DNA of 64,000 bases from an uncultured Eubacteriales bacterium (GTDB lineage Bacteria; Bacillota; Clostridia; Oscillospirales; CAG-272): contig CAKRZR010000008.1 in NCBI GenBank assembly GCA_934433485.1, positions 23,342 through 87,341 of the forward strand, in the 5' to 3' direction. Below, in pieces: positions 1 to 64,000 of this stretch (the stretch's first letter is position 1; each line of letters begins with the position of its first letter). The notes beneath the pieces were generated by a model, which saw nothing but the letters and a program-made list of their open reading frames with translations, did no database searches and was not told the origin of the DNA. The position numbers were made by a program, and so were the translations under genes.

Positions 1-1076
1 TGTCCGCGAAGCTGCGGATCCAAACCGTCGCCGCCGGCGGTACGGACGTTTCCTGCAAACGGAGCGGAGAACACGCGGATTCCGTTGTTCTGCGGCACGA
101 GACTATCCAGAACGTACATTTGAGCACGATGCGGCACACGGCGACGGCGGAACAGACGGTGCGAGAACGCGCGGGTGTCCGGGTCGCGGGCGCGTCGGGG
201 AATCTCTGCGTACAGGACGGCAAAATGACGCCAAACGGACTGCGCGTGGTCGGCGAAGCGTCGGTGCTGCTGCTGGCGGTCGGAGACGATGGCGCGCCGT
301 ATCCAATCCGCAGCCGCTGTGCCATTGAGGAGACGATCCCGCAAAGGACGGACGGTGAGAACGTAGGGATCACGGCGTTTGCGCATCCGGCGGCGATCAC
401 CGTGGACTGCGGCGACGATGGGACGATCACGTGGCACATGGAGTACGATCTCCACGTAATGGCGGCGAAAACCGGTGAGACCGAGGCGGACATCGACGGC
501 TACAGCACCGCGTCCGGCGAGGAATGCGCCACGAAAACCCTGTCCGCGCTGTATCCGTGCGGCGTGGTGTGCGGACGCGTGACGCTGACCGGGGATAAGG
601 AATCGACCGCGGCGGGGGAATTTGTGTACGGCTTTGGCAGAGGACAGATCGAGCGCGTGGAATGCGCCGGCGGCAGACTCGTTTGCACCGGTACGGCGAA
701 CGTGACCGTCTTTCTGCGCGGCGAGGAATGGACCGTGGAGGAATGCGCGCTGCCCCTGCGGTTTGAAACGGGCGTGCCCGCGACAGAATCCGGGGAACCG
801 ATATCCGCCATGCACGTGACCATCTGCGACGTGAGCTGCCGGTCGGACAACGGAGCCCTGCACGTCACCGCCGAAGCCGCCATAGACGGCGTGGTCTGCC
901 TGGAAGCGGAGAAAACGGTGCTCGAATCCCTGACCACCACCGCTCCTCTACCGTCCAAAAAGCCGCGCGTCACCATCTGCGTTCCGGACGGGAGCGAAAC
1001 GGAATGGGACGTACGCAAATCCCACCGCGTGGAAGAGGTGACGGAGACGGCAGGACGGTACGTGATCGTGGAGTAA
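1..1076 (+). CDS. hypothetical protein, 5' end outside the window (beta-rich; possibly DUF3794-like, unconfirmed)
   Basis: The frame of ORF 120..1076 stays open back to nt 3, so the TTG at 120 is probably internal. Stop is TAA at 1074-1076. Codon usage is GC3-rich like the neighbours. Function is not recognisable. Confidence 0.5.
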   Translation, partial: SAKLRIQTVAAGGTDVSCKRSGEHADSVVLRHETIQNVHLSTMRHTATAEQTVRERAGVRVAGASGNLCVQDGKMTPNGLRVVGEASVLLLAVGDDGAPYPIRSRCAIEETIPQRTDGENVGITAFAHPAAITVDCGDDGTITWHMEYDLHVMAAKTGETEADIDGYSTASGEECATKTLSALYPCGVVCGRVTLTGDKESTAAGEFVYGFGRGQIERVECAGGRLVCTGTANVTVFLRGEEWTVEECALPLRFETGVPATESGEPISAMHVTICDVSCRSDNGALHVTAEAAIDGVVCLEAEKTVLESLTTTAPLPSKKPRVTICVPDGSETEWDVRKSHRVEEVTETAGRYVIVE

Positions 1077-1236
1077 AGAGCCCACGTCAATCTTTTGTCC
1101 GACTCCCACAAAGAGAGCTCCTTGCACGGAATACAGGGAATGCCGTATTCGATAAAAATATCCGCTTCCCCCATTGACAGCCCTGCCGGAATCCGGTATA
1201 CTGTAGAAAAAGCAACCGATGCGGAGGAAAACGAAT

Positions 1237-1764
1237 ATGAAAAATCCACATCCCATTCTGTGGTGGTGCATCGCGGCGGTTTGTCTGCTCTGCCTTTGCG
1301 TCGGGATCGGCTGCCTCGTCATACGCAGCGCAGGAACACCGCTTTCCTTTTCCATGAACGTTTTTTCCGAGGACGGCGTGCACGGACATTTGTCCGGGGA
1401 GATCATGGTGATCGACAACGGCATTTTCCCGGTGCAATATACAGGAAAGCTCACCTGGAACGGCGTACCATATGTGGACATCGACACGCGTTATCCGACG
1501 CACAAACGAAATATCGGCGAATGGATCCGGTATTGCGTTTCTCAAATTCATGCACGGCGTCAGGGGAGTGCTTCCGGCACCTTTCTTCCAGCAAACGCAT
1601 CGGGACTGGACGGCATTTTGTATCTGCAAATCCTCTTCTGTGACGAGGACAGCATGCCATACGTCTGCTTTTTCGTTGACGATGCCGTCTATTTTGGTCC
1701 GTCCGACAATCGGGAAACGAATGGGGAAATCAAGGAGCTGGTGCATACGGAAAGCCAGAATTGA
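1237..1764 (+). CDS. membrane-anchored hypothetical protein
   Basis: GGAGGA at 1223-1228 lies 8 nt before ATG 1237. N-terminal hydrophobic helix ILWWCIAAVCLLCLCVGIGCLVI. No recognisable family. Confidence 0.6.
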   Translation: MKNPHPILWWCIAAVCLLCLCVGIGCLVIRSAGTPLSFSMNVFSEDGVHGHLSGEIMVIDNGIFPVQYTGKLTWNGVPYVDIDTRYPTHKRNIGEWIRYCVSQIHARRQGSASGTFLPANASGLDGILYLQILFCDEDSMPYVCFFVDDAVYFGPSDNRETNGEIKELVHTESQN

Positions 1765-1789
1765 ACGTTCGTTTGCGCGCGTCTCTTTC

Positions 1790-1841
1790 AAAAACCAAAG
1801 CGCCTGCGCCTCCGAGAACAGGAAGTACAGGCGCTTTTTCT
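1790..1841. terminator. bidirectional intrinsic terminator between convergent genes
   Basis: 9-bp perfect stem AAGCGCCTG (1798-1806) / CAGGCGCTT (1828-1836), with an A-run upstream and TTTTT downstream. Confidence 0.55.
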
Positions 1842-1846
1842 ATGTT

Positions 1847-3343
1847 TCAGTCGCCGATATATGCCTTTGTAAATTTTTCTATCTCCGTCACGATCTTCTT
1901 CTGATAGGATTCATAAGAAGAGACGACACTCTTTTTCTTTGTTGTGATCAGATTCGTCAGCACATAGGACGGCCATGTACCAATGTCATAGATATCGCCA
2001 AGATCATAGATACGGTTCGCAAAGATGAGATCCACCATGGCGTCGGAATCGGAATCGCGCGTCGCCTTTCCCTTGAGTGTAGTTTCATAATACGCAGGTG
2101 TTACCGTATACAGCGATTCCGCAGACAACGCTTCGATCAGGATGCCGGTGCGTTCTATATCCTGGACGGAAATCGGAATACCCAATAACGCCGTGGTGTG
2201 CCGGCTCACGAGACTTGCGTATTGTTCCTGTGCCTCATCGTACTTGGGGATCGGCAGAATGCCAAACGGTGCATCCATATCGCGGAGCGCAAGCACATCG
2301 TCAAAACGGCTCCAGAAAAATAGTCCATGACCGTTTAAAAACAGCTCGCGGAACGGTGTGTCATCCACAGGCTCGGCGTCCTGACTGCCGCGGTGGTGGT
2401 CGTAGATGGACGTTTCATCGCTCATCATGTCCTGTACCTTTTGCAGGATCTCGATATTATAGCCCTGCTTGAAGGAATCGGACAACGTATTGTCCTCGTT
2501 TTTCGAAATAAACGTACCTCCTGCGCCAAAATAGATACAGTAACCGGCGTCGCGTTTGCTCAGGAATCCCCAGAGATCCTCCAGGGTCATTTTGCCGTCA
2601 CCGTCGAGATCCGTCGTGACATTCTCGTAAACCGCTTTCATCCGATCCATCGTCCACGCGCCCTCGGATACAATCGCGTAGAGATCTTCGATCCCGTGAT
2701 CCTTCGCGATGTCCTTGTTGAAAAGGATCGCGGAGGTTGCGTTCTTATCCTCTACGGAAATTGCCGCGGACGCCATGCGCAGAGTTTCGCCGACAGACAA
2801 CGCTTCCACACTGTTCTGATCCCACCACGGCATAGAAAGCTCCAGATACGGTACGTCATACAGGTTGTAGAGCAGTCCATCTGTCACCATCGCCGTTGAC
2901 TGTGTCAGCACCTGATACGCGATATCATACGTATCATCCCCCGACTGCACCATTTTTTTGACCATCGGATTCACATCCGCGTATTCCAGATGATACTGAA
3001 TGTTATAGGTGTCCGCAATCAATGCGTTTCGGTTATAAACAGCGTCGTTCAGAGCGTCTCCGTTCAGTTCCTCTACGCAGAAATCGTTGACAAGGCGGGA
3101 TTTCCAGTCGTCGCTGATTTTCCAGTGTACGGCGGAAAATGTATAGCCATCATAATCCTGCACCGGCAGATCGGGCGTCAGCCGTTGTGTCTCCGTTTCT
3201 GTCTCTGCCACTGTTTCCGTGTCCGTCGCGGCAACTGTCTGCGCTTGATTCTCCACAGTCTTTTCTCCGCAGCCCGTGAAGCCCGGCGAAAGCATCAAAA
3301 GTACCAGTGCCCAAATGAGGAAGCGTTTGCGTGTGTTCTTCAT
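1847..3343 (-). CDS. ABC-type extracellular solute-binding lipoprotein (LplA-like), paralog 1 of 6
   Basis: Lipobox LSPGFTGC follows a basic N-terminus (start MKNTRKRF at 3343). Shares DLDGDGK, FGILPIPKYDEAQ and YYETTLKGKATRD motifs with five other ORFs in the window. Confidence 0.85.
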   Translation of the reverse strand: MKNTRKRFLIWALVLLMLSPGFTGCGEKTVENQAQTVAATDTETVAETETETQRLTPDLPVQDYDGYTFSAVHWKISDDWKSRLVNDFCVEELNGDALNDAVYNRNALIADTYNIQYHLEYADVNPMVKKMVQSGDDTYDIAYQVLTQSTAMVTDGLLYNLYDVPYLELSMPWWDQNSVEALSVGETLRMASAAISVEDKNATSAILFNKDIAKDHGIEDLYAIVSEGAWTMDRMKAVYENVTTDLDGDGKMTLEDLWGFLSKRDAGYCIYFGAGGTFISKNEDNTLSDSFKQGYNIEILQKVQDMMSDETSIYDHHRGSQDAEPVDDTPFRELFLNGHGLFFWSRFDDVLALRDMDAPFGILPIPKYDEAQEQYASLVSRHTTALLGIPISVQDIERTGILIEALSAESLYTVTPAYYETTLKGKATRDSDSDAMVDLIFANRIYDLGDIYDIGTWPSYVLTNLITTKKKSVVSSYESYQKKIVTEIEKFTKAYIGD

Positions 3344-3527
3344 ATGTTTCCTATTCCTTTCTCTGTCGGCGGCATCCATGTATGGCACTGCCGTTTTCTA
3401 TAGTATACCACATATAGCGCATATCTGCAAGCTGTTTTTGTATGATTTATATAGTTATTGTTGTAGTTATTGCGCAAAAAAAACACCGTTTCTGCTTTTC
3501 CCAGCAGAATCCGGTGCTTTTTCCGTA

Positions 3528-4307
3528 TCATTTTGTCAGAATCGAGAAGCCCAGTACCACGATGCCGAGGATCACCAGGATCACGCCGGTCGCGCGGTTT
3601 AAGGTCTTGGGCGCCGCCCTGTTCGCAATTTTCGCCGCGATCCGGGCAAACAGTAGCGTGAATACTATGCACAGGATAAGCGGGAACCACTCCGGCGCGC
3701 CGCCGATGGCAAAGTGCGACAGAGATCCCGTCAGCGCCGTGAATGTCATGATGAACACACTCGTCCCCACCGCCGTTTTCAGGTCGTACCGCAGCACGCT
3801 CGTCAGCAAAAGCAGCATCATCATACCGCCGCCCGCGCCGACAAAGCCGCAGATGAACCCCACAACCGCTCCGCAGACGATGGATTTCACCACACGGGAC
3901 CGCGCCGATCCCGCGGAAGCAGCCTCCCGCGTCGTCATCACCGGGCGCACTATGAACTTGATCCCGAGAAACAGCGTCATGACAACGGAGAAATTCCCCA
4001 TCGTAACCGGCGGCACCAGACTTGATATGTAACTGCTCACCACCGTGAAGACAAGCACCGTGACCATCATCACGATGCCGCCGCGAATATCTAAATTTTT
4101 GTTTTTCCCGTACGTGTACGCCGAAACCGCGCTCGCCAACACATCCGACGCCAGAGCGATCCCGACCGCCATGTACGGATCCATCCCGAGAAACGTCACC
4201 AGCATCGGCGTGATCACCGCAGCCGCACTCATCCCGGCAAACCCGGTACCCAGCCCCGCGCCAAGCCCGGCAAACAGACAAACAAGCGTTGTGATAAGAT
4301 ATTGCAT
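3528..4307 (-). CDS. TauE/SafE family sulfite/anion exporter (membrane protein)
   Basis: 259-aa polytopic protein with Gly-rich helices (GLGAGLGTGFAGMSAAAVITPML, VGAGGGMMMLLLL) typical of TauE/SafE. AAAGGA RBS before ATG 4307. Confidence 0.8.
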   Translation of the reverse strand: MQYLITTLVCLFAGLGAGLGTGFAGMSAAAVITPMLVTFLGMDPYMAVGIALASDVLASAVSAYTYGKNKNLDIRGGIVMMVTVLVFTVVSSYISSLVPPVTMGNFSVVMTLFLGIKFIVRPVMTTREAASAGSARSRVVKSIVCGAVVGFICGFVGAGGGMMMLLLLTSVLRYDLKTAVGTSVFIMTFTALTGSLSHFAIGGAPEWFPLILCIVFTLLFARIAAKIANRAAPKTLNRATGVILVILGIVVLGFSILTK

Positions 4308-4627
4308 GAAAATTCCTTTCTGAAACGAGATTTGTCAAGGTTTTTTTGTGAAAAAAGCAAAGTTTATCAATCAATACCATAATTCGTTGAGGCACAAGAG
4401 GTTTATCCGTTTGTACCTCTTGTCTGCCGATCAGCAAAAGGTGGGAAAAACCGTCAAGAGTGCATAGCATTCATCTTGACCCTTGATGGCTTTTCTTGAT
4501 TTTGCTACCCAAGGATTTGCTGCATATTCTCTTTCGAAATGGTTGAATTGTTCACATTTTTATGCTACAATTTTATTATTATTATCCAGAGAGTGAAAAA
4601 CTTGAACTTGGCTAAAGAGGAAATACT

Positions 4628-5077
4628 ATGAAAAAACCATATACAATTATGTTTGCCGTGGTATGTGTATTATGTGTATTTAGTTTTTTGGGATGTGAAA
4701 AGATACCAAATAGCACAAAATCTGAGACAAGTAATAGAACTATTATCGGCTATATAAATGAATTTCGCAATGGAACAGTATCGTTTGATGAAATCGAATG
4801 GGTAACTGTGCCTAGTGAACGTGCAACAGAGTTAGGCATTGCAGATGCCCCAAACGGATTTTACATCCATAATAAAGAAAGTGTTACAGCAGAGTACGAT
4901 ATCGCGGATAATTGCGTTATTTGTATTTTGGATTGGGAGAATAATTTTGCAGCAAAACAAATAGAACTGGTCAACTTTATTGATATACATGAACAGAGAG
5001 GTGGCGTCTTAATTCCATATACGCTTACTATTGAAAATGGTAAAGTAATTAACATTGAAGAACACTATATTCCCTAA
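4628..5077 (+). CDS. small lipoprotein of unknown function, in a low-GC island
   Basis: Signal peptide plus lipobox (VFSFLGCEK). AGAGGA RBS upstream of the ATG. AT-rich codon usage unlike the flanking genes. Confidence 0.6.
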   Translation: MKKPYTIMFAVVCVLCVFSFLGCEKIPNSTKSETSNRTIIGYINEFRNGTVSFDEIEWVTVPSERATELGIADAPNGFYIHNKESVTAEYDIADNCVICILDWENNFAAKQIELVNFIDIHEQRGGVLIPYTLTIENGKVINIEEHYIP

Positions 5078-5633
5078 ATGTATTAGTGGGTCAAGGACAG
5101 ACCTATTCTAAGTTGTCGGATTGCTCCCTTTGAAAATGAGTATGACTAAAATGCCGGCATATAAAAATCCGTCACCGTTTTTCTTTGCCGTCCACATCTT
5201 TCCTCGTAGAGCGTATGGCTGCTAACGGCAGTACCACTGCCCGTATATGGGTGGTGAGTAAGTGCACCCTTAGATAATCACACTAAGGGATTTGGACTAC
5301 GCCGAAGACGCTTTTCTCCAAACTCCGTAACGCTCCAGTGGCTCGAAACAGGACAGGCAGGGCAAACACATTGCCCACGCAGTTTTAGCCTTAAAATATC
5401 CTTGTTGCACAAGGCTTTCAACGGTCGAAAAGGTTACTTTCTCTTTCGGCTTGTAAAAGCATAAACACGCTTTCGTTTTCCATTGCCGAGAGCGTGTTTT
5501 TCGTTTATAATGCCCGTATCGTTCCTTTCTCATAACTGCTTTTCAATTCACCACAAATGAGCCGCAGTCATATGTATTAGGTTGCAAAACCCTCTTTTAC
5601 ATATTAACTCTTGGAATGGGAAATCGCAAAACT

Positions 5634-5790
5634 CCGCAATGGACTTGCACAAACCATATCCATCCCTTCCATTTCATAAAAGTTTTGCGGAGCTGGGAGA
5701 AATCGAAGATTTCTCCTGAAGAATGCTCTCGCATTCTTCCATTTTCCAAAAGCCGCGTTCCCCCCTCGTTCGCCTCCCGAGCGAGCGCAC
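5634..5790 (-). repeat. modular intergenic repeat, copy 1 (core, box, two hairpin cassettes, G-rich flank)
   Basis: Contains GGACTTGCACAAAC (core, reverse orientation) and ATAAAAGTTTTGCGG (box, reverse). Hairpins GGAGAAATC-GAA-GATTTCTCC and GAAGAATGC-TCTC-GCATTCTTC, then GCCGCGTTCCCCCCTCG. Ends about 10 bp before the dnaB stop. Confidence 0.85.
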
Positions 5791-5800
5791 CTACGTAAAA

Positions 5801-7132
5801 TCAAGCGCCGGCTTCTTCGGGAGCGAGGTTCGTGAATTTCGTGAAGCGGCCGATCCAGCCTACCTTTACCTTTTCCAGAGAGCCGTGACGGTTTTTCGCG
5901 ACGATGACCTCGGCGACGCTCTGCTCCGGCGTTTCTTCCTTGTAGTATTCGTCACGATAGAGAAACATGACCACGTCCGCATCCTGTTCGATGGCGCCGG
6001 AGTCACGCAGGTCCGACAGCATCGGTCGCTTGTCCGGACGGTTTTCCGGTCCACGCGACAGCTGCGCACAGCAAATTACCGGTACCCGCAGCTCCTTCGC
6101 CAACAGCTTCAAGCCACGCGAGATCTCGCCTGTCTCCTGGACACGGTTGTCCGTGTGCCGCTCACCCTGCATCAGCTGCAGGTAGTCCACGACCACAAGC
6201 CCTAAGTTCTTCACCCGCCGGAGCTTTGACTTCATCCCCGTCACCGTAATGCCCGGCGTGTCGTCAATGAGGATCTCCAGCTCCGACAAATGCGACGCCG
6301 TGTGCGCAATCGCCGTCCAGTCGTCGTCAGTCAGTTGTCCGGAACGCAGACGGAAGCTGTCCACCTGCGCCTCACTCGACAGCATACGGTTTGCCAGCTG
6401 CGACGCCGACATCTCCAGATTGAATACGCAGACCGTCTTTTTCGTCCTGTCCGCCGCCGCCGTCGCTATGTTCATCGCAAAGCTCGTCTTTCCCATGCCG
6501 GGTCGCGCACCGATGAGCACCAGGTCGCTGTCGCCAAGCCCTACGATCACGTTGTCCAGCGCCGTGTATCCCGTCGGCATGCCGCGCGCCCCCTGCGGAT
6601 CCTCCTTGAGCAGCTTCAGATGGTCGTATACCTGCAAAAGCGCGTCCCGGATGTGCACGAAATTCTTGTTCTCGCGCCCCTCCGCGATCCGGAAGATCTT
6701 GCCCTCCGCGTACTCGACCAGGTTTCCGACCTCGTCGTCCCCCGCGTACGCCGCTTCCGTGATGTCCTCACCCGCCTCGATCAGCTGCCGCAGGATCGCC
6801 TTGTCCCGCACGATCCCCGCGTAATCCTTCGCGTTCGCCGACGTGGGCACCGCCTGTGCTACCAGCTTCAGATATTCCCTGCCGCCCGCTTCGTCGTAGG
6901 TCCCCGTCTGCACCAGCTCCTCGATCAGCGTCACAACGTCGATGTTCTTGCTTTTCAGGTACATCTGCTGCATCGCCGTGAAGATCTCCGCGTGCTCCGG
7001 CATGTAGAAATCGTCCCGACTCACGATCGTCGCCAGCTCGTCCATGCACGCCGGATCGATTAAGATCGACCCCAAAACCGCCTGCTCCGCCTCCAGCGAA
7101 AACGGCATCCTTCTTGTGAGTTCTTCATTCAT
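5801..7132 (-). CDS. dnaB: replicative DNA helicase DnaB
   Basis: N-terminus PFSLEAEQAVLGSILID. Walker A GARPGMGKTSFAMN. Typical DnaB C-terminal RecA-like domain. Conserved position after rplI. Confidence 0.97.
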   Translation of the reverse strand: MNEELTRRMPFSLEAEQAVLGSILIDPACMDELATIVSRDDFYMPEHAEIFTAMQQMYLKSKNIDVVTLIEELVQTGTYDEAGGREYLKLVAQAVPTSANAKDYAGIVRDKAILRQLIEAGEDITEAAYAGDDEVGNLVEYAEGKIFRIAEGRENKNFVHIRDALLQVYDHLKLLKEDPQGARGMPTGYTALDNVIVGLGDSDLVLIGARPGMGKTSFAMNIATAAADRTKKTVCVFNLEMSASQLANRMLSSEAQVDSFRLRSGQLTDDDWTAIAHTASHLSELEILIDDTPGITVTGMKSKLRRVKNLGLVVVDYLQLMQGERHTDNRVQETGEISRGLKLLAKELRVPVICCAQLSRGPENRPDKRPMLSDLRDSGAIEQDADVVMFLYRDEYYKEETPEQSVAEVIVAKNRHGSLEKVKVGWIGRFTKFTNLAPEEAGA

Positions 7133-7143
7133 ATGTTAAAGAT

Positions 7144-7526
7144 GCGGGGAAAACTTTTCCCCAAAAAAGTCTTCCCCGCGCCCCTTTCCAAAAACTTTGT
7201 ACATGCATACAAGCCAACTTACACGCCTGTCGTCTCTCAATAGAGCGGTATTCTACCGCTACCAAATAAATGGCAGCAATCGCTCCCCGTAGTGTGCGGG
7301 TCACGGAGTTTAGGGAGCCAATGCATTGGCTCAGCGAAACGCATGGGAGCCGCTCGCGAACGATCTTCTCAGGGAACGGAGCACTCAAATTGGTGAGCAA
7401 TCGGACTTGCACAAACAAAATCCATCACCAATCCCCTTATAAAAGTTTTTGCCAGGCTGAAGAATGCTACCGCATTCTTCCATCTTCACAAAAAGCCGCG
7501 TTCTCCTCGCTCCCCCCGTCTCCCCG
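7144..7526 (-). repeat. modular intergenic repeat, copy 2: full ~380-bp composite filling the rplI-dnaB gap
   Basis: Left end is hairpin GCGGGGAAAACTTTTCCCC...TTCCCCGC plus CCAAAAACTTTGTACA. Internal palindrome GAGCCAATGCATTGGCTC at 7315-7332. Core TTGGTGAGCAATCGGACTTGCACAAAC. Box TATAAAAGTTTTTGCC. Hairpin GAAGAATGC-TACC-GCATTCTTC at 7459-7480. G-rich flank. Confidence 0.9.
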
Positions 7527-7535
7527 TATCCCAGG

Positions 7536-7988
7536 TCAGGCGTTCACAACAACGATGTTGATCTTGCCGGAGATTTCCGGGTAGAGCTTTACGTCGAGGG
7601 TGTAGCTGCCGTAATTCTTGATCGCCTCGTCGAGAACGATTTTGCGCTTGTCGAGCTGAATGCCGTGCTGCGCCGCCAGAGCCTCCGCGATGTCCTTGGT
7701 CGTAACGGAGCCGTAGATGCGGTTGTCGCCCTGCGCGCCTGCCTGTACCTTGATTTTTACGACCAGCGTCTGGAGCTTTGCAGCAAGCGCACGCGCGTCC
7801 GCTTTTTCCAGCTCGATCTTGCGCAGCCGCGCCGCTTCCTTGTTCTTGATGTCGTTCAAGATCGCCGCGTCCGCTACCACCGCCAGCTTGCGCGGCAGGA
7901 GGAAATTGCGCGCGTAGCCGTCCGATACCTCGATCAGATCGTCCTTCTTGCCCTGTCCTTTTACGTCCTGTAATAATACGACTTTCAT
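7536..7988 (-). CDS. rplI: 50S ribosomal protein L9
   Basis: MKVVLLQDVKGQGKKDDLIEVSDGYARNFLLPRKLA is a canonical L9 N-terminus. 150 aa. Sits between gdpP and dnaB as in other Firmicutes. Confidence 0.97.
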   Translation of the reverse strand: MKVVLLQDVKGQGKKDDLIEVSDGYARNFLLPRKLAVVADAAILNDIKNKEAARLRKIELEKADARALAAKLQTLVVKIKVQAGAQGDNRIYGSVTTKDIAEALAAQHGIQLDKRKIVLDEAIKNYGSYTLDVKLYPEISGKINIVVVNA

Positions 7989-8177
7989 TTTTGTCCTTCT
8001 CCTTTTCGGTTTCCTCAGTTGTGTATCTCGCCTGACGGCAGGTGCCGCCGGGAATGCTTGATTTTTGCGGGGGAATTACGCAAGCTCTATATTTCCGAAC
8101 CATTTGGGTGCCGAATCTAGACCTGTTTATGGGTCCATCACCCCTACAGGTCCTGGTTCTACTATTGTTCTCCCACA

Positions 8178-10166
8178 TCAGATTTGCGTGTCGATCGCTG
8201 CCTTGAGCCTGTCCACCGCTTCGCGCATCGTGAGTCCGGACAGCTGCGCGCCTGCCGCGTCGTAGTGACCGCCGCCGCCCATCTGCTCGAGGATCAATTG
8301 CACATTGATGCTGCCGTTGGAACGCGCCGAAATGTGGATCACGTCCCCCAGCTTCATCAGCGCAAACGACGCCTCTATCCCCTCGACGGAGAGCAGATTG
8401 TTTGCCGCCTTTGCCGCGATGATCCGATCCGCCGGACCCGCCTCTGTCTGGTTGTCCGTCTGCGCACAAGCGATCGCGCACTGCCCGCGGTACAGCGTGA
8501 TGTTCTGCCGGAACTTTCCCTCGCGTTGGTAGTCGTCCATGCTCGTACGGTTCATTTCCACCACCGCTTCCGGCAGCGCGCCGCAGTCCCGCAGGAACAT
8601 TGCCGCGCTGAACGTACGCGTGCCCGTGGAACGGGTGAACTTGCCGGTATCCAGAATAATTCCCGCAAGCAGCAGCGTGGCTTCCTGCGACGGCAGCTCA
8701 TCCTTCGGCAGCACCTGCTCCAGCATTTCCGCCACCAGCTCGCTTGCCGAGGACGCCGACGGTTCAATGTACTCGATCGCCACCGGTCTGTCAAATTCCG
8801 CTACCTTTCGGTGATGGTCGATGATCGCAAGCGTTCCCGCACGGCGCGCCAGCTCCGGGGATTCCATGATCGCCACGTTGCTCACATCCCCGACGACCAC
8901 CAGCGTTCCCGTCTCCAATAGATCAAACGCCGTCGCCTCGTCCACCAGCACGCCGAGGAAATCCTCCTCCGTTGCCAACAGCTCCAGCATGCCCGTCAGG
9001 TTCCGGTCGCTCCGGTTCACCAGCATATTCACCCGCGTCCCGCAGTACATCGCCATCCGCGCAAGCCCTACGCTCGCGCCGATGCAGTCGAAATCCGCGT
9101 TCCGGTGCCCCATGACGATCACATTCGACGCCTTTTTCATCGCCGATACCAGCTCGCCGGACACCACGCGGGAACGCACATTCGTCCGCTTCTGCACCGT
9201 CTTTGTGATGCCGCCGTAGAAGTCAATCGACGCGTCCCCTTTCACGACCGCCTGGTCGCCGCCGCGCTGCAGCGCCATATCCAACGCCGTGTGCGCCGCT
9301 CTTTCTCTGTCCGAAAGCGATCCCGACACGTTCGACACGCCCATCGAGATCGTCATCGGCAGCTCAAAATCCCCAGCACGGACAGCGCGCACCCGGTCAA
9401 GCACATCGAATTTCCGCGCAACGCAATGGGCAAGCACCCGCTTTTCCATGAGAAAAATGTACTTGTCGCGCTCGTATTCCTTGAGGATCCCGCCGCATTC
9501 CTCCGCCCAGTCGCGCAGCACCTCGTCTATGCGCGCCGCCGCGATCCGGTAGTTCTCGCTGTCGTACTGCATCATTTCGGCGAAGTTGTCCACATAAATA
9601 TACGCGACCGCCAGCTCCTCATCCGTCAGACGCTGCCGCAGGTGCTCCTCCGACGTGATCTCGTCCGTCATGATGAGGCAAAAATCGTTGTCGTCCGTCT
9701 TGATCGCCGTGTACCGCGCCAGAAAATGCCTGCCCTCGCACGACAGCACCACGCCGTCTCCCGTCTCCGGGCTGCGGATCTCCGCCAGTCCCACGCCGAA
9801 CAGTTCCTTGACGGATTCGCCGTACAGCTTGTTCTTCGAGGAATAAAGCGTCTCCGTCGCCGTGTTGTACCACAAAATGCGCTCGTCTTCGTCGCAGATA
9901 AAGACCGGCGTCGGCAGCTTTACCACCGCGTCGAACATGATCCGCCCCATGACGGGCGACAGGTTTTCGTTTTTCGGTCCGCGCCGCCGGTTCATCAGCC
10001 GATGCGCCAGCCAGACCGCCGCGACATACAGACCGCCCAACGCGCAGCCCGTGACGACGCCGGTGAGGTTTCGTCCCGCGATCGCCCCGGACGCCGCGAT
10101 GAGTACGCCCGTGCAAAGCCATTCGACGATGTGCCGTCTCGCGTGGCTTTTGTCAGTTGCTATCAT
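8178..10166 (-). CDS. gdpP: cyclic-di-AMP phosphodiesterase GdpP (YybT): 2 TM, PAS-like, degenerate GGDEF, DHH/DHHA1
   Basis: DHH motifs GHRNADFDCIGA and IIDHHR. DHHA1 motif GGGGHYDAAGAQ. Two N-terminal TM helices. Conserved yybS-yybT-rplI-dnaB order. Confidence 0.93.
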   Translation of the reverse strand: MIATDKSHARRHIVEWLCTGVLIAASGAIAGRNLTGVVTGCALGGLYVAAVWLAHRLMNRRRGPKNENLSPVMGRIMFDAVVKLPTPVFICDEDERILWYNTATETLYSSKNKLYGESVKELFGVGLAEIRSPETGDGVVLSCEGRHFLARYTAIKTDDNDFCLIMTDEITSEEHLRQRLTDEELAVAYIYVDNFAEMMQYDSENYRIAAARIDEVLRDWAEECGGILKEYERDKYIFLMEKRVLAHCVARKFDVLDRVRAVRAGDFELPMTISMGVSNVSGSLSDRERAAHTALDMALQRGGDQAVVKGDASIDFYGGITKTVQKRTNVRSRVVSGELVSAMKKASNVIVMGHRNADFDCIGASVGLARMAMYCGTRVNMLVNRSDRNLTGMLELLATEEDFLGVLVDEATAFDLLETGTLVVVGDVSNVAIMESPELARRAGTLAIIDHHRKVAEFDRPVAIEYIEPSASSASELVAEMLEQVLPKDELPSQEATLLLAGIILDTGKFTRSTGTRTFSAAMFLRDCGALPEAVVEMNRTSMDDYQREGKFRQNITLYRGQCAIACAQTDNQTEAGPADRIIAAKAANNLLSVEGIEASFALMKLGDVIHISARSNGSINVQLILEQMGGGGHYDAAGAQLSGLTMREAVDRLKAAIDTQI

Positions 10167-10346
10167 TGTTATTGCTCCTTTGAAAAAGGACTATTTGCCG
10201 CCGGGAAGTGGTTTCTTTCCAGGGGGATGCGCCGCCTCCATCGATATTTTGCGCAAAAACGCTCGTATATATGGCTTTCCATTGCAAAATCGACCGCATC
10301 CGCTTTTTCCGAATTTTTCCTCTCCTGTGAGAGACGATACCCGCGC

Positions 10347-11375
10347 TCACTCGCTCTTTTCCAGCTTCTTCTGCTTTATCACGTGCCACGCGCCGTAGAT
10401 GGCGAAAACAAAACAGACGGTGGCGGTTCCCAAGACTGCCATGCTCCATACGAGCAGCAGCATGATGAGGGTGACCGTTCTCGCGCGGTGTCCCTTGCCG
10501 ATGATGTACGCGTCCGCCAAACGATCACGAATGCGCATGGCGGCTTCGCGGAGTCCCACGTACACGGACGGCGGACACAGCACAAGGAGGCAGTTGGTCA
10601 GCACCGTATAGATGAGGGGATTCCGGCGGTATGAGGTCGCCAGCAGCAGAAAGGACAGCACCATGACAAGCGCGCCAAAATACCGCGGTGTGGTGATTCC
10701 CTCGTCCGCCTCCGGGAGAAAATACCGCTCGCATTCCATGAGCCGGAACAGCAGACGGCACAGCCAATCGCCAAGGCACGCGACGCCCTCCGCGATCATA
10801 AGCCACAACGCGGGCAGCGCCAGGAGGAGCGATCGTGCTGTCTCCGCCGCGTATGCCGCAAAGAAGGAGCTGCGCGCCAGCAGCTGTTCAAGCGCGTTCA
10901 GAATCTGTGCCGGCAAACGCGCGACGGGAACGCTGTGCCAGACATAGCCGGCAAACAAAATCCCGGCGGCAAGCAGGCAGAGCGCCACCGCGGTAGTCAA
11001 ATGGAGCACCCGGCGGAACCGGGATTCCCGCAGCAGGACGGACGACGCGTATACGTACGCGCAGACATAGACGCTCAGGCACAGCACAACGGCGGTAAGA
11101 AGTCCAGCGACAGGCAGCACGGCGCACAAAGAAAGCACCGAGACCGCCATCGACGCCGCACGCCGCCACAATACGATCAGGGTCGCATAGGCGGTGACGG
11201 CAAGGGCAAACAGCGGCAGCGCAGCCAAGAACGCGGGGATCGCATGCACGCCCGCACCGTCCCGCAAAATCGCCGCCGCGGCTGTTGTTGCACCGACGAT
11301 CACCGCGAAAATCAGGACAACGAGCGGCAGCGTCAGTGTAGGGAGATCATCCCGTTTCCGAAATACCCGCAGCAC
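10347..11375 (-). CDS. YybS-like polytopic membrane protein (DUF2232 family, by synteny)
   Basis: 342-aa, highly hydrophobic, multi-pass. Lies immediately upstream of gdpP as yybS does in Bacillus. Assignment rests on synteny and topology only. Confidence 0.65.
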   Translation of the reverse strand: MLRVFRKRDDLPTLTLPLVVLIFAVIVGATTAAAAILRDGAGVHAIPAFLAALPLFALAVTAYATLIVLWRRAASMAVSVLSLCAVLPVAGLLTAVVLCLSVYVCAYVYASSVLLRESRFRRVLHLTTAVALCLLAAGILFAGYVWHSVPVARLPAQILNALEQLLARSSFFAAYAAETARSLLLALPALWLMIAEGVACLGDWLCRLLFRLMECERYFLPEADEGITTPRYFGALVMVLSFLLLATSYRRNPLIYTVLTNCLLVLCPPSVYVGLREAAMRIRDRLADAYIIGKGHRARTVTLIMLLLVWSMAVLGTATVCFVFAIYGAWHVIKQKKLEKSE

Positions 11376-11564
11376 AGCACATCCTCCTTTCGCCGGAAGC
11401 CTCCGGGGAAGCAGTCGTAGTCTTCCTTATATTATAGCAAATCCGTACGGCATTGTCAACGTGCAAATTTTTTGCCGTCACGGCAACAGCATTTACTTTT
11501 TTACACAGAAAAATCAGGATAGACATCCCACTGTGCCGAGGTAAAGAAGTCGCGAAAGGTTTAC

Positions 11565-11712
11565 TGATCGTTTGTAAAACTTGAAGTTTTACAAACTTCA
11601 TTTGACGCACCGGAATTGCACAAACGATATCCATTTTATCCCAGATAGAAAGTTTTTGAAGGGGTTTGGGGGAACTTTTTCAAAAACTTTCTCCAAGTCC
11701 GTTTCCCCAAAA
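11565..11712 (-). repeat. modular intergenic repeat, copy 3 (short core variant)
   Basis: 13-bp-arm palindrome GTTTGTAAAACTT-G-AAGTTTTACAAAC at 11570-11596. Core variant GGAATTGCACAAACGATATCC. Box AGAAAGTTTTTGAAGG. Hairpin GGGGGAACTTTTTCAAAAACTTTCTCC. Confidence 0.8.
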
Positions 11713-11757
11713 AGTAAATGCTCTTGCCCCGCTTTTGCCGCAAATTTTTCTGCCGCC

Positions 11758-12405
11758 TCATCCACGCTCGCCACCGCGCGCGTCGTGTTCGCATAGTCCG
11801 GCAAGCGGACATTCGGTACACCGGGGCGATCTGGCGGCGCAAAATTCCCTGCCGAACAGCACCATCCGGTGACAGTACGCCGCCTGTTCTTCCTTTGGTA
11901 CAATGGGATCGAGGATCTTCTCCACGCGCGCCGGATCCGTGAGGGATTCCGGATAAAAACCGAGCCTGCCGTTGATGCGGATGCAGTGCGTGTCCGCTAC
12001 GATGCCGGGCTTGCCGAACGCATCGCCGCGCACCAGATTCGCCACCTTGCGCCCGACGCCGGGGAGCGTGAGCAGTCCCTCCATGGTGTCCGGCACGTAC
12101 CCGCCGAAATCCGAGACAATTTTCTGCGCCGCCGCGTGGAGATTTTCAGACTTCACCCGCCAGAATCCGCAGGAGTGAATGTACACGCCGATTTCCGCAG
12201 GGTCGCCCTCCGCCATCGCGACAACGTCGGGATAGCGCGCAAACAGTGCCGGTGTGACCATATTGACGCGCGCGTCCGTGCATTGGGCAGACAGCACGCC
12301 CATGACGAGCAGCCGCCACGGATCGCCGTCCCAAGTGAGGGAACAAAGCGCGTCTGGGTACTGCACGGTGAGGATCTCGTTGATTTTCGCAAATTCCGGC
12401 ATCAT
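11758..12405 (-). CDS. nth: endonuclease III (HhH-GPD DNA glycosylase/AP lyase with 4Fe-4S loop)
   Basis: HhH motif LLTLPGVGRKVANLV. C-terminal CAARSPRCTECPLAGLC cluster (C-x6-C-x2-C-x5-C). GGAAAGGAG RBS 5 nt before ATG 12405; the ORF track starts further upstream at 12429. Confidence 0.93.
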   Translation of the reverse strand: MMPEFAKINEILTVQYPDALCSLTWDGDPWRLLVMGVLSAQCTDARVNMVTPALFARYPDVVAMAEGDPAEIGVYIHSCGFWRVKSENLHAAAQKIVSDFGGYVPDTMEGLLTLPGVGRKVANLVRGDAFGKPGIVADTHCIRINGRLGFYPESLTDPARVEKILDPIVPKEEQAAYCHRMVLFGREFCAARSPRCTECPLAGLCEHDARGGERG

Positions 12406-12441
12406 TGCCGCTCCTTTCCGGCTCCGCATAGAGCAGTCGGT

Positions 12442-14499
12442 TCAATCCAGGTCAAAATAGTAGTCAAAGACGTCCTTAATGGCGTAGCCGGCGTTTGTAC
12501 CGCTCGCGCCCTGCTCGATCACACACGTGACCGCGATTTTCGGCGCGTCGTACGGCGCGAATGCCGTCATGATCGCGTTATCGCTTTTCGTTTTGTAGAT
12601 CTGCGCCGTACCCGTTTTGCCGCCGACCGGGATCGGATAACCGGAGAACACGCGCGCCGCGGAGCCGTTGTCCATTACGTTCTTCATGCCTTCCTTGACG
12701 GTCTCGAAAATCTCCTCCGAGAAGGCTTCCTCCGACAGCACGGTGGGCGTCGTTTCCTCCAGGATGGCGCCGGAATAGCTCTCGATCCGGTCGAGCAGAT
12801 GCGCGCTGTACCGTTTGCCGCGATTGAGTACCGTCGTCAGATACATGTTGATCTGCAGAGGCGTGAATACGTTGTCCGACTGACCGATCGCCGCCTGCAG
12901 GGTGTCGCCGGGACTCCATTTGCCAAGCCCGTTTTCGTCGCGATAATCGGGACCGGCAAGAATACCCGTTTTTTCCGGCAGCTCGATGCCCGTGGACTCG
13001 CCGAAGCCGAAATTCTTCATGTGCGCGTTCATTTTCTCGATGGTGAGCAGTCTGCCGACCTCGTAGAAGAAATAGTTGCACGATTCCTGGATCGCCTCGG
13101 TGACGTTGATGTAGCCGTGCGTGCCGCCGTACGCGTAGATCCAGCACTCCGGCTGGTAGTCGCTGTAATACGTGTACTTGCCCTGCGCGTTGATGATCGT
13201 GTCCTTTTCGATGATCCCTTCCTCCAGCGCTGCGATCGCCACACCGACCTTGAAGGTCGAGCCGGGCGCGTAGGTGCCGAACAGGGCGCGGTTGTACATC
13301 GGCTGCCGCTCGTCGCTGTTTAAGGTTGCAAAATCCGCGCTGAACGACGCAAGATTGTACGTCGGATAGGACGCGATGGCGAGAATATCGCCCGTACCCA
13401 CCTCTGTCGCCACAATGGCGCCGGCGGACGCGTCCTCACCGGTCAGCGGTCTGGCGGGATCGGCTTCGTCGCGGATCCGCTGTACCGTCGTGGCAAGCGC
13501 GTTCTCCGCCTCTATCTGCATGTCGATATCGATGGTCAGATAGACGTCCGAACCTGCCAGCGGCTCGCGCGTCACCTCCACGCTGATGATGTTGCCGTAG
13601 GAGTCCTCCGTGATCGTCCGCTCTCCGTCCACGCCGCGCAGCGATTCCTCAAACGCCTTCTCCATGCCGTCCAGACCGACCACATCGTCGAGGGTGTAGC
13701 CGCGATCGAGGTAGTATTCCTCACTGCCGCTTGGCACCTTGCCGATCCTGCCGAGAATGTGCGACGCGTAGCCGGGATATTCGTAATGGCGCGTCAGCTC
13801 CGTCGTCACCCGGATCCCGCGCGGCAGATCCTCCTCCGCCTGCGATATGACCGCGAGCGACACATCCTCCGCCAGCGTATACGGCTCTACGGCGGAGAAA
13901 TTGGAAAGCTCCATGTCCAGCCGGTACGTGACAAGCATCGCGGTTTCCTCCGGTGTATAGAGAAGCGCGCCGTCCGCATCGATAAGACCGTACCGTTCCA
14001 TCAGAGCATGGACGCAGTCGTCCACGTCGCGCACGTCCTTGCGGTTCATGCCGTCGATGAGCTTCTCGTACCGTCTGCCCTTGATGGTGTCAAAAAACGA
14101 CTCGTCGTACCGGAATGAAACGGAAGCCTCCCCGGTCGAGATCACAAACGGCGTGGCGCTCGGCGCGTTTGGCGTGATCCCCTTTCCGGAAAGGATCTCC
14201 ATCGCGCGGCACAGCACCTCGTTTTCGTCCGCGTTCTTGTCCGGGAACGAGCCGTAATCCAGCTGCAGGGTGTACGTGTATGTATTTGTCACAAGCGGCG
14301 TGCCGTTGCGGTCGTAAATCTCCCCGCGAAACGCCTGGATCGGCTCCGTGCGCGTGTAATACACCGTCGGCGTCGCCATTGTGTAGTAGTCCTGCCCCGC
14401 GACCTGCAAATACAGCAGCCGTCCCGTGTACAGCACGCAGAACGCGCAGAACAGCACGCCCAGCGCGAAATATCGAATCAGATGCTCTTTTTTCTTCAT
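12442..14499 (-). CDS. penicillin-binding protein 2 family D,D-transpeptidase
   Basis: N-terminal membrane anchor. Transpeptidase motifs STFK (GSTFKVG), SCN (ESCNYFF) and KTGTA. Confidence 0.93.
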   Translation of the reverse strand: MKKKEHLIRYFALGVLFCAFCVLYTGRLLYLQVAGQDYYTMATPTVYYTRTEPIQAFRGEIYDRNGTPLVTNTYTYTLQLDYGSFPDKNADENEVLCRAMEILSGKGITPNAPSATPFVISTGEASVSFRYDESFFDTIKGRRYEKLIDGMNRKDVRDVDDCVHALMERYGLIDADGALLYTPEETAMLVTYRLDMELSNFSAVEPYTLAEDVSLAVISQAEEDLPRGIRVTTELTRHYEYPGYASHILGRIGKVPSGSEEYYLDRGYTLDDVVGLDGMEKAFEESLRGVDGERTITEDSYGNIISVEVTREPLAGSDVYLTIDIDMQIEAENALATTVQRIRDEADPARPLTGEDASAGAIVATEVGTGDILAIASYPTYNLASFSADFATLNSDERQPMYNRALFGTYAPGSTFKVGVAIAALEEGIIEKDTIINAQGKYTYYSDYQPECWIYAYGGTHGYINVTEAIQESCNYFFYEVGRLLTIEKMNAHMKNFGFGESTGIELPEKTGILAGPDYRDENGLGKWSPGDTLQAAIGQSDNVFTPLQINMYLTTVLNRGKRYSAHLLDRIESYSGAILEETTPTVLSEEAFSEEIFETVKEGMKNVMDNGSAARVFSGYPIPVGGKTGTAQIYKTKSDNAIMTAFAPYDAPKIAVTCVIEQGASGTNAGYAIKDVFDYYFDLD

Positions 14500-14505
14500 T
14501 ATTTA

Positions 14506-16962
14506 TCAAGTAGCGCTGCCGTCTCCCGCGTTTTTCCTGCGCACAATATCGTATGCGCCGTCCGGCAGGAAGGTCTGCGCTTCGATGGAGAGGTCTGAGC
14601 CTTCGGCGAGTCCGCAGTGGAACTGCACGTTCGTGTGCTGTCCGGATACCAGAATCGGCGCGCCCTGCCCCTCGATCTCCTCCAGAAGGTTGAAGTTTTC
14701 GTCGAAATGCTTCAGTACCGTGCCGCCGGTGTAGAGGAGATAATGGCCCGGCGCCACATCCACGTGCGGGAAATCGAGCGGATCAAAGCCGCCCCAGGGT
14801 GCTGAGAACCGGAACGATACGAGCCTGCCGTGCTCCGCGGTATATCCGATGCGCAGGCGCATGACAAGCGGCTTCGGCTCTCCCGGATAGTCCAGCATGC
14901 AATATTCCGTCAGTCTGCCCTCGTCGTCGTATTCGCCCAGATACCCGTAGCGGAAGTCCTGCATGAACCAGCGCGACAGCTTCCAGCCGCCGTCCACGGT
15001 CTCAAGGGACCAATACGACGCGCGCTCCTGCAATGCGTTCCGGATCTCTTCCGTAATTTCCCCATGGAAGCGCAGATCCTCCCAAAGGCGCATCTGTGTG
15101 ATCAGCTCTCTGGTCAGACCGTACGCGCGCAGATCCTTCGCCGACGCTTCCATGCCGAGTCCCGCGTCGTTTGCCACCATGCGCGCCATCGCGAATACGA
15201 AATCCTCCGGTCGGGTGGCTTCAAACTTCCCTCTCGCGCAGCGGATCGTGTATTGTCCCAGCATATGCGGAATGCGGTTCCGGTCGTAGTACGCCTGGTT
15301 GCGGATCCGATACCGGAACATACCGCCGCGCCGTTCCCAGTCGTAGTGCGGCTCGCCCCAGTTGAAATACGTGTGCGCATGCCAGCGGTAATGGCTCGGA
15401 ATCGACGCGTCGGACAGGATTGCCGGCTGCATCGTACCGCCGCTTGCCGCTTCAAAGACCTTGCGCACGTACTCCGAGCAGCCGTACTCGTCCCGTCCGG
15501 TCGCAAGACAGCCCTCCATCCCGTCAAAGGACATCCGACATACCCCCGTCTCGCGGAGGATCGTTCCCACACGCTCCGCCATTTTCGCCTGCAGCTGCAC
15601 CGTCGGATAGAGGGTCTGGTAGCCGTGGTCTTGCAAACGATAAATCGCCTCGCCTGCCTTATGGGACGCGATATGGGTACCGAACGCACCGCGCGTCACC
15701 TCCGTCAAAAGAATGCCGTCCGGCGTCTCAACCGCCTTCTTGAACCGCGCCAGCTCGTCCCCCATCCGGATACAGTTCAGCGCGGATTTTTCAAAATAGT
15801 GGCACCGCTCGGAGACAAGGATTTCCGTGTCCGCCTCCCCCACATCGCGCGCCAGCGTCGTCTCGTCCATGATCAATAACTCCGGATCCGGCGATGGTGT
15901 GACATACGGATCATACGTGTGGATGAAGTTCGAGAGCGTGTGGAACCCGATCTTGATGCCCCGCTTTGCTGCATACTCGACGGCGTTTTTCAACCCCGCG
16001 TCGCCGTCCGGGAAGTAGTTCGGGGAAATCGCAAAGTGCCCCCAGCTTACAAACGGATTGCCGAAATAGCAAAATCCGCCGCCGGACAGCTCCGCAAGCT
16101 CGAGCAGCTCATCAAACGTGTACTTGTCGCGCGGCTTTTCCGCTTCTGCGAGGTTCCCCATGAGATACGCGATCCCGTCCTGCTGCACCATGAGGTATGA
16201 CCGGTACGCGTAGGGGGATTTTTTCGCCCATACCCCATCGATCACGGGATGCGGCAGTCCCTCGGCAAGCTCCATCTCCCCGATTTTGTCGAGCAGTCCG
16301 GCGTTTGTCGCGCATAGGAAGCAGACCGCCGCGCCGTCGATGTGGGCGTCCGGACCCGTGACCTCGGCGGACGCTACATTCTGCCGTCCGGTGGCATAGT
16401 AATGCGTATCGGCGTGCGTCTCCGGATACCGCATATGGCGCGCATAGCACTGGAGAACCACACCGTTCTCGCCGGATTTTGTCTTAACCGGCGCGGCGGC
16501 GCTGTCGTCAAAACGGGCGCGATCATAAAACGGCAGTGTGCAGCATCCGTCGTAGGGATGGGTGTCGAGCCATTCCGCCGGGTATCCGCCCATGACCTTC
16601 GGCATCAGGGACTGCATACAGACGGAATTCTCCCCGTCCGTCGCTTCCCCGAGCAGATCGCCGAAGCGCTCCATGGCGACATAATACGGACCGAACACAA
16701 ACGCATCCGCGGCGTCGGGGGCAGAATCGAGGGTCAGCACCGCGTAGCCGCCCCTGTACCGGAGCGAAAACGACGCGTCGCCAAGGGCAGGATAGGCAGC
16801 CGTGACACGCAGTCCGTCCCCGGTTTCCGTGACCGCGGCGGCAGTCGGCAAAATGGCGTGCCCGTTTACCAGAAAACGACCGATGGGCTGCGGCGCGATA
16901 CGAACGATCCCGTCCTCGGTCAGCGTGAGATGGGATTGTTGGTCGATGATGATTTGCAGCAT
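14506..16962 (-). CDS. large cytoplasmic protein of unknown function (818 aa)
   Basis: Uninterrupted GC3-rich ORF 7 bp upstream of the PBP2 start codon. AAAGGA RBS about 9 nt before ATG 16962 (MLQIIIDQQ). No signal peptide. I cannot assign a family from sequence. Confidence 0.75.
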   Translation of the reverse strand: MLQIIIDQQSHLTLTEDGIVRIAPQPIGRFLVNGHAILPTAAAVTETGDGLRVTAAYPALGDASFSLRYRGGYAVLTLDSAPDAADAFVFGPYYVAMERFGDLLGEATDGENSVCMQSLMPKVMGGYPAEWLDTHPYDGCCTLPFYDRARFDDSAAAPVKTKSGENGVVLQCYARHMRYPETHADTHYYATGRQNVASAEVTGPDAHIDGAAVCFLCATNAGLLDKIGEMELAEGLPHPVIDGVWAKKSPYAYRSYLMVQQDGIAYLMGNLAEAEKPRDKYTFDELLELAELSGGGFCYFGNPFVSWGHFAISPNYFPDGDAGLKNAVEYAAKRGIKIGFHTLSNFIHTYDPYVTPSPDPELLIMDETTLARDVGEADTEILVSERCHYFEKSALNCIRMGDELARFKKAVETPDGILLTEVTRGAFGTHIASHKAGEAIYRLQDHGYQTLYPTVQLQAKMAERVGTILRETGVCRMSFDGMEGCLATGRDEYGCSEYVRKVFEAASGGTMQPAILSDASIPSHYRWHAHTYFNWGEPHYDWERRGGMFRYRIRNQAYYDRNRIPHMLGQYTIRCARGKFEATRPEDFVFAMARMVANDAGLGMEASAKDLRAYGLTRELITQMRLWEDLRFHGEITEEIRNALQERASYWSLETVDGGWKLSRWFMQDFRYGYLGEYDDEGRLTEYCMLDYPGEPKPLVMRLRIGYTAEHGRLVSFRFSAPWGGFDPLDFPHVDVAPGHYLLYTGGTVLKHFDENFNLLEEIEGQGAPILVSGQHTNVQFHCGLAEGSDLSIEAQTFLPDGAYDIVRRKNAGDGSAT

Positions 16963-17023
16963 GGCGACTTGTCCTTTCTCATGAGGGTGGTGTGATGGCA
17001 AAAGGCGGGTTCTTCATCATCCG

Positions 17024-18208
17024 TCACCGCAGCCGCTGGAGGGTACGCACCCCGTCGGCGAGAGCATCGGCGAACGCGTCGATCTCTTCCGCGGTGTTCG
17101 TATAGTCGAAGCTCACGCGGATTGCCGTATCCATGGCGCGCGCGTCCAGACCGTATGCCGTGAGCGCCGCGGAGGTGTGCTTGCCATGCGCGGAGCAGGC
17201 GGATCCGGCGGACACACAGATCTCGCGTCCGGAGAGGTAGTTGAGCATGATCTCGCTGCGGATACCGGGGAGCGAGAGGTGGACGATCCCCTCCGTATGC
17301 GCGGGCGGAATGTGCGTCTCCACGCCGTCGATGACAGAGAGGTGGGCAAGAAGGCGGGCGCGCAGGGCGGATTCCGTCTCTCTGTGTGCGGAAAAGTCGC
17401 GTATGGCTTCGGTGGCGGCTGCGGCAAAGGCGGCGATGGCGAAGAGATTCTCCGTACCGCTGCGGTAGCCGAACTCCTGACCGCCGCCGGGCATCACGGG
17501 GACGAGCTTCTTCTGCCGGTCAAGCTCACCGCGGATATACAGCGCACCCGCGCCGCGGGTACCGTGGATTTTATGCGCGCTGACGGAGAGGGTATCCACG
17601 CCGAGCCGGTCGGGGGAATCCTTGATTTTGCCAAAGCCCTGCACGTCGTCGCAATGGATCACGGCTCCCGGCGCGTATTTGCGCACGAGCTTCGCGGCGG
17701 CAGGGACATCGTACACGGCGCCGGTCTCGTTGTTGACGCGCATACAGCCGAAGTATAACACCGGCGACGGCGGGTTTTGCAGTGCATCCGTGAGGGCGTC
17801 CAGATCGAGCACACCGCCTGTGGTGGGGATACGCACAAGGTCATACCCCTCGCTCTCCAGACGCAGCGCGGGATTTTCCATAGACGGATGCTCGCCGGCC
17901 GCGAGGAGGATGGTACCGGGGCGGTTGGGATCGCGCTTTTTGGCGTACGCGACGCCGAGGAGGGACAGATTGTTCGCCTCTGTTCCGGAAGCGGTGAGGA
18001 TCACGCGGTCCGCGCCCATGCGGTTCTCGAGCCGTCGGAGACCCATGGCGTGCGCGACCTGCTCACGACATCCCGCGAGGAACTTCGCGGCGGACAGTCC
18101 GGCAAAGTGCGTGGACGAGGGATTGGCGAAAAATTCCTCCGCCGCGCGCATCCCGTCCAATGCCGCCCGCGACGGTTTTGTAGTGGCTGCGTTATCGAGA
18201 TAAATCAT
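17024..18208 (-). CDS. cysteine desulfurase (NifS/IscS-type class V aminotransferase)
   Basis: IYLDNAATT N-terminus. PLP-lysine motif SVSAHKIHG. Active-site SAGSACSA. Confidence 0.92.
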   Translation of the reverse strand: MIYLDNAATTKPSRAALDGMRAAEEFFANPSSTHFAGLSAAKFLAGCREQVAHAMGLRRLENRMGADRVILTASGTEANNLSLLGVAYAKKRDPNRPGTILLAAGEHPSMENPALRLESEGYDLVRIPTTGGVLDLDALTDALQNPPSPVLYFGCMRVNNETGAVYDVPAAAKLVRKYAPGAVIHCDDVQGFGKIKDSPDRLGVDTLSVSAHKIHGTRGAGALYIRGELDRQKKLVPVMPGGGQEFGYRSGTENLFAIAAFAAAATEAIRDFSAHRETESALRARLLAHLSVIDGVETHIPPAHTEGIVHLSLPGIRSEIMLNYLSGREICVSAGSACSAHGKHTSAALTAYGLDARAMDTAIRVSFDYTNTAEEIDAFADALADGVRTLQRLR

Positions 18209-18307
18209 AACAGAAATACACCTACTATAAAGGAGATACGCGGTCGCAGTGCAGGCGTGATCGCGCTATACGAAAAAGCCGGGGATTGCACAGGTGCGAA
18301 CCACTTC

Positions 18308-18823
18308 TCACGGAATCAGCAGAAACTCCAGCATCTGATCGACGTCCTCCATATGGGACTCGTACAGATCGGGCAGCGAGGTATAAGTGAACAGGTACAC
18401 GTTGCCGTTTTTGACCGTCGCCGCCTGCAGGACGCGGTAGGTATAGTCGCCGAGTGTGCCGGTCCAGGTATACTTCACGCCGTGATTGCCGTCGATGAGG
18501 ATGTTCTCGCTGTCCTCCACGGTCACGTCCTTATAGACATTTTTGATCTCGTCGAGATTGGTTTCCCACCACTCGTCCAGGGTGGTGTCCGTGTTCGGCA
18601 GATCCCACGAGGTGACGAGCACCCCGGACGTGTCCGCGTTCGAATAATACGCGCCGGTCGCGCCGGTGGTCATATCGACGGTCCAATCCTCCGGCACGAA
18701 CAGCGTATAGTCCGCGCCTTCGCCAGACGCCGTTTTCATCCCGGCAGGCGCGTCCGGATCGTTGTTGCATCCGGCAAGCAGAAGAACGGCTGATAGCGCT
18801 ATGATTAGGAATTTTTTATTCAT
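18308..18823 (-). CDS. lipoprotein of unknown function
   Basis: MNKKFLIIALSAVLLLAGC signal peptide and lipobox. 171 aa. Confidence 0.75.
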   Translation of the reverse strand: MNKKFLIIALSAVLLLAGCNNDPDAPAGMKTASGEGADYTLFVPEDWTVDMTTGATGAYYSNADTSGVLVTSWDLPNTDTTLDEWWETNLDEIKNVYKDVTVEDSENILIDGNHGVKYTWTGTLGDYTYRVLQAATVKNGNVYLFTYTSLPDLYESHMEDVDQMLEFLLIP

Positions 18824-18837
18824 TGATACCTCCTGAT

Positions 18838-19072
18838 AGGGGAACGGTCGCTTTTGAATGCACGAACAAGTTCGTGTTACGATCTTGTTCGTGCCAGCTC
18901 CCGCAAAACTTTTATGAATGGATGGGATTGGATATAGTTTGTGCGAGTCCGGTTGCTCACCAATATGGTACCGTCCAATACATGAGAAGATCGTTCGCGA
19001 GCGGCTCCCATGCGTTTAGCTGAGCCAATGCATTGGCTCCCTAAACTCCGTGATCCGCACACTACGGGGAGA
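18838..19072 (+). repeat. modular intergenic repeat, copy 4 (flank, hairpins, box, core, module C)
   Basis: GGGGAACGG flank. ACGAACAAGTTCGT and ACGATCTTGTTCGT hairpins. GCAAAACTTTTATGAATGG box. GGATATAGTTTGTGCGAGTCCGGTTGCTCACCAA core. GAGCCAATGCATTGGCTC at 19022-19039. Confidence 0.88.
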
Positions 19073-19284
19073 AATTGCTTGATATAGTTTATTGGGGAAT
19101 GGCATTTTTCTTCTGGGAGTGCTTCCGCGCATTCCTACTGCTCATTTCTCACTTCTCATTCTTTCCATCCACAGGATATGCTACATTATAGTATACTCTA
19201 TGCATCGTTTCAAGAGGAAAAATGTAAACGTGGGCGAAAAACGGGATTTTCGAAAAAAAAGTTGAAAAAATTCCGATTTTCCTC

Positions 19285-19313
19285 TTGACAAACCAGCCCC
19301 GCTGTGGTATACT
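19285..19313 (+). promoter_or_regulatory. sigma-A type promoter of the perR-like/rubrerythrin/rubredoxin operon
   Basis: TTGACA (19285-19290), 17-bp spacer, extended -10 TGgTATACT (19305-19313). Confidence 0.65.
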
Positions 19314-19351
19314 CTTATCAAGAACAAATCCTAATTGAGAATGAGTATCAC

Positions 19352-19801
19352 ATGAAGCGAAACACACTGCAAAAGCGGATCATTCTGGATGCGCTGCGCG
19401 AGATGAACTGTCATGCGTCGGCAGGAATGGTATATGCAAAGATCTCCGCGGACTATCCGACGATCAGTCTCGGCACCGTCTATCGGGTACTTTCCGACGC
19501 GGCTGCCTCCGGAGAGCTCCTGCGCCTCCATTTTACGACGACGGACGACCGGTTCGACATCACGCTCCCGCCGCATCCGCACGTGGTTTGTTCCCGATGC
19601 GGCTTCGTGGACGATGTGGCGATGCGCGACGGCTGGGACAGCATGGACAACGTACTCTCCGCCGGGCGCGATCCGGACGCACCGTTTCACCTGACCGGCT
19701 GCACCATCGAATGGGTCGGGCTATGCGCCGCCTGTCAAAAAGCAATCGCGGCGGAAGCGGCACAAATGGAAATCGAAGCGGCGGAAAGCGATCCCGCGTA
19801 A
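19352..19801 (+). CDS. Fur family transcriptional regulator (PerR-like by context)
   Basis: MKRNTLQKRIILDAL winged-helix N-terminus. Metal sites HPHVVCSRCG and CAAC. Sits directly upstream of rubrerythrin. The ATG at 19352 lies downstream of the promoter; the ORF-track start at 19304 overlaps the -10. Confidence 0.88.
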   Translation: MKRNTLQKRIILDALREMNCHASAGMVYAKISADYPTISLGTVYRVLSDAAASGELLRLHFTTTDDRFDITLPPHPHVVCSRCGFVDDVAMRDGWDSMDNVLSAGRDPDAPFHLTGCTIEWVGLCAACQKAIAAEAAQMEIEAAESDPA

Positions 19802-19864
19802 AAGAATCGCGCAAAAAACAACAAATACAGGCGATATGCCGCAGATAAAAAAGGAGAATAAGCT

Positions 19865-20419
19865 ATGAAAAAGTGGAGATGCACCGTATGTGGAGAAATC
19901 GTGGAATCCGAAACCAGACCGGAGAAATGTCCCGTATGCAAGGCCCCGGGCGAGAAGTTTGTGGAGGTCAAGGAAGAGGGCATGACCTGGGCCGCTGAGC
20001 ACGTAGTCGGTCTGGGCAAGGCAGCGGACGTTCCGGAAGAGATCATCGAGGGTCTGCGCGCAAATTTCCAGGGCGAATGCAGCGAGGTCGGTATGTACCT
20101 GGCGATGGCACGCGTCGCGCACCGCGAGGGCTATCCGGAGATCGGTCTGTACTGGGAAAAGGCAGCGTTCGAGGAAGCGGAGCACGCGGCAAAGTTCGCG
20201 GAGCTGCTCGGTGAAGTCGTCACTCCGTCCACGGAAAAGAACCTGACGATGCGTGTGGAAGCCGAAAACGGCGCGACCGCGGGCAAATTCGAGTTGGCAA
20301 AGCTGGCAAAGCAGCACAACCTCGACGCCATCCACGACACCGTCCACGAGATGGCAAAGGACGAAGCAAGACACGGCAAGGCATTTGCAGGTCTTCTGAA
20401 GCGGTACTTCGGCAAGTAA
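19865..20419 (+). CDS. rbr: reverse rubrerythrin (N-terminal rubredoxin-like domain plus di-iron ferritin-like domain)
   Basis: N-terminal CTVCG...CPVC Fe(Cys)4 motif, followed by EGECSE...EEAEH and E..H four-helix-bundle di-iron ligands. Confidence 0.92.
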
Positions 20420-20444
20420 TCGATAATAACGGAGGACAACCGAA

Positions 20445-20606
20445 ATGAAGAAATACGAATGCCCGTGCGGCTACCTCTACGACCCGGCAGAAGGCGATCC
20501 GGATAACGGCGTAGCTCCCGGCACCCCGTGGGAAGACGTACCGGAGGATTGGGTATGTCCCACCTGCGGTCTCGGCAAGGACGCGTTCACGGAAGTCGAG
20601 GAGTAA
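20445..20606 (+). CDS. rubredoxin (53 aa; absent from the ORF track because it is under 60 aa)
   Basis: GGAGGA at 20431-20436, ATG at 20445. My translation: [53 protein letters not shown]. Near-canonical rubredoxin, but the first knuckle reads C-P-C. Confidence 0.85.
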
Positions 20607-20616
20607 AGGAATAGAG

Positions 20617-20664
20617 AAAACCCTCTGTCACGGGCTCCCATTCTGTGGCGGAGGGCTTTCTGTT
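20617..20664. terminator. probable intrinsic terminator between convergent rubredoxin and iclR genes
   Basis: Stem CCCTCTGTCAC (20621-20631) / GTGGCGGAGGG (20645-20655) with one wobble, followed by CTTTCTGTT. Confidence 0.45.
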
Positions 20665-20671
20665 GCCTATA

Positions 20672-21439
20672 CTATTTTCCCGGCGCGAAGAGCTTTCGCT
20701 GGATCTCCGCCGCGGCGTTCTTGAGCAGACTTACATAATAATCCACCTCAATCTCCGTTTTGTAGCCGATGAAGCCGGAGAAGGACAGGGCGGCAATGAT
20801 CTCTCCCGCATCGGAACGGATCGGCACCGCGATACAGAAGCCTTCGTTTTGTGATTCGTGCTTATCGAGTGCATAGCCCTGTGCGCGGATCTTCTCTAAT
20901 TCCGCGAGAAACGCCGTTTTATCTGTGATGGTTTTGTCCGTCATGCGGCGGAAATCGATGGCATCGAGCAGTTCTGAGAACAGCGGCTCCGTTAGCTCCG
21001 ACAGCAGAAGCTTCCCGCAGGCACTCGCGTGAAACGGCAGGACAGTTCCGATCGGCGGCACATAGTCCACGATTTTTTCCGTGCGGGACTGTCCGAGAAT
21101 ATAGCACCGATCCAGTTCCCGCACCACGAGGTTCATCGCCTCCTGTTCTGCTTCCGACAGGCGCACCATGATCAGATACGAGACCTCTTTCAGCATGAGA
21201 AGAAAGCTCTTTTTCTCTGTCACCATCGTGATTTTGTAGCCAAGCGTGTATTTCTCTTCTGCGTCCTGATACACCCAACCATAGTTGCACATGGTTTTCA
21301 AAAGGCGGAATGTGGTGGCAGAGCTGATACCGCAGCGTTTCGCGATCTCATTGACGCCGAGCGGGGTCATATCGTCCCGCAGCAAATCCAAAATGGTCAA
21401 CGCCCGCTCAAGCACCCTTACGTTCGTTTTTTCCTCCAT
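20672..21439 (-). CDS. IclR family transcriptional regulator
   Basis: From MEEKTNVRVLERALTILDLL (ATG 21439): IclR HTH (LGVNEIAKRCGISSATTFRLLKTM) plus a C-terminal effector domain. The ORF-track entry 20672..22672 is an artefactual upstream extension. Confidence 0.9.
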   Translation of the reverse strand: MEEKTNVRVLERALTILDLLRDDMTPLGVNEIAKRCGISSATTFRLLKTMCNYGWVYQDAEEKYTLGYKITMVTEKKSFLLMLKEVSYLIMVRLSEAEQEAMNLVVRELDRCYILGQSRTEKIVDYVPPIGTVLPFHASACGKLLLSELTEPLFSELLDAIDFRRMTDKTITDKTAFLAELEKIRAQGYALDKHESQNEGFCIAVPIRSDAGEIIAALSFSGFIGYKTEIEVDYYVSLLKNAAAEIQRKLFAPGK

Positions 21440-21485
21440 ACGCCATACACCTCCGCTGCTTCTATGATGTGCTATTTTCAGGATG

Positions 21486-21561
21486 CTCTGAATCCATCGA
21501 ATTTTTGCGCCGAGAGCCTGAACAGATGGTTTGCAGCGCAAAAAGCAACCTGAAATCAGAG
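21486..21561 (+). repeat. 77-bp palindromic element R2, copy i
   Basis: CTCTGAATCCATCGAATTTTTGCGC...GCGCAAAAAGCAACCTGAAATCAGAG. Same termini and architecture as 29103-29179 and 52832-52908. Confidence 0.8.
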
Positions 21562-21658
21562 TCATTTTCATTGTACCATGATCTTGTGAACGATTCAAGG
21601 CATTCCGTGATACTACTTTATGAAAAAGCATACTGCCAAAAATATTTTCTTTCGTGTA

Positions 21659-21687
21659 TTGACAAAGCCGCATGGAAATGCTATAAT
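21659..21687 (+). promoter_or_regulatory. consensus sigma-A promoter of solute-binding protein paralog 2
   Basis: TTGACA (21659-21664), 17-bp spacer, TATAAT (21682-21687). Confidence 0.7.
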
Positions 21688-21691
21688 GTAA

Positions 21692-21713
21692 AAATGAAAT
21701 ATGCATTTCATTT
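21692..21713. promoter_or_regulatory. candidate operator (perfect 9-bp inverted repeat)
   Basis: AAATGAAAT-ATGC-ATTTCATTT immediately downstream of the -10, between divergent iclR and the SBP gene. Which protein binds it is a guess. Confidence 0.4.
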
Positions 21714-21733
21714 TTTACGTAAGGAGTCAGCAT

Positions 21734-23161
21734 ATGAAAAAAAGTCTTGTGCTTATTTTGGCGATGCTTATCCTGTCCGCGACTGCCTGCGGCGGGAACA
21801 CGCCCTCGGAATCGACCAAATCCAATGGCGAAACGGACGTACAAACGAAATCCGTCACGGAAACAGAAGCAGTGGATCCGGTGGTAAAACGGGATTTCGA
21901 CGGATACACATTCCGCTTTCTCAACGGCAACACCTCGTATGAGCACAACGCGCTTGTGATCGAGGAGGAAACCGCGGACATCATCGATAACGCCTTTTAT
22001 CTCCGGAACATGCGCGTCGGCGAACGATTCAACATCACCTTTGCCGAGACCATCACCAAATCGCCGCAAGCCGACTACACCGCAAGCAGCATCGCCGGAG
22101 ACCAGAGCTTCGACATTGCCACGCTGCGGATGGAATGGGCATTTCCCATCGTGGTGGAAAACCAGGCGTTGCCCTGGACACAGATTCCGAACATCGATCT
22201 CACGCAGAACTACTGGGTGCAAAATTCCCTCTCGGCATTCTCCCTCATGCACAATGTATATTTTGCTGTCAGTGCCTTTGACATCACGCACTACGACAGT
22301 GTCCGCACGTTCGCTTTCAACAAGCGGCTCATTGATCAATACCAGCTGGAATCCCCTTATGCGCTGGTCAGTGCCGGCAAATGGACGCTGGATACCTACA
22401 TGGAGCAGGGTATGGCGATCGCAAATGACGTGGACGGCGACGGCAAATGGACAAGCGCGGATATGTACAGCACGGACAGCAACAGCAACGTATACGTCAA
22501 TACCCTGATGGCGGGCATTGGCTCTATTCTCTCCATCCAAAAGGATAAAGACGATATGCCGTACTTCAATCTGGAGGAAGAATACTACCTCGATCGGATG
22601 GCAAAGGTATCCGACATGATGAAGGAACGGCAGAACGGCTTGATTGCAACAAACGCCTTTGCGAGTGGTCATGCTCTTTTCTACAACAATCTCATCTGCA
22701 CGCTGTCCGGTCTGCGCGAGATGGAGGACGAATTCGGTATCATCCCGGCACCAAAGTATGATGAGGAGCAGGCGGAATACATCAACCTGGGCGGCAGTCC
22801 GTTCTTCATGGTGATACCCGTGTTCTCAGACGATCTGGACCGCACCGGAGCCATTATGGAAGGGCTTGCGGTTGATTCCGTGGGGCTGATCGATGTGGCG
22901 TACTACGACAAGCTGCTCAAAGGAAAGACCTCCCGCGATGAAGAATCCTCCGGTATGCTCGATCTCATCTTCTCCACGCTTGAATACTACCATCCGCTCG
23001 CCAATTCCTACCTCAACGCCCCGCTGGCGGACAATTACATCTGGAACAGCAGCGATCAGATCGTCTCCTATCTCCAGTCCGTAAAGGGAAAAATCGAAAG
23101 CGAAATCGACACCGCGCTGGATACCTACAAAACCAATATGGGCATAGCCTCCGCGCAATAA
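21734..23161 (+). CDS. ABC-type extracellular solute-binding lipoprotein (LplA-like), paralog 2 of 6
   Basis: AAGGAG RBS. MKKSLVLILAMLILSATAC lipobox. Family motifs DVDGDGK, FGIIPAPKYDEEQ, YYDKLLKGKTSRD. Confidence 0.9.
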   Translation: MKKSLVLILAMLILSATACGGNTPSESTKSNGETDVQTKSVTETEAVDPVVKRDFDGYTFRFLNGNTSYEHNALVIEEETADIIDNAFYLRNMRVGERFNITFAETITKSPQADYTASSIAGDQSFDIATLRMEWAFPIVVENQALPWTQIPNIDLTQNYWVQNSLSAFSLMHNVYFAVSAFDITHYDSVRTFAFNKRLIDQYQLESPYALVSAGKWTLDTYMEQGMAIANDVDGDGKWTSADMYSTDSNSNVYVNTLMAGIGSILSIQKDKDDMPYFNLEEEYYLDRMAKVSDMMKERQNGLIATNAFASGHALFYNNLICTLSGLREMEDEFGIIPAPKYDEEQAEYINLGGSPFFMVIPVFSDDLDRTGAIMEGLAVDSVGLIDVAYYDKLLKGKTSRDEESSGMLDLIFSTLEYYHPLANSYLNAPLADNYIWNSSDQIVSYLQSVKGKIESEIDTALDTYKTNMGIASAQ

Positions 23162-23183
23162 ACAAAAATCACACAGAAAGGCA

Positions 23184-24458
23184 GTGATCCCCATGCCGCA
23201 TATCACCAGACTTCCGCCCGTCTCCGGCATCTTTACCCCCGATGTGTCCCCTGCTCTTTCCGAGCGACTGACCCCGTCCGCGCCGATCTCGCACTATCGC
23301 GGATACATCCGTCCGCAAAACGACGCGGCGGCAAAGGCGAATGGCGACCGGCTTGTCTCCGAGATGAAAGCGCACATTCTCGCGGACTTTGAGAAAAACG
23401 AACGCTACTGCGCGGCGCATCCCGAGGACCATATCGACAAAATGGTCCACGTATCGACCTTTGCCATCGTCGGCGATGTGCTCTACATGACCTATTACGC
23501 GAACACCGGCACGGACGCGGAGGATCCGGCGTATCAGGAAGCGCGGTTCGCGTTCTGCCCCATCCACGGCGCGGCGGCGGCGGACGTGACCCTCGACACC
23601 GACGATATGACGATCCTCCGGCTCCAGAAGGCGGGCGACACCCTGGACGGACGGCACATCGACCGCGTATACGACACGATCCTGCTCCGGAAAAACGACG
23701 ATCCGGACACCCTCTACCTCCTGTGGACCGCCTCCGCGGACGGACTGTACTACCGCTTCTACTGTACCTATACCATCTCCACCGCCACCCTGTCCGAAAT
23801 CCGCCCGAACCGGTTCCGCGTGGGGAATGTGGAAAACGACTTCTCCATCCGCGGCATGATCGGCGCCCTCTCGGCAAACGGAATCGCGCACAAGCCCATG
23901 TGGAGCGACATTGGGATCATGCAGAAGCTGTCCACGCGGGTGGAGAACGGGGAGGTCTGGTACTACACGGGCGCGTACTCCGGGAATTTCAACTGCATCA
24001 TCAAAAGCCGGGATCTTGTGACGTGGGAATACGTCGCCGCCCCCGATTTCACAAACGAATCGCTGTGGGAGAACGCCGTATACGTGGTCGGGGACAAGTG
24101 CTGGTACTTTGTGCGCCAGGACGAATGCATGCAGGGCTTTCTCACCGCGTACGATCTGAAAACCGGGATGTGGGCGGTGCCGACGCTGATCCGCGACGCG
24201 CAGTCCCGCTCGGATTTCATCTGGTATAAGGACACGCTCTATCTCATCCACGCCCCCATCGACCGCAACGGGTTCGGAATCGTGAAGATCCATCGCGAAA
24301 ATCCCGCCGCAAGCACGCCTGTCGCGGTAGCGGACATGCACGACAGCCTGTTCTATCCCTATACGGATCTGTACGGCGACTATGCATATATGTCGTACAC
24401 GGTGGCGCGCAAGCACATCCGACTGTCGCGCTTCCCGCTGGCGGAATTTTTGGGGTAA
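23184..24458 (+). CDS. hypothetical cytoplasmic protein (beta-rich, possibly propeller/glycosidase-like)
   Basis: Long GC3-rich ORF 22 bp after the SBP stop. No signal peptide. Start could be GTG 23184 or ATG 23193. Family not recognisable by eye. Confidence 0.7.
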   Translation: MIPMPHITRLPPVSGIFTPDVSPALSERLTPSAPISHYRGYIRPQNDAAAKANGDRLVSEMKAHILADFEKNERYCAAHPEDHIDKMVHVSTFAIVGDVLYMTYYANTGTDAEDPAYQEARFAFCPIHGAAAADVTLDTDDMTILRLQKAGDTLDGRHIDRVYDTILLRKNDDPDTLYLLWTASADGLYYRFYCTYTISTATLSEIRPNRFRVGNVENDFSIRGMIGALSANGIAHKPMWSDIGIMQKLSTRVENGEVWYYTGAYSGNFNCIIKSRDLVTWEYVAAPDFTNESLWENAVYVVGDKCWYFVRQDECMQGFLTAYDLKTGMWAVPTLIRDAQSRSDFIWYKDTLYLIHAPIDRNGFGIVKIHRENPAASTPVAVADMHDSLFYPYTDLYGDYAYMSYTVARKHIRLSRFPLAEFLG

Positions 24459-24469
24459 GAAACAAAAAG

Positions 24470-24501
24470 AAGGATCGCTCCGACGGCGGTCCTTTTTGTT
24501 T
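24470..24501 (+). terminator. intrinsic terminator
   Basis: GGATCGC / GGCGGTCC stem with a TCCGAC loop, followed by TTTTTGTTT. Confidence 0.55.
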
Positions 24502-24639
24502 CGTGTGCAAAGCATTTTCTGTCTCATCCCGCAATCCGACGAGACCGCACAGGCGCAAATTCATCGGGTTTGTGCTTGCGAACCGCGTGGGAATATGGTA
24601 TACTTATTGTAAAATTTCAAGGAATCGAAGGTTTATTCT

Positions 24640-25557
24640 ATGTACACAGACGCACAGGGACGCAAATGGTTCAAGGGCAATCTGCACACGCACACAACGG
24701 CGTCGGACGGCAAGCTCCCGCCGGAGGAATCCTACGCTTTATACAAATCGAAGGGCTACGACTTCCTCGCGCGCACGGATCACTGGAAGGTCAGCGAACC
24801 CGGCGACTATGCGGGAATGCTGCTGCTCTCCGGCTGCGAGTACGATTTCGGCTCTGATCCGGCGGAGGGCGTATACCACATCGTGGCGCTCGGCATGGAG
24901 GCGGATCCCGGACTCACGCGGGATATGACGCCGGGCGAAGCCGTGGAGCGCATCCACGCAAACGGAGGACTTGCCAACATTGCGCACCCGGCATGGTCGC
25001 TGGACACGCCGGAGCAGATCCTGCGCTACGGCAACATCTTTGACATGACGGAGATCTACAATTCCGTATCGGGTCTGCCGCGCAACGCCCGTCCGTACAG
25101 CGGGATCATTGTGGATATGCTCGCCTCCCACGGGTATTGCCTGCCCCTGATCGCCGACGACGATGTCCACTTCTACGTACCGGGCTACGACGCGTGCCGC
25201 AGCTTCATCATGGTCGAAGCGGAGGAATGCACGCGCGCATCGATCCTCGCGGCGATTCAGGCAAAGCGCTTCTACGCGACGCAGGGTCCGGAGTTGTACG
25301 TACACGTGGAGCGTGCTGCGGACGGAAAGGACGGAAAGATCATCGTGGACTGCTCGCCGGTCTGCGAGATCGTCTACCTCTCCAATGCGGTCTGGAACAA
25401 TCACCGCGCCGACATCGCGCCGGACGGCGAACGGTTGACTCATGGCGAATACGTTCCCGGACGAAACGACCGCTATGTTCGCATCGAGGTGCGCGACGCC
25501 GCCGGCAACATGGCGTGGAGCCAGATCATCGAGAAATCCGCCTGGGAGCAGGCATAA
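24640..25557 (+). CDS. PHP-domain metal-dependent phosphoesterase (CehA/McbA-like)
   Basis: GNLHTHTTASDG motif at the N-terminus, plus additional His/Asp clusters (NIAHPAW, DDDVH). Confidence 0.8.
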   Translation: MYTDAQGRKWFKGNLHTHTTASDGKLPPEESYALYKSKGYDFLARTDHWKVSEPGDYAGMLLLSGCEYDFGSDPAEGVYHIVALGMEADPGLTRDMTPGEAVERIHANGGLANIAHPAWSLDTPEQILRYGNIFDMTEIYNSVSGLPRNARPYSGIIVDMLASHGYCLPLIADDDVHFYVPGYDACRSFIMVEAEECTRASILAAIQAKRFYATQGPELYVHVERAADGKDGKIIVDCSPVCEIVYLSNAVWNNHRADIAPDGERLTHGEYVPGRNDRYVRIEVRDAAGNMAWSQIIEKSAWEQA

Positions 25558-25567
25558 CGCGCCGCAG

Positions 25568-26494
25568 TCATTCCGCGCTTCCCGCAACGGCGCCGTCCGC
25601 GCAGGCGGTTACGATCTGGCACAGCGCGTTTTTCCGGATGTCTCCGGCAACATAGACGTCTGTATATCGCGTTCTGCCCTTTCCGTCCGCGGCAATATAG
25701 CCGTTTTCGTCGAGAAGCGGCGTGAGTCCGGGGATGTCCGTGTTCGGCTTTTGTCCGACCGCCAAAAATACGCCGTCCGCACGCAGGAGCCTTGTTTCAC
25801 CGGTCTCCGTGTTTGTGAAACGCACGCTGGTGAGCTCTCCCGGATCGTCCGCCTCCGACGGCACGCCGTGCGGGTATTTCTCCGTGCAATACGCCGTCGC
25901 ACGATAGGGGGTCAGGAGCGCGCAGGCGGTCCGCGCCCTTTGCACCTGCTCCGGGGACGCGCGGAATGTCGCTCTCCGATGCACAAGGGTGACCCGCGCG
26001 CCGATTTCCGCGAGATACAGCGCGTCGTGGAACGCCGTATTTCCGCCGCCGATGACGACGACGGATTTGCCGCGATACAGTCCGCCGTCGCAAAGCGCGC
26101 AGAACGATACGCCGCGACCGACCAGTGCCGCTTCCCCGGGCAGACCGAGTCCGCTTGCCCGTCTGCCGAGGCACAGAACGATCCGGTCGCCGGTATACGT
26201 CGCTTTTGCCGTCGTGACCGTTTTCGCCGCGAGATCGACAGACAGAATTTCCTCCGCCCGATAGTCCGCACCGGCTGTCACCGCCTGTTTGCGCATCGCC
26301 GACCAGAGCGTGAAGCCGTCTCCACCGTCGCTGGCAGACAGAAATCCCGGCATATTCGCAATCTTCGCCGCGTACGTCATCTGACTCTCGCCCCGGTCGA
26401 AGATCACGCACCGTTTGCCGCCCCGCGCCGCGTACAGTCCCGCTGTAAGTCCCGCCGCGCCACCGCCGCAGATGACGGTATCGAATTTTTCCAT
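25568..26494 (-). CDS. thioredoxin-disulfide reductase-like FAD/NAD(P) oxidoreductase
   Basis: GGGAAG FAD motif in DTVICGGGAAGLTAG. Redox CALCDG. Second Rossmann motif VVIGGGNTA. C-terminal VYVAGD. GGAGAT RBS before ATG 26494. Confidence 0.88.
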   Translation of the reverse strand: MEKFDTVICGGGAAGLTAGLYAARGGKRCVIFDRGESQMTYAAKIANMPGFLSASDGGDGFTLWSAMRKQAVTAGADYRAEEILSVDLAAKTVTTAKATYTGDRIVLCLGRRASGLGLPGEAALVGRGVSFCALCDGGLYRGKSVVVIGGGNTAFHDALYLAEIGARVTLVHRRATFRASPEQVQRARTACALLTPYRATAYCTEKYPHGVPSEADDPGELTSVRFTNTETGETRLLRADGVFLAVGQKPNTDIPGLTPLLDENGYIAADGKGRTRYTDVYVAGDIRKNALCQIVTACADGAVAGSAE

Positions 26495-26589
26495 ACATAC
26501 ATCTCCACAAAAAACCGTTCTGTCAGAGGTATCCCCGACAGGACGGCTTTTTATGCATGTCATTTCCTATAAAGCTCCGTGAAAACGGC

Positions 26590-27861
26590 TCATTCCGCGC
26601 GCAGTTCCGCTGTCATTTTCGCAAGCGCCTCCACCATTTCGTATCCCGCCTCCGGTCTGAGCTTGCTGCCCTCGCACAGTCTCGCTTCGTAAATGCCCGG
26701 CTGGAACAGCTCCTTGGTCGGAACATAGCCGATGGCGGCGTTCGCGAGGCTGGCGACCATGGCGTTTGGAGACAGCTTTTTGCACATCTTGCCAAACTCC
26801 ACGAACATTTCCCCCGGCATCGCGAATACGGCAAGCGAACCGATGGCGATCACCTGCACCGGCACCGGGATCGTCCGTACGCCAAGATCGTGGAAACGGA
26901 ACGCTTCATCGGCAAAGCTGCGATCCATCACAGACGCGTCCGGATCCGCCTGTACCTCCTTCGCCCACGCGAGCAGCCCTTCGTCCGGTTCCCTGGTTTC
27001 CAGCGGCAGCACCCGGTACGCGGCGGCAAGCGCTGTGTCCGGCACGGTCTCTCCGCCAATCTCCATCGCGCGGGCCACGTCGCAGGCGAGCATTTTCCCC
27101 ATGCGGCGGTAATGCTCCGGCACATTGTGGAACCCGTGCGGGTCGCAGTGGTTGATGTTGCCGTTCGCGCCGTTTATGTACATCGGATGGAACCGCGCGC
27201 CGTACAGCTTCCGCAGCGTCTCCCGCATCGCGCCCGGATAGTCGGCGGAATACGCACAGCCGCCCACACAGTCGCAGTGGCACGCGTAATTCACGAGACA
27301 GCCGTAGCGCGAGCCGTCCGCGTTGTCGATCCACAGCACGCATACCTCGGGATCGATCTCCCCGAACGGCGTGCCGTCCGCCATGCCCCACGTACGGTAC
27401 GAGCCGTCCGGCATGACATAATCCCGGTAGTACGCGAGCTTGTCCTCAACGGTTTTCGCAAACGTCAGCGTGACCGGACGGGCATCCCCTCTCGCCAGAT
27501 GCGCGCTGTCCACGATCCGGTCCTCCAGAAACGAGAGATACCCCTCGTTTTCCTCACAGAACCCCACGACATTCTCCACCGGGCCGCCTGTGTGCGTGTG
27601 TGTCGCGCAGATCAGCACCGCGTCCGGGGACATGGAGAGACTCTCCGCGATCCGCTGCCGCGCCCGGTCGCATACCGCCATCGGAACGCCGATCGCGTCG
27701 CAGGATACAAGCACCGCCTGCACATCCTCCCGCGCACAGTACAGCACCGATACCGCCAGCCGGTCCCGGATCCCGCTTGCCAGCCGCCGCTCAAAATACC
27801 CGGGGATCTTCATCCCCAAAGCCGGGGTAATGTCGGATTCATACATACCACAAGTAAACAT
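26590..27861 (-). CDS. neutral/alkaline ceramidase-like N-terminal-domain hydrolase (family assignment tentative)
   Basis: N-terminus ESDITPALGMKIPGYFERRLASGIRDRL resembles the ceramidase_alk family signature. GGGAGGG RBS 6 nt before ATG 27861. No signal peptide. Confidence 0.7.
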   Translation of the reverse strand: MFTCGMYESDITPALGMKIPGYFERRLASGIRDRLAVSVLYCAREDVQAVLVSCDAIGVPMAVCDRARQRIAESLSMSPDAVLICATHTHTGGPVENVVGFCEENEGYLSFLEDRIVDSAHLARGDARPVTLTFAKTVEDKLAYYRDYVMPDGSYRTWGMADGTPFGEIDPEVCVLWIDNADGSRYGCLVNYACHCDCVGGCAYSADYPGAMRETLRKLYGARFHPMYINGANGNINHCDPHGFHNVPEHYRRMGKMLACDVARAMEIGGETVPDTALAAAYRVLPLETREPDEGLLAWAKEVQADPDASVMDRSFADEAFRFHDLGVRTIPVPVQVIAIGSLAVFAMPGEMFVEFGKMCKKLSPNAMVASLANAAIGYVPTKELFQPGIYEARLCEGSKLRPEAGYEMVEALAKMTAELRAE

Positions 27862-27909
27862 AACATGCCCTCCCATGGAAGAAAAGTAGCATCAGAAAAT
27901 AATATCGGT

Positions 27910-28013
27910 GAAACCCGGAATTGCACAAACGATATCCTATTCCATTTTCTATAGAAGTTTTTGCCAAGGCCGGAACGAACAAGTTCGTTCTCAAAAAGCC
28001 GCGTTCTCCCCCG
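27910..28013 (-). repeat. modular intergenic repeat, copy 5 (short core variant)
   Basis: GGAATTGCACAAACGATATCC core. TATAGAAGTTTTTGCC box. Palindrome GAACGAAC-AA-GTTCGTTC at 27973-27990. GCCGCGTTCTCCCCC flank. Fills the gap between two minus-strand genes. Confidence 0.85.
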
Positions 28014-29006
28014 TCACTCCCCGCGTAAGATCGAGCGAACGACGTAGTAGACGGGCTTCGGGTTGCAGTCCGCGTCCGTCAAACCCCAGTAGCATTCGGC
28101 GGGACAGTTTTCCTGTCCGCATTGCCAGCAGCGGCGCGCGTCCGAGAAGCAGAAGAGGAAATTGCCGAGCACGTGCGGGTGACTGCGGAAGATCGCGAGC
28201 CCGCGCCGGAAATAGTCCGCCTGCACCGCTTCCGTGTGCCCGCCCGGCATCTCGTTGTACCACGCCTTGTTATAGCACACCGCGTTCCGGTTCGGCGGCA
28301 GTACGGCGGGGATCGCCGATACCGGCAGCGTCTCGCCGCGGCTGGAATAGCCCCATTCGTTCACAAGGATCGGCAGCCCGAACGCCGCCCACATATCGTC
28401 GAGCACGCCAACCCAGTCCTCGACCGCACCACCCTGCCAGGAGCCGAAATACTGATCGTCGCCCACATAGCCAAACGGATGCGCACCGGAGAACAGCAGC
28501 TCGCCCACCGCACGGCTCTCCGGCCGCCATGACGCGAAATTCGTGCCGCATACCGCCGCCGGGTTTTCGTCCAAGATCCCGTATGCCGACTGCCGGCACG
28601 TCTCCGCACAGATCGCAAGCGGTACGTCCCCGGAAAACGTCGGTATGTCCAGCTCATTCATGCACTGCCACAGCGACGGCGCGAGCGGACCGAGATCCGC
28701 TGCCATAAACCGCGTCGTCCGCCGTACCGCGTCGTAAAAGCCCGGCGTACCGTAGGTCCCGCAGATCGACTCCGGATAGTCTAAGATCGTGGGCGTGGAG
28801 GGCATGACGGACAATCCCGCCTCCGCCGCCTCCCGGATCGCCGCCTTTACCGATTCCCACCGGGGAGAGATCGTGCCGTCCAGTCTGTCCGTCCACGGAA
28901 ACGGCACGTTCAGTCGGATCCAGTCGATCCCCAGATCACGCACCATGTCGTACCGCTTCTCCGGCGTGTACGCGTATACAATTCCCTGTACCTTTTCCAT
29001 TCGCAT
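28014..29006 (-). CDS. clan GH-A-like TIM-barrel glycoside hydrolase (family not assigned) with a Cys-rich C-terminus
   Basis: ILVNEWGY (the N-E acid/base signature of clan GH-A). Barrel-like alternation. No signal peptide. C-terminal CFSDARRCWQCGQENCPAECYWGLTDADC. Confidence 0.7.
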   Translation of the reverse strand: MRMEKVQGIVYAYTPEKRYDMVRDLGIDWIRLNVPFPWTDRLDGTISPRWESVKAAIREAAEAGLSVMPSTPTILDYPESICGTYGTPGFYDAVRRTTRFMAADLGPLAPSLWQCMNELDIPTFSGDVPLAICAETCRQSAYGILDENPAAVCGTNFASWRPESRAVGELLFSGAHPFGYVGDDQYFGSWQGGAVEDWVGVLDDMWAAFGLPILVNEWGYSSRGETLPVSAIPAVLPPNRNAVCYNKAWYNEMPGGHTEAVQADYFRRGLAIFRSHPHVLGNFLFCFSDARRCWQCGQENCPAECYWGLTDADCNPKPVYYVVRSILRGE

Positions 29007-29102
29007 ACTCCTTTCCTTTTTTTCTTCGCGCCGCGCCGTTTTTTGCCGCCGATGGCTTATCCACGGCGCTTCTCCGGCACGGCATTGTTTTTTCCAGGGA
29101 TG

Positions 29103-29179
29103 CTCTGAATAAATCGGGTTTTTGCGATAAAAGGCTGAAATATAAGGGCTTTTATCGCAAAAACAACCTTAAATCAGAG
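29103..29179 (+). repeat. 77-bp palindromic element R2, copy ii
   Basis: CTCTGAATAAATCGGGTTTTTGCGATAAAAGGC-TGAAATATAA-GGGCTTTTATCGCAAAAACAACCTTAAATCAGAG, between the SBP3 stop and the GH-A-like start. Confidence 0.85.
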
Positions 29180-29188
29180 TTTCCCTAG

Positions 29189-30661
29189 TTACTGTGCCAC
29201 AACGCCGCCCGCGTCTGTGATGGCTTTTTCAATGGCGGGGAGCTTCTTTTCGACCCGGGAGGCATAATCGGTCCGGCTGCCCATCAGATAGGGCGAGAGA
29301 ATGCCGTCCTTGATCGCGTCGTTGAACATCGTCGCACCCAGATCGTAATAAATGTTCTCAAGGATAAGGTCGAGCATCTGCGCCGATACGCTGTCGCGGC
29401 TGACCTTCTGCTTCAGCGTCGTTTCATAATACGCCGGAATCACGTCGCGGTAGGAAAGATAGTGCATCATCTCCAGCACGGCACCCACCAGCTCCGTATC
29501 CTTTACCACCGCCGGTACCGTCGTGATCCGGCTGCCCGCCTCCGCCACAGAACCGTATCGCTCCTGCGCCTCGTCAAACTTCGGGAACGGAATGATACCG
29601 AAATCCGACGCCATATCGCGCAGCAGGCAAGCCGAGTAGAACGTGTGATCCGCGAACAGCGCCTGATCGTCCTGGAAATACGTGTCCGTCAGGTAGTAGT
29701 TGTTCGAGCTTTCCGATTTCGTGTACCAGAAGCCCGTCTCCCAGACCGTGTTCGCCACCTTTTCGCATACGTCCGCGATCCGTGTGTCCGCAAGCAGCTC
29801 GATCTTCGCACCGTCCGCGGTTCGCTCGATGGTACGGCACCGCGCCGCGGTCACAAAGTTCATAAGCAGCATATTCGATCCGCCGACGTAGCCGTAGATG
29901 TCCTCTGTCCCGAACGCGCCGTCGCCGTTCACATCCTGAATCGCCGCGCGCGCCATCTCCGCGAATTTGTCGAACGTCCAACCGCCGGAGAGCACCAGCT
30001 CGTACGGATCGGCAAGCCCTAAATTGGTCGCCATGTGCTTGTTGAAAAGGAGCACATGCGTCAGATCGTAGAAGCCAAGGTTCGCGCTGCCGTAGGTGAT
30101 GTACCGCGCGTCGCCAAAGTTGATCGTATCGTTCACCTCTCCCATCCACCACGGCTTGTCAAGCTGTACGCCGGGTAAAGTTTTCGCGTCTGTAAAATAT
30201 CCCTCCTGCGCCATCGTAAACGCACGACGTTCCAATAGCATCGCAAGGTCATACGTCGTGTCGCCAGCCTGTACCGCGTTTATAAACACCGTCGCCGCGC
30301 CGAACGCGTCCGATTCCACGTTGTCCGCCGCGAACACAATGTTGAACTTATCCTCGATCGCCTTGCTTCGGTTGTACAAAGCGTCGTTCAGGATATCGCC
30401 GGTGAGCTCCGTGACTGTGAACAGGTAGTGCTGCGTCCCCGATTGGCTCGTTGTGATCTGGAACGTCGCGCCGCCGAAATCGCGGTCCGCCACCGGATCC
30501 GCCTCCTCGGTTTCCGTTTTCGCGACCGTTTCCGTGTCCGCGCTTCCTGCCGTGTCCGCGCCGCTCGTCTGGCGCTCCGTTTCCACAGTTTCGCCGCCGC
30601 AGCCCGCCAAAATCGCCGCCAACAGCAGCACGGCAATGGTCTTTTTCGTTTTTCCAAACAT
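29189..30661 (-). CDS. ABC-type extracellular solute-binding lipoprotein (LplA-like), paralog 3 of 6
   Basis: AAGGAGGA RBS. MFGKTKKTIAVLLLAAILAGC lipobox. Motifs DVNGDGA, FGIIPFPKFDEAQ, YYETTLKQKVSRD. Confidence 0.9.
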   Translation of the reverse strand: MFGKTKKTIAVLLLAAILAGCGGETVETERQTSGADTAGSADTETVAKTETEEADPVADRDFGGATFQITTSQSGTQHYLFTVTELTGDILNDALYNRSKAIEDKFNIVFAADNVESDAFGAATVFINAVQAGDTTYDLAMLLERRAFTMAQEGYFTDAKTLPGVQLDKPWWMGEVNDTINFGDARYITYGSANLGFYDLTHVLLFNKHMATNLGLADPYELVLSGGWTFDKFAEMARAAIQDVNGDGAFGTEDIYGYVGGSNMLLMNFVTAARCRTIERTADGAKIELLADTRIADVCEKVANTVWETGFWYTKSESSNNYYLTDTYFQDDQALFADHTFYSACLLRDMASDFGIIPFPKFDEAQERYGSVAEAGSRITTVPAVVKDTELVGAVLEMMHYLSYRDVIPAYYETTLKQKVSRDSVSAQMLDLILENIYYDLGATMFNDAIKDGILSPYLMGSRTDYASRVEKKLPAIEKAITDAGGVVAQ

Positions 30662-30897
30662 TTTTTGTCCTCCTTCTCGGCAAAAAAATGTGCTTTTCCA
30701 TAGTATACACGACCGTGCGTCGTTTTGCAAGCATTTTTTGCGAGATTTTAACACTTTATTTCACAAAAGCCCTTGCAAGTCCGCCGCGCGGTGTGCTATA
30801 ATAATGCCATGCAATAACAAGGAAAGGAATCGCAGGCAACGGGGAACAGAGAAGCACGGCTTCGCCGTTTTCGGAGAACTGCGAACCGCATAAAGCT

Positions 30898-31233
30898 ATG
30901 GCACAGCCGAAAAGAGATAAAAAAAAGGACTACCTGTTTCAGGCGATCCTGACCCTCAAAACCGTGGACGACTGCTACAATTTCTTTGAAGATCTCTGCA
31001 CCATCAAGGAAGTGGAGGAAATGGCAAAGCGGATGTGCGGCGCGAAAATGCTGTCGGACAACAAGATCTACACGGAGATCACCGAGGCGACCGGGCTGTC
31101 CACCGCCACCATCAGCCGGATCAACCGCTCCCTCCGCTACGGCACGGACGGCTACAGCGCGGTGCTCGAACGACTGGGCGATACTCCGGCTCCGTACGAC
31201 ACCGCCGACGACAAAACCGGGGAGGACGCGTGA
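30898..31233 (+). CDS. yerC: TrpR-like YerC/YecD family protein
   Basis: LFQAILTLKTVDDCYNFFEDLCTIKEVEEMAKR...ATGLSTATISRINRSLRYG is the characteristic YerC/YecD sequence. Confidence 0.9.
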   Translation: MAQPKRDKKKDYLFQAILTLKTVDDCYNFFEDLCTIKEVEEMAKRMCGAKMLSDNKIYTEITEATGLSTATISRINRSLRYGTDGYSAVLERLGDTPAPYDTADDKTGEDA

Positions 31234-32006
31234 TGGCTGCATTCGCATCGGACGGATACGCCGCGCTCGCTCCCGTGTACGACCGGCTGAACGACGACAT
31301 CGACTACGGCGCGTGGGCGGACTATATCGCCGGGCGGTTTGCGAAAGAATTCCGCGGCGAGGACAAGCCTACCCTGCTATTGGAGCTGGGCTGCGGCACC
31401 GGTTCCATGACGCGGGAGCTGTGCCGGCGCGGATTTGATATGACCGCGCTCGATATCTCCGAGGATATGCTCTCCGTCGCGGAGGAAAGGCTGCGGGACG
31501 AGGGCATTGAAAATGTTCTCTGGCTCCACGAGAGCATGGCGGATTTTGAGCTGTACGGCACCGTGGACGGCGTGGTCTGTTGCCTCGATGGGATCAACCA
31601 CCTCACCGGTCGGGACGAGCTTGCCGACTGCTTCCACCTCGTCGCGCAGTACCTCAATCCCGGCGGACTCTTTCTCTTCGACGTCAACACGCCCGAAAAA
31701 TTCCGTACCAAATACGCCGACAACGACTATCTCCTGGAGCGGGACGGCGCGGTGCTGTGCTGGTCGAACCGGCTGAACAAAAAGGGCGACGTGTGCGACT
31801 TTCTTCTCACCGTGTTCGAGGAGCAGCCCTCCGGTCTATACAAACGCACCGACGGCGTCACCCGCGAACGCTGCTACGGTCTGCGCGCCCTGCAGAACCA
31901 CGCCAAAGCCGCCGGTCTCACCTGGGTTTCCTGCCACGGCGCACTCGACGGAAGCGAACCGGGCGAGGAATGCGAGCGGTGGTACGTCACGCTGCGAAAG
32001 GAATGA
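31233..32006 (+). CDS. class I SAM-dependent methyltransferase
   Basis: Its ATG overlaps the yerC stop (TGATG). SAM motif LLELGCGTGSMT. About 257 aa. Confidence 0.88.
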   Translation: MAAFASDGYAALAPVYDRLNDDIDYGAWADYIAGRFAKEFRGEDKPTLLLELGCGTGSMTRELCRRGFDMTALDISEDMLSVAEERLRDEGIENVLWLHESMADFELYGTVDGVVCCLDGINHLTGRDELADCFHLVAQYLNPGGLFLFDVNTPEKFRTKYADNDYLLERDGAVLCWSNRLNKKGDVCDFLLTVFEEQPSGLYKRTDGVTRERCYGLRALQNHAKAAGLTWVSCHGALDGSEPGEECERWYVTLRKE

Positions 32007-32027
32007 GGGGGAGAATAACGACAAAGC

Positions 32028-32075
32028 AAAACCTCAAAGGTGATATGTACGTTTCCTTTGAGGTTTTCTTTTTAC
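32028..32075 (+). terminator. intrinsic terminator
   Basis: AAACCTCAAAGG (32028-32040) / CCTTTGAGGTTT (32055-32066), a perfect 11-12-bp stem followed by a T-run. Confidence 0.75.
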
Positions 32076-32086
32076 TTTTTTCTGCC

Positions 32087-32347
32087 TTACTGTATTTCCC
32101 GCAGCTTTTCCATGTTATTGCGCAGTCTGGTGTCTTGTGATGAGCGCAGGGATTCCAGTTTTGACGCCACATCCGTCGAGCCCTTTGTGAACAGAGTCCT
32201 CATCTGCATCGTAATATCATGCGAAAACAGAATATCACTGCTTTTGGGAAGCTGCATGGCACGGCTTATCTCAGATACACCAACACTCTTTCCCTCCAAT
32301 GCCACAAAATACTCCAAAATTTCCAGTGTTCTTCCCGAAGACTTATT
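32087..32347 (-). pseudogene. possible remnant of an IclR-type regulator (HTH only), in a low-GC island
   Basis: GRTLEILEYFVALEGKSVGVSEISRAMQLPKSS matches the IclR N-terminal HTH pattern. The sequence then diverges and ends after about 86 aa. AT-rich. Confidence 0.35.
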
Positions 32348-32659
32348 CATAGCTCTCCACCGTTCACATTTGTGAACATCGTTCTGTTTTTTACATGGAT
32401 AGTATATCACAATCAATGATGTTTGGCAACACTTTCTTTATCATTTTTGCACCAATTATTCTCACATTGACAAATGTAGTTTGGCGCGTCACAAATAATA
32501 AACTTCCATTTCCAGGATTCCAAAATATTTTGTAGAAGGCTTTTTTCGGCTTTGCAACGAACACCCAGTTTCTTTTCATCTTATTTTTGCTTCAACAGAT
32601 CCCACACGTCTCATATACCTCATTCCTGTCAGATCCCATTTCCTCCTCCTGACAAGAAC

Positions 32660-32708
32660 CACAAAAACCGCCCGCTCCATGGACTGCACGATCCACAGAG
32701 CGGGCGGT
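32660..32708 (-). terminator. intrinsic terminator of the CBM-like surface protein gene
   Basis: Perfect 11-bp stem ACCGCCCGCTC (32667-32677) / GAGCGGGCGGT (32698-32708), with a U-run on the minus strand (A-run 32662-32666). Confidence 0.7.
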
Positions 32709-32725
32709 GTTATGCTGTTTTTGGC

Positions 32726-33412
32726 TTAGTGCTTCTTGGAGACCACGTATGCGGCGCCTGCGGAGAGAAGGAGAACCAGCGCGGAGACGGCGAAGTCAGC
32801 GGTCTTCGGTGCTTCTACAACTTCCGTGGCTGCGGCGGTATCCACAACCTCTGCTTCGGTTTCGGCAGCGACTTCTTTTACGAAGATCACTTCCACGTAG
32901 TCGGCGTTGACGCTCTTGACCACGTCGCCTGCGTTCGCGTCACGGTTGAAGTCCTCAGAGGTGGTGACGGCGATGACGTGCTTGCCCGCTTCCAGGGTGA
33001 TGGTCAGCTCGTAGGTGCGGAATTCTTCACCGTACAGCTCCGGCAGCTCGTCCATGTTGATCTCGACCTCGTAGCGTTCGCCGTCCACGAGGATGTCCGC
33101 CTTCTTGGTGTCGCCGGCGTTGGTATCGTAGCGGAACGCGATCTTGTATACGCCGGTCTTTTCAAGGTTGATCTCCGGGAACGTAACGGTGGACGCCATC
33201 TGGGGCGCGTCGTTGGTACCGCCCAGACCGACGATCTTGCCGCCGGAGGCGATGGTAACGTCCTGGATGTTGCCGTCCTTGTATTCCTTGGCGGCGCCGG
33301 TAATTTCACCGTCTTCGCATTCGAAGTGGTAGAGCACGTCCTCCGCGCTGACAGCAACGCAGAGCGTGAGCAGAAGCACCGCACACAGTACGGCAGAGAG
33401 AAGCTTTTTCAT
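32726..33412 (-). CDS. secreted carbohydrate-binding-module-like protein with a C-terminal membrane anchor
   Basis: Signal peptide MKKLLSAVLCAVLLLTLCVAVSA. ~150-aa beta-sandwich-like domain (YHFECEDGEITG...VYKIAFRYDT...). Acidic linker AAETEAEVVD. C-terminal TM FAVSALVLLLSAGAAYVV then SKKH. CBM6/35-like is a guess. Confidence 0.75.
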   Translation of the reverse strand: MKKLLSAVLCAVLLLTLCVAVSAEDVLYHFECEDGEITGAAKEYKDGNIQDVTIASGGKIVGLGGTNDAPQMASTVTFPEINLEKTGVYKIAFRYDTNAGDTKKADILVDGERYEVEINMDELPELYGEEFRTYELTITLEAGKHVIAVTTSEDFNRDANAGDVVKSVNADYVEVIFVKEVAAETEAEVVDTAAATEVVEAPKTADFAVSALVLLLSAGAAYVVSKKH

Positions 33413-33674
33413 TGTCATAGTCCTTTCGTTTTGCGCATGTGGATGGATTTCGCGCCCGCCCGTGCACAGCGAACACAGTTTGTATGGTAGGAAAAGTATA
33501 GCACCTTTTCGCGGATTTGTCAAGGATTTTACGAATATTTTTCACAGTTCCGTCATGTTTTTTCTAAAAACCTTTGTAATGAAAATTTCCATAAAATTCA
33601 CCGTTCCGCTTCCCGCGCGCCATGGATGTGTGGTATACTATAAGGAAGAAATCCGCTATAAAGGAGGCTCCTCT

Positions 33675-35150
33675 ATGAAAAAGTATCTCTTAGCCCTCGA
33701 CGCGGGCACCACAAGCGCACGGGCGATCCTCTTTGACCGCGCCGGCTGCGTCATAGCCATGGCGAATCAGGCGATCCGGCAGATCTATCCCAAGCCCGGC
33801 TGGGTCGAGCAGGATCCGATGGACATTTACGCCGCGGAAATGGCGGCGCTGACCGAATGCGTTGCAAAAAGCGGGATCGATCCATGCGAGATCGCCGCGG
33901 CGGGAATCACGAATCAAAGAGAAACCGCGGTGCTGTGGGACAGAGAAACCGGTATCCCCGTCGCGCCAGCGATCGTCTGGCAGTGCCGGCGCACCGCGGA
34001 TCGCTGCGCGGAGCTGTATGCCGGCGGCTATGACAAAAGGATCCGCGCGAAAACGGGACTGCGCCCGGACGCGTATTTTTCCGCTACCAAATGGGAATGG
34101 ATCCTCCGTACGCGTCCCGATCTGCGGCAGCGCGCGGAAAACGGGGAGCTGGCTGCCGGCACCGTCGATAGCTGGCTCGCCTGGAAGCTCACGGACGGCT
34201 GGCTCCACGTCACCGACCGCACCAACGCCGCGCGCACCATGCTTTATAACATCCACACCGACTCGTGGGACGACGAGCTGCTTGCCCTGTTCGACATCCC
34301 GCGGTGCATTCTGCCCGAGGTACGCTCGTCCGGGGAAGTTTATGGGGAGATTTCCGTGCTGGGTACGCCGGTGCCGCTTGCCGGGATCGCGGGGGATCAG
34401 CAGTCCGCCCTGTTCGGTCACCGCTGCTTTGCGCCCGGAGACGCGAAAAACACCTACGGCACCGGCTGCTTCCTGCTCATGCACACCGGAGAGACCGCCG
34501 TGGACAGTGCTGCCGGACTGCTCACCACCGTCGCTGCGGGAGAAGCGGGCAGACCCATCGAATACGCCTTAGAGGGCAGCGTCTTTGTCGGCGGGGCAGT
34601 GATCCAGTGGCTGCGGGACGAAATGCGCTTTTTTGACCATGCCGCGCAGTCGGAGGCGTTGGCGAAAAGCGTACCCGACACAGGCGGGGTGTACATTGTA
34701 CCGGCGTTCACGGGACTGGGCGCGCCGTACTGGGATGCGCACGCCAGAGGGACGATCACGGGGCTGACCCGCGGTTCCGGCAGAGCGCACATTGTCCGCG
34801 CCGCGCTGGAATCGATCGCCTACCAGACCGAGGACGTGCTCTCCGCCATGTGCGCGGATGTGGGACGGACGATCCCCGCGCTGCGCGTAGACGGCGGTGC
34901 GTCCGCGAATGATTTTCTGATGCAGTTCCAGTCCGATCTCTCCGGCGTACCCGTCCTGCGCCCGCAGATCACGGAAGCAACCGCGTGGGGCGCCGCCTGT
35001 CTCGCCGGATTGGGCGTCGGTTTCTACAGCACACGGGACGAAATACCAGAAAACGAGATCGCCGCGCGGTTTCTGCCGCAATTCGACGCCGCGGAACGAG
35101 AAAAGCGGATGTCCGGCTGGAAACGGGCGATCGCGGCAACACGCATATAA
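33675..35150 (+). CDS. glpK: glycerol kinase
   Basis: AAGGAGG RBS. MKKYLLALDAGTTSARAILFD. GWVEQDP, GITNQRET and GDQQSALFG motifs. The ORF-track 5' extension from 33366 is spurious. Confidence 0.97.
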   Translation: MKKYLLALDAGTTSARAILFDRAGCVIAMANQAIRQIYPKPGWVEQDPMDIYAAEMAALTECVAKSGIDPCEIAAAGITNQRETAVLWDRETGIPVAPAIVWQCRRTADRCAELYAGGYDKRIRAKTGLRPDAYFSATKWEWILRTRPDLRQRAENGELAAGTVDSWLAWKLTDGWLHVTDRTNAARTMLYNIHTDSWDDELLALFDIPRCILPEVRSSGEVYGEISVLGTPVPLAGIAGDQQSALFGHRCFAPGDAKNTYGTGCFLLMHTGETAVDSAAGLLTTVAAGEAGRPIEYALEGSVFVGGAVIQWLRDEMRFFDHAAQSEALAKSVPDTGGVYIVPAFTGLGAPYWDAHARGTITGLTRGSGRAHIVRAALESIAYQTEDVLSAMCADVGRTIPALRVDGGASANDFLMQFQSDLSGVPVLRPQITEATAWGAACLAGLGVGFYSTRDEIPENEIAARFLPQFDAAEREKRMSGWKRAIAATRI

Positions 35151-35185
35151 TAAGCACGCATACAATCAGAATGAGGTAAACTGCA

Positions 35186-36124
35186 ATGTCCTACATTTCT
35201 CTCTCCATCCCTTCCACGGACGGCGTACACCGGATCGCCGCGCGGGTCTATCTGCCGTCCCCTGAAACGGCCGTGGTCGGGTATTTTCAGGTGGTGCACG
35301 GCATGGCGGAGCACATCGGACGATACGACCGTTTTTTCTCCGACCTTGCATCTCGCGGCTTTATCGCGTTCGGACACGACCATCTCGGGCACGGGCACAC
35401 GGTATCCGACGCGGCGGAGCTGGGGCATATCGCGGACAAGGGCGGCTGGCGGCTTTTGGCGGACGACGTGGCGGCGGTGCGCAAGCATGTGATGGCGACG
35501 TATCCGGCAAAGGTGCCGTACGTGCTCCTGGGACACAGCATGGGTTCCTTCGTTGTGCGCACCGCGTCTGTGCTCCACGGGAAACCGGACGGGCTGGTCG
35601 TGATGGGCACCGGCGGACCGAATCCCCTCTCCGGGATCGGACTGCAGGTGATCCGGCTCGTGAAGGCGCTGCGCGGCGGGAAATACCGCTCGGCGTTTCT
35701 CGAAAAGCTGACGTTCGGCGCGTACGACGGAGGATTCCCCAGGGATGACACAGGCGGCACTTTGTGGCTCAGCGCGGATGGCGCCAACCGTGCGGCGTAC
35801 CGGGACGATCCGCTGTGCGGGTTCCGTTTTTCCGCCGCCGCCATGGAGGATCTCGTCCGGCTCCAGCGGTTCGCGAACAGCAAACGCTTCTTCAACGGCA
35901 TGGGCGGCACACCGGTGCTGCTCGTATCCGGCGGCGACGATCCGGTCGGCGGGCACGGGCGCGGGGTCACTGCCGTATACAATAAGCTGCGCAAAGCGGG
36001 CACGCCGGTAGAAGTGAAGCTGTACAGCGGTCTGCGCCACGAGATTCTGAACGAGGGTGCGGCGTACGGCGAGATCACCGGGGATATTTTGGACTTCGCC
36101 CTGCGCGTCTGCGAAAAAAACTGA
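35186..36124 (+). CDS. alpha/beta hydrolase (lysophospholipase/monoacylglycerol lipase-like)
   Basis: Nucleophile elbow GHSMGS. HGMAEH motif near the N-terminus, as in the monoglyceride lipase family. Adjacent to glpK. Confidence 0.85.
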   Translation: MSYISLSIPSTDGVHRIAARVYLPSPETAVVGYFQVVHGMAEHIGRYDRFFSDLASRGFIAFGHDHLGHGHTVSDAAELGHIADKGGWRLLADDVAAVRKHVMATYPAKVPYVLLGHSMGSFVVRTASVLHGKPDGLVVMGTGGPNPLSGIGLQVIRLVKALRGGKYRSAFLEKLTFGAYDGGFPRDDTGGTLWLSADGANRAAYRDDPLCGFRFSAAAMEDLVRLQRFANSKRFFNGMGGTPVLLVSGGDDPVGGHGRGVTAVYNKLRKAGTPVEVKLYSGLRHEILNEGAAYGEITGDILDFALRVCEKN

Positions 36125-36247
36125 AAAACGGGTTAGGGATCCGCGTGCCGCCGCTGCTTATGGTAAGGGAACGCGGATCTCTTATTGGAGATACGGTGAA
36201 TCAACCGTAAATCAGTGTTTTCAGAATCCGCTGCGAGGGGAGGAGCT

Positions 36248-36775
36248 ATGGAATCCATTGACGATGTTATGACCCGATACATGCGGTACGTGTACGCCGT
36301 TGTTTCCGGGATCCTTGGCGCGGGCCATGGCAGGGACGCGGAGGAAGTGGTCGCCGACACCTTTGTCGCGTACTGGCGCACGGAGCGGTATGAGGACTCC
36401 GACGAGGGTACGCGCGCCCTGCTTGGTACGATCGCGCGCCACCTTGCCCTCAACCGAAAGGCGCAGCTGCGTCGGCGGGAGTCCGTGAACCTGCCCATGC
36501 CGGAGGACGCGGAAACGCTCGTTGCCGATGGCAGGGATACGGAATCCGCCGCTTTTGCCGCCGCGGACGCAGAGATGCTGGAAAACTGCATCCGTGCCCT
36601 GTGCGCGGAGGATCGCGATATCTTCCTGCGGAAATACTATAAGGAAGAGACCGTCGCGGAGATCGCGCGCGCGTACCGAAAGAAGCCGAAGGATATCGAG
36701 AACCGGCTATACCGGATACGCAAAACGATGCGGAAGATGTTGGAAACACAGTACGGAAAGGAGAATGTGTTATGA
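36248..36775 (+). CDS. ECF-type RNA polymerase sigma-70 family factor
   Basis: GGGGAGGAG RBS. Region 2 (EEVVADTFVAYWR) and region 4 HTH (ETVAEIARAYRKKPKDIENRLYRIRKTMRKML). Confidence 0.88.
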   Translation: MESIDDVMTRYMRYVYAVVSGILGAGHGRDAEEVVADTFVAYWRTERYEDSDEGTRALLGTIARHLALNRKAQLRRRESVNLPMPEDAETLVADGRDTESAAFAAADAEMLENCIRALCAEDRDIFLRKYYKEETVAEIARAYRKKPKDIENRLYRIRKTMRKMLETQYGKENVL

Positions 36776-38088
36776 AGGACACGGAACGTACCAGAATCCT
36801 GCGGGAGAACTCTCCCCTATTGGACGCGTGCGCCGCTGTGTTTTTTGAGGATCACGCAGGAGACGACCTGCCGCGCGGCGCGGAGGATCGCGTACGCCGA
36901 CGGGTACACGCCGCCCTCTCGGACACGACAAAACCGCGCCGCCACTTGCGCCTGTCCCGCCTGATCGCACCGGTCGCCGCCTGTGCCATGATCGCCGCAG
37001 CGGGGATCACCACGTACGCCGTCAATCCGACCGTGCAGCATACGGTGCAGAACGCGGTGACGACGGTGGTGGAGGCGGTGAAAGCCGTGTTCACGAAGGA
37101 GGAGCTCCTCGTCGATCCGTACGCGGAGACCATCGATGCCGCCGAGGTAAGCGATACGGTGACGGTGACAGTCGAAAAGCTGGTGCGCGACTGGGAAAAA
37201 TCGCTTCTATACGTGCGTCTCCACCGGGACACGCCCTTTGACGGGGACATTTTGGTCTGCACGTCCCTCTCGGTCACGGACGCGGACGGCGCCGTTCTCT
37301 ATCGCCGGGTCACGACGGATTTCACAAAAGCGGCCCTTGCCGGGGATGTGCTGTGCGCGCTGACGGAGGGACAATGCGACGTGGAGCTGCGCCTCCCGGT
37401 ATCGTTCCCGTCGGGCGGGACCTACACACTCGCCATCGAGGGGCTGTGCACGATCACGGACGAGACGGTGCCGGGGGAGCCCGACAGTCTCCGGTTCGCG
37501 GTATCGGCGCCGTATTGTGACCGGGTGGAGGTCGCCTTTGATCTTGCCGCGCTGCCGGAGGAGGGACTGCCCGTGGCGCGCCTGTGCGAAAATCTTCCCT
37601 TTACCGTGGACGGCAGCGACTACATCCTCGTGCGGTGCGAAATGACGCCACTGTCGATGGAGCTTCTGCTCGCCGACACCTCCACGGATAGTAACGAGCC
37701 GGACACCGTGACGTACAACGGCTACACGTTCCGCACCCTCGAGCGGTTTCTGTATTTCCACGAGCCGTGGCTCTATCCGGAGGAGATGCGCGAAACGTAT
37801 CCGGACACGAAATCCCGGCGCGAGGCATATCTCCACACCGACGAGGGGCAGGCGGCACGGCTGTCGATCCGGGACCATATCGCCGTGCTTCTCTATGAGA
37901 CCACACACGGCACGCTCCACTACGCACACGGCAGCATCGCCTACGTCTACGAGGACGCGGAATACGACGGCGGCGCGGCGCTGCGGATACGCGCTGTCTT
38001 TGACGAGCCGTACAGCCCGACGGAGATACGCAGGCTCATCGTGCGCTGCGGTGGGGCAGATGTGGTGCTGTGGGAGAATGGGACGTAA
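36772..38088 (+). CDS. putative anti-sigma factor / single-pass membrane protein with a large extracytoplasmic domain
   Basis: ATGA start/stop overlap with the sigma gene. One TM (LIAPVAACAMIAAAGITTYAV) about 70 aa from the N-terminus. Function inferred from context. Confidence 0.7.
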   Translation: MKDTERTRILRENSPLLDACAAVFFEDHAGDDLPRGAEDRVRRRVHAALSDTTKPRRHLRLSRLIAPVAACAMIAAAGITTYAVNPTVQHTVQNAVTTVVEAVKAVFTKEELLVDPYAETIDAAEVSDTVTVTVEKLVRDWEKSLLYVRLHRDTPFDGDILVCTSLSVTDADGAVLYRRVTTDFTKAALAGDVLCALTEGQCDVELRLPVSFPSGGTYTLAIEGLCTITDETVPGEPDSLRFAVSAPYCDRVEVAFDLAALPEEGLPVARLCENLPFTVDGSDYILVRCEMTPLSMELLLADTSTDSNEPDTVTYNGYTFRTLERFLYFHEPWLYPEEMRETYPDTKSRREAYLHTDEGQAARLSIRDHIAVLLYETTHGTLHYAHGSIAYVYEDAEYDGGAALRIRAVFDEPYSPTEIRRLIVRCGGADVVLWENGT

Positions 38089-38105
38089 ATTTCATCACGC
38101 CCCCT

Positions 38106-38133
38106 TTACAACCGCCCCCTTTCATGCTATACT
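38106..38133 (+). promoter_or_regulatory. sigma-A type promoter of the DUF362 gene
   Basis: TTACAA (38106-38111), 16-bp spacer, extended -10 TGcTATACT (38125-38133). Confidence 0.55.
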
Positions 38134-38165
38134 ATCCTCAACCACATCACACAGGAGGCTACAGT

Positions 38166-39050
38166 ATGTCCAAATCTACCGTATATTTCACAAAATCGCT
38201 GACGCCGGAATCCGTTGTTTCCCTGTACCGGCGGCTGGGGATCGCGCTGCCCGGGCGCGTGGCGGTGAAGGTGCACTCCGGCGAAGAGGGCAACCAGAAC
38301 TATCTGCATCCGGCGTTCATGAAGCCGATGGTGGATGCGGTGTCCGGCACGATCGTGGAGTGCAACACGGCGTACGGCGGCGCGCGTAACACGACGGAAA
38401 AGCACCGGGCGCTGCTCAAGAACCATGGCTGGTCGGAGGTATTCCCGGTCGATCTCCTCGACGCGGAGGGTCCGGACGCGGTGCTGCCGGTGAAAAACGG
38501 CAAGGTGCTCCATGAAAACTACGTCGGCAAGAACCTGCTCACCTACGATTCCCTGCTCGTGCTGTCCCACTTCAAGGGGCACCCGATGGGTGGCTACGGC
38601 GGCGCGCTGAAGCAGCTGTCGATCGGCTGCGCGTCCTCGGACGGCAAGGTGTGGATCCACTCCGGCGGCACGTGGAAAACGCAGGACGGTCTCTGGAGCC
38701 ACACATGCGAGCAGGACACGTTCCTCGCGGCAATGGCGGATGCGGCAAGCTCCGTCACCGATCTGTTCGCGGGCAAGGCGGCGTACGTGAACATGGTGTG
38801 CAATCTCTCCGTGGACTGCGACTGCTGCGCGGTAGCGGAGGATCCCTGCATGCGCGACATCGGCATTCTCGCCTCCACCGACCCGGTTGCCCTCGACCGC
38901 GCCTGCCTCGATCTCATCGAAAGCTCCGACGATCCCGGCCGCGACCACTTTATGGAACGCGTCAACTCCCGCCACGGTCAGCTCACGATCGACTTTGCCG
39001 CCGAACTGGGAATTGGCTCGGTCGAATATAATTTAGTAAACGTAGACTGA
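38166..39050 (+). CDS. DUF362 domain-containing protein
   Basis: AGGAGG RBS. MSKSTVYFT...VAVKVHSGEEGNQNYLHPAF...ECNTAYGG pattern is typical of DUF362 proteins. Confidence 0.8.
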   Translation: MSKSTVYFTKSLTPESVVSLYRRLGIALPGRVAVKVHSGEEGNQNYLHPAFMKPMVDAVSGTIVECNTAYGGARNTTEKHRALLKNHGWSEVFPVDLLDAEGPDAVLPVKNGKVLHENYVGKNLLTYDSLLVLSHFKGHPMGGYGGALKQLSIGCASSDGKVWIHSGGTWKTQDGLWSHTCEQDTFLAAMADAASSVTDLFAGKAAYVNMVCNLSVDCDCCAVAEDPCMRDIGILASTDPVALDRACLDLIESSDDPGRDHFMERVNSRHGQLTIDFAAELGIGSVEYNLVNVD

Positions 39051-39055
39051 TCGGA

Positions 39056-39292
39056 TGGGGAACGCGGGGGGATACGCGGCTTCTTGTGAAGATGGAAGAA
39101 TGCGGTAGCATTCTCCCAGCCTGGCAAGAACTTTTATTAGGGATGGGTATGGATATAGTTTGTGCAAGTCCGATTGCTCACCAATTTTGCTCCGTCCAAA
39201 TCATCAGAAAATCGTCCGCGAGCGGCTCACGTGAGTTTAGCTGAGCCAATGCAATTGGCTTCCTAAACTCCCGCATCCGCACACTACGGCGA
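39056..39292 (+). repeat. modular intergenic repeat, copy 6 (flank, hairpin, box, core, module C)
   Basis: GGGGAACGCGGGG flank. GAAGAATGC-GGTA-GCATTCTC hairpin. GGCAAGAACTTTTATTAGGG box. GGATATAGTTTGTGCAAGTCCGATTGCTCACCAA core. GAGCCAATGCAATTGGCTTC module C. Confidence 0.9.
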
Positions 39293-39409
39293 GGTACTGC
39301 GGTCGATAGGTTGCTATGGTTTTTGACCTTTGCAGCTTTGTAATGCAGTGCACTTCTCACTCCTCACTGAAAAAAGCGTCTCTTTTTTTGGAGAAACGCT
39401 TTTTTTCTG

Positions 39410-40141
39410 TTAAAACTGTATGTCCGCCCAGACCGGCAGGTGGTCGCTGGCGGATTCCGGTCCGATTCCGTGACGGCGCAGGGACACCTTGTCGTTCAGG
39501 AAAATATAGTCGATGCGGATGTGTGGGCGATCGGTCGGGAACGTGCATTTTTGAAAATCGCCGACGGAACGGTAATCGCGCCGCAGCCGCCACAGAATCC
39601 CCTCGTCCGGCGTGGAATTGAAGTCGCCGAGCAGGACGGTCGGATTTGTCTCCGTTTCCAGCAATTTCCGGCAGAGCGCGGCGGCGTTTTCTCTCTCCGA
39701 CAGCGACAGTCCGAAATGCGTGGCAAGCACGGTCAGGTGCTTATCCCCGGCGAAATCAAACGTGCAGCGCAGGACGGAACGGCTCTCCACGCCGGCAGGC
39801 ACCTTGCCGTCCACGATGGGATCCGGGATCGGGATCACCTCGGAGGTCGCGATCGGATAACGGGAGACCAGCCCATTGCCGTACGGCTCCGTGCCGCCGA
39901 CGTAAATCGAGCGCCCGAATACGTGGTGATAGCCGAGGTACCCGCCGATCGCGTCCGCCTGCGCCGTGTATCCCGCCGTCAGACCCGCGCCGCGCACCTC
40001 GTTCAACCCGCAGATGTCCGCGCCGATGTGCCGGATCGTCCCTGCCGTTTTCGCGAGATCGATCACCTCCCCCTGCTTTGCAAGATGCAGCGCGTAGTCC
40101 ATCCCGTGCAGGATGTTGTAGGTCATAATGCGAAGCTCCAT
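39410..40141 (-). CDS. endonuclease/exonuclease/phosphatase (EEP) family protein
   Basis: MTYNILHG N-terminus. LNEV, GDFN and SDHLPV catalytic motifs. Confidence 0.9.
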   Translation of the reverse strand: MELRIMTYNILHGMDYALHLAKQGEVIDLAKTAGTIRHIGADICGLNEVRGAGLTAGYTAQADAIGGYLGYHHVFGRSIYVGGTEPYGNGLVSRYPIATSEVIPIPDPIVDGKVPAGVESRSVLRCTFDFAGDKHLTVLATHFGLSLSERENAAALCRKLLETETNPTVLLGDFNSTPDEGILWRLRRDYRSVGDFQKCTFPTDRPHIRIDYIFLNDKVSLRRHGIGPESASDHLPVWADIQF

Positions 40142-40174
40142 ATCATTGTCCTTTCTATAGCGATAATAGGTTTT

Positions 40175-40580
40175 TCGCGGGGAGAACTTTTTGAAAAAAG
40201 TCCTCCCCGCACCCCTCTCAAAAACTTTTGTACAATAGATGATACCTTACAGAACAGCAGGAAACCAAGAGGAACAGATCAACATCCAAAGCAGCCAGAA
40301 AACCAAATGCCAAAGCCATTAATGAACGACAGCAATCGCAAACCGTAGAGTGCGGATGACGGAGTTTAGCAAGCCAATTGCATTGGCTCAGCTAAACTCA
40401 CGTCAGCCGCTCGCGAACAGTCTCCATCGGGCCAAGGACGGAACCAACTTGATGAGCAGTCGGACTTGCACAAACAAAATCCATCACCAATCCCTCATAA
40501 AAGTTCTTACCAGGCTGGGAGAATGCTACCGCATTCTTCCATCTTCACAAGAAGCCGCGTTCCCCTCGTTCCCCTATTCC
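40175..40580 (-). repeat. modular intergenic repeat, copy 7: full ~400-bp composite
   Basis: Same order as copy 2. Hairpin GCGGGGAGAACTTTTT-G-AAAAAAGTCCTCCCCGC plus CTCAAAAACTTTTGTACA, unique spacer, module C (AAGCCAATTGCATTGGCTC), core GAGCAGTCGGACTTGCACAAAC, box, GAGAATGC-TACC-GCATTCTTC, G-rich flank. Confidence 0.9.
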
Positions 40581-40584
40581 ACAG

Positions 40585-42462
40585 TCATAAGGTAACAATA
40601 GCCGTCTCGCCGTAGGAGCAGACCGCGAGAACCGCGCCGCCTGCGTCTGTGACGGTGCATTTGCCGCCGCGGCAGTCGATGGAGAATACGCCGCCGTGGG
40701 CGTGGATGTGCGACAGCGTCAGATGATCGAGGGCGGATGGAATGTGCGGCGTCACCGAGAACCGGCGGAACCCGAGCGGCTCGATGCCCAGCATTCCCTC
40801 CACGAAAATCTTGCAGTACAGCGCGGATTCCCCGGACAGGTGCCGCTTTCCGCCTTCCGGATACGCTTCCACGGGATACGGCACCCGCTCGCCGAGCAGC
40901 CGGTTCTCACTGTACGCGCGCAGCACCCGGAACGCCTCGTCCATGTGTCCCGCCGCAAACAGACCGCGCACCGCGTACAGCATGGAGCGATCCCACATCG
41001 TCTCGTTTGCTTCAGAGGTCAGCATCCCGTCCGCGCGCAGCAGATACGACGAGGTCAGCGCCGCCGCCGTACCGTCCGCCCGGTCGAAAATGCGCATGCA
41101 CAGCGGCATACAGATCCACGACCGCAGCTCGTCCAGTCCCTCGTGATAGCGGTACGTCTCCATCCCATGGATGCTTGCGCCGAATACCCGCTCGATCGCC
41201 TGATGCAGCGCCGCCGCCTCTGTCCGACAAAGTGCCGCCGTCTCGGAGTCGCCCAGCTCCTCCGCCAGAATCGCGCAGTACAGCAGCCCGCTGTGACAGA
41301 GTGAGGACGTGTTCAGATTCGTCGCACCGTGCGAGAACCGTCCCTCCAGCTCGTCCGCGTCCGACGCGATCACGCCGTCCGCGGTCTTTTGGCGCAGACA
41401 GTATGCGAGGCACCACCGGATCGCCGGATAGAACGCGCGCGCCGTCTCGGGATCGCCGCAGGTCAGGAAAAACCGGCTCGCACCGTAGAGATACATCGCG
41501 GCGTCCCCACGATCTCCCGCGCCGTTCCAATAGTCCAGTCCCTCCGCGATCACGGACGACGGAATCGGCGCGTAGCTGTCGCTCATGAACGGAATATACA
41601 TTTTGTACGCGTTGCGGCTGGCGTCGAGCAGTGCTTCGTCCCCGGTGTACGCGAAATACGGTCCCGCGTATTCCACCTCATCGTTGCACCACGTCGCCGC
41701 GTAGTAGTTGTAGCCGCCGGGGGAATGGAGCTTCCCGTACCGCGTGTCGAATACGGATTCTCCCGCGCGCACCTTGGCAAACGTGAACAGCGTATCCAGC
41801 ACCGCGTCTCCGGTGTCGATCGCCATCGGCTCGGTCAGCGCACGGATCCGGGCAAGACGCGCGGCAAGCTCGCAGTCGGCATGGCACTCCGGCGTTTCCT
41901 CATGCGCGACCCTGCCGGAAAACTGCACGACGATCCGCGTTACATCGCCCGGCGCCATCGTGATCGTACCGGGGAAATCGTGCGTGATCTCGGCGACGTT
42001 TACCCCCATCGGACCCATTTCCTCCGCGACGGTGCGCCTGGCGGGCGTATCTGTGGACAGCGTGACGTTTCCTGCACCGTCGTTTGTGATCCGCAGCACC
42101 TCAAAGCACGCGCGCGCCGTCGACGCCGGATAGCACGTACGGTGGATCTGCAGCGGTCCCGCGACCGAGGTGATGTGCAGAATCCCGTCTATGCGGAACT
42201 GCACCGGTGTCTCGACAAGTGCTGTGCCGTCGCAGTACAGGGCGATCCCCGCCGGCATATCCATCTGCCACGACGCGTGCGTATTGTTCGGACGCGCCCG
42301 CAGCGTCGGGAACACGGGATGGTGCGTCAGAAGAAGCGTACCGTCCTCACGCTTTCCGTATTTTACGGTATCCGAGCAGCCAAAGCCCGCCATTTCAAGA
42401 TCATCGGTATGGCAGTCCTTCGGCGTCCATGTGATCGCTTTACTGGATAGGTTCCATCTCAT
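40585..42462 (-). CDS. putative six-hairpin (alpha/alpha)6 glycoside hydrolase-like protein (family not assigned)
   Basis: 625 aa. N-terminal beta domain, then a helix-rich C-terminal half with acidic/aromatic motifs (WCNDEVEYAGPYF, DYWNGAGDRGDAAMYLYG). No signal peptide. Assignment tentative. Confidence 0.7.
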   Translation of the reverse strand: MRWNLSSKAITWTPKDCHTDDLEMAGFGCSDTVKYGKREDGTLLLTHHPVFPTLRARPNNTHASWQMDMPAGIALYCDGTALVETPVQFRIDGILHITSVAGPLQIHRTCYPASTARACFEVLRITNDGAGNVTLSTDTPARRTVAEEMGPMGVNVAEITHDFPGTITMAPGDVTRIVVQFSGRVAHEETPECHADCELAARLARIRALTEPMAIDTGDAVLDTLFTFAKVRAGESVFDTRYGKLHSPGGYNYYAATWCNDEVEYAGPYFAYTGDEALLDASRNAYKMYIPFMSDSYAPIPSSVIAEGLDYWNGAGDRGDAAMYLYGASRFFLTCGDPETARAFYPAIRWCLAYCLRQKTADGVIASDADELEGRFSHGATNLNTSSLCHSGLLYCAILAEELGDSETAALCRTEAAALHQAIERVFGASIHGMETYRYHEGLDELRSWICMPLCMRIFDRADGTAAALTSSYLLRADGMLTSEANETMWDRSMLYAVRGLFAAGHMDEAFRVLRAYSENRLLGERVPYPVEAYPEGGKRHLSGESALYCKIFVEGMLGIEPLGFRRFSVTPHIPSALDHLTLSHIHAHGGVFSIDCRGGKCTVTDAGGAVLAVCSYGETAIVTL

Positions 42463-42499
42463 ATTCTGTGAGTCCTTTCTTGTTTAATGTATATTCAGC

Positions 42500-42612
42500 G
42501 GGATTCGCGGGGGAGGGTACTTTTTGAAAAAAGCACTCTCCCCCGCACCCCCACCCTCAAAAACTTTTATAAAAAAGGGGTGCACGGAGAACTTTTTGTT
42601 CTCAAAATCCAA
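42500..42612. repeat. modular intergenic repeat, copy 8 (hairpin plus box units only, no core)
   Basis: GCGGGGGAGGGTACTTTTT-G-AAAAAAGCACTCTCCCCCGC hairpin. CTCAAAAACTTTTATAAAAAAGGGG box. Second small hairpin GAGAAC-TTTTT-GTTCTC. Confidence 0.8.
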
Positions 42613-42650
42613 TCGAGCGCACGCTTTTTTTGGTGTTTTTTCCGCATTTA

Positions 42651-44027
42651 TCATTTCTCGTCTTTGAGCAGGCGCAGCTCGCCGATGGTGATGGGCAGCG
42701 CCAACGCGAACGAGAGCACGTCGGCTACCGGCTGGGACAGGATGAGCCCGTTCAGGTCAAACAGAGCGGGCAGGACGAGGACGGCGGGGATAAACATCAG
42801 TCCCTGCCTTGCCATAGCGAGCAGCGACGCTTTGCCGACCTTGCCGATGGTCTGGGTCATCATATTGGACATGATCACCAGCGCGGACAGCGGGAACGCG
42901 ACGCACTGGCAGCGCAGCGCGAAGGTGCCGATCTCGATCACCGTGGGGTCGGATTTCTGGAACAGTCCGACAATCTGCCCGGAGAGCGCGAAGACGGCAA
43001 CGGCGAGTACAACCAGAAAGATGGTGGCGTATTTGACGCAGAAGAGGTACGCACGCTTCACTCTGCCGTAGAGATGCGCACCGTAATTGAAGCCGCAAAC
43101 CGGCTGGAAGCCCTGTCCGAACCCGATCACGGCGGAGGAGGCGAACATCATGATGCGCGAAACGATGCTGATCGCGGCAATGGCGGCGTCCCCGTAGCCC
43201 TTCGCGACGGTATTGAGAACGATGGTGGACACGCTGTTCAGTCCCTGGCGGCAAAGCGAGGGAGTACCGCCGTTTATGATATTTTTGAGATAATGCGCGT
43301 TCGGCTTGTAGTTGCGAAAGTGGATCTTCAGGCTGTCGCTGCACTGCACGCCGATAAACAGGAGCACAAAGCTGACAAACTGGCTGAGAATGGTGGCAAA
43401 CGCGGCGCCGGTCACGCCCATGTCCAGTCCAAAGATGAAAAGCGGGTCCAGCGCGAGGTTGAGCACACCGCCTGCGGTCAGCCCGATCATGGCAAAAAAG
43501 GCGTTTGACTGGAAACGGAGCTGATTGTTGAGCACCAGAGAAGCGCACATATACGGCGCGCCGATGAGGATCACACGCAGATAATCAACGGCATAGGGCA
43601 GGATGGTATCCGTAGAGCCGAGGAGCCTGGCAAGCGGACGGAGGAAGCAAAGACCGGCGGCAAGGATGACAAGCCCGGCGATAAAGGAGGAGAAAAAGCC
43701 GGTCGCCGCCATCTCCTCCGCGCCCTTTACGTTCTTTTTGCCCAGCTCGCGGGATATGTAGTTGCCGGAGCCATGCCCGAAGAAAAAGCCTACTGCCTGG
43801 ATGATCGCCATGAGGGAAAACGCCACGCCAACCGCCCCGGTCGCGCTGGTATTCTCCAGCTTCGCGATAAAAAATGTATCCGCCATATTGTAAAAGCTCG
43901 TGATGAGCATACTGACGATGGTAGGCGCGGCAAGCTGGCAGATGAGCTTTTCCGGCGGCTCCGTCGTCATACGGCGCTGTTTTTCCGCCTGTTGTTTTTC
44001 TGCATCGGTTTCTGTGATATGCGGCAT
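42651..44027 (-). CDS. MATE family efflux transporter
   Basis: 458 aa, 12-TM pattern. N-terminal LICQLAAPTIVSMLITSFYNMADTFFI is typical of MATE/NorM-like proteins. AAAGGAG RBS 7 nt before ATG 44027. Confidence 0.92.
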   Translation of the reverse strand: MPHITETDAEKQQAEKQRRMTTEPPEKLICQLAAPTIVSMLITSFYNMADTFFIAKLENTSATGAVGVAFSLMAIIQAVGFFFGHGSGNYISRELGKKNVKGAEEMAATGFFSSFIAGLVILAAGLCFLRPLARLLGSTDTILPYAVDYLRVILIGAPYMCASLVLNNQLRFQSNAFFAMIGLTAGGVLNLALDPLFIFGLDMGVTGAAFATILSQFVSFVLLFIGVQCSDSLKIHFRNYKPNAHYLKNIINGGTPSLCRQGLNSVSTIVLNTVAKGYGDAAIAAISIVSRIMMFASSAVIGFGQGFQPVCGFNYGAHLYGRVKRAYLFCVKYATIFLVVLAVAVFALSGQIVGLFQKSDPTVIEIGTFALRCQCVAFPLSALVIMSNMMTQTIGKVGKASLLAMARQGLMFIPAVLVLPALFDLNGLILSQPVADVLSFALALPITIGELRLLKDEK

Positions 44028-44246
44028 AAGTACTCCTTTGTTCTCCCGTGACCTGTCCTGGGGCCTTTTTCTCGGACGTTCGTCCGAGGGTCTTGAATAT
44101 GCAGCTTTCCGCTGCGGGGATTGTATCGGACGTTTGTCCGATGTCCTGTATATGCAACGGCTCGGTGCGGTTGTTTCTGGTTTTCTCGTTTATTTGGCTG
44201 GGATTCTGTTTATGCAACTGTACCGTTGCGACAGCCGCAGATCTTC

Positions 44247-44404
44247 GCGGGGGCGGTCAGAGAGAAAGGGTCACTATCACTAACGTGATAGTGCGGATTA
44301 GCGAATCTCTCCCTATCTCTCCGACACCTCTCAACGGAACCACGCTTGCGTGGTTCCGGGGTGTTAGGGTGGAGTCCCGAGGATGCGTTCTTTGGTGCCC
44401 CCGC
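44247..44404. other. unassigned nested-hairpin element (possible structured RNA or protein-binding DNA)
   Basis: Closing stem GCGGGGGC (44247-44254) / GCCCCCGC (44397-44404). It encloses GAGAGAAAGGG/CCCTATCTCTC, CACTATCAC-TAAC-GTGATAGTG (44272-44293) and GGAACCACG-CTTG-CGTGGTTCC (44336-44357). Strand and function unknown. Confidence 0.35.
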
Positions 44405-44726
44405 AAGGAGCAATAAAATCTACACGCACGATGTGGTATTCCTCATTGGTGAAACCAATACATACGTCCCAAGCAAAAACGCAGCTTTCCTTATAAAAAA
44501 GCCAAGCGACGCAGTCAAATCAAGTAAAAGCAAGCCCGCAGGTCAGATTCCCAAACAAGTTTGGGACCGGGATACATCCCGGGAAAGAGCGCGCACGAGG
44601 CAAGCCTCGTACTAATTATGCCACATTTCCCCACAAATTGCAACCCAATTTCCGCAATATGTCATATTGCACAAAATGCGCTGTGACTTTTCGGCGATTT
44701 TGTCGACAGAAAATTCCGCAAACCCC

Positions 44727-44756
44727 TTGACAATTGAGCGTGCTTTCAAGTATAAT
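44727..44756 (+). promoter_or_regulatory. sigma-A promoter of the HMA / P1B-ATPase genes
   Basis: TTGACA (44727-44732), 18-bp spacer, TATAAT (44751-44756). Confidence 0.65.
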
Positions 44757-44803
44757 AGTACCAGAACGATTGAATGCGTTTTCAAATGAAAGGACTTACA
44801 ACT

Positions 44804-45025
44804 ATGAGAAAAGAGTATATCTTAGAAAACCTTGACTGCCCGAACTGCGCCGCAAAAATCGAGCGCACCGTTGCCGCCATCGACGGCGTACAGGCCTGCA
44901 CCGTCAGCTTCCTGACCACCAAGCTGGTTCTCGAAGCCGAGGAAGCCGACATTCCCGCAATCGAAAAGGCAGCCAAAAAGCAGATCCGCCGCATCGAGCC
45001 GGACACAAATCTCGTCGCCTGCTGA
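44804..45025 (+). CDS. stand-alone heavy-metal-associated (HMA) domain protein, CadA-N-terminus-like
   Basis: GAAAGGA RBS. MRKEYILENLDCPNCAAKIE carries the L-D-C-x-x-C-A metal motif typical of the N-terminal domain of Cd/Zn P1B ATPases. 73 aa. Confidence 0.85.
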   Translation: MRKEYILENLDCPNCAAKIERTVAAIDGVQACTVSFLTTKLVLEAEEADIPAIEKAAKKQIRRIEPDTNLVAC

Positions 45026-45361
45026 GGGGAACGGGGAACGCGGGGATACGGTCGCTTATAAACCAATGAATCCAGGGATTCATTGCGCTCCGCAAAACTT
45101 TTGTGAAAAGGGGACTGGATATCGTTTGTGCAAGTCGGAAACAAAGCTTGGCTGAAATCAGTTTGGTATCACGCTGGATAGTTGCGAATACTGCCTATCG
45201 TAAGGGGTAGTATGGCTTTACCGCTTGTAGTAGTCGATGAACGTTCCTAACGGCACGAACCGTCCAGTTCCTCACAGACCTGCACAGACACCTACCTATT
45301 TATATATAGTTTTTTGGAAAGGGGCGCGGGGAAGACTTTTTTCCAAAAAAAGTTTTTCCCG
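45026..45361 (+). repeat. modular intergenic repeat, copy 9: ~340-bp composite between the HMA ORF and the ATPase core
   Basis: Starts right after the TGA stop. GGGGAACGGGGAACGCGGGG flank. Palindrome CAATGAATCC-AG-GGATTCATTG (45064-45085). GCAAAACTTTTGTGAAAAGGGG box. GGATATCGTTTGTGCAAGTCGG core. Unique spacer. Inverted end TATAGTTTTTTGGAAAGGGGCGCGGGGAAGACTTTTTT...TTTTTCCCGC. Confidence 0.9.
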
Positions 45362-45391
45362 CATCATCATCCCACAAGAAAGAGGCATACT

Positions 45392-47245
45392 ATGCGGAAG
45401 AAATGGATGTATTGGGGCTGCGGAGCGGGGATCTTCGCGGTCGGATTTGCCCTGGAGCGGTTGGCTGGCGAAAGATTCAGCGTACTTTGGTGGATCGGCA
45501 CCGCGCTGCTTGCGGCTTCGTATCTCACAGTCGGCTGGAAGGTGCTGTGGAAGGCACTGCGGAACATCCTGCACGGACAAATCTTTGACGAAAATTTTCT
45601 CATGACGATTGCCTCGGTGGGTGCGATCTGCATCGGCGAGGTGGAGGAAGCAGCGGCGGTCATGCTGTTCTACCAGCTGGGCGAGCTGTTCGAGGACATG
45701 GCGGTGCGCAAATCCCGCGGCTCGCTGAAGGAGCTGATGGCGCTCTGTCCGGACGTGGCGCACGTGATGGAGGACGGCAGCGTCACCGACTACTATCCCG
45801 ATAAGGTACCGGTGGACAGCGTGATCCTCGTACAGCCGGGAGAGAAAATCCCGCTCGACGGCGTGGTTATGACCGGATCGTCGTCCGTGAACACCGCCGC
45901 ACTGACCGGCGAGAGCATGCCGCAGCCCGTGGACGTGGGTTCGGAGGTCATGAGCGGTTCCGTGAACGAAAGCGGCGCGCTCACAATCCGGGTGACTAAG
46001 CCGTACGGGGAATCGACGGTCGCGAAGATTCTGGAGATGGTGGAGAACGCGTCGTCCTCCAAGGCGTCGCCGGAGCGGTTTATCTCGAAATTCGCCGCCG
46101 TCTATACCCCCGTGGTCGTCCTCGGCGCCGTGGTGCTGGCGATTCTGCCGCCGGTGCTCGGTTTCGGCGCGTTCACGGATTGGCTCTACCGGGCGCTGAA
46201 CTTCCTCGTTGTGTCCTGCCCGTGCGCGCTGGTGATCTCGGTGCCGCTGTCCTACTTCTGCTCGATCGGCGCAGCGTCGCGTAAAGGCGTGCTCGTCAAG
46301 GGCGGCGTATACATGGAGCGGCTCGCGAACGTCAGCACCGCCGTATTCGACAAGACCGGCACGCTGACCGAGGGCAAATTCACGGTGCGCTCCCTCCATC
46401 CCGTCGCAGGGGTAACGGAAGAGACACTGCTCACCATTGCCGCACGGACGGAATCCCTCTCGAACCACCCGATCGCGCAATCGATCCGCGCCGCGTATGA
46501 AGCAAGGCTCGGTGCGCTGCCCACAGAGGTTCCGGAAACGACCGAGACGGCGGGACACGGCATCGCGGCGGTGCTCGATGGAAAAACCGCGGTCGCCGGG
46601 AACGAAAAATCGATGACGGCGGCGGGACTTCCTTCTCCCGCACCGGCGGAAACGGCATATACCGCCGTCCACGTGGCGTATGACGGACACTATCTCGGCT
46701 GGATCGAGCTGGCGGACCGTCCGAAAGAGAACGCGGCGGAGGCAATCCGTGCGCTCAAAGCGGAGGGTGTGACGAAAGCCGTCATGCTCACCGGAGACAG
46801 ACAGAGCGTCGGCGACGCGGTGGGCGGTGAGATCGGACTGGACGAGGTGCACGGCGGACTCCTGCCGGACGACAAGGTGCGCGCGTTCCAGAAGCTGCGC
46901 GAAGCATCGACCGGCAATACCATGTACACCGGAGACGGTATCAACGACGCGCCGGTGCTCGCAATGGCGGATATTGGCGTGGCGATGGGCGGTATCGGCT
47001 CGGACGCCGCGATGGAAGCCGCCGACATGGTGATTCTGACGGACGATCTCGCCAGACTGCCGGAGGTGATCCGGCTCGCGAAAAAGACGATGCGGCTCGT
47101 CAAGGAAAACATCACGTTCGCGCTGCTCGTCAAGGCATTGATCCTCGTGCTGTCCGCCATCGGCTACGGCAACCTGTGGCTCGCCGTATTCGCCGACGTC
47201 GGCGTGTCCGTGATCTGCATCATGAACGCGCTGCGGGCGAAATAA
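45392..47245 (+). CDS. heavy-metal translocating P1B-type ATPase core (Cd/Zn/Co-type), lacking its own HMA domain
   Basis: AGAAAGAGG RBS before ATG 45392. CPC motif (VSCPCALVISVP). DKTGTLT phosphorylation site. GDGINDAP hinge. Begins directly at the first TM helices. Confidence 0.95.
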   Translation: MRKKWMYWGCGAGIFAVGFALERLAGERFSVLWWIGTALLAASYLTVGWKVLWKALRNILHGQIFDENFLMTIASVGAICIGEVEEAAAVMLFYQLGELFEDMAVRKSRGSLKELMALCPDVAHVMEDGSVTDYYPDKVPVDSVILVQPGEKIPLDGVVMTGSSSVNTAALTGESMPQPVDVGSEVMSGSVNESGALTIRVTKPYGESTVAKILEMVENASSSKASPERFISKFAAVYTPVVVLGAVVLAILPPVLGFGAFTDWLYRALNFLVVSCPCALVISVPLSYFCSIGAASRKGVLVKGGVYMERLANVSTAVFDKTGTLTEGKFTVRSLHPVAGVTEETLLTIAARTESLSNHPIAQSIRAAYEARLGALPTEVPETTETAGHGIAAVLDGKTAVAGNEKSMTAAGLPSPAPAETAYTAVHVAYDGHYLGWIELADRPKENAAEAIRALKAEGVTKAVMLTGDRQSVGDAVGGEIGLDEVHGGLLPDDKVRAFQKLREASTGNTMYTGDGINDAPVLAMADIGVAMGGIGSDAAMEAADMVILTDDLARLPEVIRLAKKTMRLVKENITFALLVKALILVLSAIGYGNLWLAVFADVGVSVICIMNALRAK

Positions 47246-47257
47246 GAGGAATCGGAA

Positions 47258-47308
47258 TAAAAATGTCCCCCGGGGTCTTGGATGCGCGAGATCCCGGGGG
47301 ATTTTTTA
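47258..47308. terminator. bidirectional intrinsic terminator between the ATPase and AraC genes
   Basis: GTCCCCCGGGGTC (47265-47277) / GATCCCGGGGGAT (47289-47301), flanked by AAAAA upstream and TTTTTT downstream. Confidence 0.75.
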
Positions 47309-47326
47309 TGGTTACTGAAATGCCTG

Positions 47327-48109
47327 CTATTCGTTCTGGCGGTAGGCGCGGGGAGACTGTCCGTATGCGCGTTTGAAGAGCTTGGAGAAATAGAACGGAT
47401 CCGGATAGCCTACGCTTTCCCCGATCTCACGTACGGAGAGATCCGTACAGAGGAGCAGCCGTACCGCATGGGACAGCCGGTATTCCATCAGGTAGCGCAT
47501 AGGAGGCACGCCGAATGCCTGTCGGAACTTCACAAACAGGCTCGACTCCGACTGCATCGCAAGCTGCGCCAAATGTGACGCTGTGATATCCTCCCGGTAA
47601 TGGTTTTCCAGATACTGGAGTACCGTATACATGGCGGCATTTCTTTCCGCATCCACCTGCGGCTCAGACAACGCGGCAAGAGACTCCATCATACCATACG
47701 CGGCGCTGTACTGTCCGTATACGGTCTGTGCAGCAAACACCGCGTCCATCCACTGCGACAGCCCGGCAGCCGCCTCTCCGGTGACCACCTGCGGGAACCG
47801 ATAATAGCGGTCAAAGGGAACAAGCTCGTTCAGCACAGCGTCCAGAAAAACCCAGCGCGCTGCCATCTTCCCCGTACGCAGATCCATATGGTGGACGATC
47901 GTCTGCCGCACATGGGACGGCGCGATAAAAAATCCGCCGCAGCCTGTATACGTCTCCGCGTTGTCGTTCAACCGGATCGAGTATTCCCCCTCCGTCGCCT
48001 GTACGATGGACAGATACGGCAGCATCTTCCGGTGGCAGTCTCCCTCCGCGTAATTGTCGGTAAAGCCATTGTGGATCAGGTGGCGGATCTGTACCGTTCG
48101 GATTTCCAT
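47327..48109 (-). CDS. AraC family transcriptional regulator
   Basis: C-terminal double HTH (ASHLAQLAMQSESSLFVKFRQAFGVPPMRYLMEYRLSHAVRLL...VREIGESVGYPDPFYFSKLFKRAYGQSPRAYR). Divergent from SBP paralog 4. Confidence 0.92.
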   Translation of the reverse strand: MEIRTVQIRHLIHNGFTDNYAEGDCHRKMLPYLSIVQATEGEYSIRLNDNAETYTGCGGFFIAPSHVRQTIVHHMDLRTGKMAARWVFLDAVLNELVPFDRYYRFPQVVTGEAAAGLSQWMDAVFAAQTVYGQYSAAYGMMESLAALSEPQVDAERNAAMYTVLQYLENHYREDITASHLAQLAMQSESSLFVKFRQAFGVPPMRYLMEYRLSHAVRLLLCTDLSVREIGESVGYPDPFYFSKLFKRAYGQSPRAYRQNE

Positions 48110-48170
48110 GGTTCTCTCCTGTTTTTACACTGTTTTGGAGTATTGTACATCTTTTTTGTACAAATGTCAA

Positions 48171-48199
48171 TAGACAGAACCTGCTGCATCCAGTATGAT
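48171..48199 (+). promoter_or_regulatory. candidate promoter of SBP paralog 4
   Basis: TAGACA (48171-48176), 17-bp spacer, TATGAT (48194-48199). Palindrome TTGTACA-TCTTTTT-TGTACAA lies just upstream. Confidence 0.45.
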
Positions 48200-48266
48200 A
48201 TTCTTATACGAAAAAATCGAATATGGACATTTGTCGCATAATACACGAGATGAAAAGGGGATTTTC

Positions 48267-49715
48267 ATGAAAAAGAAATGGATCGCACTTCTTACCGCCG
48301 CGCTGCTCCTCGCCGGCTGTCAGACAGTGCCGGACAAAACAGCGAACGACTCTGTCGGAAACGACACGGAGCCGCACACCGAAACGGAAACCGAGACGGA
48401 AACGCCGTCCGTCCTTGAAAAGATCCCACAGGCGGATTACGACGACTACACCTTCCATTATCTCACCGAAAGCTGGACGGGCACCGTCGCCGACCGGTTT
48501 TTGCGGGAATTGCAGTCGGAGGAGGTCACAGGCGAACCCATCAACGACGCCGTCTACGCGCGCAATCAATTCTTGGCGGATCGGCTGCATATCCGGATCA
48601 CGGCGCAGGATGCCGACAACGTATCGCAGTCCGTTCTTGGATCCGTCCGTTCCGGCGAGGATCTCTATCAGCTGGTCGGCGCGTATAAATTCAATACCAC
48701 CTCGCTGCTCTCCCAGCATGCCATCCGGGACTGGAACGCGCTCGACATCGATTTTGACGCGGACTGGTGGAGCCGGGAAGCCGTAAACAAACTGAGCATC
48801 TGCGGCAAGCAATATTTCATGAGCGGCAGCATCCTCATGAGCGAGATCGACGACACACTGGCAATGGCGTTCAACAAGGACATCCAGAACGAATACAAGT
48901 TAGACGACGTATACACCCTTGTGGAAAGTGGAAAATGGACCGTGGACGCGATGAAAACGATGGTGGAGCAGGTTTCAAACGACCTGAACGGCGACGGCAG
49001 GATGGAGCTTGGCGTCGATCTGCTCGGCTACGCGCAGGACAGCAATTCCATGACCACCAACTGGGCGTTCTCCCTCGATCTGCTCCATGGCGCTGTCACG
49101 GAGGAAAACACCTACGAATGGAACATAGACACGGATCGGATCCAGACCGCGCTGGAAAAGGTCAACGCGATGATGGCGCTGGCGAACACGGATCTCGGCA
49201 CAGATTACTACACGGGCCTGGACATTTTCGCCGAGGGAAAGCTGTATTTCTACTCCATTATTTTGAGTGCCCTCGAAATCGTACGCGATATGGAGGACGA
49301 TTTCGGGATCGCGCCGTATCCGAAGCTCGACGAAGCGCAGGCACAGTATTACAACCATGTCGGCAACATGTCCCCGATCCTGTCGCTGCCCATCACGAAC
49401 ACCTCCGACGACGAACGCACTGCCGCGATCCTTACCGCCCTTGCTATCTCCTCCTACGACTACGTGCGCCCCGTCTACTTCGATTCCGTGCTGAAGGGCA
49501 AGCTCTCCCGCGATCCGCAGACCCGTGTGATGCTCGACATCGTACAGCAAAGCGCCACCTACGATCTCCCCTACGTCCTCGGTCCCTCTCTCGCCGGAAC
49601 GGTAAACGGACTGATGCAGAAAAACAGCAGTGATTTTGCTTCTGCATGGAAATCCGCCGAAAAGAGCATGACAACAAGCATCAATAAATTCCTGCAAAGC
49701 ATTACAGAGAAGTAA
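48267..49715 (+). CDS. ABC-type extracellular solute-binding lipoprotein (LplA-like), paralog 4 of 6
   Basis: MKKKWIALLTAALLLAGC lipobox. Motifs DLNGDGR, FGIAPYPKLDEAQ, VYFDSVLKGKLSRD. Confidence 0.9.
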   Translation: MKKKWIALLTAALLLAGCQTVPDKTANDSVGNDTEPHTETETETETPSVLEKIPQADYDDYTFHYLTESWTGTVADRFLRELQSEEVTGEPINDAVYARNQFLADRLHIRITAQDADNVSQSVLGSVRSGEDLYQLVGAYKFNTTSLLSQHAIRDWNALDIDFDADWWSREAVNKLSICGKQYFMSGSILMSEIDDTLAMAFNKDIQNEYKLDDVYTLVESGKWTVDAMKTMVEQVSNDLNGDGRMELGVDLLGYAQDSNSMTTNWAFSLDLLHGAVTEENTYEWNIDTDRIQTALEKVNAMMALANTDLGTDYYTGLDIFAEGKLYFYSIILSALEIVRDMEDDFGIAPYPKLDEAQAQYYNHVGNMSPILSLPITNTSDDERTAAILTALAISSYDYVRPVYFDSVLKGKLSRDPQTRVMLDIVQQSATYDLPYVLGPSLAGTVNGLMQKNSSDFASAWKSAEKSMTTSINKFLQSITEK

Positions 49716-49744
49716 TCCCACGCCAAAACAGAACATCCGTCAAT

Positions 49745-49790
49745 GAAAAATCCCCCCATACCGGAAAACCAGTACCGAGGGGATTTTCGT
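49745..49790. terminator. possible bidirectional terminator
   Basis: AAATCCCC (49748-49755) / GGGGATTT (49779-49786) with a long 23-nt loop. A-run before and T-run after. Confidence 0.4.
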
Positions 49791-49809
49791 CTATTTCCAT
49801 TTTCTCCCG

Positions 49810-52353
49810 TCACGCCGTAACGATCCCGGCGGCTTCGCGGAATTCGGGGAGACGGGCGGCTTCCTCGCGCATCTTATATTTGAGGATCTTCCCGGCAGCG
49901 TTCATCGGGAACTCGTTCACGAACGTCACGTAGCGCGGCACCTTATGCTTTGCCATATGCGTCATGACGTACTCCTTGATCTCGTCCGCGGTGACCGTTT
50001 CACCCGGCTTCGGGATAACGCACGCCATGATCTCCTCGCCGTACTGCTTATCCGGCACGCCGATGACCTGCACGTCCTGCACCTTCGGATGCGTATAGAT
50101 GAAGTCCTCGATCTCCTTCGGGTAGATGTTCTCGCCGCCGCGGATGATCATGTCCTTGATCCGTCCGGTGATCTTATAATACCCGTTCGGCAGACGGCGC
50201 GCGAGGTCGCCTGTATGGAGCCAGCCGTCCCGGTCGATGGCAGCCGCGGTCGCCTGCGGCATTTTGTAGTAGCCCTTCATGATGTTGTAGCCGCGCGCCA
50301 CAAATTCGCCGTCGCAGTTGTCGGGCAGATCCGCGCCCGTTTCGGGATCGACGATCTTGCACTCTACGCCGAAGATCGCGCCGCCGACGGTATTCACGCG
50401 GTCCTCGATGGAGTCCGTGGTCTTGGACATCGTGGTCGCGGGGGACGCCTCGGTCTGCCCGTAGGTGATGCAGATCTCGGACATATGCATTTTCTCGATG
50501 ACCTCCCGCATGACCTGGATCGGACACGGGGAGCCTGCCATGATCCCGGTGCGCATATGGGAGAAGTCCGTTTTCGCGAAATCCTTATGGCCGAGCATGG
50601 CGATGAACATCGTCGGCACGCCGTGGAACGCGGTGATTTTCTCACGGGTGATGCAGTCCAGTCCCTTTGACGGCGAAAAGGCGGGAATCGGGGACATGGT
50701 GGTGCCGTGGGTGACGGACGCCGTCATTGCCAGCACCATACCGAAGCAGTGGAACATCGGCACCTGGATCATCATGCGGTCTGCGGTGGACAGATCCATG
50801 CAGTCGCCGATCGCCTTGCCGTTGTTGACGACGTTGTAGTGCGTGAGCATGACGCCCTTGGGGAATCCCGTGGTGCCGGAGGTATACTGCATATTGCACA
50901 CGTCGTGCTTATTGATCATGGCGGCGCGGCGGTACACGGCCTCGACGGGCGTTCTTTCGGCATAGGACAGCGCGTCGTCCCAGGTCAGGCAGCCGGGTAC
51001 GCGGGATTCGACGGTGATGACGTTGCGCAGGAAGGGGAGGCGGCGGCTGTGGAGGGGCTTGCCGGTCTCCAGCGTGGCAAGCTCGGGACACAGCTCCTGT
51101 ATGATACCGATATAATCGGAGTCCTTATAGCCGTCGATCATGACGAGGGTGTGGGTATCGGACTGGCGGAGGAGGTATTCCGCCTCGTGGATCTTGTACG
51201 CGGTATTGACGGTGACAAGGACCGCGCCGATCTTGACCGCTGCCCAGAACGTGATATACCACGCGGGGACGTTGGTCGCCCAGACCGCCACGTGGTCGCC
51301 CTGCTTGACGCCGAGGGAGATCAGCGCTCTGGCGAAGGTATCGACGTCGTCGCGGAACTGGGGATAGGTGCGGGTATAGTCGAGGGTGGTGTAGCGGAAG
51401 GCGTACTGATCGGGGAATTCCTCGCAGATCCTGTCGAGCACCTGCGGGAAGGTGAGATCGATGAGCTTTTCCTTTTCCCAGATATACTTACCGTCTCCGC
51501 GGCGCGAGGTCTGGAGCCGTTCGGGCTGATCCCCGTCGTCGAGGAACTGGCTCATATAGTGCGCGAACTGCGGGAATACGATGCCCGCGTCGGACAGCTC
51601 CGGCGAATACTGCTTGAGCCACTCGAGGGAGATATAGCCCTCGTAATTGACGCTGCGCAGCGCGTTCATGAACTGCTCGATGGGAAGATCGCCCTCGCCC
51701 AGGATGCGGTAATGGACGCCGGAGCCGTCCTTCACGGAGTCCTTGATGTGGATATGCTTGATATACGCGCCGAGATTGCGGATGGTGGTTTCGGGATCCT
51801 CGCTGTGGTAGCGGTAGGGATGGTGGAGGTCCCACAGGGCGGCCACGTTGTCGCTGCCGATGGACGCAAGCGTATCCGCGAGCCGCCTGGTATCGCAGTA
51901 GACGCCGTTTGTCTCGATGAGGAGGGTGACGCCGGCGTCCTCCGCGTCCCGTGCGAGGATCCGCATGGCGGAGATCACGTTCTCGTCGTCGAAATCCGTG
52001 GTCGGCTCCGCGGTGGGATCACCCAGCACACGGATATACGGGGTTCCGAGTGCCGCCGCGACGCGGATATACTCCCGCAGCTCCGCGATGTTCTCCGCGT
52101 GGTGCGCCGGATCGCGCAGCGAACAGCCGGAGGACAGGCAGCAGATCTCCAGATGCAGCCTTTGCAGCTCCGCGCGGGTCCTTGCGAGATTCTCGGTCCG
52201 GAACGGGCTTGCGTGTACGGTAAAATTGCTCTCGGCAATGTCGCCGCCCAGTCCGCGCATCTCGATTCCGCGGAAACCAAAGTCCTTCGCCATCGAATAA
52301 ATATCCGCCCACGAAAAATCCGGGCAGCCCAGGGTGGAAAACGCCAGCTTCAT
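49810..52353 (-). CDS. fusion protein: N-terminal xylose-isomerase-like TIM barrel (sugar phosphate isomerase/epimerase family) plus C-terminal AMP-dependent acyl-CoA synthetase/ligase
   Basis: N-terminus MKLAFSTLGCPDF...IEMRG...LLIETNG...ISLEW (AP_endonuc_2-like barrel, about 285 aa). C-terminal ~550 aa carries YTSGTTGFPKGV, GYGQTE-like ITYGQTEAS, TGDLA and IIRGGENIYPKEIE motifs of ANL ligases. One uninterrupted frame. GGAG RBS before ATG 52353. Confidence 0.9.
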   Translation of the reverse strand: MKLAFSTLGCPDFSWADIYSMAKDFGFRGIEMRGLGGDIAESNFTVHASPFRTENLARTRAELQRLHLEICCLSSGCSLRDPAHHAENIAELREYIRVAAALGTPYIRVLGDPTAEPTTDFDDENVISAMRILARDAEDAGVTLLIETNGVYCDTRRLADTLASIGSDNVAALWDLHHPYRYHSEDPETTIRNLGAYIKHIHIKDSVKDGSGVHYRILGEGDLPIEQFMNALRSVNYEGYISLEWLKQYSPELSDAGIVFPQFAHYMSQFLDDGDQPERLQTSRRGDGKYIWEKEKLIDLTFPQVLDRICEEFPDQYAFRYTTLDYTRTYPQFRDDVDTFARALISLGVKQGDHVAVWATNVPAWYITFWAAVKIGAVLVTVNTAYKIHEAEYLLRQSDTHTLVMIDGYKDSDYIGIIQELCPELATLETGKPLHSRRLPFLRNVITVESRVPGCLTWDDALSYAERTPVEAVYRRAAMINKHDVCNMQYTSGTTGFPKGVMLTHYNVVNNGKAIGDCMDLSTADRMMIQVPMFHCFGMVLAMTASVTHGTTMSPIPAFSPSKGLDCITREKITAFHGVPTMFIAMLGHKDFAKTDFSHMRTGIMAGSPCPIQVMREVIEKMHMSEICITYGQTEASPATTMSKTTDSIEDRVNTVGGAIFGVECKIVDPETGADLPDNCDGEFVARGYNIMKGYYKMPQATAAAIDRDGWLHTGDLARRLPNGYYKITGRIKDMIIRGGENIYPKEIEDFIYTHPKVQDVQVIGVPDKQYGEEIMACVIPKPGETVTADEIKEYVMTHMAKHKVPRYVTFVNEFPMNAAGKILKYKMREEAARLPEFREAAGIVTA

Positions 52354-52387
52354 ATATATGCACTCCTTTTGCATGATTATTTATATG

Positions 52388-52510
52388 GTGGGAGACGAGG
52401 GAACGGGGGGAGACGCGGTCAGAACCTTTTTTTCGAAAAAGGTTCCGACACCTCCAAAAAACTTTATGAAAAAAGGGGGTGGAATTTTTGTTTGTGCAAT
52501 TCCGGGGGGC
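52388..52510 (+). repeat. modular intergenic repeat, copy 10 (between the T-box terminator and the fusion gene)
   Basis: GGGAGACGAGGGAACGGGGGGAGACGCGG flank. Hairpin GGTCAGAACCTTTTTTT-CG-AAAAAAGGTTCCGACA. CCAAAAAACTTTATGAAAAAAGGGGG box. Short core GTTTGTGCAATTCCGG. Confidence 0.85.
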
Positions 52511-52519
52511 TTTTTCAAC

Positions 52520-52815
52520 AAAAAAGCCCGCGTCTTCTGAAACGGATTTTTCTCCGTCAGAGACGAGGGCGAACGATGCTGCTCCCGCGGTACCACTCTG
52601 TTTGACGCGCGACGCGTCCTCTCATCGGCACAGTCATGCCTTTCCCGGATAACGGTGGGGGGGCCGTCCGTGCCTACTGGAAACGCGGTCCTCCGGGGTG
52701 GGGGAGTGCGCTTTGTTCGGGCGGCTGCTGAGGGGTGAGTGCCATGATGTCCGCCGCTGTCTCGCACCAACGACAGCTCTCTGCGGGTCGGACGGATCAT
52801 AGGGTTTCCCCTGTC
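52520..52815 (-). promoter_or_regulatory. T-box riboswitch leader with intrinsic terminator (specifier probably Leu CUC)
   Basis: Read on the minus strand. AG bulge AGAGAG (52777-52782). Distal loop GGUGCGAG (52761-52768). F-box CCGUUA (52650-52655). T-box AGAGUGGUACCGCGGGAG (52582-52600). Terminator hairpin 52526-52570 followed by UUUUUU (52520-52525). Candidate specifier loop GGCACUCA (52736-52743) lies between GGGG/CCCC and AUGAU/AUCAU helices. Confidence 0.8.
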
Positions 52816-52831
52816 AATGCATTTAGGAGGT

Positions 52832-52908
52832 CTCTGATTTAAGGTTATTTTTGCAATAAAAGCCCTTATATTTTAGCCTTTTATCGCAAAAATCCGATTG
52901 ATTCAGAG
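52832..52908 (-). repeat. 77-bp palindromic element R2, copy iii (inside the 5' leader, between promoter and T-box)
   Basis: Minus-strand reading: CTCTGAATCAATCGGATTTTTGCGATAAAAGGC-TAAAATATAA-GGGCTTTTATTGCAAAAATAACCTTAAATCAGAG. Confidence 0.85.
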
Positions 52909-52925
52909 GTTCCTTAGATATGGGT

Positions 52926-52954
52926 AGTATACCACAAAGGGGCGTGGTTGTCAA
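52926..52954 (-). promoter_or_regulatory. consensus sigma-A promoter driving the R2 / T-box leader / fusion-gene transcript
   Basis: Minus strand: TTGACA (52954-52949), 17-bp spacer, extended -10 TGgTATACT (52934-52926). Confidence 0.7.
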
Positions 52955-53033
52955 TAGGGCAAGATGTATAAAGATGTACCGGGGTCATGCCGGGATCCTT
53001 TGGCGGATGGATGAATAGATATACGCAGAGGGA

Positions 53034-53900
53034 TCATTCCTCGCCGCGATAGTATTTGCGGTAGGCTCTGGGGGTGGTTCCGGTATATTTCTGGAACACG
53101 GCGGAGAAATAGCTGCTGTCGCAGAAGGAGAGGGAATGCGCGATCTCGGTCACGGAGAGGGTGGTATCGCGGAGATATTCGGCGGCGCGGCGGATGCGGG
53201 TCTCGCAGATATAGCTATGGAGCGTTTTCCCGGTCGCCTGCCGGACGAGACGATTGATATGGTTGGGGTGATAATGGAAGCGGTCTGCCAGCTCCTCTCT
53301 GGTCAGCGGCTCACCGCAGTGGGCATTGATATACGCAAGGAGGTCGCCAATGGGGGAATCCGCGTCTGGGACAGCCATTTTCGCGCGATAGAGGGAGACT
53401 ATGATCTCGGCAAGGAGGGCGCGGGTCCGGACCGTGTAGCCGATGCGCCGTTCCTCATACTCCTTCCACAGGGTCATGGCGGTGGCGAGAAGCGCGGGCT
53501 GGCTGTCCACGACGAAGAGGGAATCGAACACGTCCGTATCGGAGAAGCGCACCGGTGTCCCCATATACCGTTCGTCATACGCGTCGCCGACGAGAATATC
53601 GGTATAGGGCGCGTCCTCATAGCGGTAGGGGAAGAAATCGAAGCAGATCTGGCGGACGATGAATTTGGAGCGGAAGACGGTGGTATAGGGGTGATGGGGC
53701 GGCATATAGAGCGCACCGCCCGCGCCCAGGGTATATTCCACGCCGTCCACGAAAAAGGCAGCTTCCCCGGAGAGGGCGACCAGGATCCGTGCGGTATACG
53801 ACTGCTTGCGCTGCTGGTTCAGGGGGTCCTGCGGCATGCAGGTCGCCGTAAAAATACCCTTGATATCCGGATAAATATCCGCGAATCGCGCATCTCCCAT
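53034..53900 (-). CDS. AraC family transcriptional regulator
   Basis: GGGAGG RBS 8 nt before ATG 53900. Cupin-like N-terminal half. C-terminal HTH pair (REELADRFHYHPNHINRLVRQATGKTLHSYICETRIRRAAEYL...VTEIAHSLSFCDSSYFSAVFQKYTGTTPRAYR). Confidence 0.92.
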   Translation of the reverse strand: MGDARFADIYPDIKGIFTATCMPQDPLNQQRKQSYTARILVALSGEAAFFVDGVEYTLGAGGALYMPPHHPYTTVFRSKFIVRQICFDFFPYRYEDAPYTDILVGDAYDERYMGTPVRFSDTDVFDSLFVVDSQPALLATAMTLWKEYEERRIGYTVRTRALLAEIIVSLYRAKMAVPDADSPIGDLLAYINAHCGEPLTREELADRFHYHPNHINRLVRQATGKTLHSYICETRIRRAAEYLRDTTLSVTEIAHSLSFCDSSYFSAVFQKYTGTTPRAYRKYYRGEE

Positions 53901-54279
53901 CCCATTTGCCTCCCTTGCTCTGTATGCCACAGGACACGCTCCGGACCGCCTCAGATTTCGCGAAAAAAAGCGCCGACACATGGTTTTTTCGCGCAGACTC
54001 CGCCGTAGACTGTGTTTTCCTGAATGTTCGTTTTTCAGGGTTTTTTCGCCCGAATTTTATAGTGTACGGACCGATTCACGCGTATACTATAGATACTGAT
54101 ATTTGTGCATATTCCACCGGATGGCGCGCGAACCTTCCATCAGATACAGTATATCACACAGCCCCGCCTTTGGCAAGAGCAGACGCGCATTTTTCCCGGA
54201 TTTCTTTCGATGATGACAATCGTCACTGAAAAGATGTGCGTTTTTTCGTGTGGAAATGCAGTGAAAGGAACTGTGTATT

Positions 54280-55734
54280 ATGAAAAACCGTCAGACCACG
54301 CTCTCCCTGCTCCTCGCCCTTCTTCTCACATCGCCGCTTGTCTCCTGTTCCGCGGGAAACGAGGTTCCGCCCTCCGCGGACAATGCCCAGACGACCATGG
54401 AGCAGACCGTGGAGGAGACCGAAACGGAGCCTGTCTACACCCTGCCCGACTATGACTGCGGCGGCGGCGATCTCATGGTCCTCACGAAGATGGAGGGAAC
54501 CGAATCCGGTCGCTGGACGACGCACGACGTATACGCGGAGGAGCTGACCGGAGAAGCCATCAACGACGCCGTATACAACCGCAACATCGCGCTGCAGGAC
54601 AAGTACCATTGCGTGATCCGGCAGGAGCGGATGAAGATGGACGCCATGCCCTCCGGGATCGCGAAATTCATCCTGGCGGGGGACGCGACCTACGACATCA
54701 TCATGCCGAACATCACCTCCGCCGCCGCGTTGTCGAAGGACGGGAACCTCTACGAGCTGCAGGATCGCCTGGAGCTGACACGCCCCTGGTGGAACGCGCA
54801 GTTTACCAAGGATACGGAGATCGGCGGGAAGAATTATTTCGTAAACGGCGACATCAGCGAAACCTTCATGCGCGCCACCTACGCGATATTCTTCAACAAG
54901 GGGATCATCGCGGACAACAATCTGGAAAATCCGTACAGGCTGGTCGAGGACGGCAGATGGACGATGGACAAGGCGCGTGAGATGGGCGCGGTCTTCGCCT
55001 CCGACGTGGACGGCAACGGCAAGCGGGACGAGACGGTGGACCATTTCGGCTTCTTCGTGCTGTCGAATCAGGTCGAGGCGCTGTACACCTCCTCCGGCGA
55101 GAAGATCATCCGGCTCAGCGAGGACGGCAGCTTCTCGTTCCACGCGGGCGACGAGAGAAGTCTGCGCGTGCTGGAGTCCATCTACAGCCTGTACGCGGAC
55201 AAGGACGTCGTGTGCAACGGCAAGACGGTGGAATCCGGGGAAACCATGTTCTCCGAGGACCGGCTGCTCTTCCTCATGGGCACGATGAACAACGTGGTCT
55301 CGATGCGCGAGATGGAGACGGATTTCGGGATCCTGCCCACACCGAAGGCGGACGAAGCGCAGGCGGAATACTACTCTTACATGAACACATGGGCGTCGAG
55401 CTGCGCCGCGATCCCGGTATCCTGCGCGGACATCGAGAAGTCGTCGATCCTCATGGAGGCGCTGGGCTGTTACTCCCGTGAATACTACACGCCCGCGTAT
55501 TATGAGATCACCCTGAAGGGCAAATCCTCCCGCGATACGGAATCGCTCGGGATGCTCGATCTGATCTACGAGCGGCGCACGGCGGATCTCGGCAACCTGT
55601 TCAACATCGGGGGCGTTCTCTCCGGCGCGACCGACCTTGTGAACCGCGGCAAGAATTCCTTCACCTCCCTCATCGAATCGAAGGCCGCCGCCGTCGAAAA
55701 GGAGCTTGCGGAGCTGAACGATATGCTCGGATAA
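54280..55734 (+). CDS. ABC-type extracellular solute-binding lipoprotein (LplA-like), paralog 5 of 6
   Basis: MKNRQTTLSLLLALLLTSPLVSC lipobox. Motifs DVDGNGK, FGILPTPKADEAQ, YYEITLKGKSSRD. Confidence 0.9.
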   Translation: MKNRQTTLSLLLALLLTSPLVSCSAGNEVPPSADNAQTTMEQTVEETETEPVYTLPDYDCGGGDLMVLTKMEGTESGRWTTHDVYAEELTGEAINDAVYNRNIALQDKYHCVIRQERMKMDAMPSGIAKFILAGDATYDIIMPNITSAAALSKDGNLYELQDRLELTRPWWNAQFTKDTEIGGKNYFVNGDISETFMRATYAIFFNKGIIADNNLENPYRLVEDGRWTMDKAREMGAVFASDVDGNGKRDETVDHFGFFVLSNQVEALYTSSGEKIIRLSEDGSFSFHAGDERSLRVLESIYSLYADKDVVCNGKTVESGETMFSEDRLLFLMGTMNNVVSMREMETDFGILPTPKADEAQAEYYSYMNTWASSCAAIPVSCADIEKSSILMEALGCYSREYYTPAYYEITLKGKSSRDTESLGMLDLIYERRTADLGNLFNIGGVLSGATDLVNRGKNSFTSLIESKAAAVEKELAELNDMLG

Positions 55735-55782
55735 ATCCCCCCTGGAAATATCCATTTTTCCCCCGTACGCGCGATCCGCGGC

Positions 55783-55835
55783 AAAAAAGCAGCGCGGTAC
55801 GTTGTCCGTTTCGGATGGCGTACCGCGCTTTTTTC
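55783..55835. terminator. bidirectional intrinsic terminator between SBP5 and the GH78 gene
   Basis: Perfect 11-bp stem AGCGCGGTACG (55791-55801) / CGTACCGCGCT (55819-55829), flanked by AAAAAA and TTTTTT. Confidence 0.8.
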
Positions 55836-55848
55836 GCGCCTATATACT

Positions 55849-58419
55849 TTATTCCGCGTCCGTTTCCCATACGTGGTAGCCGCCGGTCACCTCGTGGGTC
55901 TCTCCGGCGAAGCGGACGACCGCGGTGACGTTTGCGGGCAGATCCACAAAGAGATACCGCCTGCCGTAGCGGACGGACCAGCGGACGGACAACTCCCCGC
56001 GCACCGTATCGACCACGCCATGGGCAGAGCGCAGCTCCTTCGGGAATACCGGGGCGATCTCCACCCTGCGATACCCCGGCTCAATCGGCCGGACGCCGCA
56101 GAGATACGCGTAGAACACATAGCCGACCGCGCCGTACATCGGATGGTTGTGCGAGTTCATGCCCGGCGCCTTCTTCAGCTCAAACCGCTCCCACACCGTC
56201 GTCGCCTCGTTCTGGATCATGAAGCCGTAGGACGGGTATTCCTCCCGGGTCAGCACGCGCCACGCCTCCTCCGTATAGCCATAGGTGAACAGCGCGTCAA
56301 AGAGATACCGCGTGCTGAGATTGCCCGTGGTGATCGCGTAATCCCGTGCCACCAGATCGGCCGCCAGCACCGCCGCCGCCTTTTCGCGCACCTCCTCCGG
56401 CAGGATCCCCAGCCACAGCGAGAACGCCTGCGCCCCCTGCGACCCGCGCTCCACGATCCCCGTTTCCGGATCCAGCCACTTCGCCAGATACGCCGCACGC
56501 ACCTTTTCGCCGAGCGCCCGGTACTTCTCCGCGTCCGCCGTCCGACCGAGCAGCTCCGCCATCTTTGTGAGAAGCCGACAGTTGAGGTAGGAGTAGCCCG
56601 TGGACATCAGCTTTCCGTCCGTGACCGCGCTCTGTGCCGCCTCGTCGGAGAGACAGGCGTACGCCGGACCCGCCCAGTCGCCGTAATAGCTGTAGTCCAC
56701 GATGTAGTCTACGGAACGGTGCAGGAGGCAGTCCTCCCACGCCGCGAAGCCATCAAAGGACTCGGCGAGAATCGCCAGATTGCCCCGGTGCAGCCAGGTC
56801 TCGTATCCGGCGATCAGGTACGAGGAGCACACCGGATCCGCGGGTCTGCCGCCCCAGATGAACGGCGCCGTGCATGTGATCGCACCGTCGTCCGCCTTGG
56901 ACTGTTCCGCGCGCAGATCCCGGATGAGCTTCGGGAACATGCGCGAAATGTCAAAGTTGTACGGCGTTTCCTCAAAGCGCACCGTCGCGTCGTTCATCCA
57001 GCCCATGCGCTCGTCCCGCTGCGGACAGTCGGTCAGAATGGAGTGCATGTTGTCCATCTCCGTCATGACCACCATGTCGTGGAGCTTTGTGACCAGCGCG
57101 TTTCCGCAGGAGAAATGGCTCGCCGTGCGCAGATCCGTACACCACAGCTCCGCCGTAATAGCGTCCCGGTCGAGGTAGTCCAGTCCCTCTACGGCGCAGT
57201 AGCGGAATCCATGGTACGTGAATGTCGGACAATAGACCGCGCCGTTTTCACGACCGGAGGCAATGTAGGTGTCCGTTTGTGCCGCGCCGCGCAGAGTGTC
57301 TCTGTAGAGCGTGCCGTCCTCGTTCAGCTCCTCCGCGTGACAAAGCGTGATCGTCTGTCCCGCGCGCAGTCCCTCCGGCAGCACCAGACGGCACACACCG
57401 GCAATGTTCTGCCCGAAATCCACGACAAACATGCCCGGCTTCGGCATCGTGATCTCGACAGGCGCGTAGTCCCGGATGTGGCAAATCGGCGGCAGCACCA
57501 TCGGCACAAGCGCACCGCCGGGAGCAGCTGCGATATCCGCCTGCTTCATGCCCGAGGTGCCGTCCGCGGTGTTCCATTTCGGGTTCGCCAGTCTGGCGTC
57601 GTACGTTTCCCCGTTGTAGATCGTCGCCGACGTGACAGCACCCCGGTCGACCTGCCAGCGTCCGTCCGTCGCAATCGTCTCCATCGTGCCGTCCGCGTAC
57701 CGGAACACGAGCAGCGCCCACAGCATCGGCTTGCCAAAGAACGCCGGGACCATGCCGTTCGGGAGCTTTCCGCCGCGCCAGCCCAGTCCGACCGCGACGC
57801 CGAGCACGTTCGTTCCCGGATGCAGCGTCATCGGCGTGAGTACATCCACCGTATACGCCACAAGCCGCGTGTAGTCCGTATGCGCCGGATCGAGCCGCGC
57901 GTCTGAGATGGGCGCACCGTTGATGGTCACGCTCTGGTAGCCGATGCCCGCGCAGTACAGGGTCGCCGAGGTCAGATCGTGCCGGACGGAAAACGCCCTG
58001 CGGAAATAGAGCGCCGCCGTGTCCTCCGCCGTGTAGGTTCCGTCCGTGATCCAGTCCGCGTGCGCGTTCTCCGGCAAAAGCCCGACGACGAACGACGCCC
58101 ACGCCACCCCGGATTCCTCGCCGGCTTTGTTTTTCACCGATACCGTGACCTCCACCGGTACGCCGACCGGCAGCGCGTCCCCGGCATAGACAACGGACGA
58201 TTCCGCGCTCTCTACCCAGCCCGTGCGCCAGTATTCCGCACCGTTCGCCGTCACCGCGATCGAGTACCCGGACAAAATCTGCCCGTCTCCCTCCGTGGAC
58301 GAGATTGCCGCCCATCCGATCTCCGGCGTCATGGTATCCGTCGTCCGAAACCGCACGCTCTCCTTCGCCGCGGAGGTAATGTCCGCTCCGTCCAGCGTGA
58401 TTTTCTGAATATGCAGCAT
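55849..58419 (-). CDS. alpha-L-rhamnosidase (glycoside hydrolase family 78)
   Basis: From MLHIQKITLDG (ATG 58419). GH78-typical N-terminal domain (ATLYCAGIGYQSVTINGAPISD...). Conserved DCPQRDERMGWMND motif. Six-hairpin catalytic domain. No signal peptide. The upstream 128 codons of the ORF-track entry run through a repeat. Confidence 0.9.
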   Translation of the reverse strand: MLHIQKITLDGADITSAAKESVRFRTTDTMTPEIGWAAISSTEGDGQILSGYSIAVTANGAEYWRTGWVESAESSVVYAGDALPVGVPVEVTVSVKNKAGEESGVAWASFVVGLLPENAHADWITDGTYTAEDTAALYFRRAFSVRHDLTSATLYCAGIGYQSVTINGAPISDARLDPAHTDYTRLVAYTVDVLTPMTLHPGTNVLGVAVGLGWRGGKLPNGMVPAFFGKPMLWALLVFRYADGTMETIATDGRWQVDRGAVTSATIYNGETYDARLANPKWNTADGTSGMKQADIAAAPGGALVPMVLPPICHIRDYAPVEITMPKPGMFVVDFGQNIAGVCRLVLPEGLRAGQTITLCHAEELNEDGTLYRDTLRGAAQTDTYIASGRENGAVYCPTFTYHGFRYCAVEGLDYLDRDAITAELWCTDLRTASHFSCGNALVTKLHDMVVMTEMDNMHSILTDCPQRDERMGWMNDATVRFEETPYNFDISRMFPKLIRDLRAEQSKADDGAITCTAPFIWGGRPADPVCSSYLIAGYETWLHRGNLAILAESFDGFAAWEDCLLHRSVDYIVDYSYYGDWAGPAYACLSDEAAQSAVTDGKLMSTGYSYLNCRLLTKMAELLGRTADAEKYRALGEKVRAAYLAKWLDPETGIVERGSQGAQAFSLWLGILPEEVREKAAAVLAADLVARDYAITTGNLSTRYLFDALFTYGYTEEAWRVLTREEYPSYGFMIQNEATTVWERFELKKAPGMNSHNHPMYGAVGYVFYAYLCGVRPIEPGYRRVEIAPVFPKELRSAHGVVDTVRGELSVRWSVRYGRRYLFVDLPANVTAVVRFAGETHEVTGGYHVWETDAE

Positions 58420-58433
58420 AGGATTGTTCGTTT

Positions 58434-58688
58434 TGCGGGGGAAAACTATTTCGAGAAAAAGTTTTCCCCCGCGCCCCCTTTCAAAAAGCTTTGTAAAAAC
58501 AGATATAAATAATGAGGAGTGAGGAGGGAACTGTATTGGTGAGCAGTCGGACTTGCACAAACTATATCCAAATCCATCCCTAAATAAAAGTTTTGTGGAG
58601 CTGGAACGAACAAGATCGTAACACGAACTTGTTCGTTCATTCAAAAGCGACCGTTCCCCTCGTGCCCCGCGTTCCCCTCGTTTCCCAG
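58434..58688 (-). repeat. modular intergenic repeat, copy 11 (between SBP6 and the GH78 gene)
   Basis: Hairpin GCGGGGGAAAACTATTTC-GA-GAAAAAGTTTTCCCCCGC plus TCAAAAAGCTTTGTAAAAAC box. Core TTGGTGAGCAGTCGGACTTGCACAAAC. TAAATAAAAGTTTTGTGG box. ACGAACAAGATCGT and ACGAACTTGTTCGT hairpins. G-rich flank rc (CCGTTCCCCTCGTGCCCCGCGTTCCCCTCG). Confidence 0.9.
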
Positions 58689-58693
58689 ATACG

Positions 58694-60139
58694 TTATTCG
58701 TTGAATACCGCAATATCCGCAGCGATGCCGGATTCGATTTTGGCGGAGATTTTGGCGAAAGCGGAGGCGATATCCGCGTTGCCCTTGCCGATGTTCTGCT
58801 CAAGCGCGGAACGCATGTCGCCCCAGTTGTAGACGTAGCCGATCTCGAAGCGGCCGGAGTCGAGGATGGTATCCAGGGACGCTACGCTCGCCTCGTCGCG
58901 CACCAGCTTGGAGCCGAGCACCACGTCGTAGTACATGCCGCGCACCGTGCGGTTCGATTCGGCAGCCAGGTTTTCGAGCACCACACCGGTCCTGTCCGCG
59001 TCGGAGACCGTCACCGGCACGCAAAGCCCGATCGCGCCGTGATAGACCGGGGACACGTATTCCGCGCCCTCATCCGCTTTCGGCAGCACCACGATCCCGA
59101 ATTCGCTCTCCATGTCGCGCAGCTCCGGCAGCGTCCCCAGCACCTCCATCATGTAGAGCGCGCGGTCCGTCTTGAATACACCCTGGTACCCGCCGTCCAC
59201 CTTCTCCACACCGGCAGTCCCGCTCTTCACCGTCGTGTGCTTGTCCGTGTAGAGCGTCATCACCTTCCGGTACGCGTCAATGAACGCCTCCGATAAGCCG
59301 TCATATACCGGATACCCGTCCGCGTCCCGGCTAAGCGGCGACTGCCCCAGCGCAAGGATCATCGACTGCCCCGCGTTCGAGTGCATCGCCACCCCGTACG
59401 TGTCCGCGTCCGCGGTCCATTCGCCGTCGCCGTTGACATCCGTGGACGCCGCCTGCGCCGTGCTGTAGTATACGTCATACGTCCACTTGCCCTCGTCCAC
59501 CGTCACGTAGGGATCCGGGATCTGGAACTTCTCCGCCACCGTCTTGTTGAAGAAGATCGCGTAGTAGGACTCATAGAACATCAGGTTGATGTCCCCGATC
59601 ATCATGTATTCCCGCGGTCCGATCGCCATGTCCCGGATCGCGTTCCCGTTCCACCACGGCATGTCGGTACGAATCGCAGACAGCGCGGCGGTATCCAGAA
59701 GCATCTTCTGCTGCGCCGTCGTCATGAGGTTAAACGCCATCAGCGTCATCGCGTCGTAGGCGTCCTCGCTTGCGAGAACCGTCGCCTTTACCTCGTCCAT
59801 GACCTTGCTGTAGTGCAGCCCCGTCTCCGTGATCACAATGCCGAGCCTGTCCTCCACCGCCAGATTCCGCGCGAACACCGCGTCGTCCAGCACCTCGCCG
59901 GTCTGTTCCTCTACGTCCATGCGATAATAGCCCCAGTTTTCCTCCGTCGTCAGAAAGCGGAAGCCGTAGCCGTCGTAGCTGCCTGCCGGTACGTTGTCCC
60001 AGATCTCCGTCTCCTGTACGGTTTCCGCGGCGTCGACAGCCGTGTCCGCCGTGCCTGTGGTCTCTTTGTCCGTCGTTTCCGCGCCGCAGCCCACAAGCAT
60101 GGCGCACAAAAGCAGCGCTGTGATGATTCGCTTTTTCAT
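58694..60139 (-). CDS. ABC-type extracellular solute-binding lipoprotein (LplA-like), paralog 6 of 6
   Basis: GGGAGGAAA RBS. MKKRIITALLLCAMLVGC lipobox. Motifs DVNGDGE, FGIVVLPKADEGAEY, MYYDVVLGSKLVRD. Confidence 0.9.
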   Translation of the reverse strand: MKKRIITALLLCAMLVGCGAETTDKETTGTADTAVDAAETVQETEIWDNVPAGSYDGYGFRFLTTEENWGYYRMDVEEQTGEVLDDAVFARNLAVEDRLGIVITETGLHYSKVMDEVKATVLASEDAYDAMTLMAFNLMTTAQQKMLLDTAALSAIRTDMPWWNGNAIRDMAIGPREYMMIGDINLMFYESYYAIFFNKTVAEKFQIPDPYVTVDEGKWTYDVYYSTAQAASTDVNGDGEWTADADTYGVAMHSNAGQSMILALGQSPLSRDADGYPVYDGLSEAFIDAYRKVMTLYTDKHTTVKSGTAGVEKVDGGYQGVFKTDRALYMMEVLGTLPELRDMESEFGIVVLPKADEGAEYVSPVYHGAIGLCVPVTVSDADRTGVVLENLAAESNRTVRGMYYDVVLGSKLVRDEASVASLDTILDSGRFEIGYVYNWGDMRSALEQNIGKGNADIASAFAKISAKIESGIAADIAVFNE

Positions 60140-60171
60140 GGGTTTCCTCCCGTCGATAATGATTTGTGCAT

Positions 60172-60200
60172 ATTGTACCATATTTCCCCGCGGTTGGCAA
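60172..60200 (-). promoter_or_regulatory. sigma-A promoter of the SBP6 / GH78 unit
   Basis: Minus strand: TTGCCA (60200-60195), 17-bp spacer, extended -10 TGgTACAAT (60180-60172). Confidence 0.6.
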
Positions 60201-60316
60201 GAGTTATCGCACAATTTGTTTCCGCAAAAAATCCGCAAGCTCCTGCCGCCGCATTTCTCCGCCTCCCTTGTAGCGCAGGGTTCGCGAACAATTTACAAAG
60301 TCTCGGCATCCTGCCG

Positions 60317-60345
60317 TTGCATACCGGCGAAATTTGTGGTATAAT
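60317..60345 (+). promoter_or_regulatory. sigma-A promoter of the sbcD-like / yhaN-like genes
   Basis: TTGCAT (60317-60322), 17-bp spacer, extended -10 TGgTATAAT (60337-60345). Confidence 0.6.
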
Positions 60346-60411
60346 GTAAGAAAATTGGAATCTCGCCCCGGCTGCCGCGCATGGCACCCGGGAACAAAAG
60401 GGCTTATCTTT

Positions 60412-61521
60412 ATGAAAATACTGCACACAGGCGACCTGCATCTCGACAGCGCTTTCCATTCGCTCACCGAACGGCAGGCGGAAATCCGGAAAAACGAGCT
60501 GCGCGCCGCGTTTACGTCCATGATGACCTACGCGCGCATGAACGACATCTCCCTCGCCCTCTTCGCAGGAGACGTTTTTGACAGCGCGTACGCCACCCGC
60601 GAAACCTTGTCGCTGCTCGCGGCGGAATTTGCGCGCTTCGGCAGACCGGTCGTCATCGCAACGGGCAACCACGATCCCTCCGGCACCCTCTGGAACGGCG
60701 TGGATTTTCCCGACAACGTCACCATTTTGGGCAAACCGGAAATGCAGCGCGTCGTGTTTCCGGAGCTGAACTGCGAGGTCTGGGGCTACGGCTTTGACAC
60801 GCAGAACCTCGACAAAAGTCCCCTGGAGGGCTTCCGCCTTCCAGACCCGGACGCGGAGGACGAAAACCGGATCCGGCTCGTCGTCTGTCACGCGGATACC
60901 GCCGATCAGAGCAGCACGAACGCGCCTCTGTCCGAGCAGTCGCTGCGGGATTGCGGCGCCGACTACATTGCCCTCGGTCACATCCACAACGCCCCGCCGA
61001 TGGGGGAAAAATGGGCGTACTGCGGCTGTCTGGAGGGACGCAAGTTCACGGAGCCGGGTCCAAAGGGCGCGTGCATCGCGGAAATTCACAAGGAAAACGG
61101 CGTCTCGGACGTGCGTGTGCGGCGGGTACGCTTCTCCAAGCGGCGCTACGAAACCGCGGTGCTCTCCGTAGACGGCATTGCCACACAGGCGGAAGCGGCG
61201 GAGCGGATCCGGGCGTGTGTTGCGGAGAAAAAGCTCGGCGAGGACTGTCTGCTCCGTGTGACGCTGTCCGGACAGGTTTCGCCCACCCTCGTGCTGCAGC
61301 CGGAGCTGTTTGCGTCGGACGGACTGTTTGCCCTCACCGTCGTGGACAACACCGTGCCGGAGGTCGATCTGGACGTGCTGCGGCGGGATCCCGGTATCCG
61401 CGGCGCGTTTCTGCGTGCCTTAGAGCCGCACCTCACCTCCCGCGACCCCGGAGAAAGAGAAAGCGCGCGTATCGCTCTGCGCAACGGTCTGTCCGCCATC
61501 GACGGCGGCACGATCGGGTGA
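60412..61521 (+). CDS. SbcD/YhaO-like metallophosphoesterase (DNA repair exonuclease family)
   Basis: Calcineurin-like motifs HTGDLHLD, GDVFD, GNHD and GHIH. 369 aa from MKILHTGD. Confidence 0.88.
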   Translation: MKILHTGDLHLDSAFHSLTERQAEIRKNELRAAFTSMMTYARMNDISLALFAGDVFDSAYATRETLSLLAAEFARFGRPVVIATGNHDPSGTLWNGVDFPDNVTILGKPEMQRVVFPELNCEVWGYGFDTQNLDKSPLEGFRLPDPDAEDENRIRLVVCHADTADQSSTNAPLSEQSLRDCGADYIALGHIHNAPPMGEKWAYCGCLEGRKFTEPGPKGACIAEIHKENGVSDVRVRRVRFSKRRYETAVLSVDGIATQAEAAERIRACVAEKKLGEDCLLRVTLSGQVSPTLVLQPELFASDGLFALTVVDNTVPEVDLDVLRRDPGIRGAFLRALEPHLTSRDPGERESARIALRNGLSAIDGGTIG

Positions 61522-61624
61522 GACAGGGCAAAAATTCATACAAATCTTCATCCACAAAAAAGTTTACTATAAAACGGCGCGCGCCGGCATCTCCTGCATC
61601 CGCCGCCGTTTTCCAAGGTGACCT

Positions 61625-63796
61625 ATGAAAATACTGGAAATCCATATGGATCGGTTCGGCATGCTGCGGGATCGCCTGATCCGGTTTGACGGCGGGATCA
61701 ACGTGCTCTCCGGCGAAAATGAAAGCGGCAAGTCGACGGTGCTGTCCTTTATCCGCTACCTGCTGTACGGACTGCCGAAAGCAGGCGGCGCCGTCACAGA
61801 CGCGGATCGCTTCGGCACGGACGGCGATATCGGCGGCTCCATGATATACGTAACGGACAACGGCGAAAAGTACCGGCTTGAGCGGCACACCACCGTGGAC
61901 GGCAGAGATCGCGCGCAGGTCGTAGCGCTCGCCACCGGGGTCGTGACCGCGGATCCGGAGCCGGGCGTGCGGCTGTTCGGCGTGTCGGAAAAGGTCTTTT
62001 CCGGAAGCGCCTTTGTCAGTCAGCCGGAGGGAGTCGGCGTATCCGGGCTGTCCGGCGCAATTGAGAACATCCTCACCGCCGCCGATGTGACCGTGAGCGT
62101 CCAAAAGGCAGCGGACAGGCTCAATCAGGCGCGCCGCACGCTGTCCCCGAAAAAGGGCGACGGCGGAGAGATCGCGCAGAAAAAGGCGACCCTTGCCCGC
62201 CTGGAGGAGGAGCTTGCCGCCTCCCGCGAAAACGTCCGCGCCGTCTGCGATACCGAAGCCGCCCTGCGCGACGCGAAAAAGAAACGGCTCGCCCTGGAGG
62301 AGAAAAAGAACGCGATCGCGGCAAAGCTGTCCGCGTGCGACACGTTTCTGACCGGCAGACGGATCGATCTGCTTGCGGACACCGAGAAAAAGCTCGCCGG
62401 GTACGAAAACGCGCTTGCCGTATTGAACGCACCGCCGTACGCGCATCTCACAGACACCGCCGCGTCTCTTGCCGACCGGTACAGGGCAGCGCAGGACGTA
62501 CCTTCCGCCATAGCGCCCGCACCGAACGGTCCCAGCACGGAAACCGCCGCGGAAGCCTATGAGGAGGGCGAATACTGGGAATCCAAGAGCAAGCTGCACC
62601 TCGCGCTCGGCATCGCCATGGTCATCGCGGGTCTGCTCGGACTTGCGTGCGCCATCGTGATGATCTGGTTCTCGTTCCCGGTCAGTCAGTTCGTCGTGCC
62701 CCTGATCGCCACCGTCGTTTGTCTCGCGCTCGGGATCGTGTTCTACGTCCTGCAGGGCAGAAGCGTACGGCAGCTGAACGCCATCCTGGACGATTGGGCG
62801 ATGGAGACCCTCGACGATCTGGGCGTGCTTGCCGAAACCGAGGGCAAATTCCCGGAGGTCACGCTGCCTGCCGACGACGCGCCTGTCGGGGAAGAAGAAG
62901 CCGCCGTCGCCGGAGAGATCCGCGCGCTTGCCGTGGAATGCGGAATCGCGGACGCGGACAAAGCGGCGGACACCGCCATCGACGCGCTCCTATTGGCGCT
63001 GACGGAAAAAGGACGCAAGGCGGACGCGGATCGCTCCCTCGTCATCGGCAAGGTGGAAAACCTGCGTGGTCGTGTCTCCGTACTGCGGGAACAGGTCGGC
63101 GACGCGGATCGTGCCGCCGTTGCCGCGCGTTGTCGGGAATTATTGCGCACGCCTGCCGGCAAGGAGGCGATCGCTCTGGACGCGGAGGGGCTTAAAAAGC
63201 TGCAGCGGGAGCGCGAGTTTACCGAGAGTGCGTGGACGGCGCAGTACAAGCGGGAAACGGAGCTGGAAAAAGCCTTTGCCGCCCAGAACAACGCGGGTCT
63301 CACACCGCCGGATGTGCTGTCCACGAAGATCTACGCGCTGCGCCATGAGATCGCCGCGCTGGAAACACGTGCCGCCGGGTTCGAGATGGCGTATGACGCG
63401 CTGCGCACTGCCGGGGAATCGCTCCGCGCCGATGTGACGCCGCAGATTACGGAACGCGCGTCCCAGTATATACAGATGGCGACCGGCGGAAAATACAGCG
63501 AGGTGCGTGTGGACCCCACGTTCGCCGTGACCTGTCTGACCGAGCGCGGCACCGTCGCCGTGGACACGCTGTCCGGTGGTACCGCCGCCGCCGCATATAT
63601 CGCCCTGCGCCTCGCCCTCATGGACGTCCTGTTCGCCGGTCATGAGTCCGCCCCCCTTTTCGCCGACGAGGCATTCTCTGCCCTCGACCTCCCCAGACTC
63701 CACGCCGTATACGATATTCTCGCACACTCCGGCAGACAATCCATCCTCTGCACCTGCCGTCCGGACGACGCCGCGGGGAATGTGATCCGGATGTAA
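61625..63796 (+). CDS. YhaN/SbcC-like AAA/SMC-type ATPase with a central transmembrane hairpin
   Basis: Walker A GENESGKST. Long coiled-coil-like Ala/Glu/Lys-rich segments. Two central hydrophobic helices (LALGIAMVIAGLLGLACAIVMIW, VVPLIATVVCLALGIVFYVL). Signature LSGGT. Walker B LFADEAFSALD. Confidence 0.85.
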   Translation: MKILEIHMDRFGMLRDRLIRFDGGINVLSGENESGKSTVLSFIRYLLYGLPKAGGAVTDADRFGTDGDIGGSMIYVTDNGEKYRLERHTTVDGRDRAQVVALATGVVTADPEPGVRLFGVSEKVFSGSAFVSQPEGVGVSGLSGAIENILTAADVTVSVQKAADRLNQARRTLSPKKGDGGEIAQKKATLARLEEELAASRENVRAVCDTEAALRDAKKKRLALEEKKNAIAAKLSACDTFLTGRRIDLLADTEKKLAGYENALAVLNAPPYAHLTDTAASLADRYRAAQDVPSAIAPAPNGPSTETAAEAYEEGEYWESKSKLHLALGIAMVIAGLLGLACAIVMIWFSFPVSQFVVPLIATVVCLALGIVFYVLQGRSVRQLNAILDDWAMETLDDLGVLAETEGKFPEVTLPADDAPVGEEEAAVAGEIRALAVECGIADADKAADTAIDALLLALTEKGRKADADRSLVIGKVENLRGRVSVLREQVGDADRAAVAARCRELLRTPAGKEAIALDAEGLKKLQREREFTESAWTAQYKRETELEKAFAAQNNAGLTPPDVLSTKIYALRHEIAALETRAAGFEMAYDALRTAGESLRADVTPQITERASQYIQMATGGKYSEVRVDPTFAVTCLTERGTVAVDTLSGGTAAAAYIALRLALMDVLFAGHESAPLFADEAFSALDLPRLHAVYDILAHSGRQSILCTCRPDDAAGNVIRM

Positions 63797-63800
63797 CTTG

Positions 63801-64000
63801 TGGGAACGAGGGGAACGGGGGAACGAGGAGAACGCGGCTTTTTGTGAAGATGGAAGAATGCGGTAGCATTCTTCAGGAGAAATCAAAGATTTCTCCCAGC
63901 CTGGCAAAAACTTTTATGAGAAGGATGGATTTGGATTTCGTTTGTGCAAGTCCGACTGCTCACCAAGCTGGTTTCTGTATCGTTTTGAATATCGTCTGTT
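63801..64000 (+). repeat. modular intergenic repeat, copy 12 (runs off the window end)
   Basis: GGGAACGAGGGGAACGGGGGAACGAGGAGAACGCGG flank. GAAGAATGC-GGTA-GCATTCTTC hairpin. GGAGAAATC-AAA-GATTTCTCC (63876-63896). GGCAAAAACTTTTATGAGAAGG box. GGATTTCGTTTGTGCAAGTCCGACTGCTCACCAA core. Confidence 0.9.

Follow-up and report, generated by a model that had tools for sequence, protein, structure and literature searches.

The window, by which we mean the whole 64-kb stretch of DNA that was analysed, carries copies of a modular, hairpin-bearing repeat in the spacers between its genes, and the genes enclosed or flanked by these copies are ordinary. All copies in the window are intergenic and both orientations are represented, as a sequence-only reading of this DNA had stated, and their density is 11-12 per 64 kb, i.e. 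about one every 5 kb. That reading had listed 12 copies; in a nhmmer search of the window, 11 of them, at the positions it gave, have a strong box and core module (E 5e-20 to 1e-13), and the next best match to this module in the HMM search has E = 0.001. The remaining one, copy 8, counts as an end module only, since it lacks the core and consists solely of an inverted box and G-rich hairpins. An unbiased repeat search also returned long matches between copies, for example of 106 nt (92% identity), 80 nt (94%) and 130 nt (82%).

All the building blocks named in the sequence-only reading (G-rich flank, palindromic hairpin, box, core and an optional further module) are present as described. A unit is read as an optional pre-array piece GTAGGTGCG.., a (GGGGRACG)n array of variable length built of GGGGRACG octamers, a small AT-rich hairpin whose loop is able to house further perfect (nested) palindromes, the box CAAAACTTTTAT, and then the core GTTTGTGCAAGTCC. 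Long arms continue with a CACCAAT hairpin and a GTAG-tagged imperfect palindrome with an expandable tip (hairpin H3), and the far end of the unit may carry an inverted box and a G-rich hairpin. The optional block around GAGCCAATGCATTGGCTC is the expanded tip of the conserved H3 and is found in copies 2, 4, 6 and 7. The copies are as follows (window positions).

Copy 1, 5634..5797, minus strand (nhmmer E = 1.2e-16): pre-array piece GTAGGTGCG..GGGAGG directly 3' of the dnaB stop codon, then G-rich array; nested palindromes GAAGAATGCgagaGCATTCTTC and GGAGAAATCttcGATTTCTCC; box 5675-5687; core 5640-5654.
Copy 2, 7144..7526, minus strand: complete solo unit occupying the whole rplI-dnaB spacer; arrays 7508-7525; palindrome; box 7438-7451; core 7402-7416; H3 with expanded tip 7296-7353, then CTAC (GTAG on the other strand); inverted box 7189-7201; G-rich end hairpin 7146-7184, 12 nt upstream of the dnaB ATG.
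Copy 3, 11479..11731, minus strand: MITE with terminal inverted repeats (TIRs) CACGGCAACAGCATTTAC (11479-11496) and its inverted copy (11714-11731); interior with G-rich hairpin, box 11646-11658, short core 11611-11625 and variable tandem repeat CTTCAAGTTTTACAAA.
Copy 4, 18838..19072, plus strand: one octamer adjoining a divergent start codon; double palindrome; box 18904-18916; core 18937-18951; expanded-tip H3 19001-19058, then CTAC.
Copy 5, 27910..28013, minus strand: short form; array 3' of the stop codon of gene 28014-29006; palindrome GAACGAACTTGTTCGTTC; box 27950-27963; short core 27916-27930.
Copy 6, 39056..39292, plus strand: long arm 3' of the stop codon of a DUF362 gene; box 39125-39136; core 39158-39172; H3 39222-39280.
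Copy 7, 40175..40580, minus strand: complete solo unit; arrays 40558-40574; box 40496-40509; core 40461-40475; H3 40352-40410; inverted box 40219-40232; end hairpin 40177-40215.
Copy 8, 42500..42612, minus strand: end module only (weak nhmmer match, E = 0.001); inverted box 42558-42571 and two G-rich/AT hairpins, upstream of the start codon at 42462.
Copy 9, 45026..45377, plus strand: array; palindrome AATGAATCCagGGATTCATT; box 45093-45105; core 45124-45138; unrelated interior; inverted box and end hairpin 45311-45377.
Copy 10, 52388..52510, plus strand: short form; arrays 52390-52415 adjoining a divergent start codon; perfect 11-bp palindrome; box 52455-52468; short core 52490-52504.
Copy 11, 58434..58688, minus strand: arrays 58652-58686; double palindrome; box 58585-58595; core 58548-58562; inverted box 58482-58495; end hairpin 58439-58478.
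Copy 12, 63801..64000, plus strand, cut by the window end: arrays 63802-63825; two nested palindromes; box 63905-63918; core 63940-63954.

Four forms of unit are seen: the solo arm, the arm closed off by the inverted box and G-rich hairpin, the convergent pair and the head-to-tail chain. Similarity ends preferentially at 45-74 nt, at 135-194 nt or at full length, which indicates modularity. The far-end inverted box and hairpin were found five times (7146-7201, 40177-40232, 42513-42571, 45311-45377 and 58439-58495). Copies 6 and 7 form a convergent pair flanking an ordinary EEP hydrolase gene, and copy 12 is one half of another that extends past the window end; in the full contig an opposite, inverted short copy faces it across a bidirectional intrinsic terminator (the whole spacer can be read in L101, 13380-13810). 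The far-end module, the TIRs of copy 3 and the convergent partner of copy 12 had not been mentioned in the sequence-only reading.

Host range and variation between strains

Pattern matches were found in 4 of 185,579 species representatives (73 stretches in all), and the four are related MAG species of Oscillospirales, CAG-272 / Ca. Wallaceimonas. Metagenomes gave 48 pattern-matching stretches; each one that is labelled comes from the human gut, and one (L132) is a chance match. The repeat is thus not confined to the window, and since the same elements recur in more than 20 metagenomes assembled independently, as well as in four MAGs, an assembly artefact, which the sequence-only reading had named as an example of such confinement, is excluded. 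Rfam gave no match with the canonical element as query, even at E <= 1, plasmid and viral collections gave no matches to the repeat, and the 14-nt core string was not found in a literature search. No IS or transposon with these ends was present in the collections searched, including the plasmid, viral, species-representative and metagenome sets. The family is lineage-specific and uncatalogued in the Rfam, plasmid, viral and literature searches, which agrees with its earlier description as very dense, modular, hairpin-bearing and unmatched.

Structural variation between strains is shown to arise mainly from copies: of the eight distinct sites at which strains differ by indels of more than 25 bp, six are within a copy, next to one, or in a spacer where other strains have a copy of the family. 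The variation includes presence and absence, module swapping, replacement of whole-spacer alleles and a 40-kb inversion, and copies can be present, absent or exchanged for unrelated alleles between strains with identical flanking genes. Module swaps were located at 7416-7519, where the left module of copy 2 is replaced in strains L001-L006 and in other species, and at 39064-39124, the left module of copy 6 being swapped in L081, L082, L084 and L085. The copy 7 spacer (40164-40555) has two unrelated alleles among conspecific strains, and in L083 it lacks exactly the 43-nt end hairpin; in L036 the orthologue of the copy 10 spacer holds a long-core copy instead of a short one. In L100 a hybrid junction proves that the 40-kb inversion occurred between the inverted copies 4 and 11, its recombination partners. 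A low-GC strain-specific island of 1.3 kb (4330..5646) begins just past the core of copy 1; it carries an ORF (4628-5077, plus strand) with GC3 0.26 and no family match, and its site measures only 41-45 bp in six other strains.

The same spacers are occupied in species whose genes are just 77-90% identical. In the rplI-dnaB spacer the architecture is kept in five species and the hairpin sequence differs, and in one spacer, that of copy 3, other species have a copy of opposite orientation. The comparison of spacers in related strains that had been proposed for presence/absence and target-site duplications (TSDs) gave a clear result for copy 3, which has TIRs of 18–20 bp, a TSD of 9–10 bp, an empty site in four of seven strains (L001, L002, L004 and L006) and a second genomic locus of its subfamily that is 94% identical. 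Copy 3 is a true MITE, and its subfamily transposes like a classical MITE, with TIRs and TSD. This repeat of an uncultured human-gut bacterium, undescribed before, jumps, exchanges parts between its copies and has inverted a 40-kb chromosome segment between strains.

The family as a whole resembles MITEs such as Correia/NEMIS of Neisseria and RUP of pneumococcus in being short, non-coding, intergenic and often co-transcribed, in its terminal inverted structure and in presence/absence between strains, and copy 3 shows everything that defines a MITE (TIR, TSD, empty site, multiple loci). It differs from them in that canonical arms have neither a TSD nor a constant terminal sequence, the collections searched contained no parent IS sharing its ends, and the shared box and core sit inside copy 3, not at its ends. 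An array end common to all copies, with the other end differing, could point to a SINE-like retroelement, in which the (CGTYCCCC)n array of the opposite strand would serve as the 3' tail and target-primed reverse transcription would generate the copies; array length indeed differs between strains, and there is no fixed-length TSD. However, far ends cluster at module boundaries with no random truncation, copies are commonly arranged as inverted pairs or head-to-tail chains, and no reverse transcriptase was seen; the EEP gene flanked by copies 6 and 7 belongs to the host and is syntenic. We consider a retroelement of this kind scarcely credible.

Position relative to genes and transcription

With loci selected for containing a copy and genes called crudely by GC3, the array side faced a stop codon 90 times and a start codon 39 times in 129 scorable cases (median distance 57 nt); in tandem spacers 42 copies were co-oriented and 19 anti-oriented with the genes, while convergent spacers held 20 copies and divergent ones seven. 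Octamer arrays begin at most a few bases from the stop codon upstream of them. The association with intergenic gaps in the sequence-only reading therefore holds, but it is more exactly one with gene 3' ends, since the array abuts stop codons. Copies occupy transcribed spacers; copy 12 is transcribed, as it lies between a stop codon and a real terminator.

Within the window alone most copies point to a downstream start codon, as would a cassette in which the hairpin ends the upstream transcript and the box and core drive the next gene. Over 140 copies, however, the codon faced by the core side is a start in 51 cases and a stop in 48, and its distance varies widely. Canonical host promoters (TTGACA-N17-TATAAT) and GC-rich terminators are located outside the copies, the box and core do not fit sigma-70 hexamers and their most conserved bases lie off the -10 positions, and the hairpins are AT-rich with no T-run directly after them. 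A terminator-plus-promoter cassette is thus disfavoured and very improbable.

An element selected by the host to act in cis at the RNA level in 3' UTRs and intercistronic regions, repeated because a useful cassette was reused, would also sit close to stop codons and follow the orientation of the upstream gene. It could protect 3' ends from exonucleases, tune the expression of cistrons or insulate against antisense transcription, the opposite strand being C-rich and rut-like. In accordance with this, the rplI-dnaB architecture is constant in five species despite the change in hairpin sequence, stems remain perfect through sequence turnover, copy 12 is transcribed, and 39 of 124 arrays contain a canonical G-quadruplex motif. 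That is only 31% of arrays, however, and about 30% of copies are reversed and adjoin start codons. Folding was no better than that of dinucleotide shuffles on either strand (z = -0.7 and -0.6) and G.U pair counts in H3 are symmetric between strands (8 vs 7), so nothing points to selection at the RNA level. Strains with identical flanking genes differ in the presence of copies or have unrelated alleles, and the copies matched neither the terminator nor the promoter consensus. The copies do not look like promoters, terminators or a single folded RNA, and we regard a host-selected RNA element as distinctly unlikely.

Hairpin H3, known repeat families and the mode of spread

Among 87 arms H3 has 34 distinct variants, all of which keep the stem and a 1x1 C.U mismatch. 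Its reverse strand reads GTAG-AA-GGCGGAT-xxx-loop-xxx-AGCCGC, i.e. GTAG, two unpaired bases and a stem of 7-9 bp, with covarying sub-families and a conserved mismatch. Judged against the published REP definition (PMC3733652), these are the features listed for GTAG REPs, including an imperfect GC-rich palindrome. The view that the repeat is unmatched to REP/BIME thus holds only in part: the GTAG palindrome on the opposite strand of the long arm is REP-like and the inverted pairs resemble BIME/REPIN dimers. As in the REP/BIME of enterobacteria and GTAG families (PMC3733652), the copies are extragenic, numerous and mostly 3' of ORFs in tandem and convergent spacers, and a few modules are combined in mosaics and inverted dimers with strain-dependent locus composition. 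Units here measure 100-400 bp compared with 20-40 bp in REPs, and they differ further in having arrays of octamers, perfect palindromes nested in one another, and a box and core that are invariant and non-palindromic. The survey of GTAG-tagged REPs (Di Nocera et al. 2013) covers Proteobacteria, Cyanobacteria, Chloroflexi and PVC with no Firmicutes (PMC3733652), whereas the host here is a Firmicute, and no RAYT was found in approximately 1 Mb of DNA associated with the repeat.

These likenesses would be expected of a true REP/REPIN-RAYT system, with H3 as the active site, cut and transferred as single-stranded DNA by a single-copy Y1 HUH RAYT encoded elsewhere, and the other modules as passengers, as in BIMEs. 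The frequent inverted dimers downstream of ORFs, the persistence in the same spacers across species and the lack of TSD, as expected from IS200/IS605-type transposition, agree with it. Like REPIN-RAYT systems (Bertels and Rainey), the family has inverted arm pairs and, as inferred, hundreds of copies per genome; it occurs in one lineage only, is absent from phage and plasmid collections and persists in orthologous spacers, which suggests vertical inheritance. However, phmmer with E. coli RayT and IS608 TnpA and motif scans found no RAYT or Y1 ORF, the defining single-copy gene of such systems, in approximately 1 Mb. The GTAG is internal to the conserved arm and is ATAG in subfamily V2, roughly 40% of arms (an estimate read from the alignment), and the short copies 5, 10, 1 and 12 are entirely without H3 yet well conserved. 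Arms of about 250 bp with a mosaic structure also differ from a REPIN, a pair of REPs of about 20 bp with a short spacer. A true REP/REPIN-RAYT system is therefore a candidate, albeit an unlikely one.

We favour, with a probability of about 0.6, a lineage-specific, non-coding, non-autonomous, mosaic family of palindromic repeats that is a REP/BIME- and MITE-like functional counterpart in an uncultured Oscillospirales clade, although its persistence in the same spacers and its gene-related orientation bias would fit a host-selected function equally. The sequence-only reading had noted no transposase, RAYT or integrase in the window; in agreement with it, no Y1/RAYT-like ORF was found in the 64 kb, and the Pfam tables for roughly 1-22, 33-46 and 50-64 kb list no transposase or integrase. 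No transposase of any kind and no Y1/RAYT protein was found in approximately 1 Mb of element-rich DNA either, which weighs against the favoured view, as does the fact that canonical arms have neither a TSD nor a defined terminal nucleotide because they end in variable-length arrays. On this view we infer that the mobilising enzyme would be encoded elsewhere in the genome and act in trans. It may be a hairpin-recognising enzyme of HUH/RAYT type, as suggested by the GTAG hairpin and the missing TSD of canonical arms. Gene conversion between copies may continually homogenise and reshuffle them, and they would persist chiefly at the least harmful sites, namely 3' UTRs and the gaps between cistrons. 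Effects on transcripts, through 3'-end hairpins and G-rich tracts, would probably be a by-product and not the reason for the family's existence.

Such a mosaic family has a parallel in BOX of Streptococcus pneumoniae (boxA-(boxB)n-boxC), which is likewise a modular intergenic repeat of a Firmicute with predicted hairpins, no coding capacity and a variable number of sub-repeats. The two share no sequence similarity, and the density here is much higher; the variable sub-repeat of BOX is a 45-nt internal module, whereas here it is 8 nt long, G-rich and situated at the end of the element.

Modular anatomy of the repeat family

The sequence-only reading had described twelve intergenic copies of one modular, hairpin-bearing repeat in the window, numbered here as follows.

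Copy 1: 5634-5790
Copy 2: 7144-7526
Copy 3: 11565-11712
Copy 4: 18838-19072
Copy 5: 27910-28013
Copy 6: 39056-39292
Copy 7: 40175-40580
Copy 8: 42500-42612
Copy 9: 45026-45361
Copy 10: 52388-52510
Copy 11: 58434-58688
Copy 12: 63801-64000+

An assumption-free repeat search found that these intervals match each other, for example over 106 nt at 92%, 80 nt at 94% and 130 nt at 82%, and a box+core HMM has exactly 11 matches in the window (E 5e-20 to 1e-13), which confirms the repeat and supports the interpretation first given to it. The next-best match of this HMM in the window is copy 8 (E = 0.001), which contains only an inverted box and G-rich hairpins. The window is 58% G+C and holds no tRNA genes.

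When the copies are aligned on the core a shared plan becomes visible: G-rich GGGGAACG-type units are followed by one or two near-perfect palindromes and then by the box CAAAACTTTTAT, beyond which a GGATGG-rich spacer of about 20 nt leads to the core GTTTGTGCAAGTCC or to its short variant GTTTGTGCAATTCCGG. An end module of inverted box and hairpin closes five copies (2, 7, 8, 9 and 11), just upstream of a start codon. The anatomy was drawn from 140 copies, of which those in metagenome-assembled genomes (MAGs) are homogeneous, with the canonical sequence (GGGGRACG)n GGTCGC-TTTTGAAAAA-GCTCCGCAAAACTTTTAT, about 20 nt, and then GTTTGTGCAAGTCC.T.TGC.CACCAAT. The octamer array, in which GGGGAACG is the commonest unit, has a median length of 26 nt and from 0 to 9 G-tracts. 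The loop of the small basal hairpin houses larger perfect palindromes, such as GAACGAACTTGTTCGTTC, AATGAATCCaaGGATTCATT, GAAGAATGCggtaGCATTCTTC and GGAGAAATCttcGATTTCTCC, and since these were found repeatedly across copies and species they are modules in their own right.

Of 112 arms, 87 are long arms which extend about 170 nt further through the CACCAAT hairpin and a conserved, GTAG-tagged hairpin, H3, of the form GCGGCT-xxx-loop-xxx-ATCCGC. There are 34 distinct versions of H3, all of which keep the stem and a 1x1 C.U mismatch, while the upper pairs covary (CCC/GGG, GAC/GTC, CCG/CGG, CAC/GTG). The tip of H3 can carry additional hairpins, and the optional module of about 90 bp previously set apart as a separate block is an expanded H3 tip. 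Two arm subtypes, V1 and V2, were distinguished; V2 ends in GTAGGTGCGGTC.TTAGGGTGGAGAACG and a second G-rich array, so that head-to-tail chaining of units is possible. Convergent arm pairs make up composite units of 550-800 bp with an octamer array at each outer end and, in some of them, a genuine bidirectional terminator at the centre. Loss of likeness to the full arm clusters at 45-74 nt, at 135-194 nt and at full length, which are module boundaries, and this clustering of copy ends led us to reject a retroelement.

We also considered the arm as a single globally structured RNA. Of the two strands, the one that matches the upstream gene in sense has the more stable fold, by 18 kcal/mol, in 87 of 87 arms, but this difference is compositional, because folding z-scores against dinucleotide shuffles are only -0.71 (forward) and -0.60 (reverse) and H3 has as few G.U pairs on one strand as on the other (8 vs 7). 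The small z-scores and symmetric G.U counts indicate that structure is local, residing in the palindromes, and do not support a globally structured RNA. RNAalifold on the 87 arms was uninformative as indels at hairpin tips wreck the alignment. The canonical G-quadruplex motif (at least four tracts of three or more G, loops of 1-7 nt) is found in only 39 of 124 arrays, most arrays having only 2-3 G-tracts.

Position beside genes and distribution among hosts

The loci surveyed hold 140 copies in 506 kb, and their position relative to genes is given in the table.

Orientation of copies relative to genes (gene calls crude, by GC3)
Array side facing the stop codon of a co-oriented gene: 90
Array side facing a divergent start codon: 39
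Core side facing a start codon: 51
Core side facing a stop codon: 48
Tandem spacers, copy co-oriented with the genes: 42
Tandem spacers, copy anti-oriented: 19
Convergent spacers: 20
Divergent spacers: 7

The HMM match lies a median of 57 nt from the upstream stop codon, a distance filled by the array and hairpins, and in the examples read the array begins 0-10 nt past the stop codon; core-side distances to genes are broad. The organism's canonical TTGACA-N17-TATAAT promoters and GC-rich terminators are located outside the copies, within which promoter-like and terminator-like consensus matches are no commoner than in shuffled sequence. Like REPs, the family is associated with gene 3' ends and with spacers between cistrons, and not with promoters. 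A promoter cassette was rejected because of the orientation statistics, in which the core side has no preference for start codons, together with the consensus scans. We likewise rejected an intrinsic terminator, since the hairpins are AT-rich and no T-run adjoins them, and real terminators are situated elsewhere. By our reading of the sequences no frame is kept between copies, which speaks against a small peptide encoded in the box-core region. Comparison by eye with the consensus sequences gave no fit to sigma-54, ECF or Bacteroidetes-type promoters, an IHF site, dif, attC or a tRNA T-arm. Octamer arrays that abut stop codons, together with nested palindromes, are unusual and could expose the mechanism.

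In MAG HGM12660 (contig L058, ~7300-7350), as read by eye, an ORF has apparently lost its own stop codon, and its frame stays open across the octamer array (..GTGDEGNGGDGRF) as far as a TGA in the basal hairpin. Its C-terminal tail and stop codon thus seem to come from the repeat; the orthologue in contig L024 ends in TAA.

We found 24 human-gut metagenome contigs that encode the window's DnaB protein. A specific box...core pattern scanned over 185,579 species, one genome per species, matched 73 stretches, all of them in four uncultured Clostridia MAGs (HGM12660, UMGS1696, UMGS1122 and H07616-L1), of which UMGS1696 is Candidatus Wallaceimonas of the Oscillospirales family CAG-272. Genes of the window are only 77-90% identical to those of the four MAGs, and the window therefore represents a fifth related species. 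In metagenomes the pattern matched 48 stretches, all labelled ones being from human gut, and the match in L132, an unrelated contig of low GC, was dismissed as due to chance. The pattern has no match in 2.9 million viral contigs and the canonical element none in the plasmid collection. Rfam covariance models gave 0 matches on the window at gathering score and 0 at E <= 1 on a canonical pair and on window 4300-5800, while a text search of 8.3 million papers found no occurrence of the 14-nt core string. The conserved 14-nt core is a highly specific marker of the clade. In this uncultured and common human-gut lineage the repeats take up several per cent of the genome. Many box...core matches are situated at contig ends, which indicates that assemblies break at the repeat; for this reason MAGs of the clade are fragmented and their spacers unreliable.

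Strain differences and rearrangement at the copies

The repeats have effects on genome structure. Comparison of the window with 26 strain contigs revealed 8 distinct sites with indels larger than 25 bp, six of which fall within copies, next to them, or in a spacer where other strains have a short-core copy; the two exceptions are an indel of a Fic gene and a 40-bp change. In the rplI-dnaB spacer the left module (palindrome and box-core spacer) is all that distinguishes the window from six conspecific strains, and the element is retained in five species with a different hairpin in each. The spacer at 40164-40555 has two unrelated alleles of the same building plan, and in one strain exactly the 43-nt end hairpin is missing from it. 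On a larger scale, one conspecific strain (contig L100, 6428-13589, sample ERZ15609702) has the interior of copy 4 joined to the outer flank of copy 11: about 40 kb, window 18838-58688, were inverted by recombination between these two inverted copies. Within the ~45 kb that are comparable, the repeats account for most of the large-scale variation in structure among strains, which comprises indels, allele replacement and the 40-kb inversion.

Several further differences between strains were observed. The Fic-domain gene (~333 aa, 946 bp) occupies the site 16989-17012, between an aminotransferase gene and the gene of an 818-aa protein, in L090, L092, L096, L097 and L099, and is missing from the window, L091, L094 and L098. 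The inversion contig is without window 20659-23166, including a gene which had been called a sugar-binding protein. The MatE-HMA spacer at 44028-44790 is highly polymorphic (290 bp vs 693 bp; L081, 1372-2066), and in other strains contains a short-core copy missing from the window; further hairpins, for example CTCGGACGTTCGTCCGAG, are also present in this spacer.

Inner ends of arms adjoin low-GC foreign islands, both in the window, where the island is 1.3 kb long, and in metagenome loci. Since these islands begin past the inner arm ends at no fixed base, integron-like site-specific insertion at the core was rejected. The island beside copy 1 (4330-5646) is strain-specific, six other strains having 41-45 bp in its place, and has no Rfam or plasmid match; its ORF at 4628-5077 (GC3 0.26) has an N-terminus resembling a lipoprotein signal, and neither Pfam nor PHROGs gave a match to it. 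Directly past the inner arm end in two metagenome loci are a low-GC BglII-type restriction endonuclease with an MT-A70 methylase (L115, 2688-4234) and a low-GC YhcG/DUF1016 PDDEXK nuclease (L105, 2846-3967). Phage-like genes, including Sipho_Gp37, were seen at 17775-21110 of L101, ~6-10 kb past the window end, and Phage_Gp15 in L103, which places a prophage or its remnant just downstream.

Mode of spread and relation to known repeats

Copy 3 is a MITE, and the only member of the family to combine TIRs, a TSD and an empty site. Its insertion has an empty site in 4 of 7 strains, its TIRs are 18-20 bp long (CACGGCAACAGCATTTAC), and a TSD of 9-10 bp is found at two loci, the second of which holds a relative of copy 3 that is 94% identical. 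Other species have a canonical arm of opposite orientation in the copy-3 spacer, which shows that insertions into this spacer were independent. A 16-nt tandem repeat within this MITE (CTTCAAGTTTTACAAA, window 11565-11600) varies from 1 to 3 units between strains (L003, L005). The canonical arms and pairs do not have the make-up of a MITE: their inverted arms are ~250 bp long, their ends are octamer arrays of variable length, and no TSD was visible in the 6 pairs examined.

These results are best accounted for, with a probability of roughly 0.6, by a family of mosaic palindromic repeats that is new, lineage-specific and non-autonomous, spread by trans-acting transposition and inter-copy gene conversion and tolerated mainly in 3' UTRs. 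Transposition in trans has been demonstrated for one subfamily and we infer it for the rest, and gene conversion between copies would be a further route of spread.

In the search for a parent autonomous IS with the same ends, neither a transposase-like ORF nor, apart from the ~500-aa proteins described below, a multi-copy ORF was found near the copies, and the plasmid and viral collections gave no match. RAYT is a Y1 HUH transposase (PF01797) which is usually flanked by its repeats. In the ~1 Mb searched, a scope at which a single-copy gene is easily missed, no Y1/RAYT gene was found by motif scans or by phmmer with E. coli RayT and IS608 TnpA sequences verified against PDB. The genes that lie between paired arms have housekeeping roles (EEP hydrolase, CbiQ, hydrogenase, Maf, POR, rRNA methylase). 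We rejected a transposon with the EEP gene of the interval between copies 6 and 7 as its cargo, since the GC3 of this gene is that of the host and its synteny is kept in another species. The region between copies 11 and 12 (60412-63796) contains a Metallophos and AAA_23/SMC_N gene pair whose domain content resembles SbcCD, a nuclease that cuts DNA hairpins; such a pair would be relevant in a genome so palindrome-rich. The protein encoded at 61625-63796 has no database record.

In GTAG REPs a terminal GTAG adjoins an imperfect palindrome with a stem of 5-13 bp, in some cases after 2 unpaired bases; these repeats have covarying sub-families, are situated downstream of ORFs and form head-to-head dimers. 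The 2013 survey of them lists Proteobacteria, Cyanobacteria, Chloroflexi and PVC, and no Firmicutes (PMC3733652). The present family is likewise extragenic, in many copies, mostly 3' of ORFs and frequently in inverted dimers, with recurring convergent pairs, and the reverse strand of H3 reads GTAG-AA-GGCGGAT...AGCCGC, with a stem of 7-9 bp, a loop and 34 covarying variants, which is the arrangement described for GTAG REPs. However, the GTAG is internal to the conserved arm and replaced by ATAG in V2 arms, short copies have no H3, and the ~1 Mb searched yielded no RAYT; membership in the GTAG REPs is therefore not established. BIME/REPIN populations are closest in behavior, since the family is modular, lineage-restricted and located in 3' UTRs, and persists in orthologous spacers with a composition that varies between strains. 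We know of no counterpart to its octamer arrays, nested palindromes and invariant non-palindromic box and core.

It is less probable, and in our estimation rather unlikely, that the family is a REPIN-like, vertically inherited intragenomic replicator driven by an enzyme that recognises hairpins, be it a divergent RAYT or one of a new kind; such systems have to our knowledge not been described in Firmicutes. The GGGGRACG arrays at the ends would then be landing pads or footprints of this enzyme, which would explain the strain-variable arrays, the palindromes nested in hairpin loops and the foreign islands (restriction-modification system, PDDEXK nucleases) beside arms. If a REP-like system with its own enzyme does operate in Clostridia, the REP/BIME/REPIN concept reaches past the phyla of the 2013 survey.

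When 1,620 ORFs of the loci were compared all against all, a single multi-copy family emerged, of ~500-aa proteins, with six paralogues in 64 kb:

1847-3388: gene of ~500-aa protein
21701-23161: gene of ~500-aa protein
29189-30754: gene of ~500-aa protein
48195-49715: gene of ~500-aa protein
54280-55734: gene of ~500-aa protein
58694-60238: gene of ~500-aa protein

These had been called sugar-binding proteins from the sequence. One member has a weak SBP_bac_1 Pfam match, and others have no recorded match. A second, unrelated repeat in the window is a long palindrome of ~75 nt (CTCTGAAT..TTTTTGCGATAAAAGGC...GCTTTTATCGCAAAAA..TCAGAG):

29093-29179: palindromic repeat
52832-52918: palindromic repeat, inverted
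21481-21560: palindromic repeat
10225-10287: palindromic repeat

Two of its copies are 90% identical, and three of the four are situated in spacers adjoining the ~500-aa genes, the exception being 10225-10287. This repeat could be an operator or leader element.

Follow-up and report, generated by a model that had tools for sequence, protein, structure and literature searches.

A predicted leucine-specific T-box leader before a TIM-barrel/acyl-CoA-ligase fusion gene in gut and rumen Clostridia

Introduction

Studies have shown that T-box regulons consist mainly of genes for synthetases, amino acid biosynthesis and uptake (PMC2494555; PMC3766115). The classical targets are tRNA synthetase, biosynthetic and transporter genes, whereas the T-box in the window (the whole stretch of 64,000 nucleotides analysed here) stands before a gene for an acyl-CoA-ligase fusion. 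The initial annotation of this DNA knew of no ANL ligase among T-box regulons, which is consistent with the literature and the TBDB database that we searched: no T-box-controlled acyl-CoA ligase was found in Wels 2008 (PMC2494555, gene lists included), in Sun 2013 (PMC3766115, supplements included), in TBDB or in full-text searches, Vitreschak 2008 and Gutierrez-Preciado 2009 being outside the scope. This raises the question of whether the leader is a leucine switch for the fusion gene, and what such an enzyme could do for leucine. We believe, with slightly better than even confidence, that a functional tRNA-Leu T-box controls this monocistronic gene and that its product would activate isovalerate for leucine synthesis.

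Detection and anatomy of the leader

The elements of the leader are as follows.

52558-52826, minus strand: T-box leader, Rfam RF00230 match to model positions 1-219
52723-52826, minus strand: Stem I with AG bulge, distal loop and specifier loop (RF00230 alignment, RNAalifold and pair counts)
52782-52777, minus strand: AG bulge AGAGAG, read from the sequence
52768-52761, minus strand: distal loop GGUGCGAG, read from the sequence
52737-52739, minus strand: specifier codon CUC (Leu), aligned to the RF00230 codon position
52650-52655, minus strand: F-box CCGUUA at the end of the Stem IIA/B region, aligned to model CGUUA
52558-52600, minus strand: antiterminator (minimum-energy fold of 52600-52555 and RF00230 alignment)
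52599-52582, minus strand: T-box sequence AGAGUGGUACCGCGGGAG within the antiterminator
52595-52592, minus strand: bulge UGGU, which would pair with the tRNA 3' end ACCA
52520-52570, minus strand: intrinsic terminator, an interrupted long hairpin (52570-52526) followed by U6 (52525-52520)

A complete T-box had been proposed here, and the covariance model recovered it at full length (52826-52558; 72.3 bits, E 1.2e-15 locally and 1.1e-13 over the whole window) as the sole RF00230 match in the window. The score nevertheless lies below the Rfam gathering score of 93, so that default annotation misses the leader. A profile built from orthologous leaders matched it in nhmmer with an E-value of 7e-51. 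Each element that the initial annotation had listed lies on the minus strand where it had been placed, or within a few bases. The specifier loop, AG bulge and distal loop of Stem I, the F-box, the T-box sequence with its UGGN bulge and an antiterminator in competition with a terminator are shared with RF00230 T-boxes, for example the Leu-specific T-boxes of leuS and the ilv-leu operon in Bacillus subtilis. In contrast to typical members, the window T-box has a sub-gathering score and two dispersed repeats in its 5' UTR.

The minimum-energy fold of the antiterminator contains a 7-nt bulge, and 52600-52510 folds as the terminator at -32.1 kcal/mol. The strand GCCCUCGUCUCUG belongs to both, the terminator 5' arm being the antiterminator 3' arm, and the two folds are mutually exclusive. 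Because its hairpin is long and interrupted, the terminator was not seen in a simple terminator scan.

Conservation across species

A T-box-like leader was found directly upstream of the gene in 41 of 80 orthologous loci, each from a different species. The carriers are dozens of gut and rumen Clostridia. The other 39 orthologs had no T-box, so that the gene is often, but not always, under T-box control. In one ortholog (L075), the leader scores 130.7 bits with RF00230, above the gathering score. Stem I is composed of three helices, and compensatory changes were observed in all 13 of its pairs (alignment, RNAalifold and pair counts); 97.7% of cells were paired versus 76.3% in shuffles, and none of 500 shuffles reached the observed value. 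The arrangement of leader and gene is far beyond chance.

Specificity for leucine

CUC is the usual specifier of Leu T-boxes, and a canonical case occurs at a related locus (L160), where the gene behind a CUC T-box is of the LeuA type (HMGL-like). In the window, CUC is followed by A 52736 and then by the closing helix CCCC (52735-52732). The covariance model puts CUC-A at the codon-plus-purine positions, in agreement with the Leu specifier first proposed. All 42 leaders have CUC or the synonymous CUG as specifier, whereas the bases immediately 5' of it vary freely. The UGGU bulge, also reported initially, is present in the window and in all 36 leaders with an exact T-box motif. By the tRNA identity rules, position 73 is A in tRNA-Leu and U in tRNA-Gly; UGGU fits A73, and it therefore matches tRNA-Leu and excludes Gly.

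The loop sequence GGCACUCA also offers several overlapping triplets (GGC for Gly, GCA for Ala, CAC for His, ACU for Thr and UCA for Ser), and alternative frames have been noted by TBDB for some T-boxes (PMC7778990). We regard a specifier other than Leu as next to negligible in probability, for the 42 leaders keep only CUC/CUG while the bases of the other triplets vary, the model sets CUC at the codon position before one base and a covarying closing helix, and the bulge again speaks for tRNA-Leu rather than Gly.

The promoter, the repeats and the 5' UTR

Three further features were located on the minus strand around the T-box.

52926-52954, minus strand: promoter with -35 TTGACA, 17-nt spacer and extended -10 TGgTATACT (11 of 12 consensus matches plus upstream TG)
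52832-52908, minus strand: AT-rich palindromic dispersed repeat of about 77 nt (called the R2 palindrome initially), between promoter and Stem I
52388-52510, minus strand: copy of a dispersed modular repeat, between terminator and RBS

The promoter is the only sigma-70-like site in 52200-53200, and orthologous leaders carry TTGACA-17-TATAAT just 5' of Stem I in the same arrangement. The two dispersed repeats sit within the 5' UTR of the window leader. For the palindrome, a fold of -20 kcal/mol (z = -3.96) was calculated. It recurs at 29103-29179 with 93.5% identity and, in part, at 21486-21561; copies in the sister genome L003 lie at 5664-5755, 3' of the T-box terminator, and at 11186-11266. 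The modular repeat consists of the core CGGAATTGCACAAAC, then CATAAAGTTTTTTGGAGG, a variable hairpin and GACCGCGTCTCCCC, with at least 11 copies within the window, and was not found in the leaders of other species. No promoter or terminator was predicted inside its copy at 52388-52510 on the minus strand, nor any further one between the T-box terminator and the ATG.

Is the window copy, then, a relic that no longer senses tRNA owing to the repeats and a degenerate K-turn and S-turn, leaving expression independent of leucine? The 3' strand of its K-turn is UCAGC, with C in place of the G that at least 90% of leaders carry (NGAGC), and the S-turn has GCA in place of GAA. These changes could weaken this T-box copy, and the sub-threshold Rfam score (72.3 versus 93) and the two mobile repeats in the 5' UTR point the same way. 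However, the K-turn is irregular as well in the sister species L003, whose leader is 82% identical to that of the window, and L048, more distant than L003, shares the UCAGC variant, which argues that the variant is tolerated. The leader of the window retains an intact specifier, AG bulge, distal loop, F-box, T-box sequence, antiterminator and terminator, no alternative promoter was predicted 3' of the terminator, and with antitermination lost the intact terminator would silence the gene. A relic is thus very improbable to us.

The fusion gene and its product

The gene and its domains were assigned as follows.

52351-52368, minus strand: RBS AAGGAG (52368-52363) and start codon ATG (52353-52351), read from the sequence
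49810-52353, minus strand: gene for an 847-aa TIM-barrel and ANL-ligase fusion (Pfam AP_endonuc_2, AMP-binding and AMP-binding_C)
51613-52290, minus strand: xylose-isomerase-like TIM barrel, aa 22-247 (Pfam)
50266-51435, minus strand: ANL ligase AMP-binding domain, aa 307-696 (Pfam)
49888-50115, minus strand: ANL ligase AMP-binding_C domain, aa 747-822 (Pfam)

Orthologs align from residue 1 of the ATG at 52353, the nearest proteins have the same length of 847 aa, and at least 597 species-level relatives keep the fusion without exception. The gene is monocistronic; the genes beside it run convergently or divergently to it. No neighbour was conserved in more than 6 of the 80 loci, which indicates that the leader travels with the fusion gene alone. 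The initial claim that the T-box controls the fusion gene is supported by the pairing of leader and gene across species, the monocistronic layout and the lack of a predicted terminator or promoter before the ATG. No 2-oxoacid:ferredoxin oxidoreductase, transaminase or transporter was linked to the gene in the window neighbourhood or the 80 loci.

Judged by its sequence, the ANL domain belongs to the acyl-CoA-ligase type and not to the amino-acid adenylation type. Among NCBIfam families, the fusion matches PRK12583 ('fatty acid CoA ligase family') best; the 690 bits fall short of the cut-off of 832. The best PDB relatives of the domain, a feruloyl/fatty-acyl-CoA synthetase and malonyl-CoA synthetases, match part of it only and gave no clue to the substrate. 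The N-terminal domain matches the PF01261 TIM barrels (E 8e-33), such as the 3-dehydroshikimate dehydratase AsbF (PDB 3DX5), IolI and D-tagatose 3-epimerase, and keeps an invariant Glu/Asp/His/Glu pattern; it is related to sugar epimerases and isomerases and to a dehydroshikimate dehydratase. The similarity to characterised members is weak (best PDB profile E 1e-11; NCBIfam scores of 40-50 bits against cut-offs of at least 300). Residues E147, D175, H178, H202, D205 and E244 are invariant and presumably form a retained metal site, as the fold suggests, which implies catalysis. We know of no PF01261 member that shares a protein with an ANL ligase or has a link to leucine.

Parallel ligases under Ile and Val T-boxes

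A second ligase family, with HTH, cupin and ANL domains, carries T-boxes upstream in about 58-65 of 80 loci sampled from gut and rumen metagenomes. The specifiers are AUC (Ile) in 29 distinct leaders at 90% identity and GUA (Val) in 12, and six loci combine the two, with the Ile unit first and the Val unit behind it. A ligase under T-box control thus exists for each of the branched-chain amino acids, Leu, Ile and Val. At L075, the fusion gene and an HTH-cupin-ANL gene adjoin divergently; at L064, L070 and L071 they are in tandem; at L072, an ORF beside the fusion gene, its domains unscanned, matches HTH-cupin-ANL by size and position.

PDB 3ETC (E 1e-199) and NCBIfam MbcS are the best matches of these ligases, MbcS being their closest named relative, whereas the window ANL domain belongs to another subfamily (PRK12583 best) and is about 25% identical to MbcS-like ligases. 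We know of no T-box control of MbcS itself. MbcS of Staphylococcus aureus is also an ANL enzyme, acts on exogenous short branched acids and is tied to branched-chain amino acids, but it lacks both the TIM barrel of the fusion and the HTH-cupin domain. It activates 2-methylbutyrate and isobutyrate, which have the Ile and Val skeletons, and isovalerate is a poor substrate (PMC10026030); this leaves room for a distinct Leu-linked enzyme.

Proposed mechanism and function

From the established T-box mechanism and the anatomy of the window leader, we propose that the switch would work as follows. Transcription would begin at the promoter 52954-52926. With charged tRNA-Leu, the terminator 52570-52520 would form and transcription would end before the fusion gene. 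When tRNA-Leu is uncharged, its anticodon would pair with CUC in Stem I and its free 3' end with UGGU, stabilising the antiterminator, and RNA polymerase would cross the spacer of about 165 nt into the fusion gene. The enzyme would then convert a short branched acid with the leucine skeleton, most plausibly isovalerate, to its CoA thioester, which could yield 4-methyl-2-oxopentanoate by reductive carboxylation (2-oxoacid:ferredoxin oxidoreductase) and leucine by transamination. Isovalerate was a speculation of the initial annotation; we infer it more readily now, given the Ile and Val T-boxes on MbcS-like ligases of related bacteria.

The same Leu T-box might instead serve membrane lipids, with isovaleryl-CoA made from exogenous isovalerate as FabH primer for iso-odd branched-chain fatty acids when leucine is scarce. 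Less leucine would then have to be broken down; MbcS of S. aureus plays such a part with 2-methylbutyrate and isobutyrate and is an established precedent for a short branched-acid CoA synthetase feeding branched-chain fatty acids (PMC10026030; PMC11167679). The Ile/Val-T-box-controlled ligases are MbcS-like, and one acyl-CoA product would serve both pathways. The surveyed T-box regulons, on the other hand, mainly restore aminoacyl-tRNA supply (PMC2494555; PMC3766115), and three amino-acid-specific switches fit amino acid supply more simply than primer choice; we hold the lipid role to be possible but unlikely. The two roles are not mutually exclusive.

The proposed isovalerate pathway gives no role to the TIM barrel, whose metal-dependent domain probably performs an accessory step. 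It is rather improbable, in our opinion, that the barrel is essential for isomerisation, epimerisation or dehydration of another leucine-related substrate, for example to salvage leucine-derived hydroxy or keto acids or sugar-amino-acid conjugates, in which case the ANL domain could be something other than a plain isovalerate-CoA ligase. The invariant residues, read as a catalytic metal site, the strict conservation of the fusion in those 597 or more species and the weak similarity of the barrel to fructoselysine 3-epimerase, hydroxypyruvate isomerase and AsbF are in keeping with such a substrate, but no candidate pathway joins such a reaction, acyl adenylation and leucine supply, and the Ile/Val ligase parallel favours simple branched acids.

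Carboxylation of isovalerate to leucine in rumen bacteria goes back to Allison 1962 and 1966, as cited in PMC7356843. The route was defined by isotope labelling; the habitats match those of the fusion gene, some host groups are shared (ruminococci and other rumen and gut Clostridia), and the tie to the gene would be our own suggestion. To our knowledge, no gene has been assigned to its activation step. If the isovalerate reading is true, leucine starvation would induce the activation of isovalerate or a related acid, and rumen isovalerate carboxylation is the physiological setting in which such induction makes sense.

A T-box leader upstream of the fusion gene

The fusion gene (49810..52353, minus strand) encodes an 847-aa protein that joins a xylose-isomerase-like TIM barrel to an ANL ligase. 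Upstream of it, the Rfam covariance model RF00230 matched the minus strand at 52826..52558 at full length (model positions 1-219) with 72.3 bits, with E values of 1.2e-15 locally and 1.1e-13 over the 64-kb window, and this was the sole hit with E ≤ 0.01 in the 64 kb. The initial annotation had claimed a T-box leader here with the elements listed below, and the model confirmed it, though under the Rfam gathering score.

Elements of the leader and the 5' untranslated region
52954-52926, minus: promoter TTGACA-17-TGgTATACT, near-consensus, with no second sigma-70-like site inside 1 kb
52832-52908, minus: AT-rich palindrome of ~77 nt (sequence reading, repeat comparison)
52826-52558, minus: T-box leader (RF00230 match)
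within the leader, minus: AG bulge AGAGAG, aligned to AGAGA of the model (RF00230)
within the leader, minus: distal loop UUGGUGCGAG, aligned to UUGGUGaaA of the model (RF00230)
52739-52732 (CUC-A-CCCC), minus: specifier loop GCA-CUC-A, then CCCC (RF00230 alignment)
within the leader, minus: F-box CCGUUA (RF00230 alignment)
52599-52582, minus: T-box sequence AGAGUGGUACCGCGGGAG / AGAGUGGUACCGCG (RF00230 alignment)
52570-52526, then 52525-52520, minus: terminator, a long hairpin followed by U6 (folding)
52510-52388, minus: modular repeat element of ~125 nt (sequence reading)
52353, minus: ATG preceded by an AAGGAG ribosome-binding site, opening the 847-aa ORF

In the RF00230 alignment, the specifier codon and one further base stand directly 5' of the closing helix. 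Folding gave the bulged antiterminator as the minimum-energy structure, with a seven-base bulge UGGUACC that contains UGGN. The competing terminator has approximately 19 pairs, and its 5' arm is the 3' arm of the antiterminator, so the two structures are mutually exclusive. That the leader attenuates transcription is presumed by analogy with the established T-box mechanism.

The gathering score of RF00230 is 93 bits, and the whole window gave no match at this threshold (72.3 < 93); the leader was detected with an E-value threshold instead. Three related leaders were scanned with the same model. The leader of L075, a locus of a fusion relative, scored 130.7 bits and the first T-box of L125, a metagenome locus of a second ligase family, scored 100.8 bits, both above 93, and the second T-box of L125 scored 89.7 bits, below it. 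The window leader is rich in GC, carries 31 inserted nucleotides in Stem II and has GCA in place of GAA in the S-turn. Its K-turn has UGA on the 5' strand and UCAGC on the 3' strand, versus NGAGC in at least 90% of 40 aligned leaders, and the UCAGC variant is also present in the fusion relative L048. The sub-threshold score results from the insertions, the GC-richness and the degenerate K-turn and S-turn, with no domain missing. Because the gathering score overlooks this T-box from GC-rich uncultured Clostridia, annotation pipelines probably under-report T-box regulon members of this sort.

Conservation of the leader and its leucine specifier

Relatives of the fusion were found in at least 597 species-representative genomes, nearly all of uncultured gut or rumen Clostridia and including Oscillospiraceae, Ruminococcus and Christensenellaceae. 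The leader survey covered the best 80 loci of these relatives. The exact motif TGGTACCRCG occurred within 900 nt upstream in 36 of the 80, with UGGU in every one, and a leader sequence profile found a T-box leader in 41 of the 80, of which 37 were full length, including the motif variant L004. The leaders of L027, L029, L031 and L043 keep Stem I to Stem III and have no canonical 3' domain. The profile, together with a gap check, found no trace of a T-box in the other 39 fusion loci, where the upstream gaps are short.

In the four leaders without the canonical 3' domain (L027:4400-4747, L029:5641-6001, L031:5637-6001 and L043:5536-6001), the CUC-A specifier is kept, the T-box 14-mer and the antiterminator are missing, and another 3' hairpin, with a U-run behind it, stands in their place. 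Either decay of the T-box or a variant 3' domain may account for these leaders.

With the window counted, a leucine codon lay just 5' of the single base and closing helix in 42 of 42 leaders: 39 have CUC, two have CUG, and one can be read as either. Among species, the three bases 5' of the specifier vary. The triplets GGC, GCA, CAC, ACU and UCA were rejected as specifiers, since CUC or CUG alone is conserved. The UGGU bulge fits A73, the discriminator of tRNA-Leu by the established tRNA identity rules, and a Gly reading is excluded.

Stem I was aligned over 40 sequences and evaluated with RNAalifold, pair counts and shuffles. RNAalifold recovered the basal, specifier-closing and distal helices, and compensatory changes were found in all 13 counted pairs (closing helix 4/4, distal helix 6/6). 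Paired cells reached 97.7%, compared with 76.3% in the shuffles, with 0 of 500 shuffles as high, and pairing dropped to 34-55% when the partners were slid by 1-3 columns. Given the conserved leucine triplet and the covariation of Stem I, we consider the T-box identity and the leucine specificity of the leader secure at the level of sequence comparison. The leucine (CUC) reading first proposed for the window therefore stood, and those of the surveyed fusion orthologs that carry T-boxes have a leucine specifier throughout.

A tRNA scan found no tRNA genes in the window. In the 60 fetched loci L001-L060, tRNA-Leu(GAG) was not found; the tRNAs there were unrelated, plus tRNA-Leu(UAG) in L006, L007 and L009.

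Link of the leader to the fusion gene

The fusion gene is monocistronic, with its neighbours on the opposite strand. No neighbouring gene was common to more than six of the 80 fusion loci, and the leader was the sole element travelling with the fusion gene. A search of the surrounding 22 kb found no genes with a link to branched-chain amino acids. The distance from the T-box motif to the ATG is 80-170 nt in most species and approximately 240 nt in the window, which we attribute to the modular repeat inserted there.

Such an insertion could accompany a rearrangement that left the leader as an orphan, or could carry a promoter or terminator of its own. On the minus strand, the insert contains no predicted promoter, no U-tailed hairpin and no extra terminator, and a bypass promoter or additional terminator inside it was rejected on these grounds. 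The orphan reading was also rejected, since the pairing of leader and gene is conserved among species and the terminator is intact. With the conserved pairing, the monocistronic gene and the featureless insert taken together, it appears unlikely that the leader is an orphan. These points support the earlier claim that the T-box controls the fusion gene, and the sequence and comparative evidence supports reading the region as a T-box leader that is specific for Leu and paired with the fusion gene.

The ORFs beside the fusion gene at 48195-49715 and 54280-55734 (both plus strand; 506 aa and 484 aa), which are called as genes on the source contig, matched nothing in Pfam or NCBIfam. Genes for AraC-family regulators lie on either side of the fusion locus, at 47327-48109 and 53034-53981.

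Dispersed repeats in the 5' untranslated region

The palindrome has copies in the window at 52832-52908 and 29103-29179 and a partial copy at 21486-21561, and in the sister genome L003 at 5664-5755 and 11186-11266. In the window it precedes Stem I, and in L003, whose protein is 96% identical, it follows the T-box terminator. This difference in position suggests that the AT-rich palindrome of ~77 nt is a small mobile or REP/MITE-like element. Matches of miRNA and sRNA models on the palindrome (E 0.17 or worse) were rejected as hairpin artefacts.

The modular repeat is intergenic, approximately 120-150 nt long, and present in at least 11 copies in the 64-kb window. Its order is (TTGGTGAGCAxT), CGGAMTTGCACAAAC, ~20 nt, ATAAAAGTTTTTGC..GGCTGG, one or two variable hairpins, and AAAGCCGCGTTCCCC; the ends are conserved, with hairpins of variable sequence between them. 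Neither the palindrome nor the modular repeat was found in the leaders of other species.

Cores of the modular repeat
5640, 7402, 11611, 27916, 40461, 58548, plus
63954, 52504, 45138, 39172, 18951, minus

Domains and homology of the fusion protein

In Pfam, residues 22-247 of the protein form a TIM barrel and residues 307-822 an AMP-binding ANL ligase. The ANL half matched PF00501 with 301 bits and PF13193 with 72 bits, and its best family matches place it in the acyl-CoA ligase branch. Its best NCBIfam match was PRK12583, 'fatty acid CoA ligase family', with 690 bits, and since this is below the 832-bit cut-off, no named ANL subfamily can be assigned. Its PDB relatives were feruloyl/fatty-acyl- and malonyl-CoA synthetases, and the homology search of the domain in NCBIfam and PDB yielded no substrate assignment. 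The window ANL domain lies outside the clade (NF047394; MbcS/ACSM/Macs) of MbcS, the methylbutyryl-CoA synthetase of Staphylococcus aureus, sharing 24-25% identity with the MbcS-like L070 and L075 ligases, and MbcS was missing among the 25 best NCBIfam matches listed for the window protein.

The TIM half matched PF01261 with 114.6 bits. Residues E147, D175, H202 and E244, which we take from the fold to be the metal site of the barrel, were invariant in 23 fusion orthologs, and this Glu/Asp/His/Glu pattern indicates that the TIM half is probably catalytic. Its relatives were generic (AsbF, MJ1311, IolI, tagatose epimerase, fructoselysine 3-epimerase and hydroxypyruvate isomerase), no enzyme subfamily reached its cut-off, and homology gave this half no specific function.

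Isoleucine and valine T-boxes on a second ligase family

L075 has a second, divergent T-box, with 105.6 bits, in the 800 nt upstream of its fusion gene. It precedes the gene of a 774-aa HTH + cupin + ANL protein, with MaoC and GNAT genes next.

Divergent T-box unit of L075
5266-5537, minus: divergent T-box
5198..2874, 2908..2435, 2422..1958, minus: genes of the unit
domains of the HTH-cupin-ANL protein: HTH_3 + Cupin_2 + ANL (MbcS/3ETC-like)

For the ANL domain of this protein, the nearest matches were PDB 3ETC (E 1e-199) and, in NCBIfam, MbcS. MbcS was the best NCBIfam match of both the L075 and L070 ligases, with 444-448 bits, below the 850-bit cut-off. Metagenome contigs were scanned with an alignment of these ligases, which gave 80 loci (L085-L164). 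These loci held 73 T-box matches, 68 of them full length, and nearly all lay directly upstream of an HTH-cupin-ANL gene. In the register NNN-N-CUYC-YGAG, 38 specifiers read AUC (Ile) and 26 read GUA (Val), and in the Rfam alignment of L125 these two triplets fall on the codon position. De-replication at 90% identity left 29 distinct Ile and 12 distinct Val leaders. An Ile unit was followed by a Val unit in six loci (L125, L127, L131, L132, L139 and L141). The Leu leaders of L050, L051, L056, L065 and L069 were similar to the Ile/Val leaders over their full length, which suggests duplication with a change of specifier among the Leu, Ile and Val leaders. MbcS has been shown to activate 2-methylbutyrate and isobutyrate, the Ile and Val skeletons, and to handle isovalerate poorly (PMC10026030). 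From the Leu, Ile and Val specifiers on the two ligase families, each branched-chain amino acid is predicted to have a T-box-controlled ligase, the Leu-linked one coming from a different ligase family.

Stand-alone MbcS-like ANL genes were observed 31-55 nt upstream of the fusion on the same strand (L064:4279-5961, L070:4296-5969 and L071:3616-5280). Pfam found no HTH-cupin domain in these three, and they have no T-box. A putative fourth gene of this kind, an ORF of matching size and position, lies upstream of the fusion at L072:3903-5570, also within this range of distances. The stand-alone ligase and the fusion look like a two-ligase operon. In L160, a canonical Leu (CUC) T-box (1057-1379, minus) stands before an HMGL-like (LeuA-type) gene starting at 1037 (minus). 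An Ile-T-box HTH-cupin-ANL unit runs divergently from it, so that genes related to branched-chain amino acids cluster at this locus. In L091, a T-box at 764-1096 (minus) lies upstream of a DAHP synthase gene. The register common to all the Leu, Ile and Val leaders reads CUC (Leu), and UUC (Phe), the codon expected for DAHP synthase, lies 2 nt upstream, so the register is ambiguous.

Proposed function

Because homology leaves the function unsettled, the T-box is the main functional clue to the fusion. By T-box logic, the fusion gene should help to restore charged tRNA-Leu. We propose that the fusion enzyme would form the CoA thioester of isovalerate, or of a close analogue, that a 2-oxoacid:ferredoxin oxidoreductase would reductively carboxylate this acyl-CoA, and that a transaminase step would then yield leucine. 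We infer isovalerate as the substrate solely from the Leu T-box and the parallel with the MbcS-like ligases under Ile and Val T-boxes. The proposed route is the isovalerate carboxylation that labelling experiments demonstrated in rumen bacteria, ruminococci included (Allison 1962 and 1966, cited in PMC7356843). The isovalerate-to-leucine route had been a speculation of the initial annotation; the Ile/Val-T-box MbcS-like ligases strengthened it as a candidate function. A lipid role is a close rival: an isovaleryl-type acyl-CoA would prime iso-branched fatty acids and so spare leucine, as MbcS does. This role is compatible with the supply of leucine.

Returning to leucine supply, we tentatively propose, with slightly less than even confidence, that gut and rumen Clostridia have a so far unrecognised T-box regulon arm of three amino-acid-specific modules for the salvage of exogenous branched short-chain acids. 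Leu (CUC) would govern the TIM-barrel-ANL fusion, and Ile (AUC) and Val (GUA) would govern the HTH-cupin-ANL paralogs. Starvation for one branched-chain amino acid would induce activation of the matching acid (isovalerate, 2-methylbutyrate or isobutyrate), which would be reductively carboxylated back to its amino acid.

Significance

Among T-box-regulated genes, 62% are tRNA ligases, 18% biosynthesis genes, 12% transport genes and 8% unknown or unrelated (Wels 2008, PMC2494555). An acyl-CoA ligase under T-box control is mentioned neither in that study (gene tables included) nor in Sun 2013 (PMC3766115, supplements included), TBDB (PMC7778990) or the results of full-text searches, a result that covers part of the major T-box surveys and is no proof of absence. 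Such leaders may well appear uncommented in automated databases. As an RNA, the leader is an ordinary T-box and belongs to a known family; what is new is the class of the target gene and the functional prediction.

Through its specifier codon, a T-box carries a functional label of its own, and here this label connects a widespread but uncharacterised enzyme architecture with leucine. Branched-chain volatile fatty acids are a requirement of rumen and gut anaerobes, which turn them into branched-chain amino acids, and 'isoacid' feed supplements are used in rumen nutrition. Isovalerate, isobutyrate and 2-methylbutyrate are abundant gut fermentation products. Together with the Ile- and Val-linked ligases, the finding gives this old observation a testable hypothesis at the gene level, with relevance to rumen nutrition and to gut cross-feeding on these three acids. 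The T-box itself is unsurprising; the three-way Leu/Ile/Val T-box-ligase system would make a 60-year-old physiological pathway genetically testable. [quoted passage not shown]
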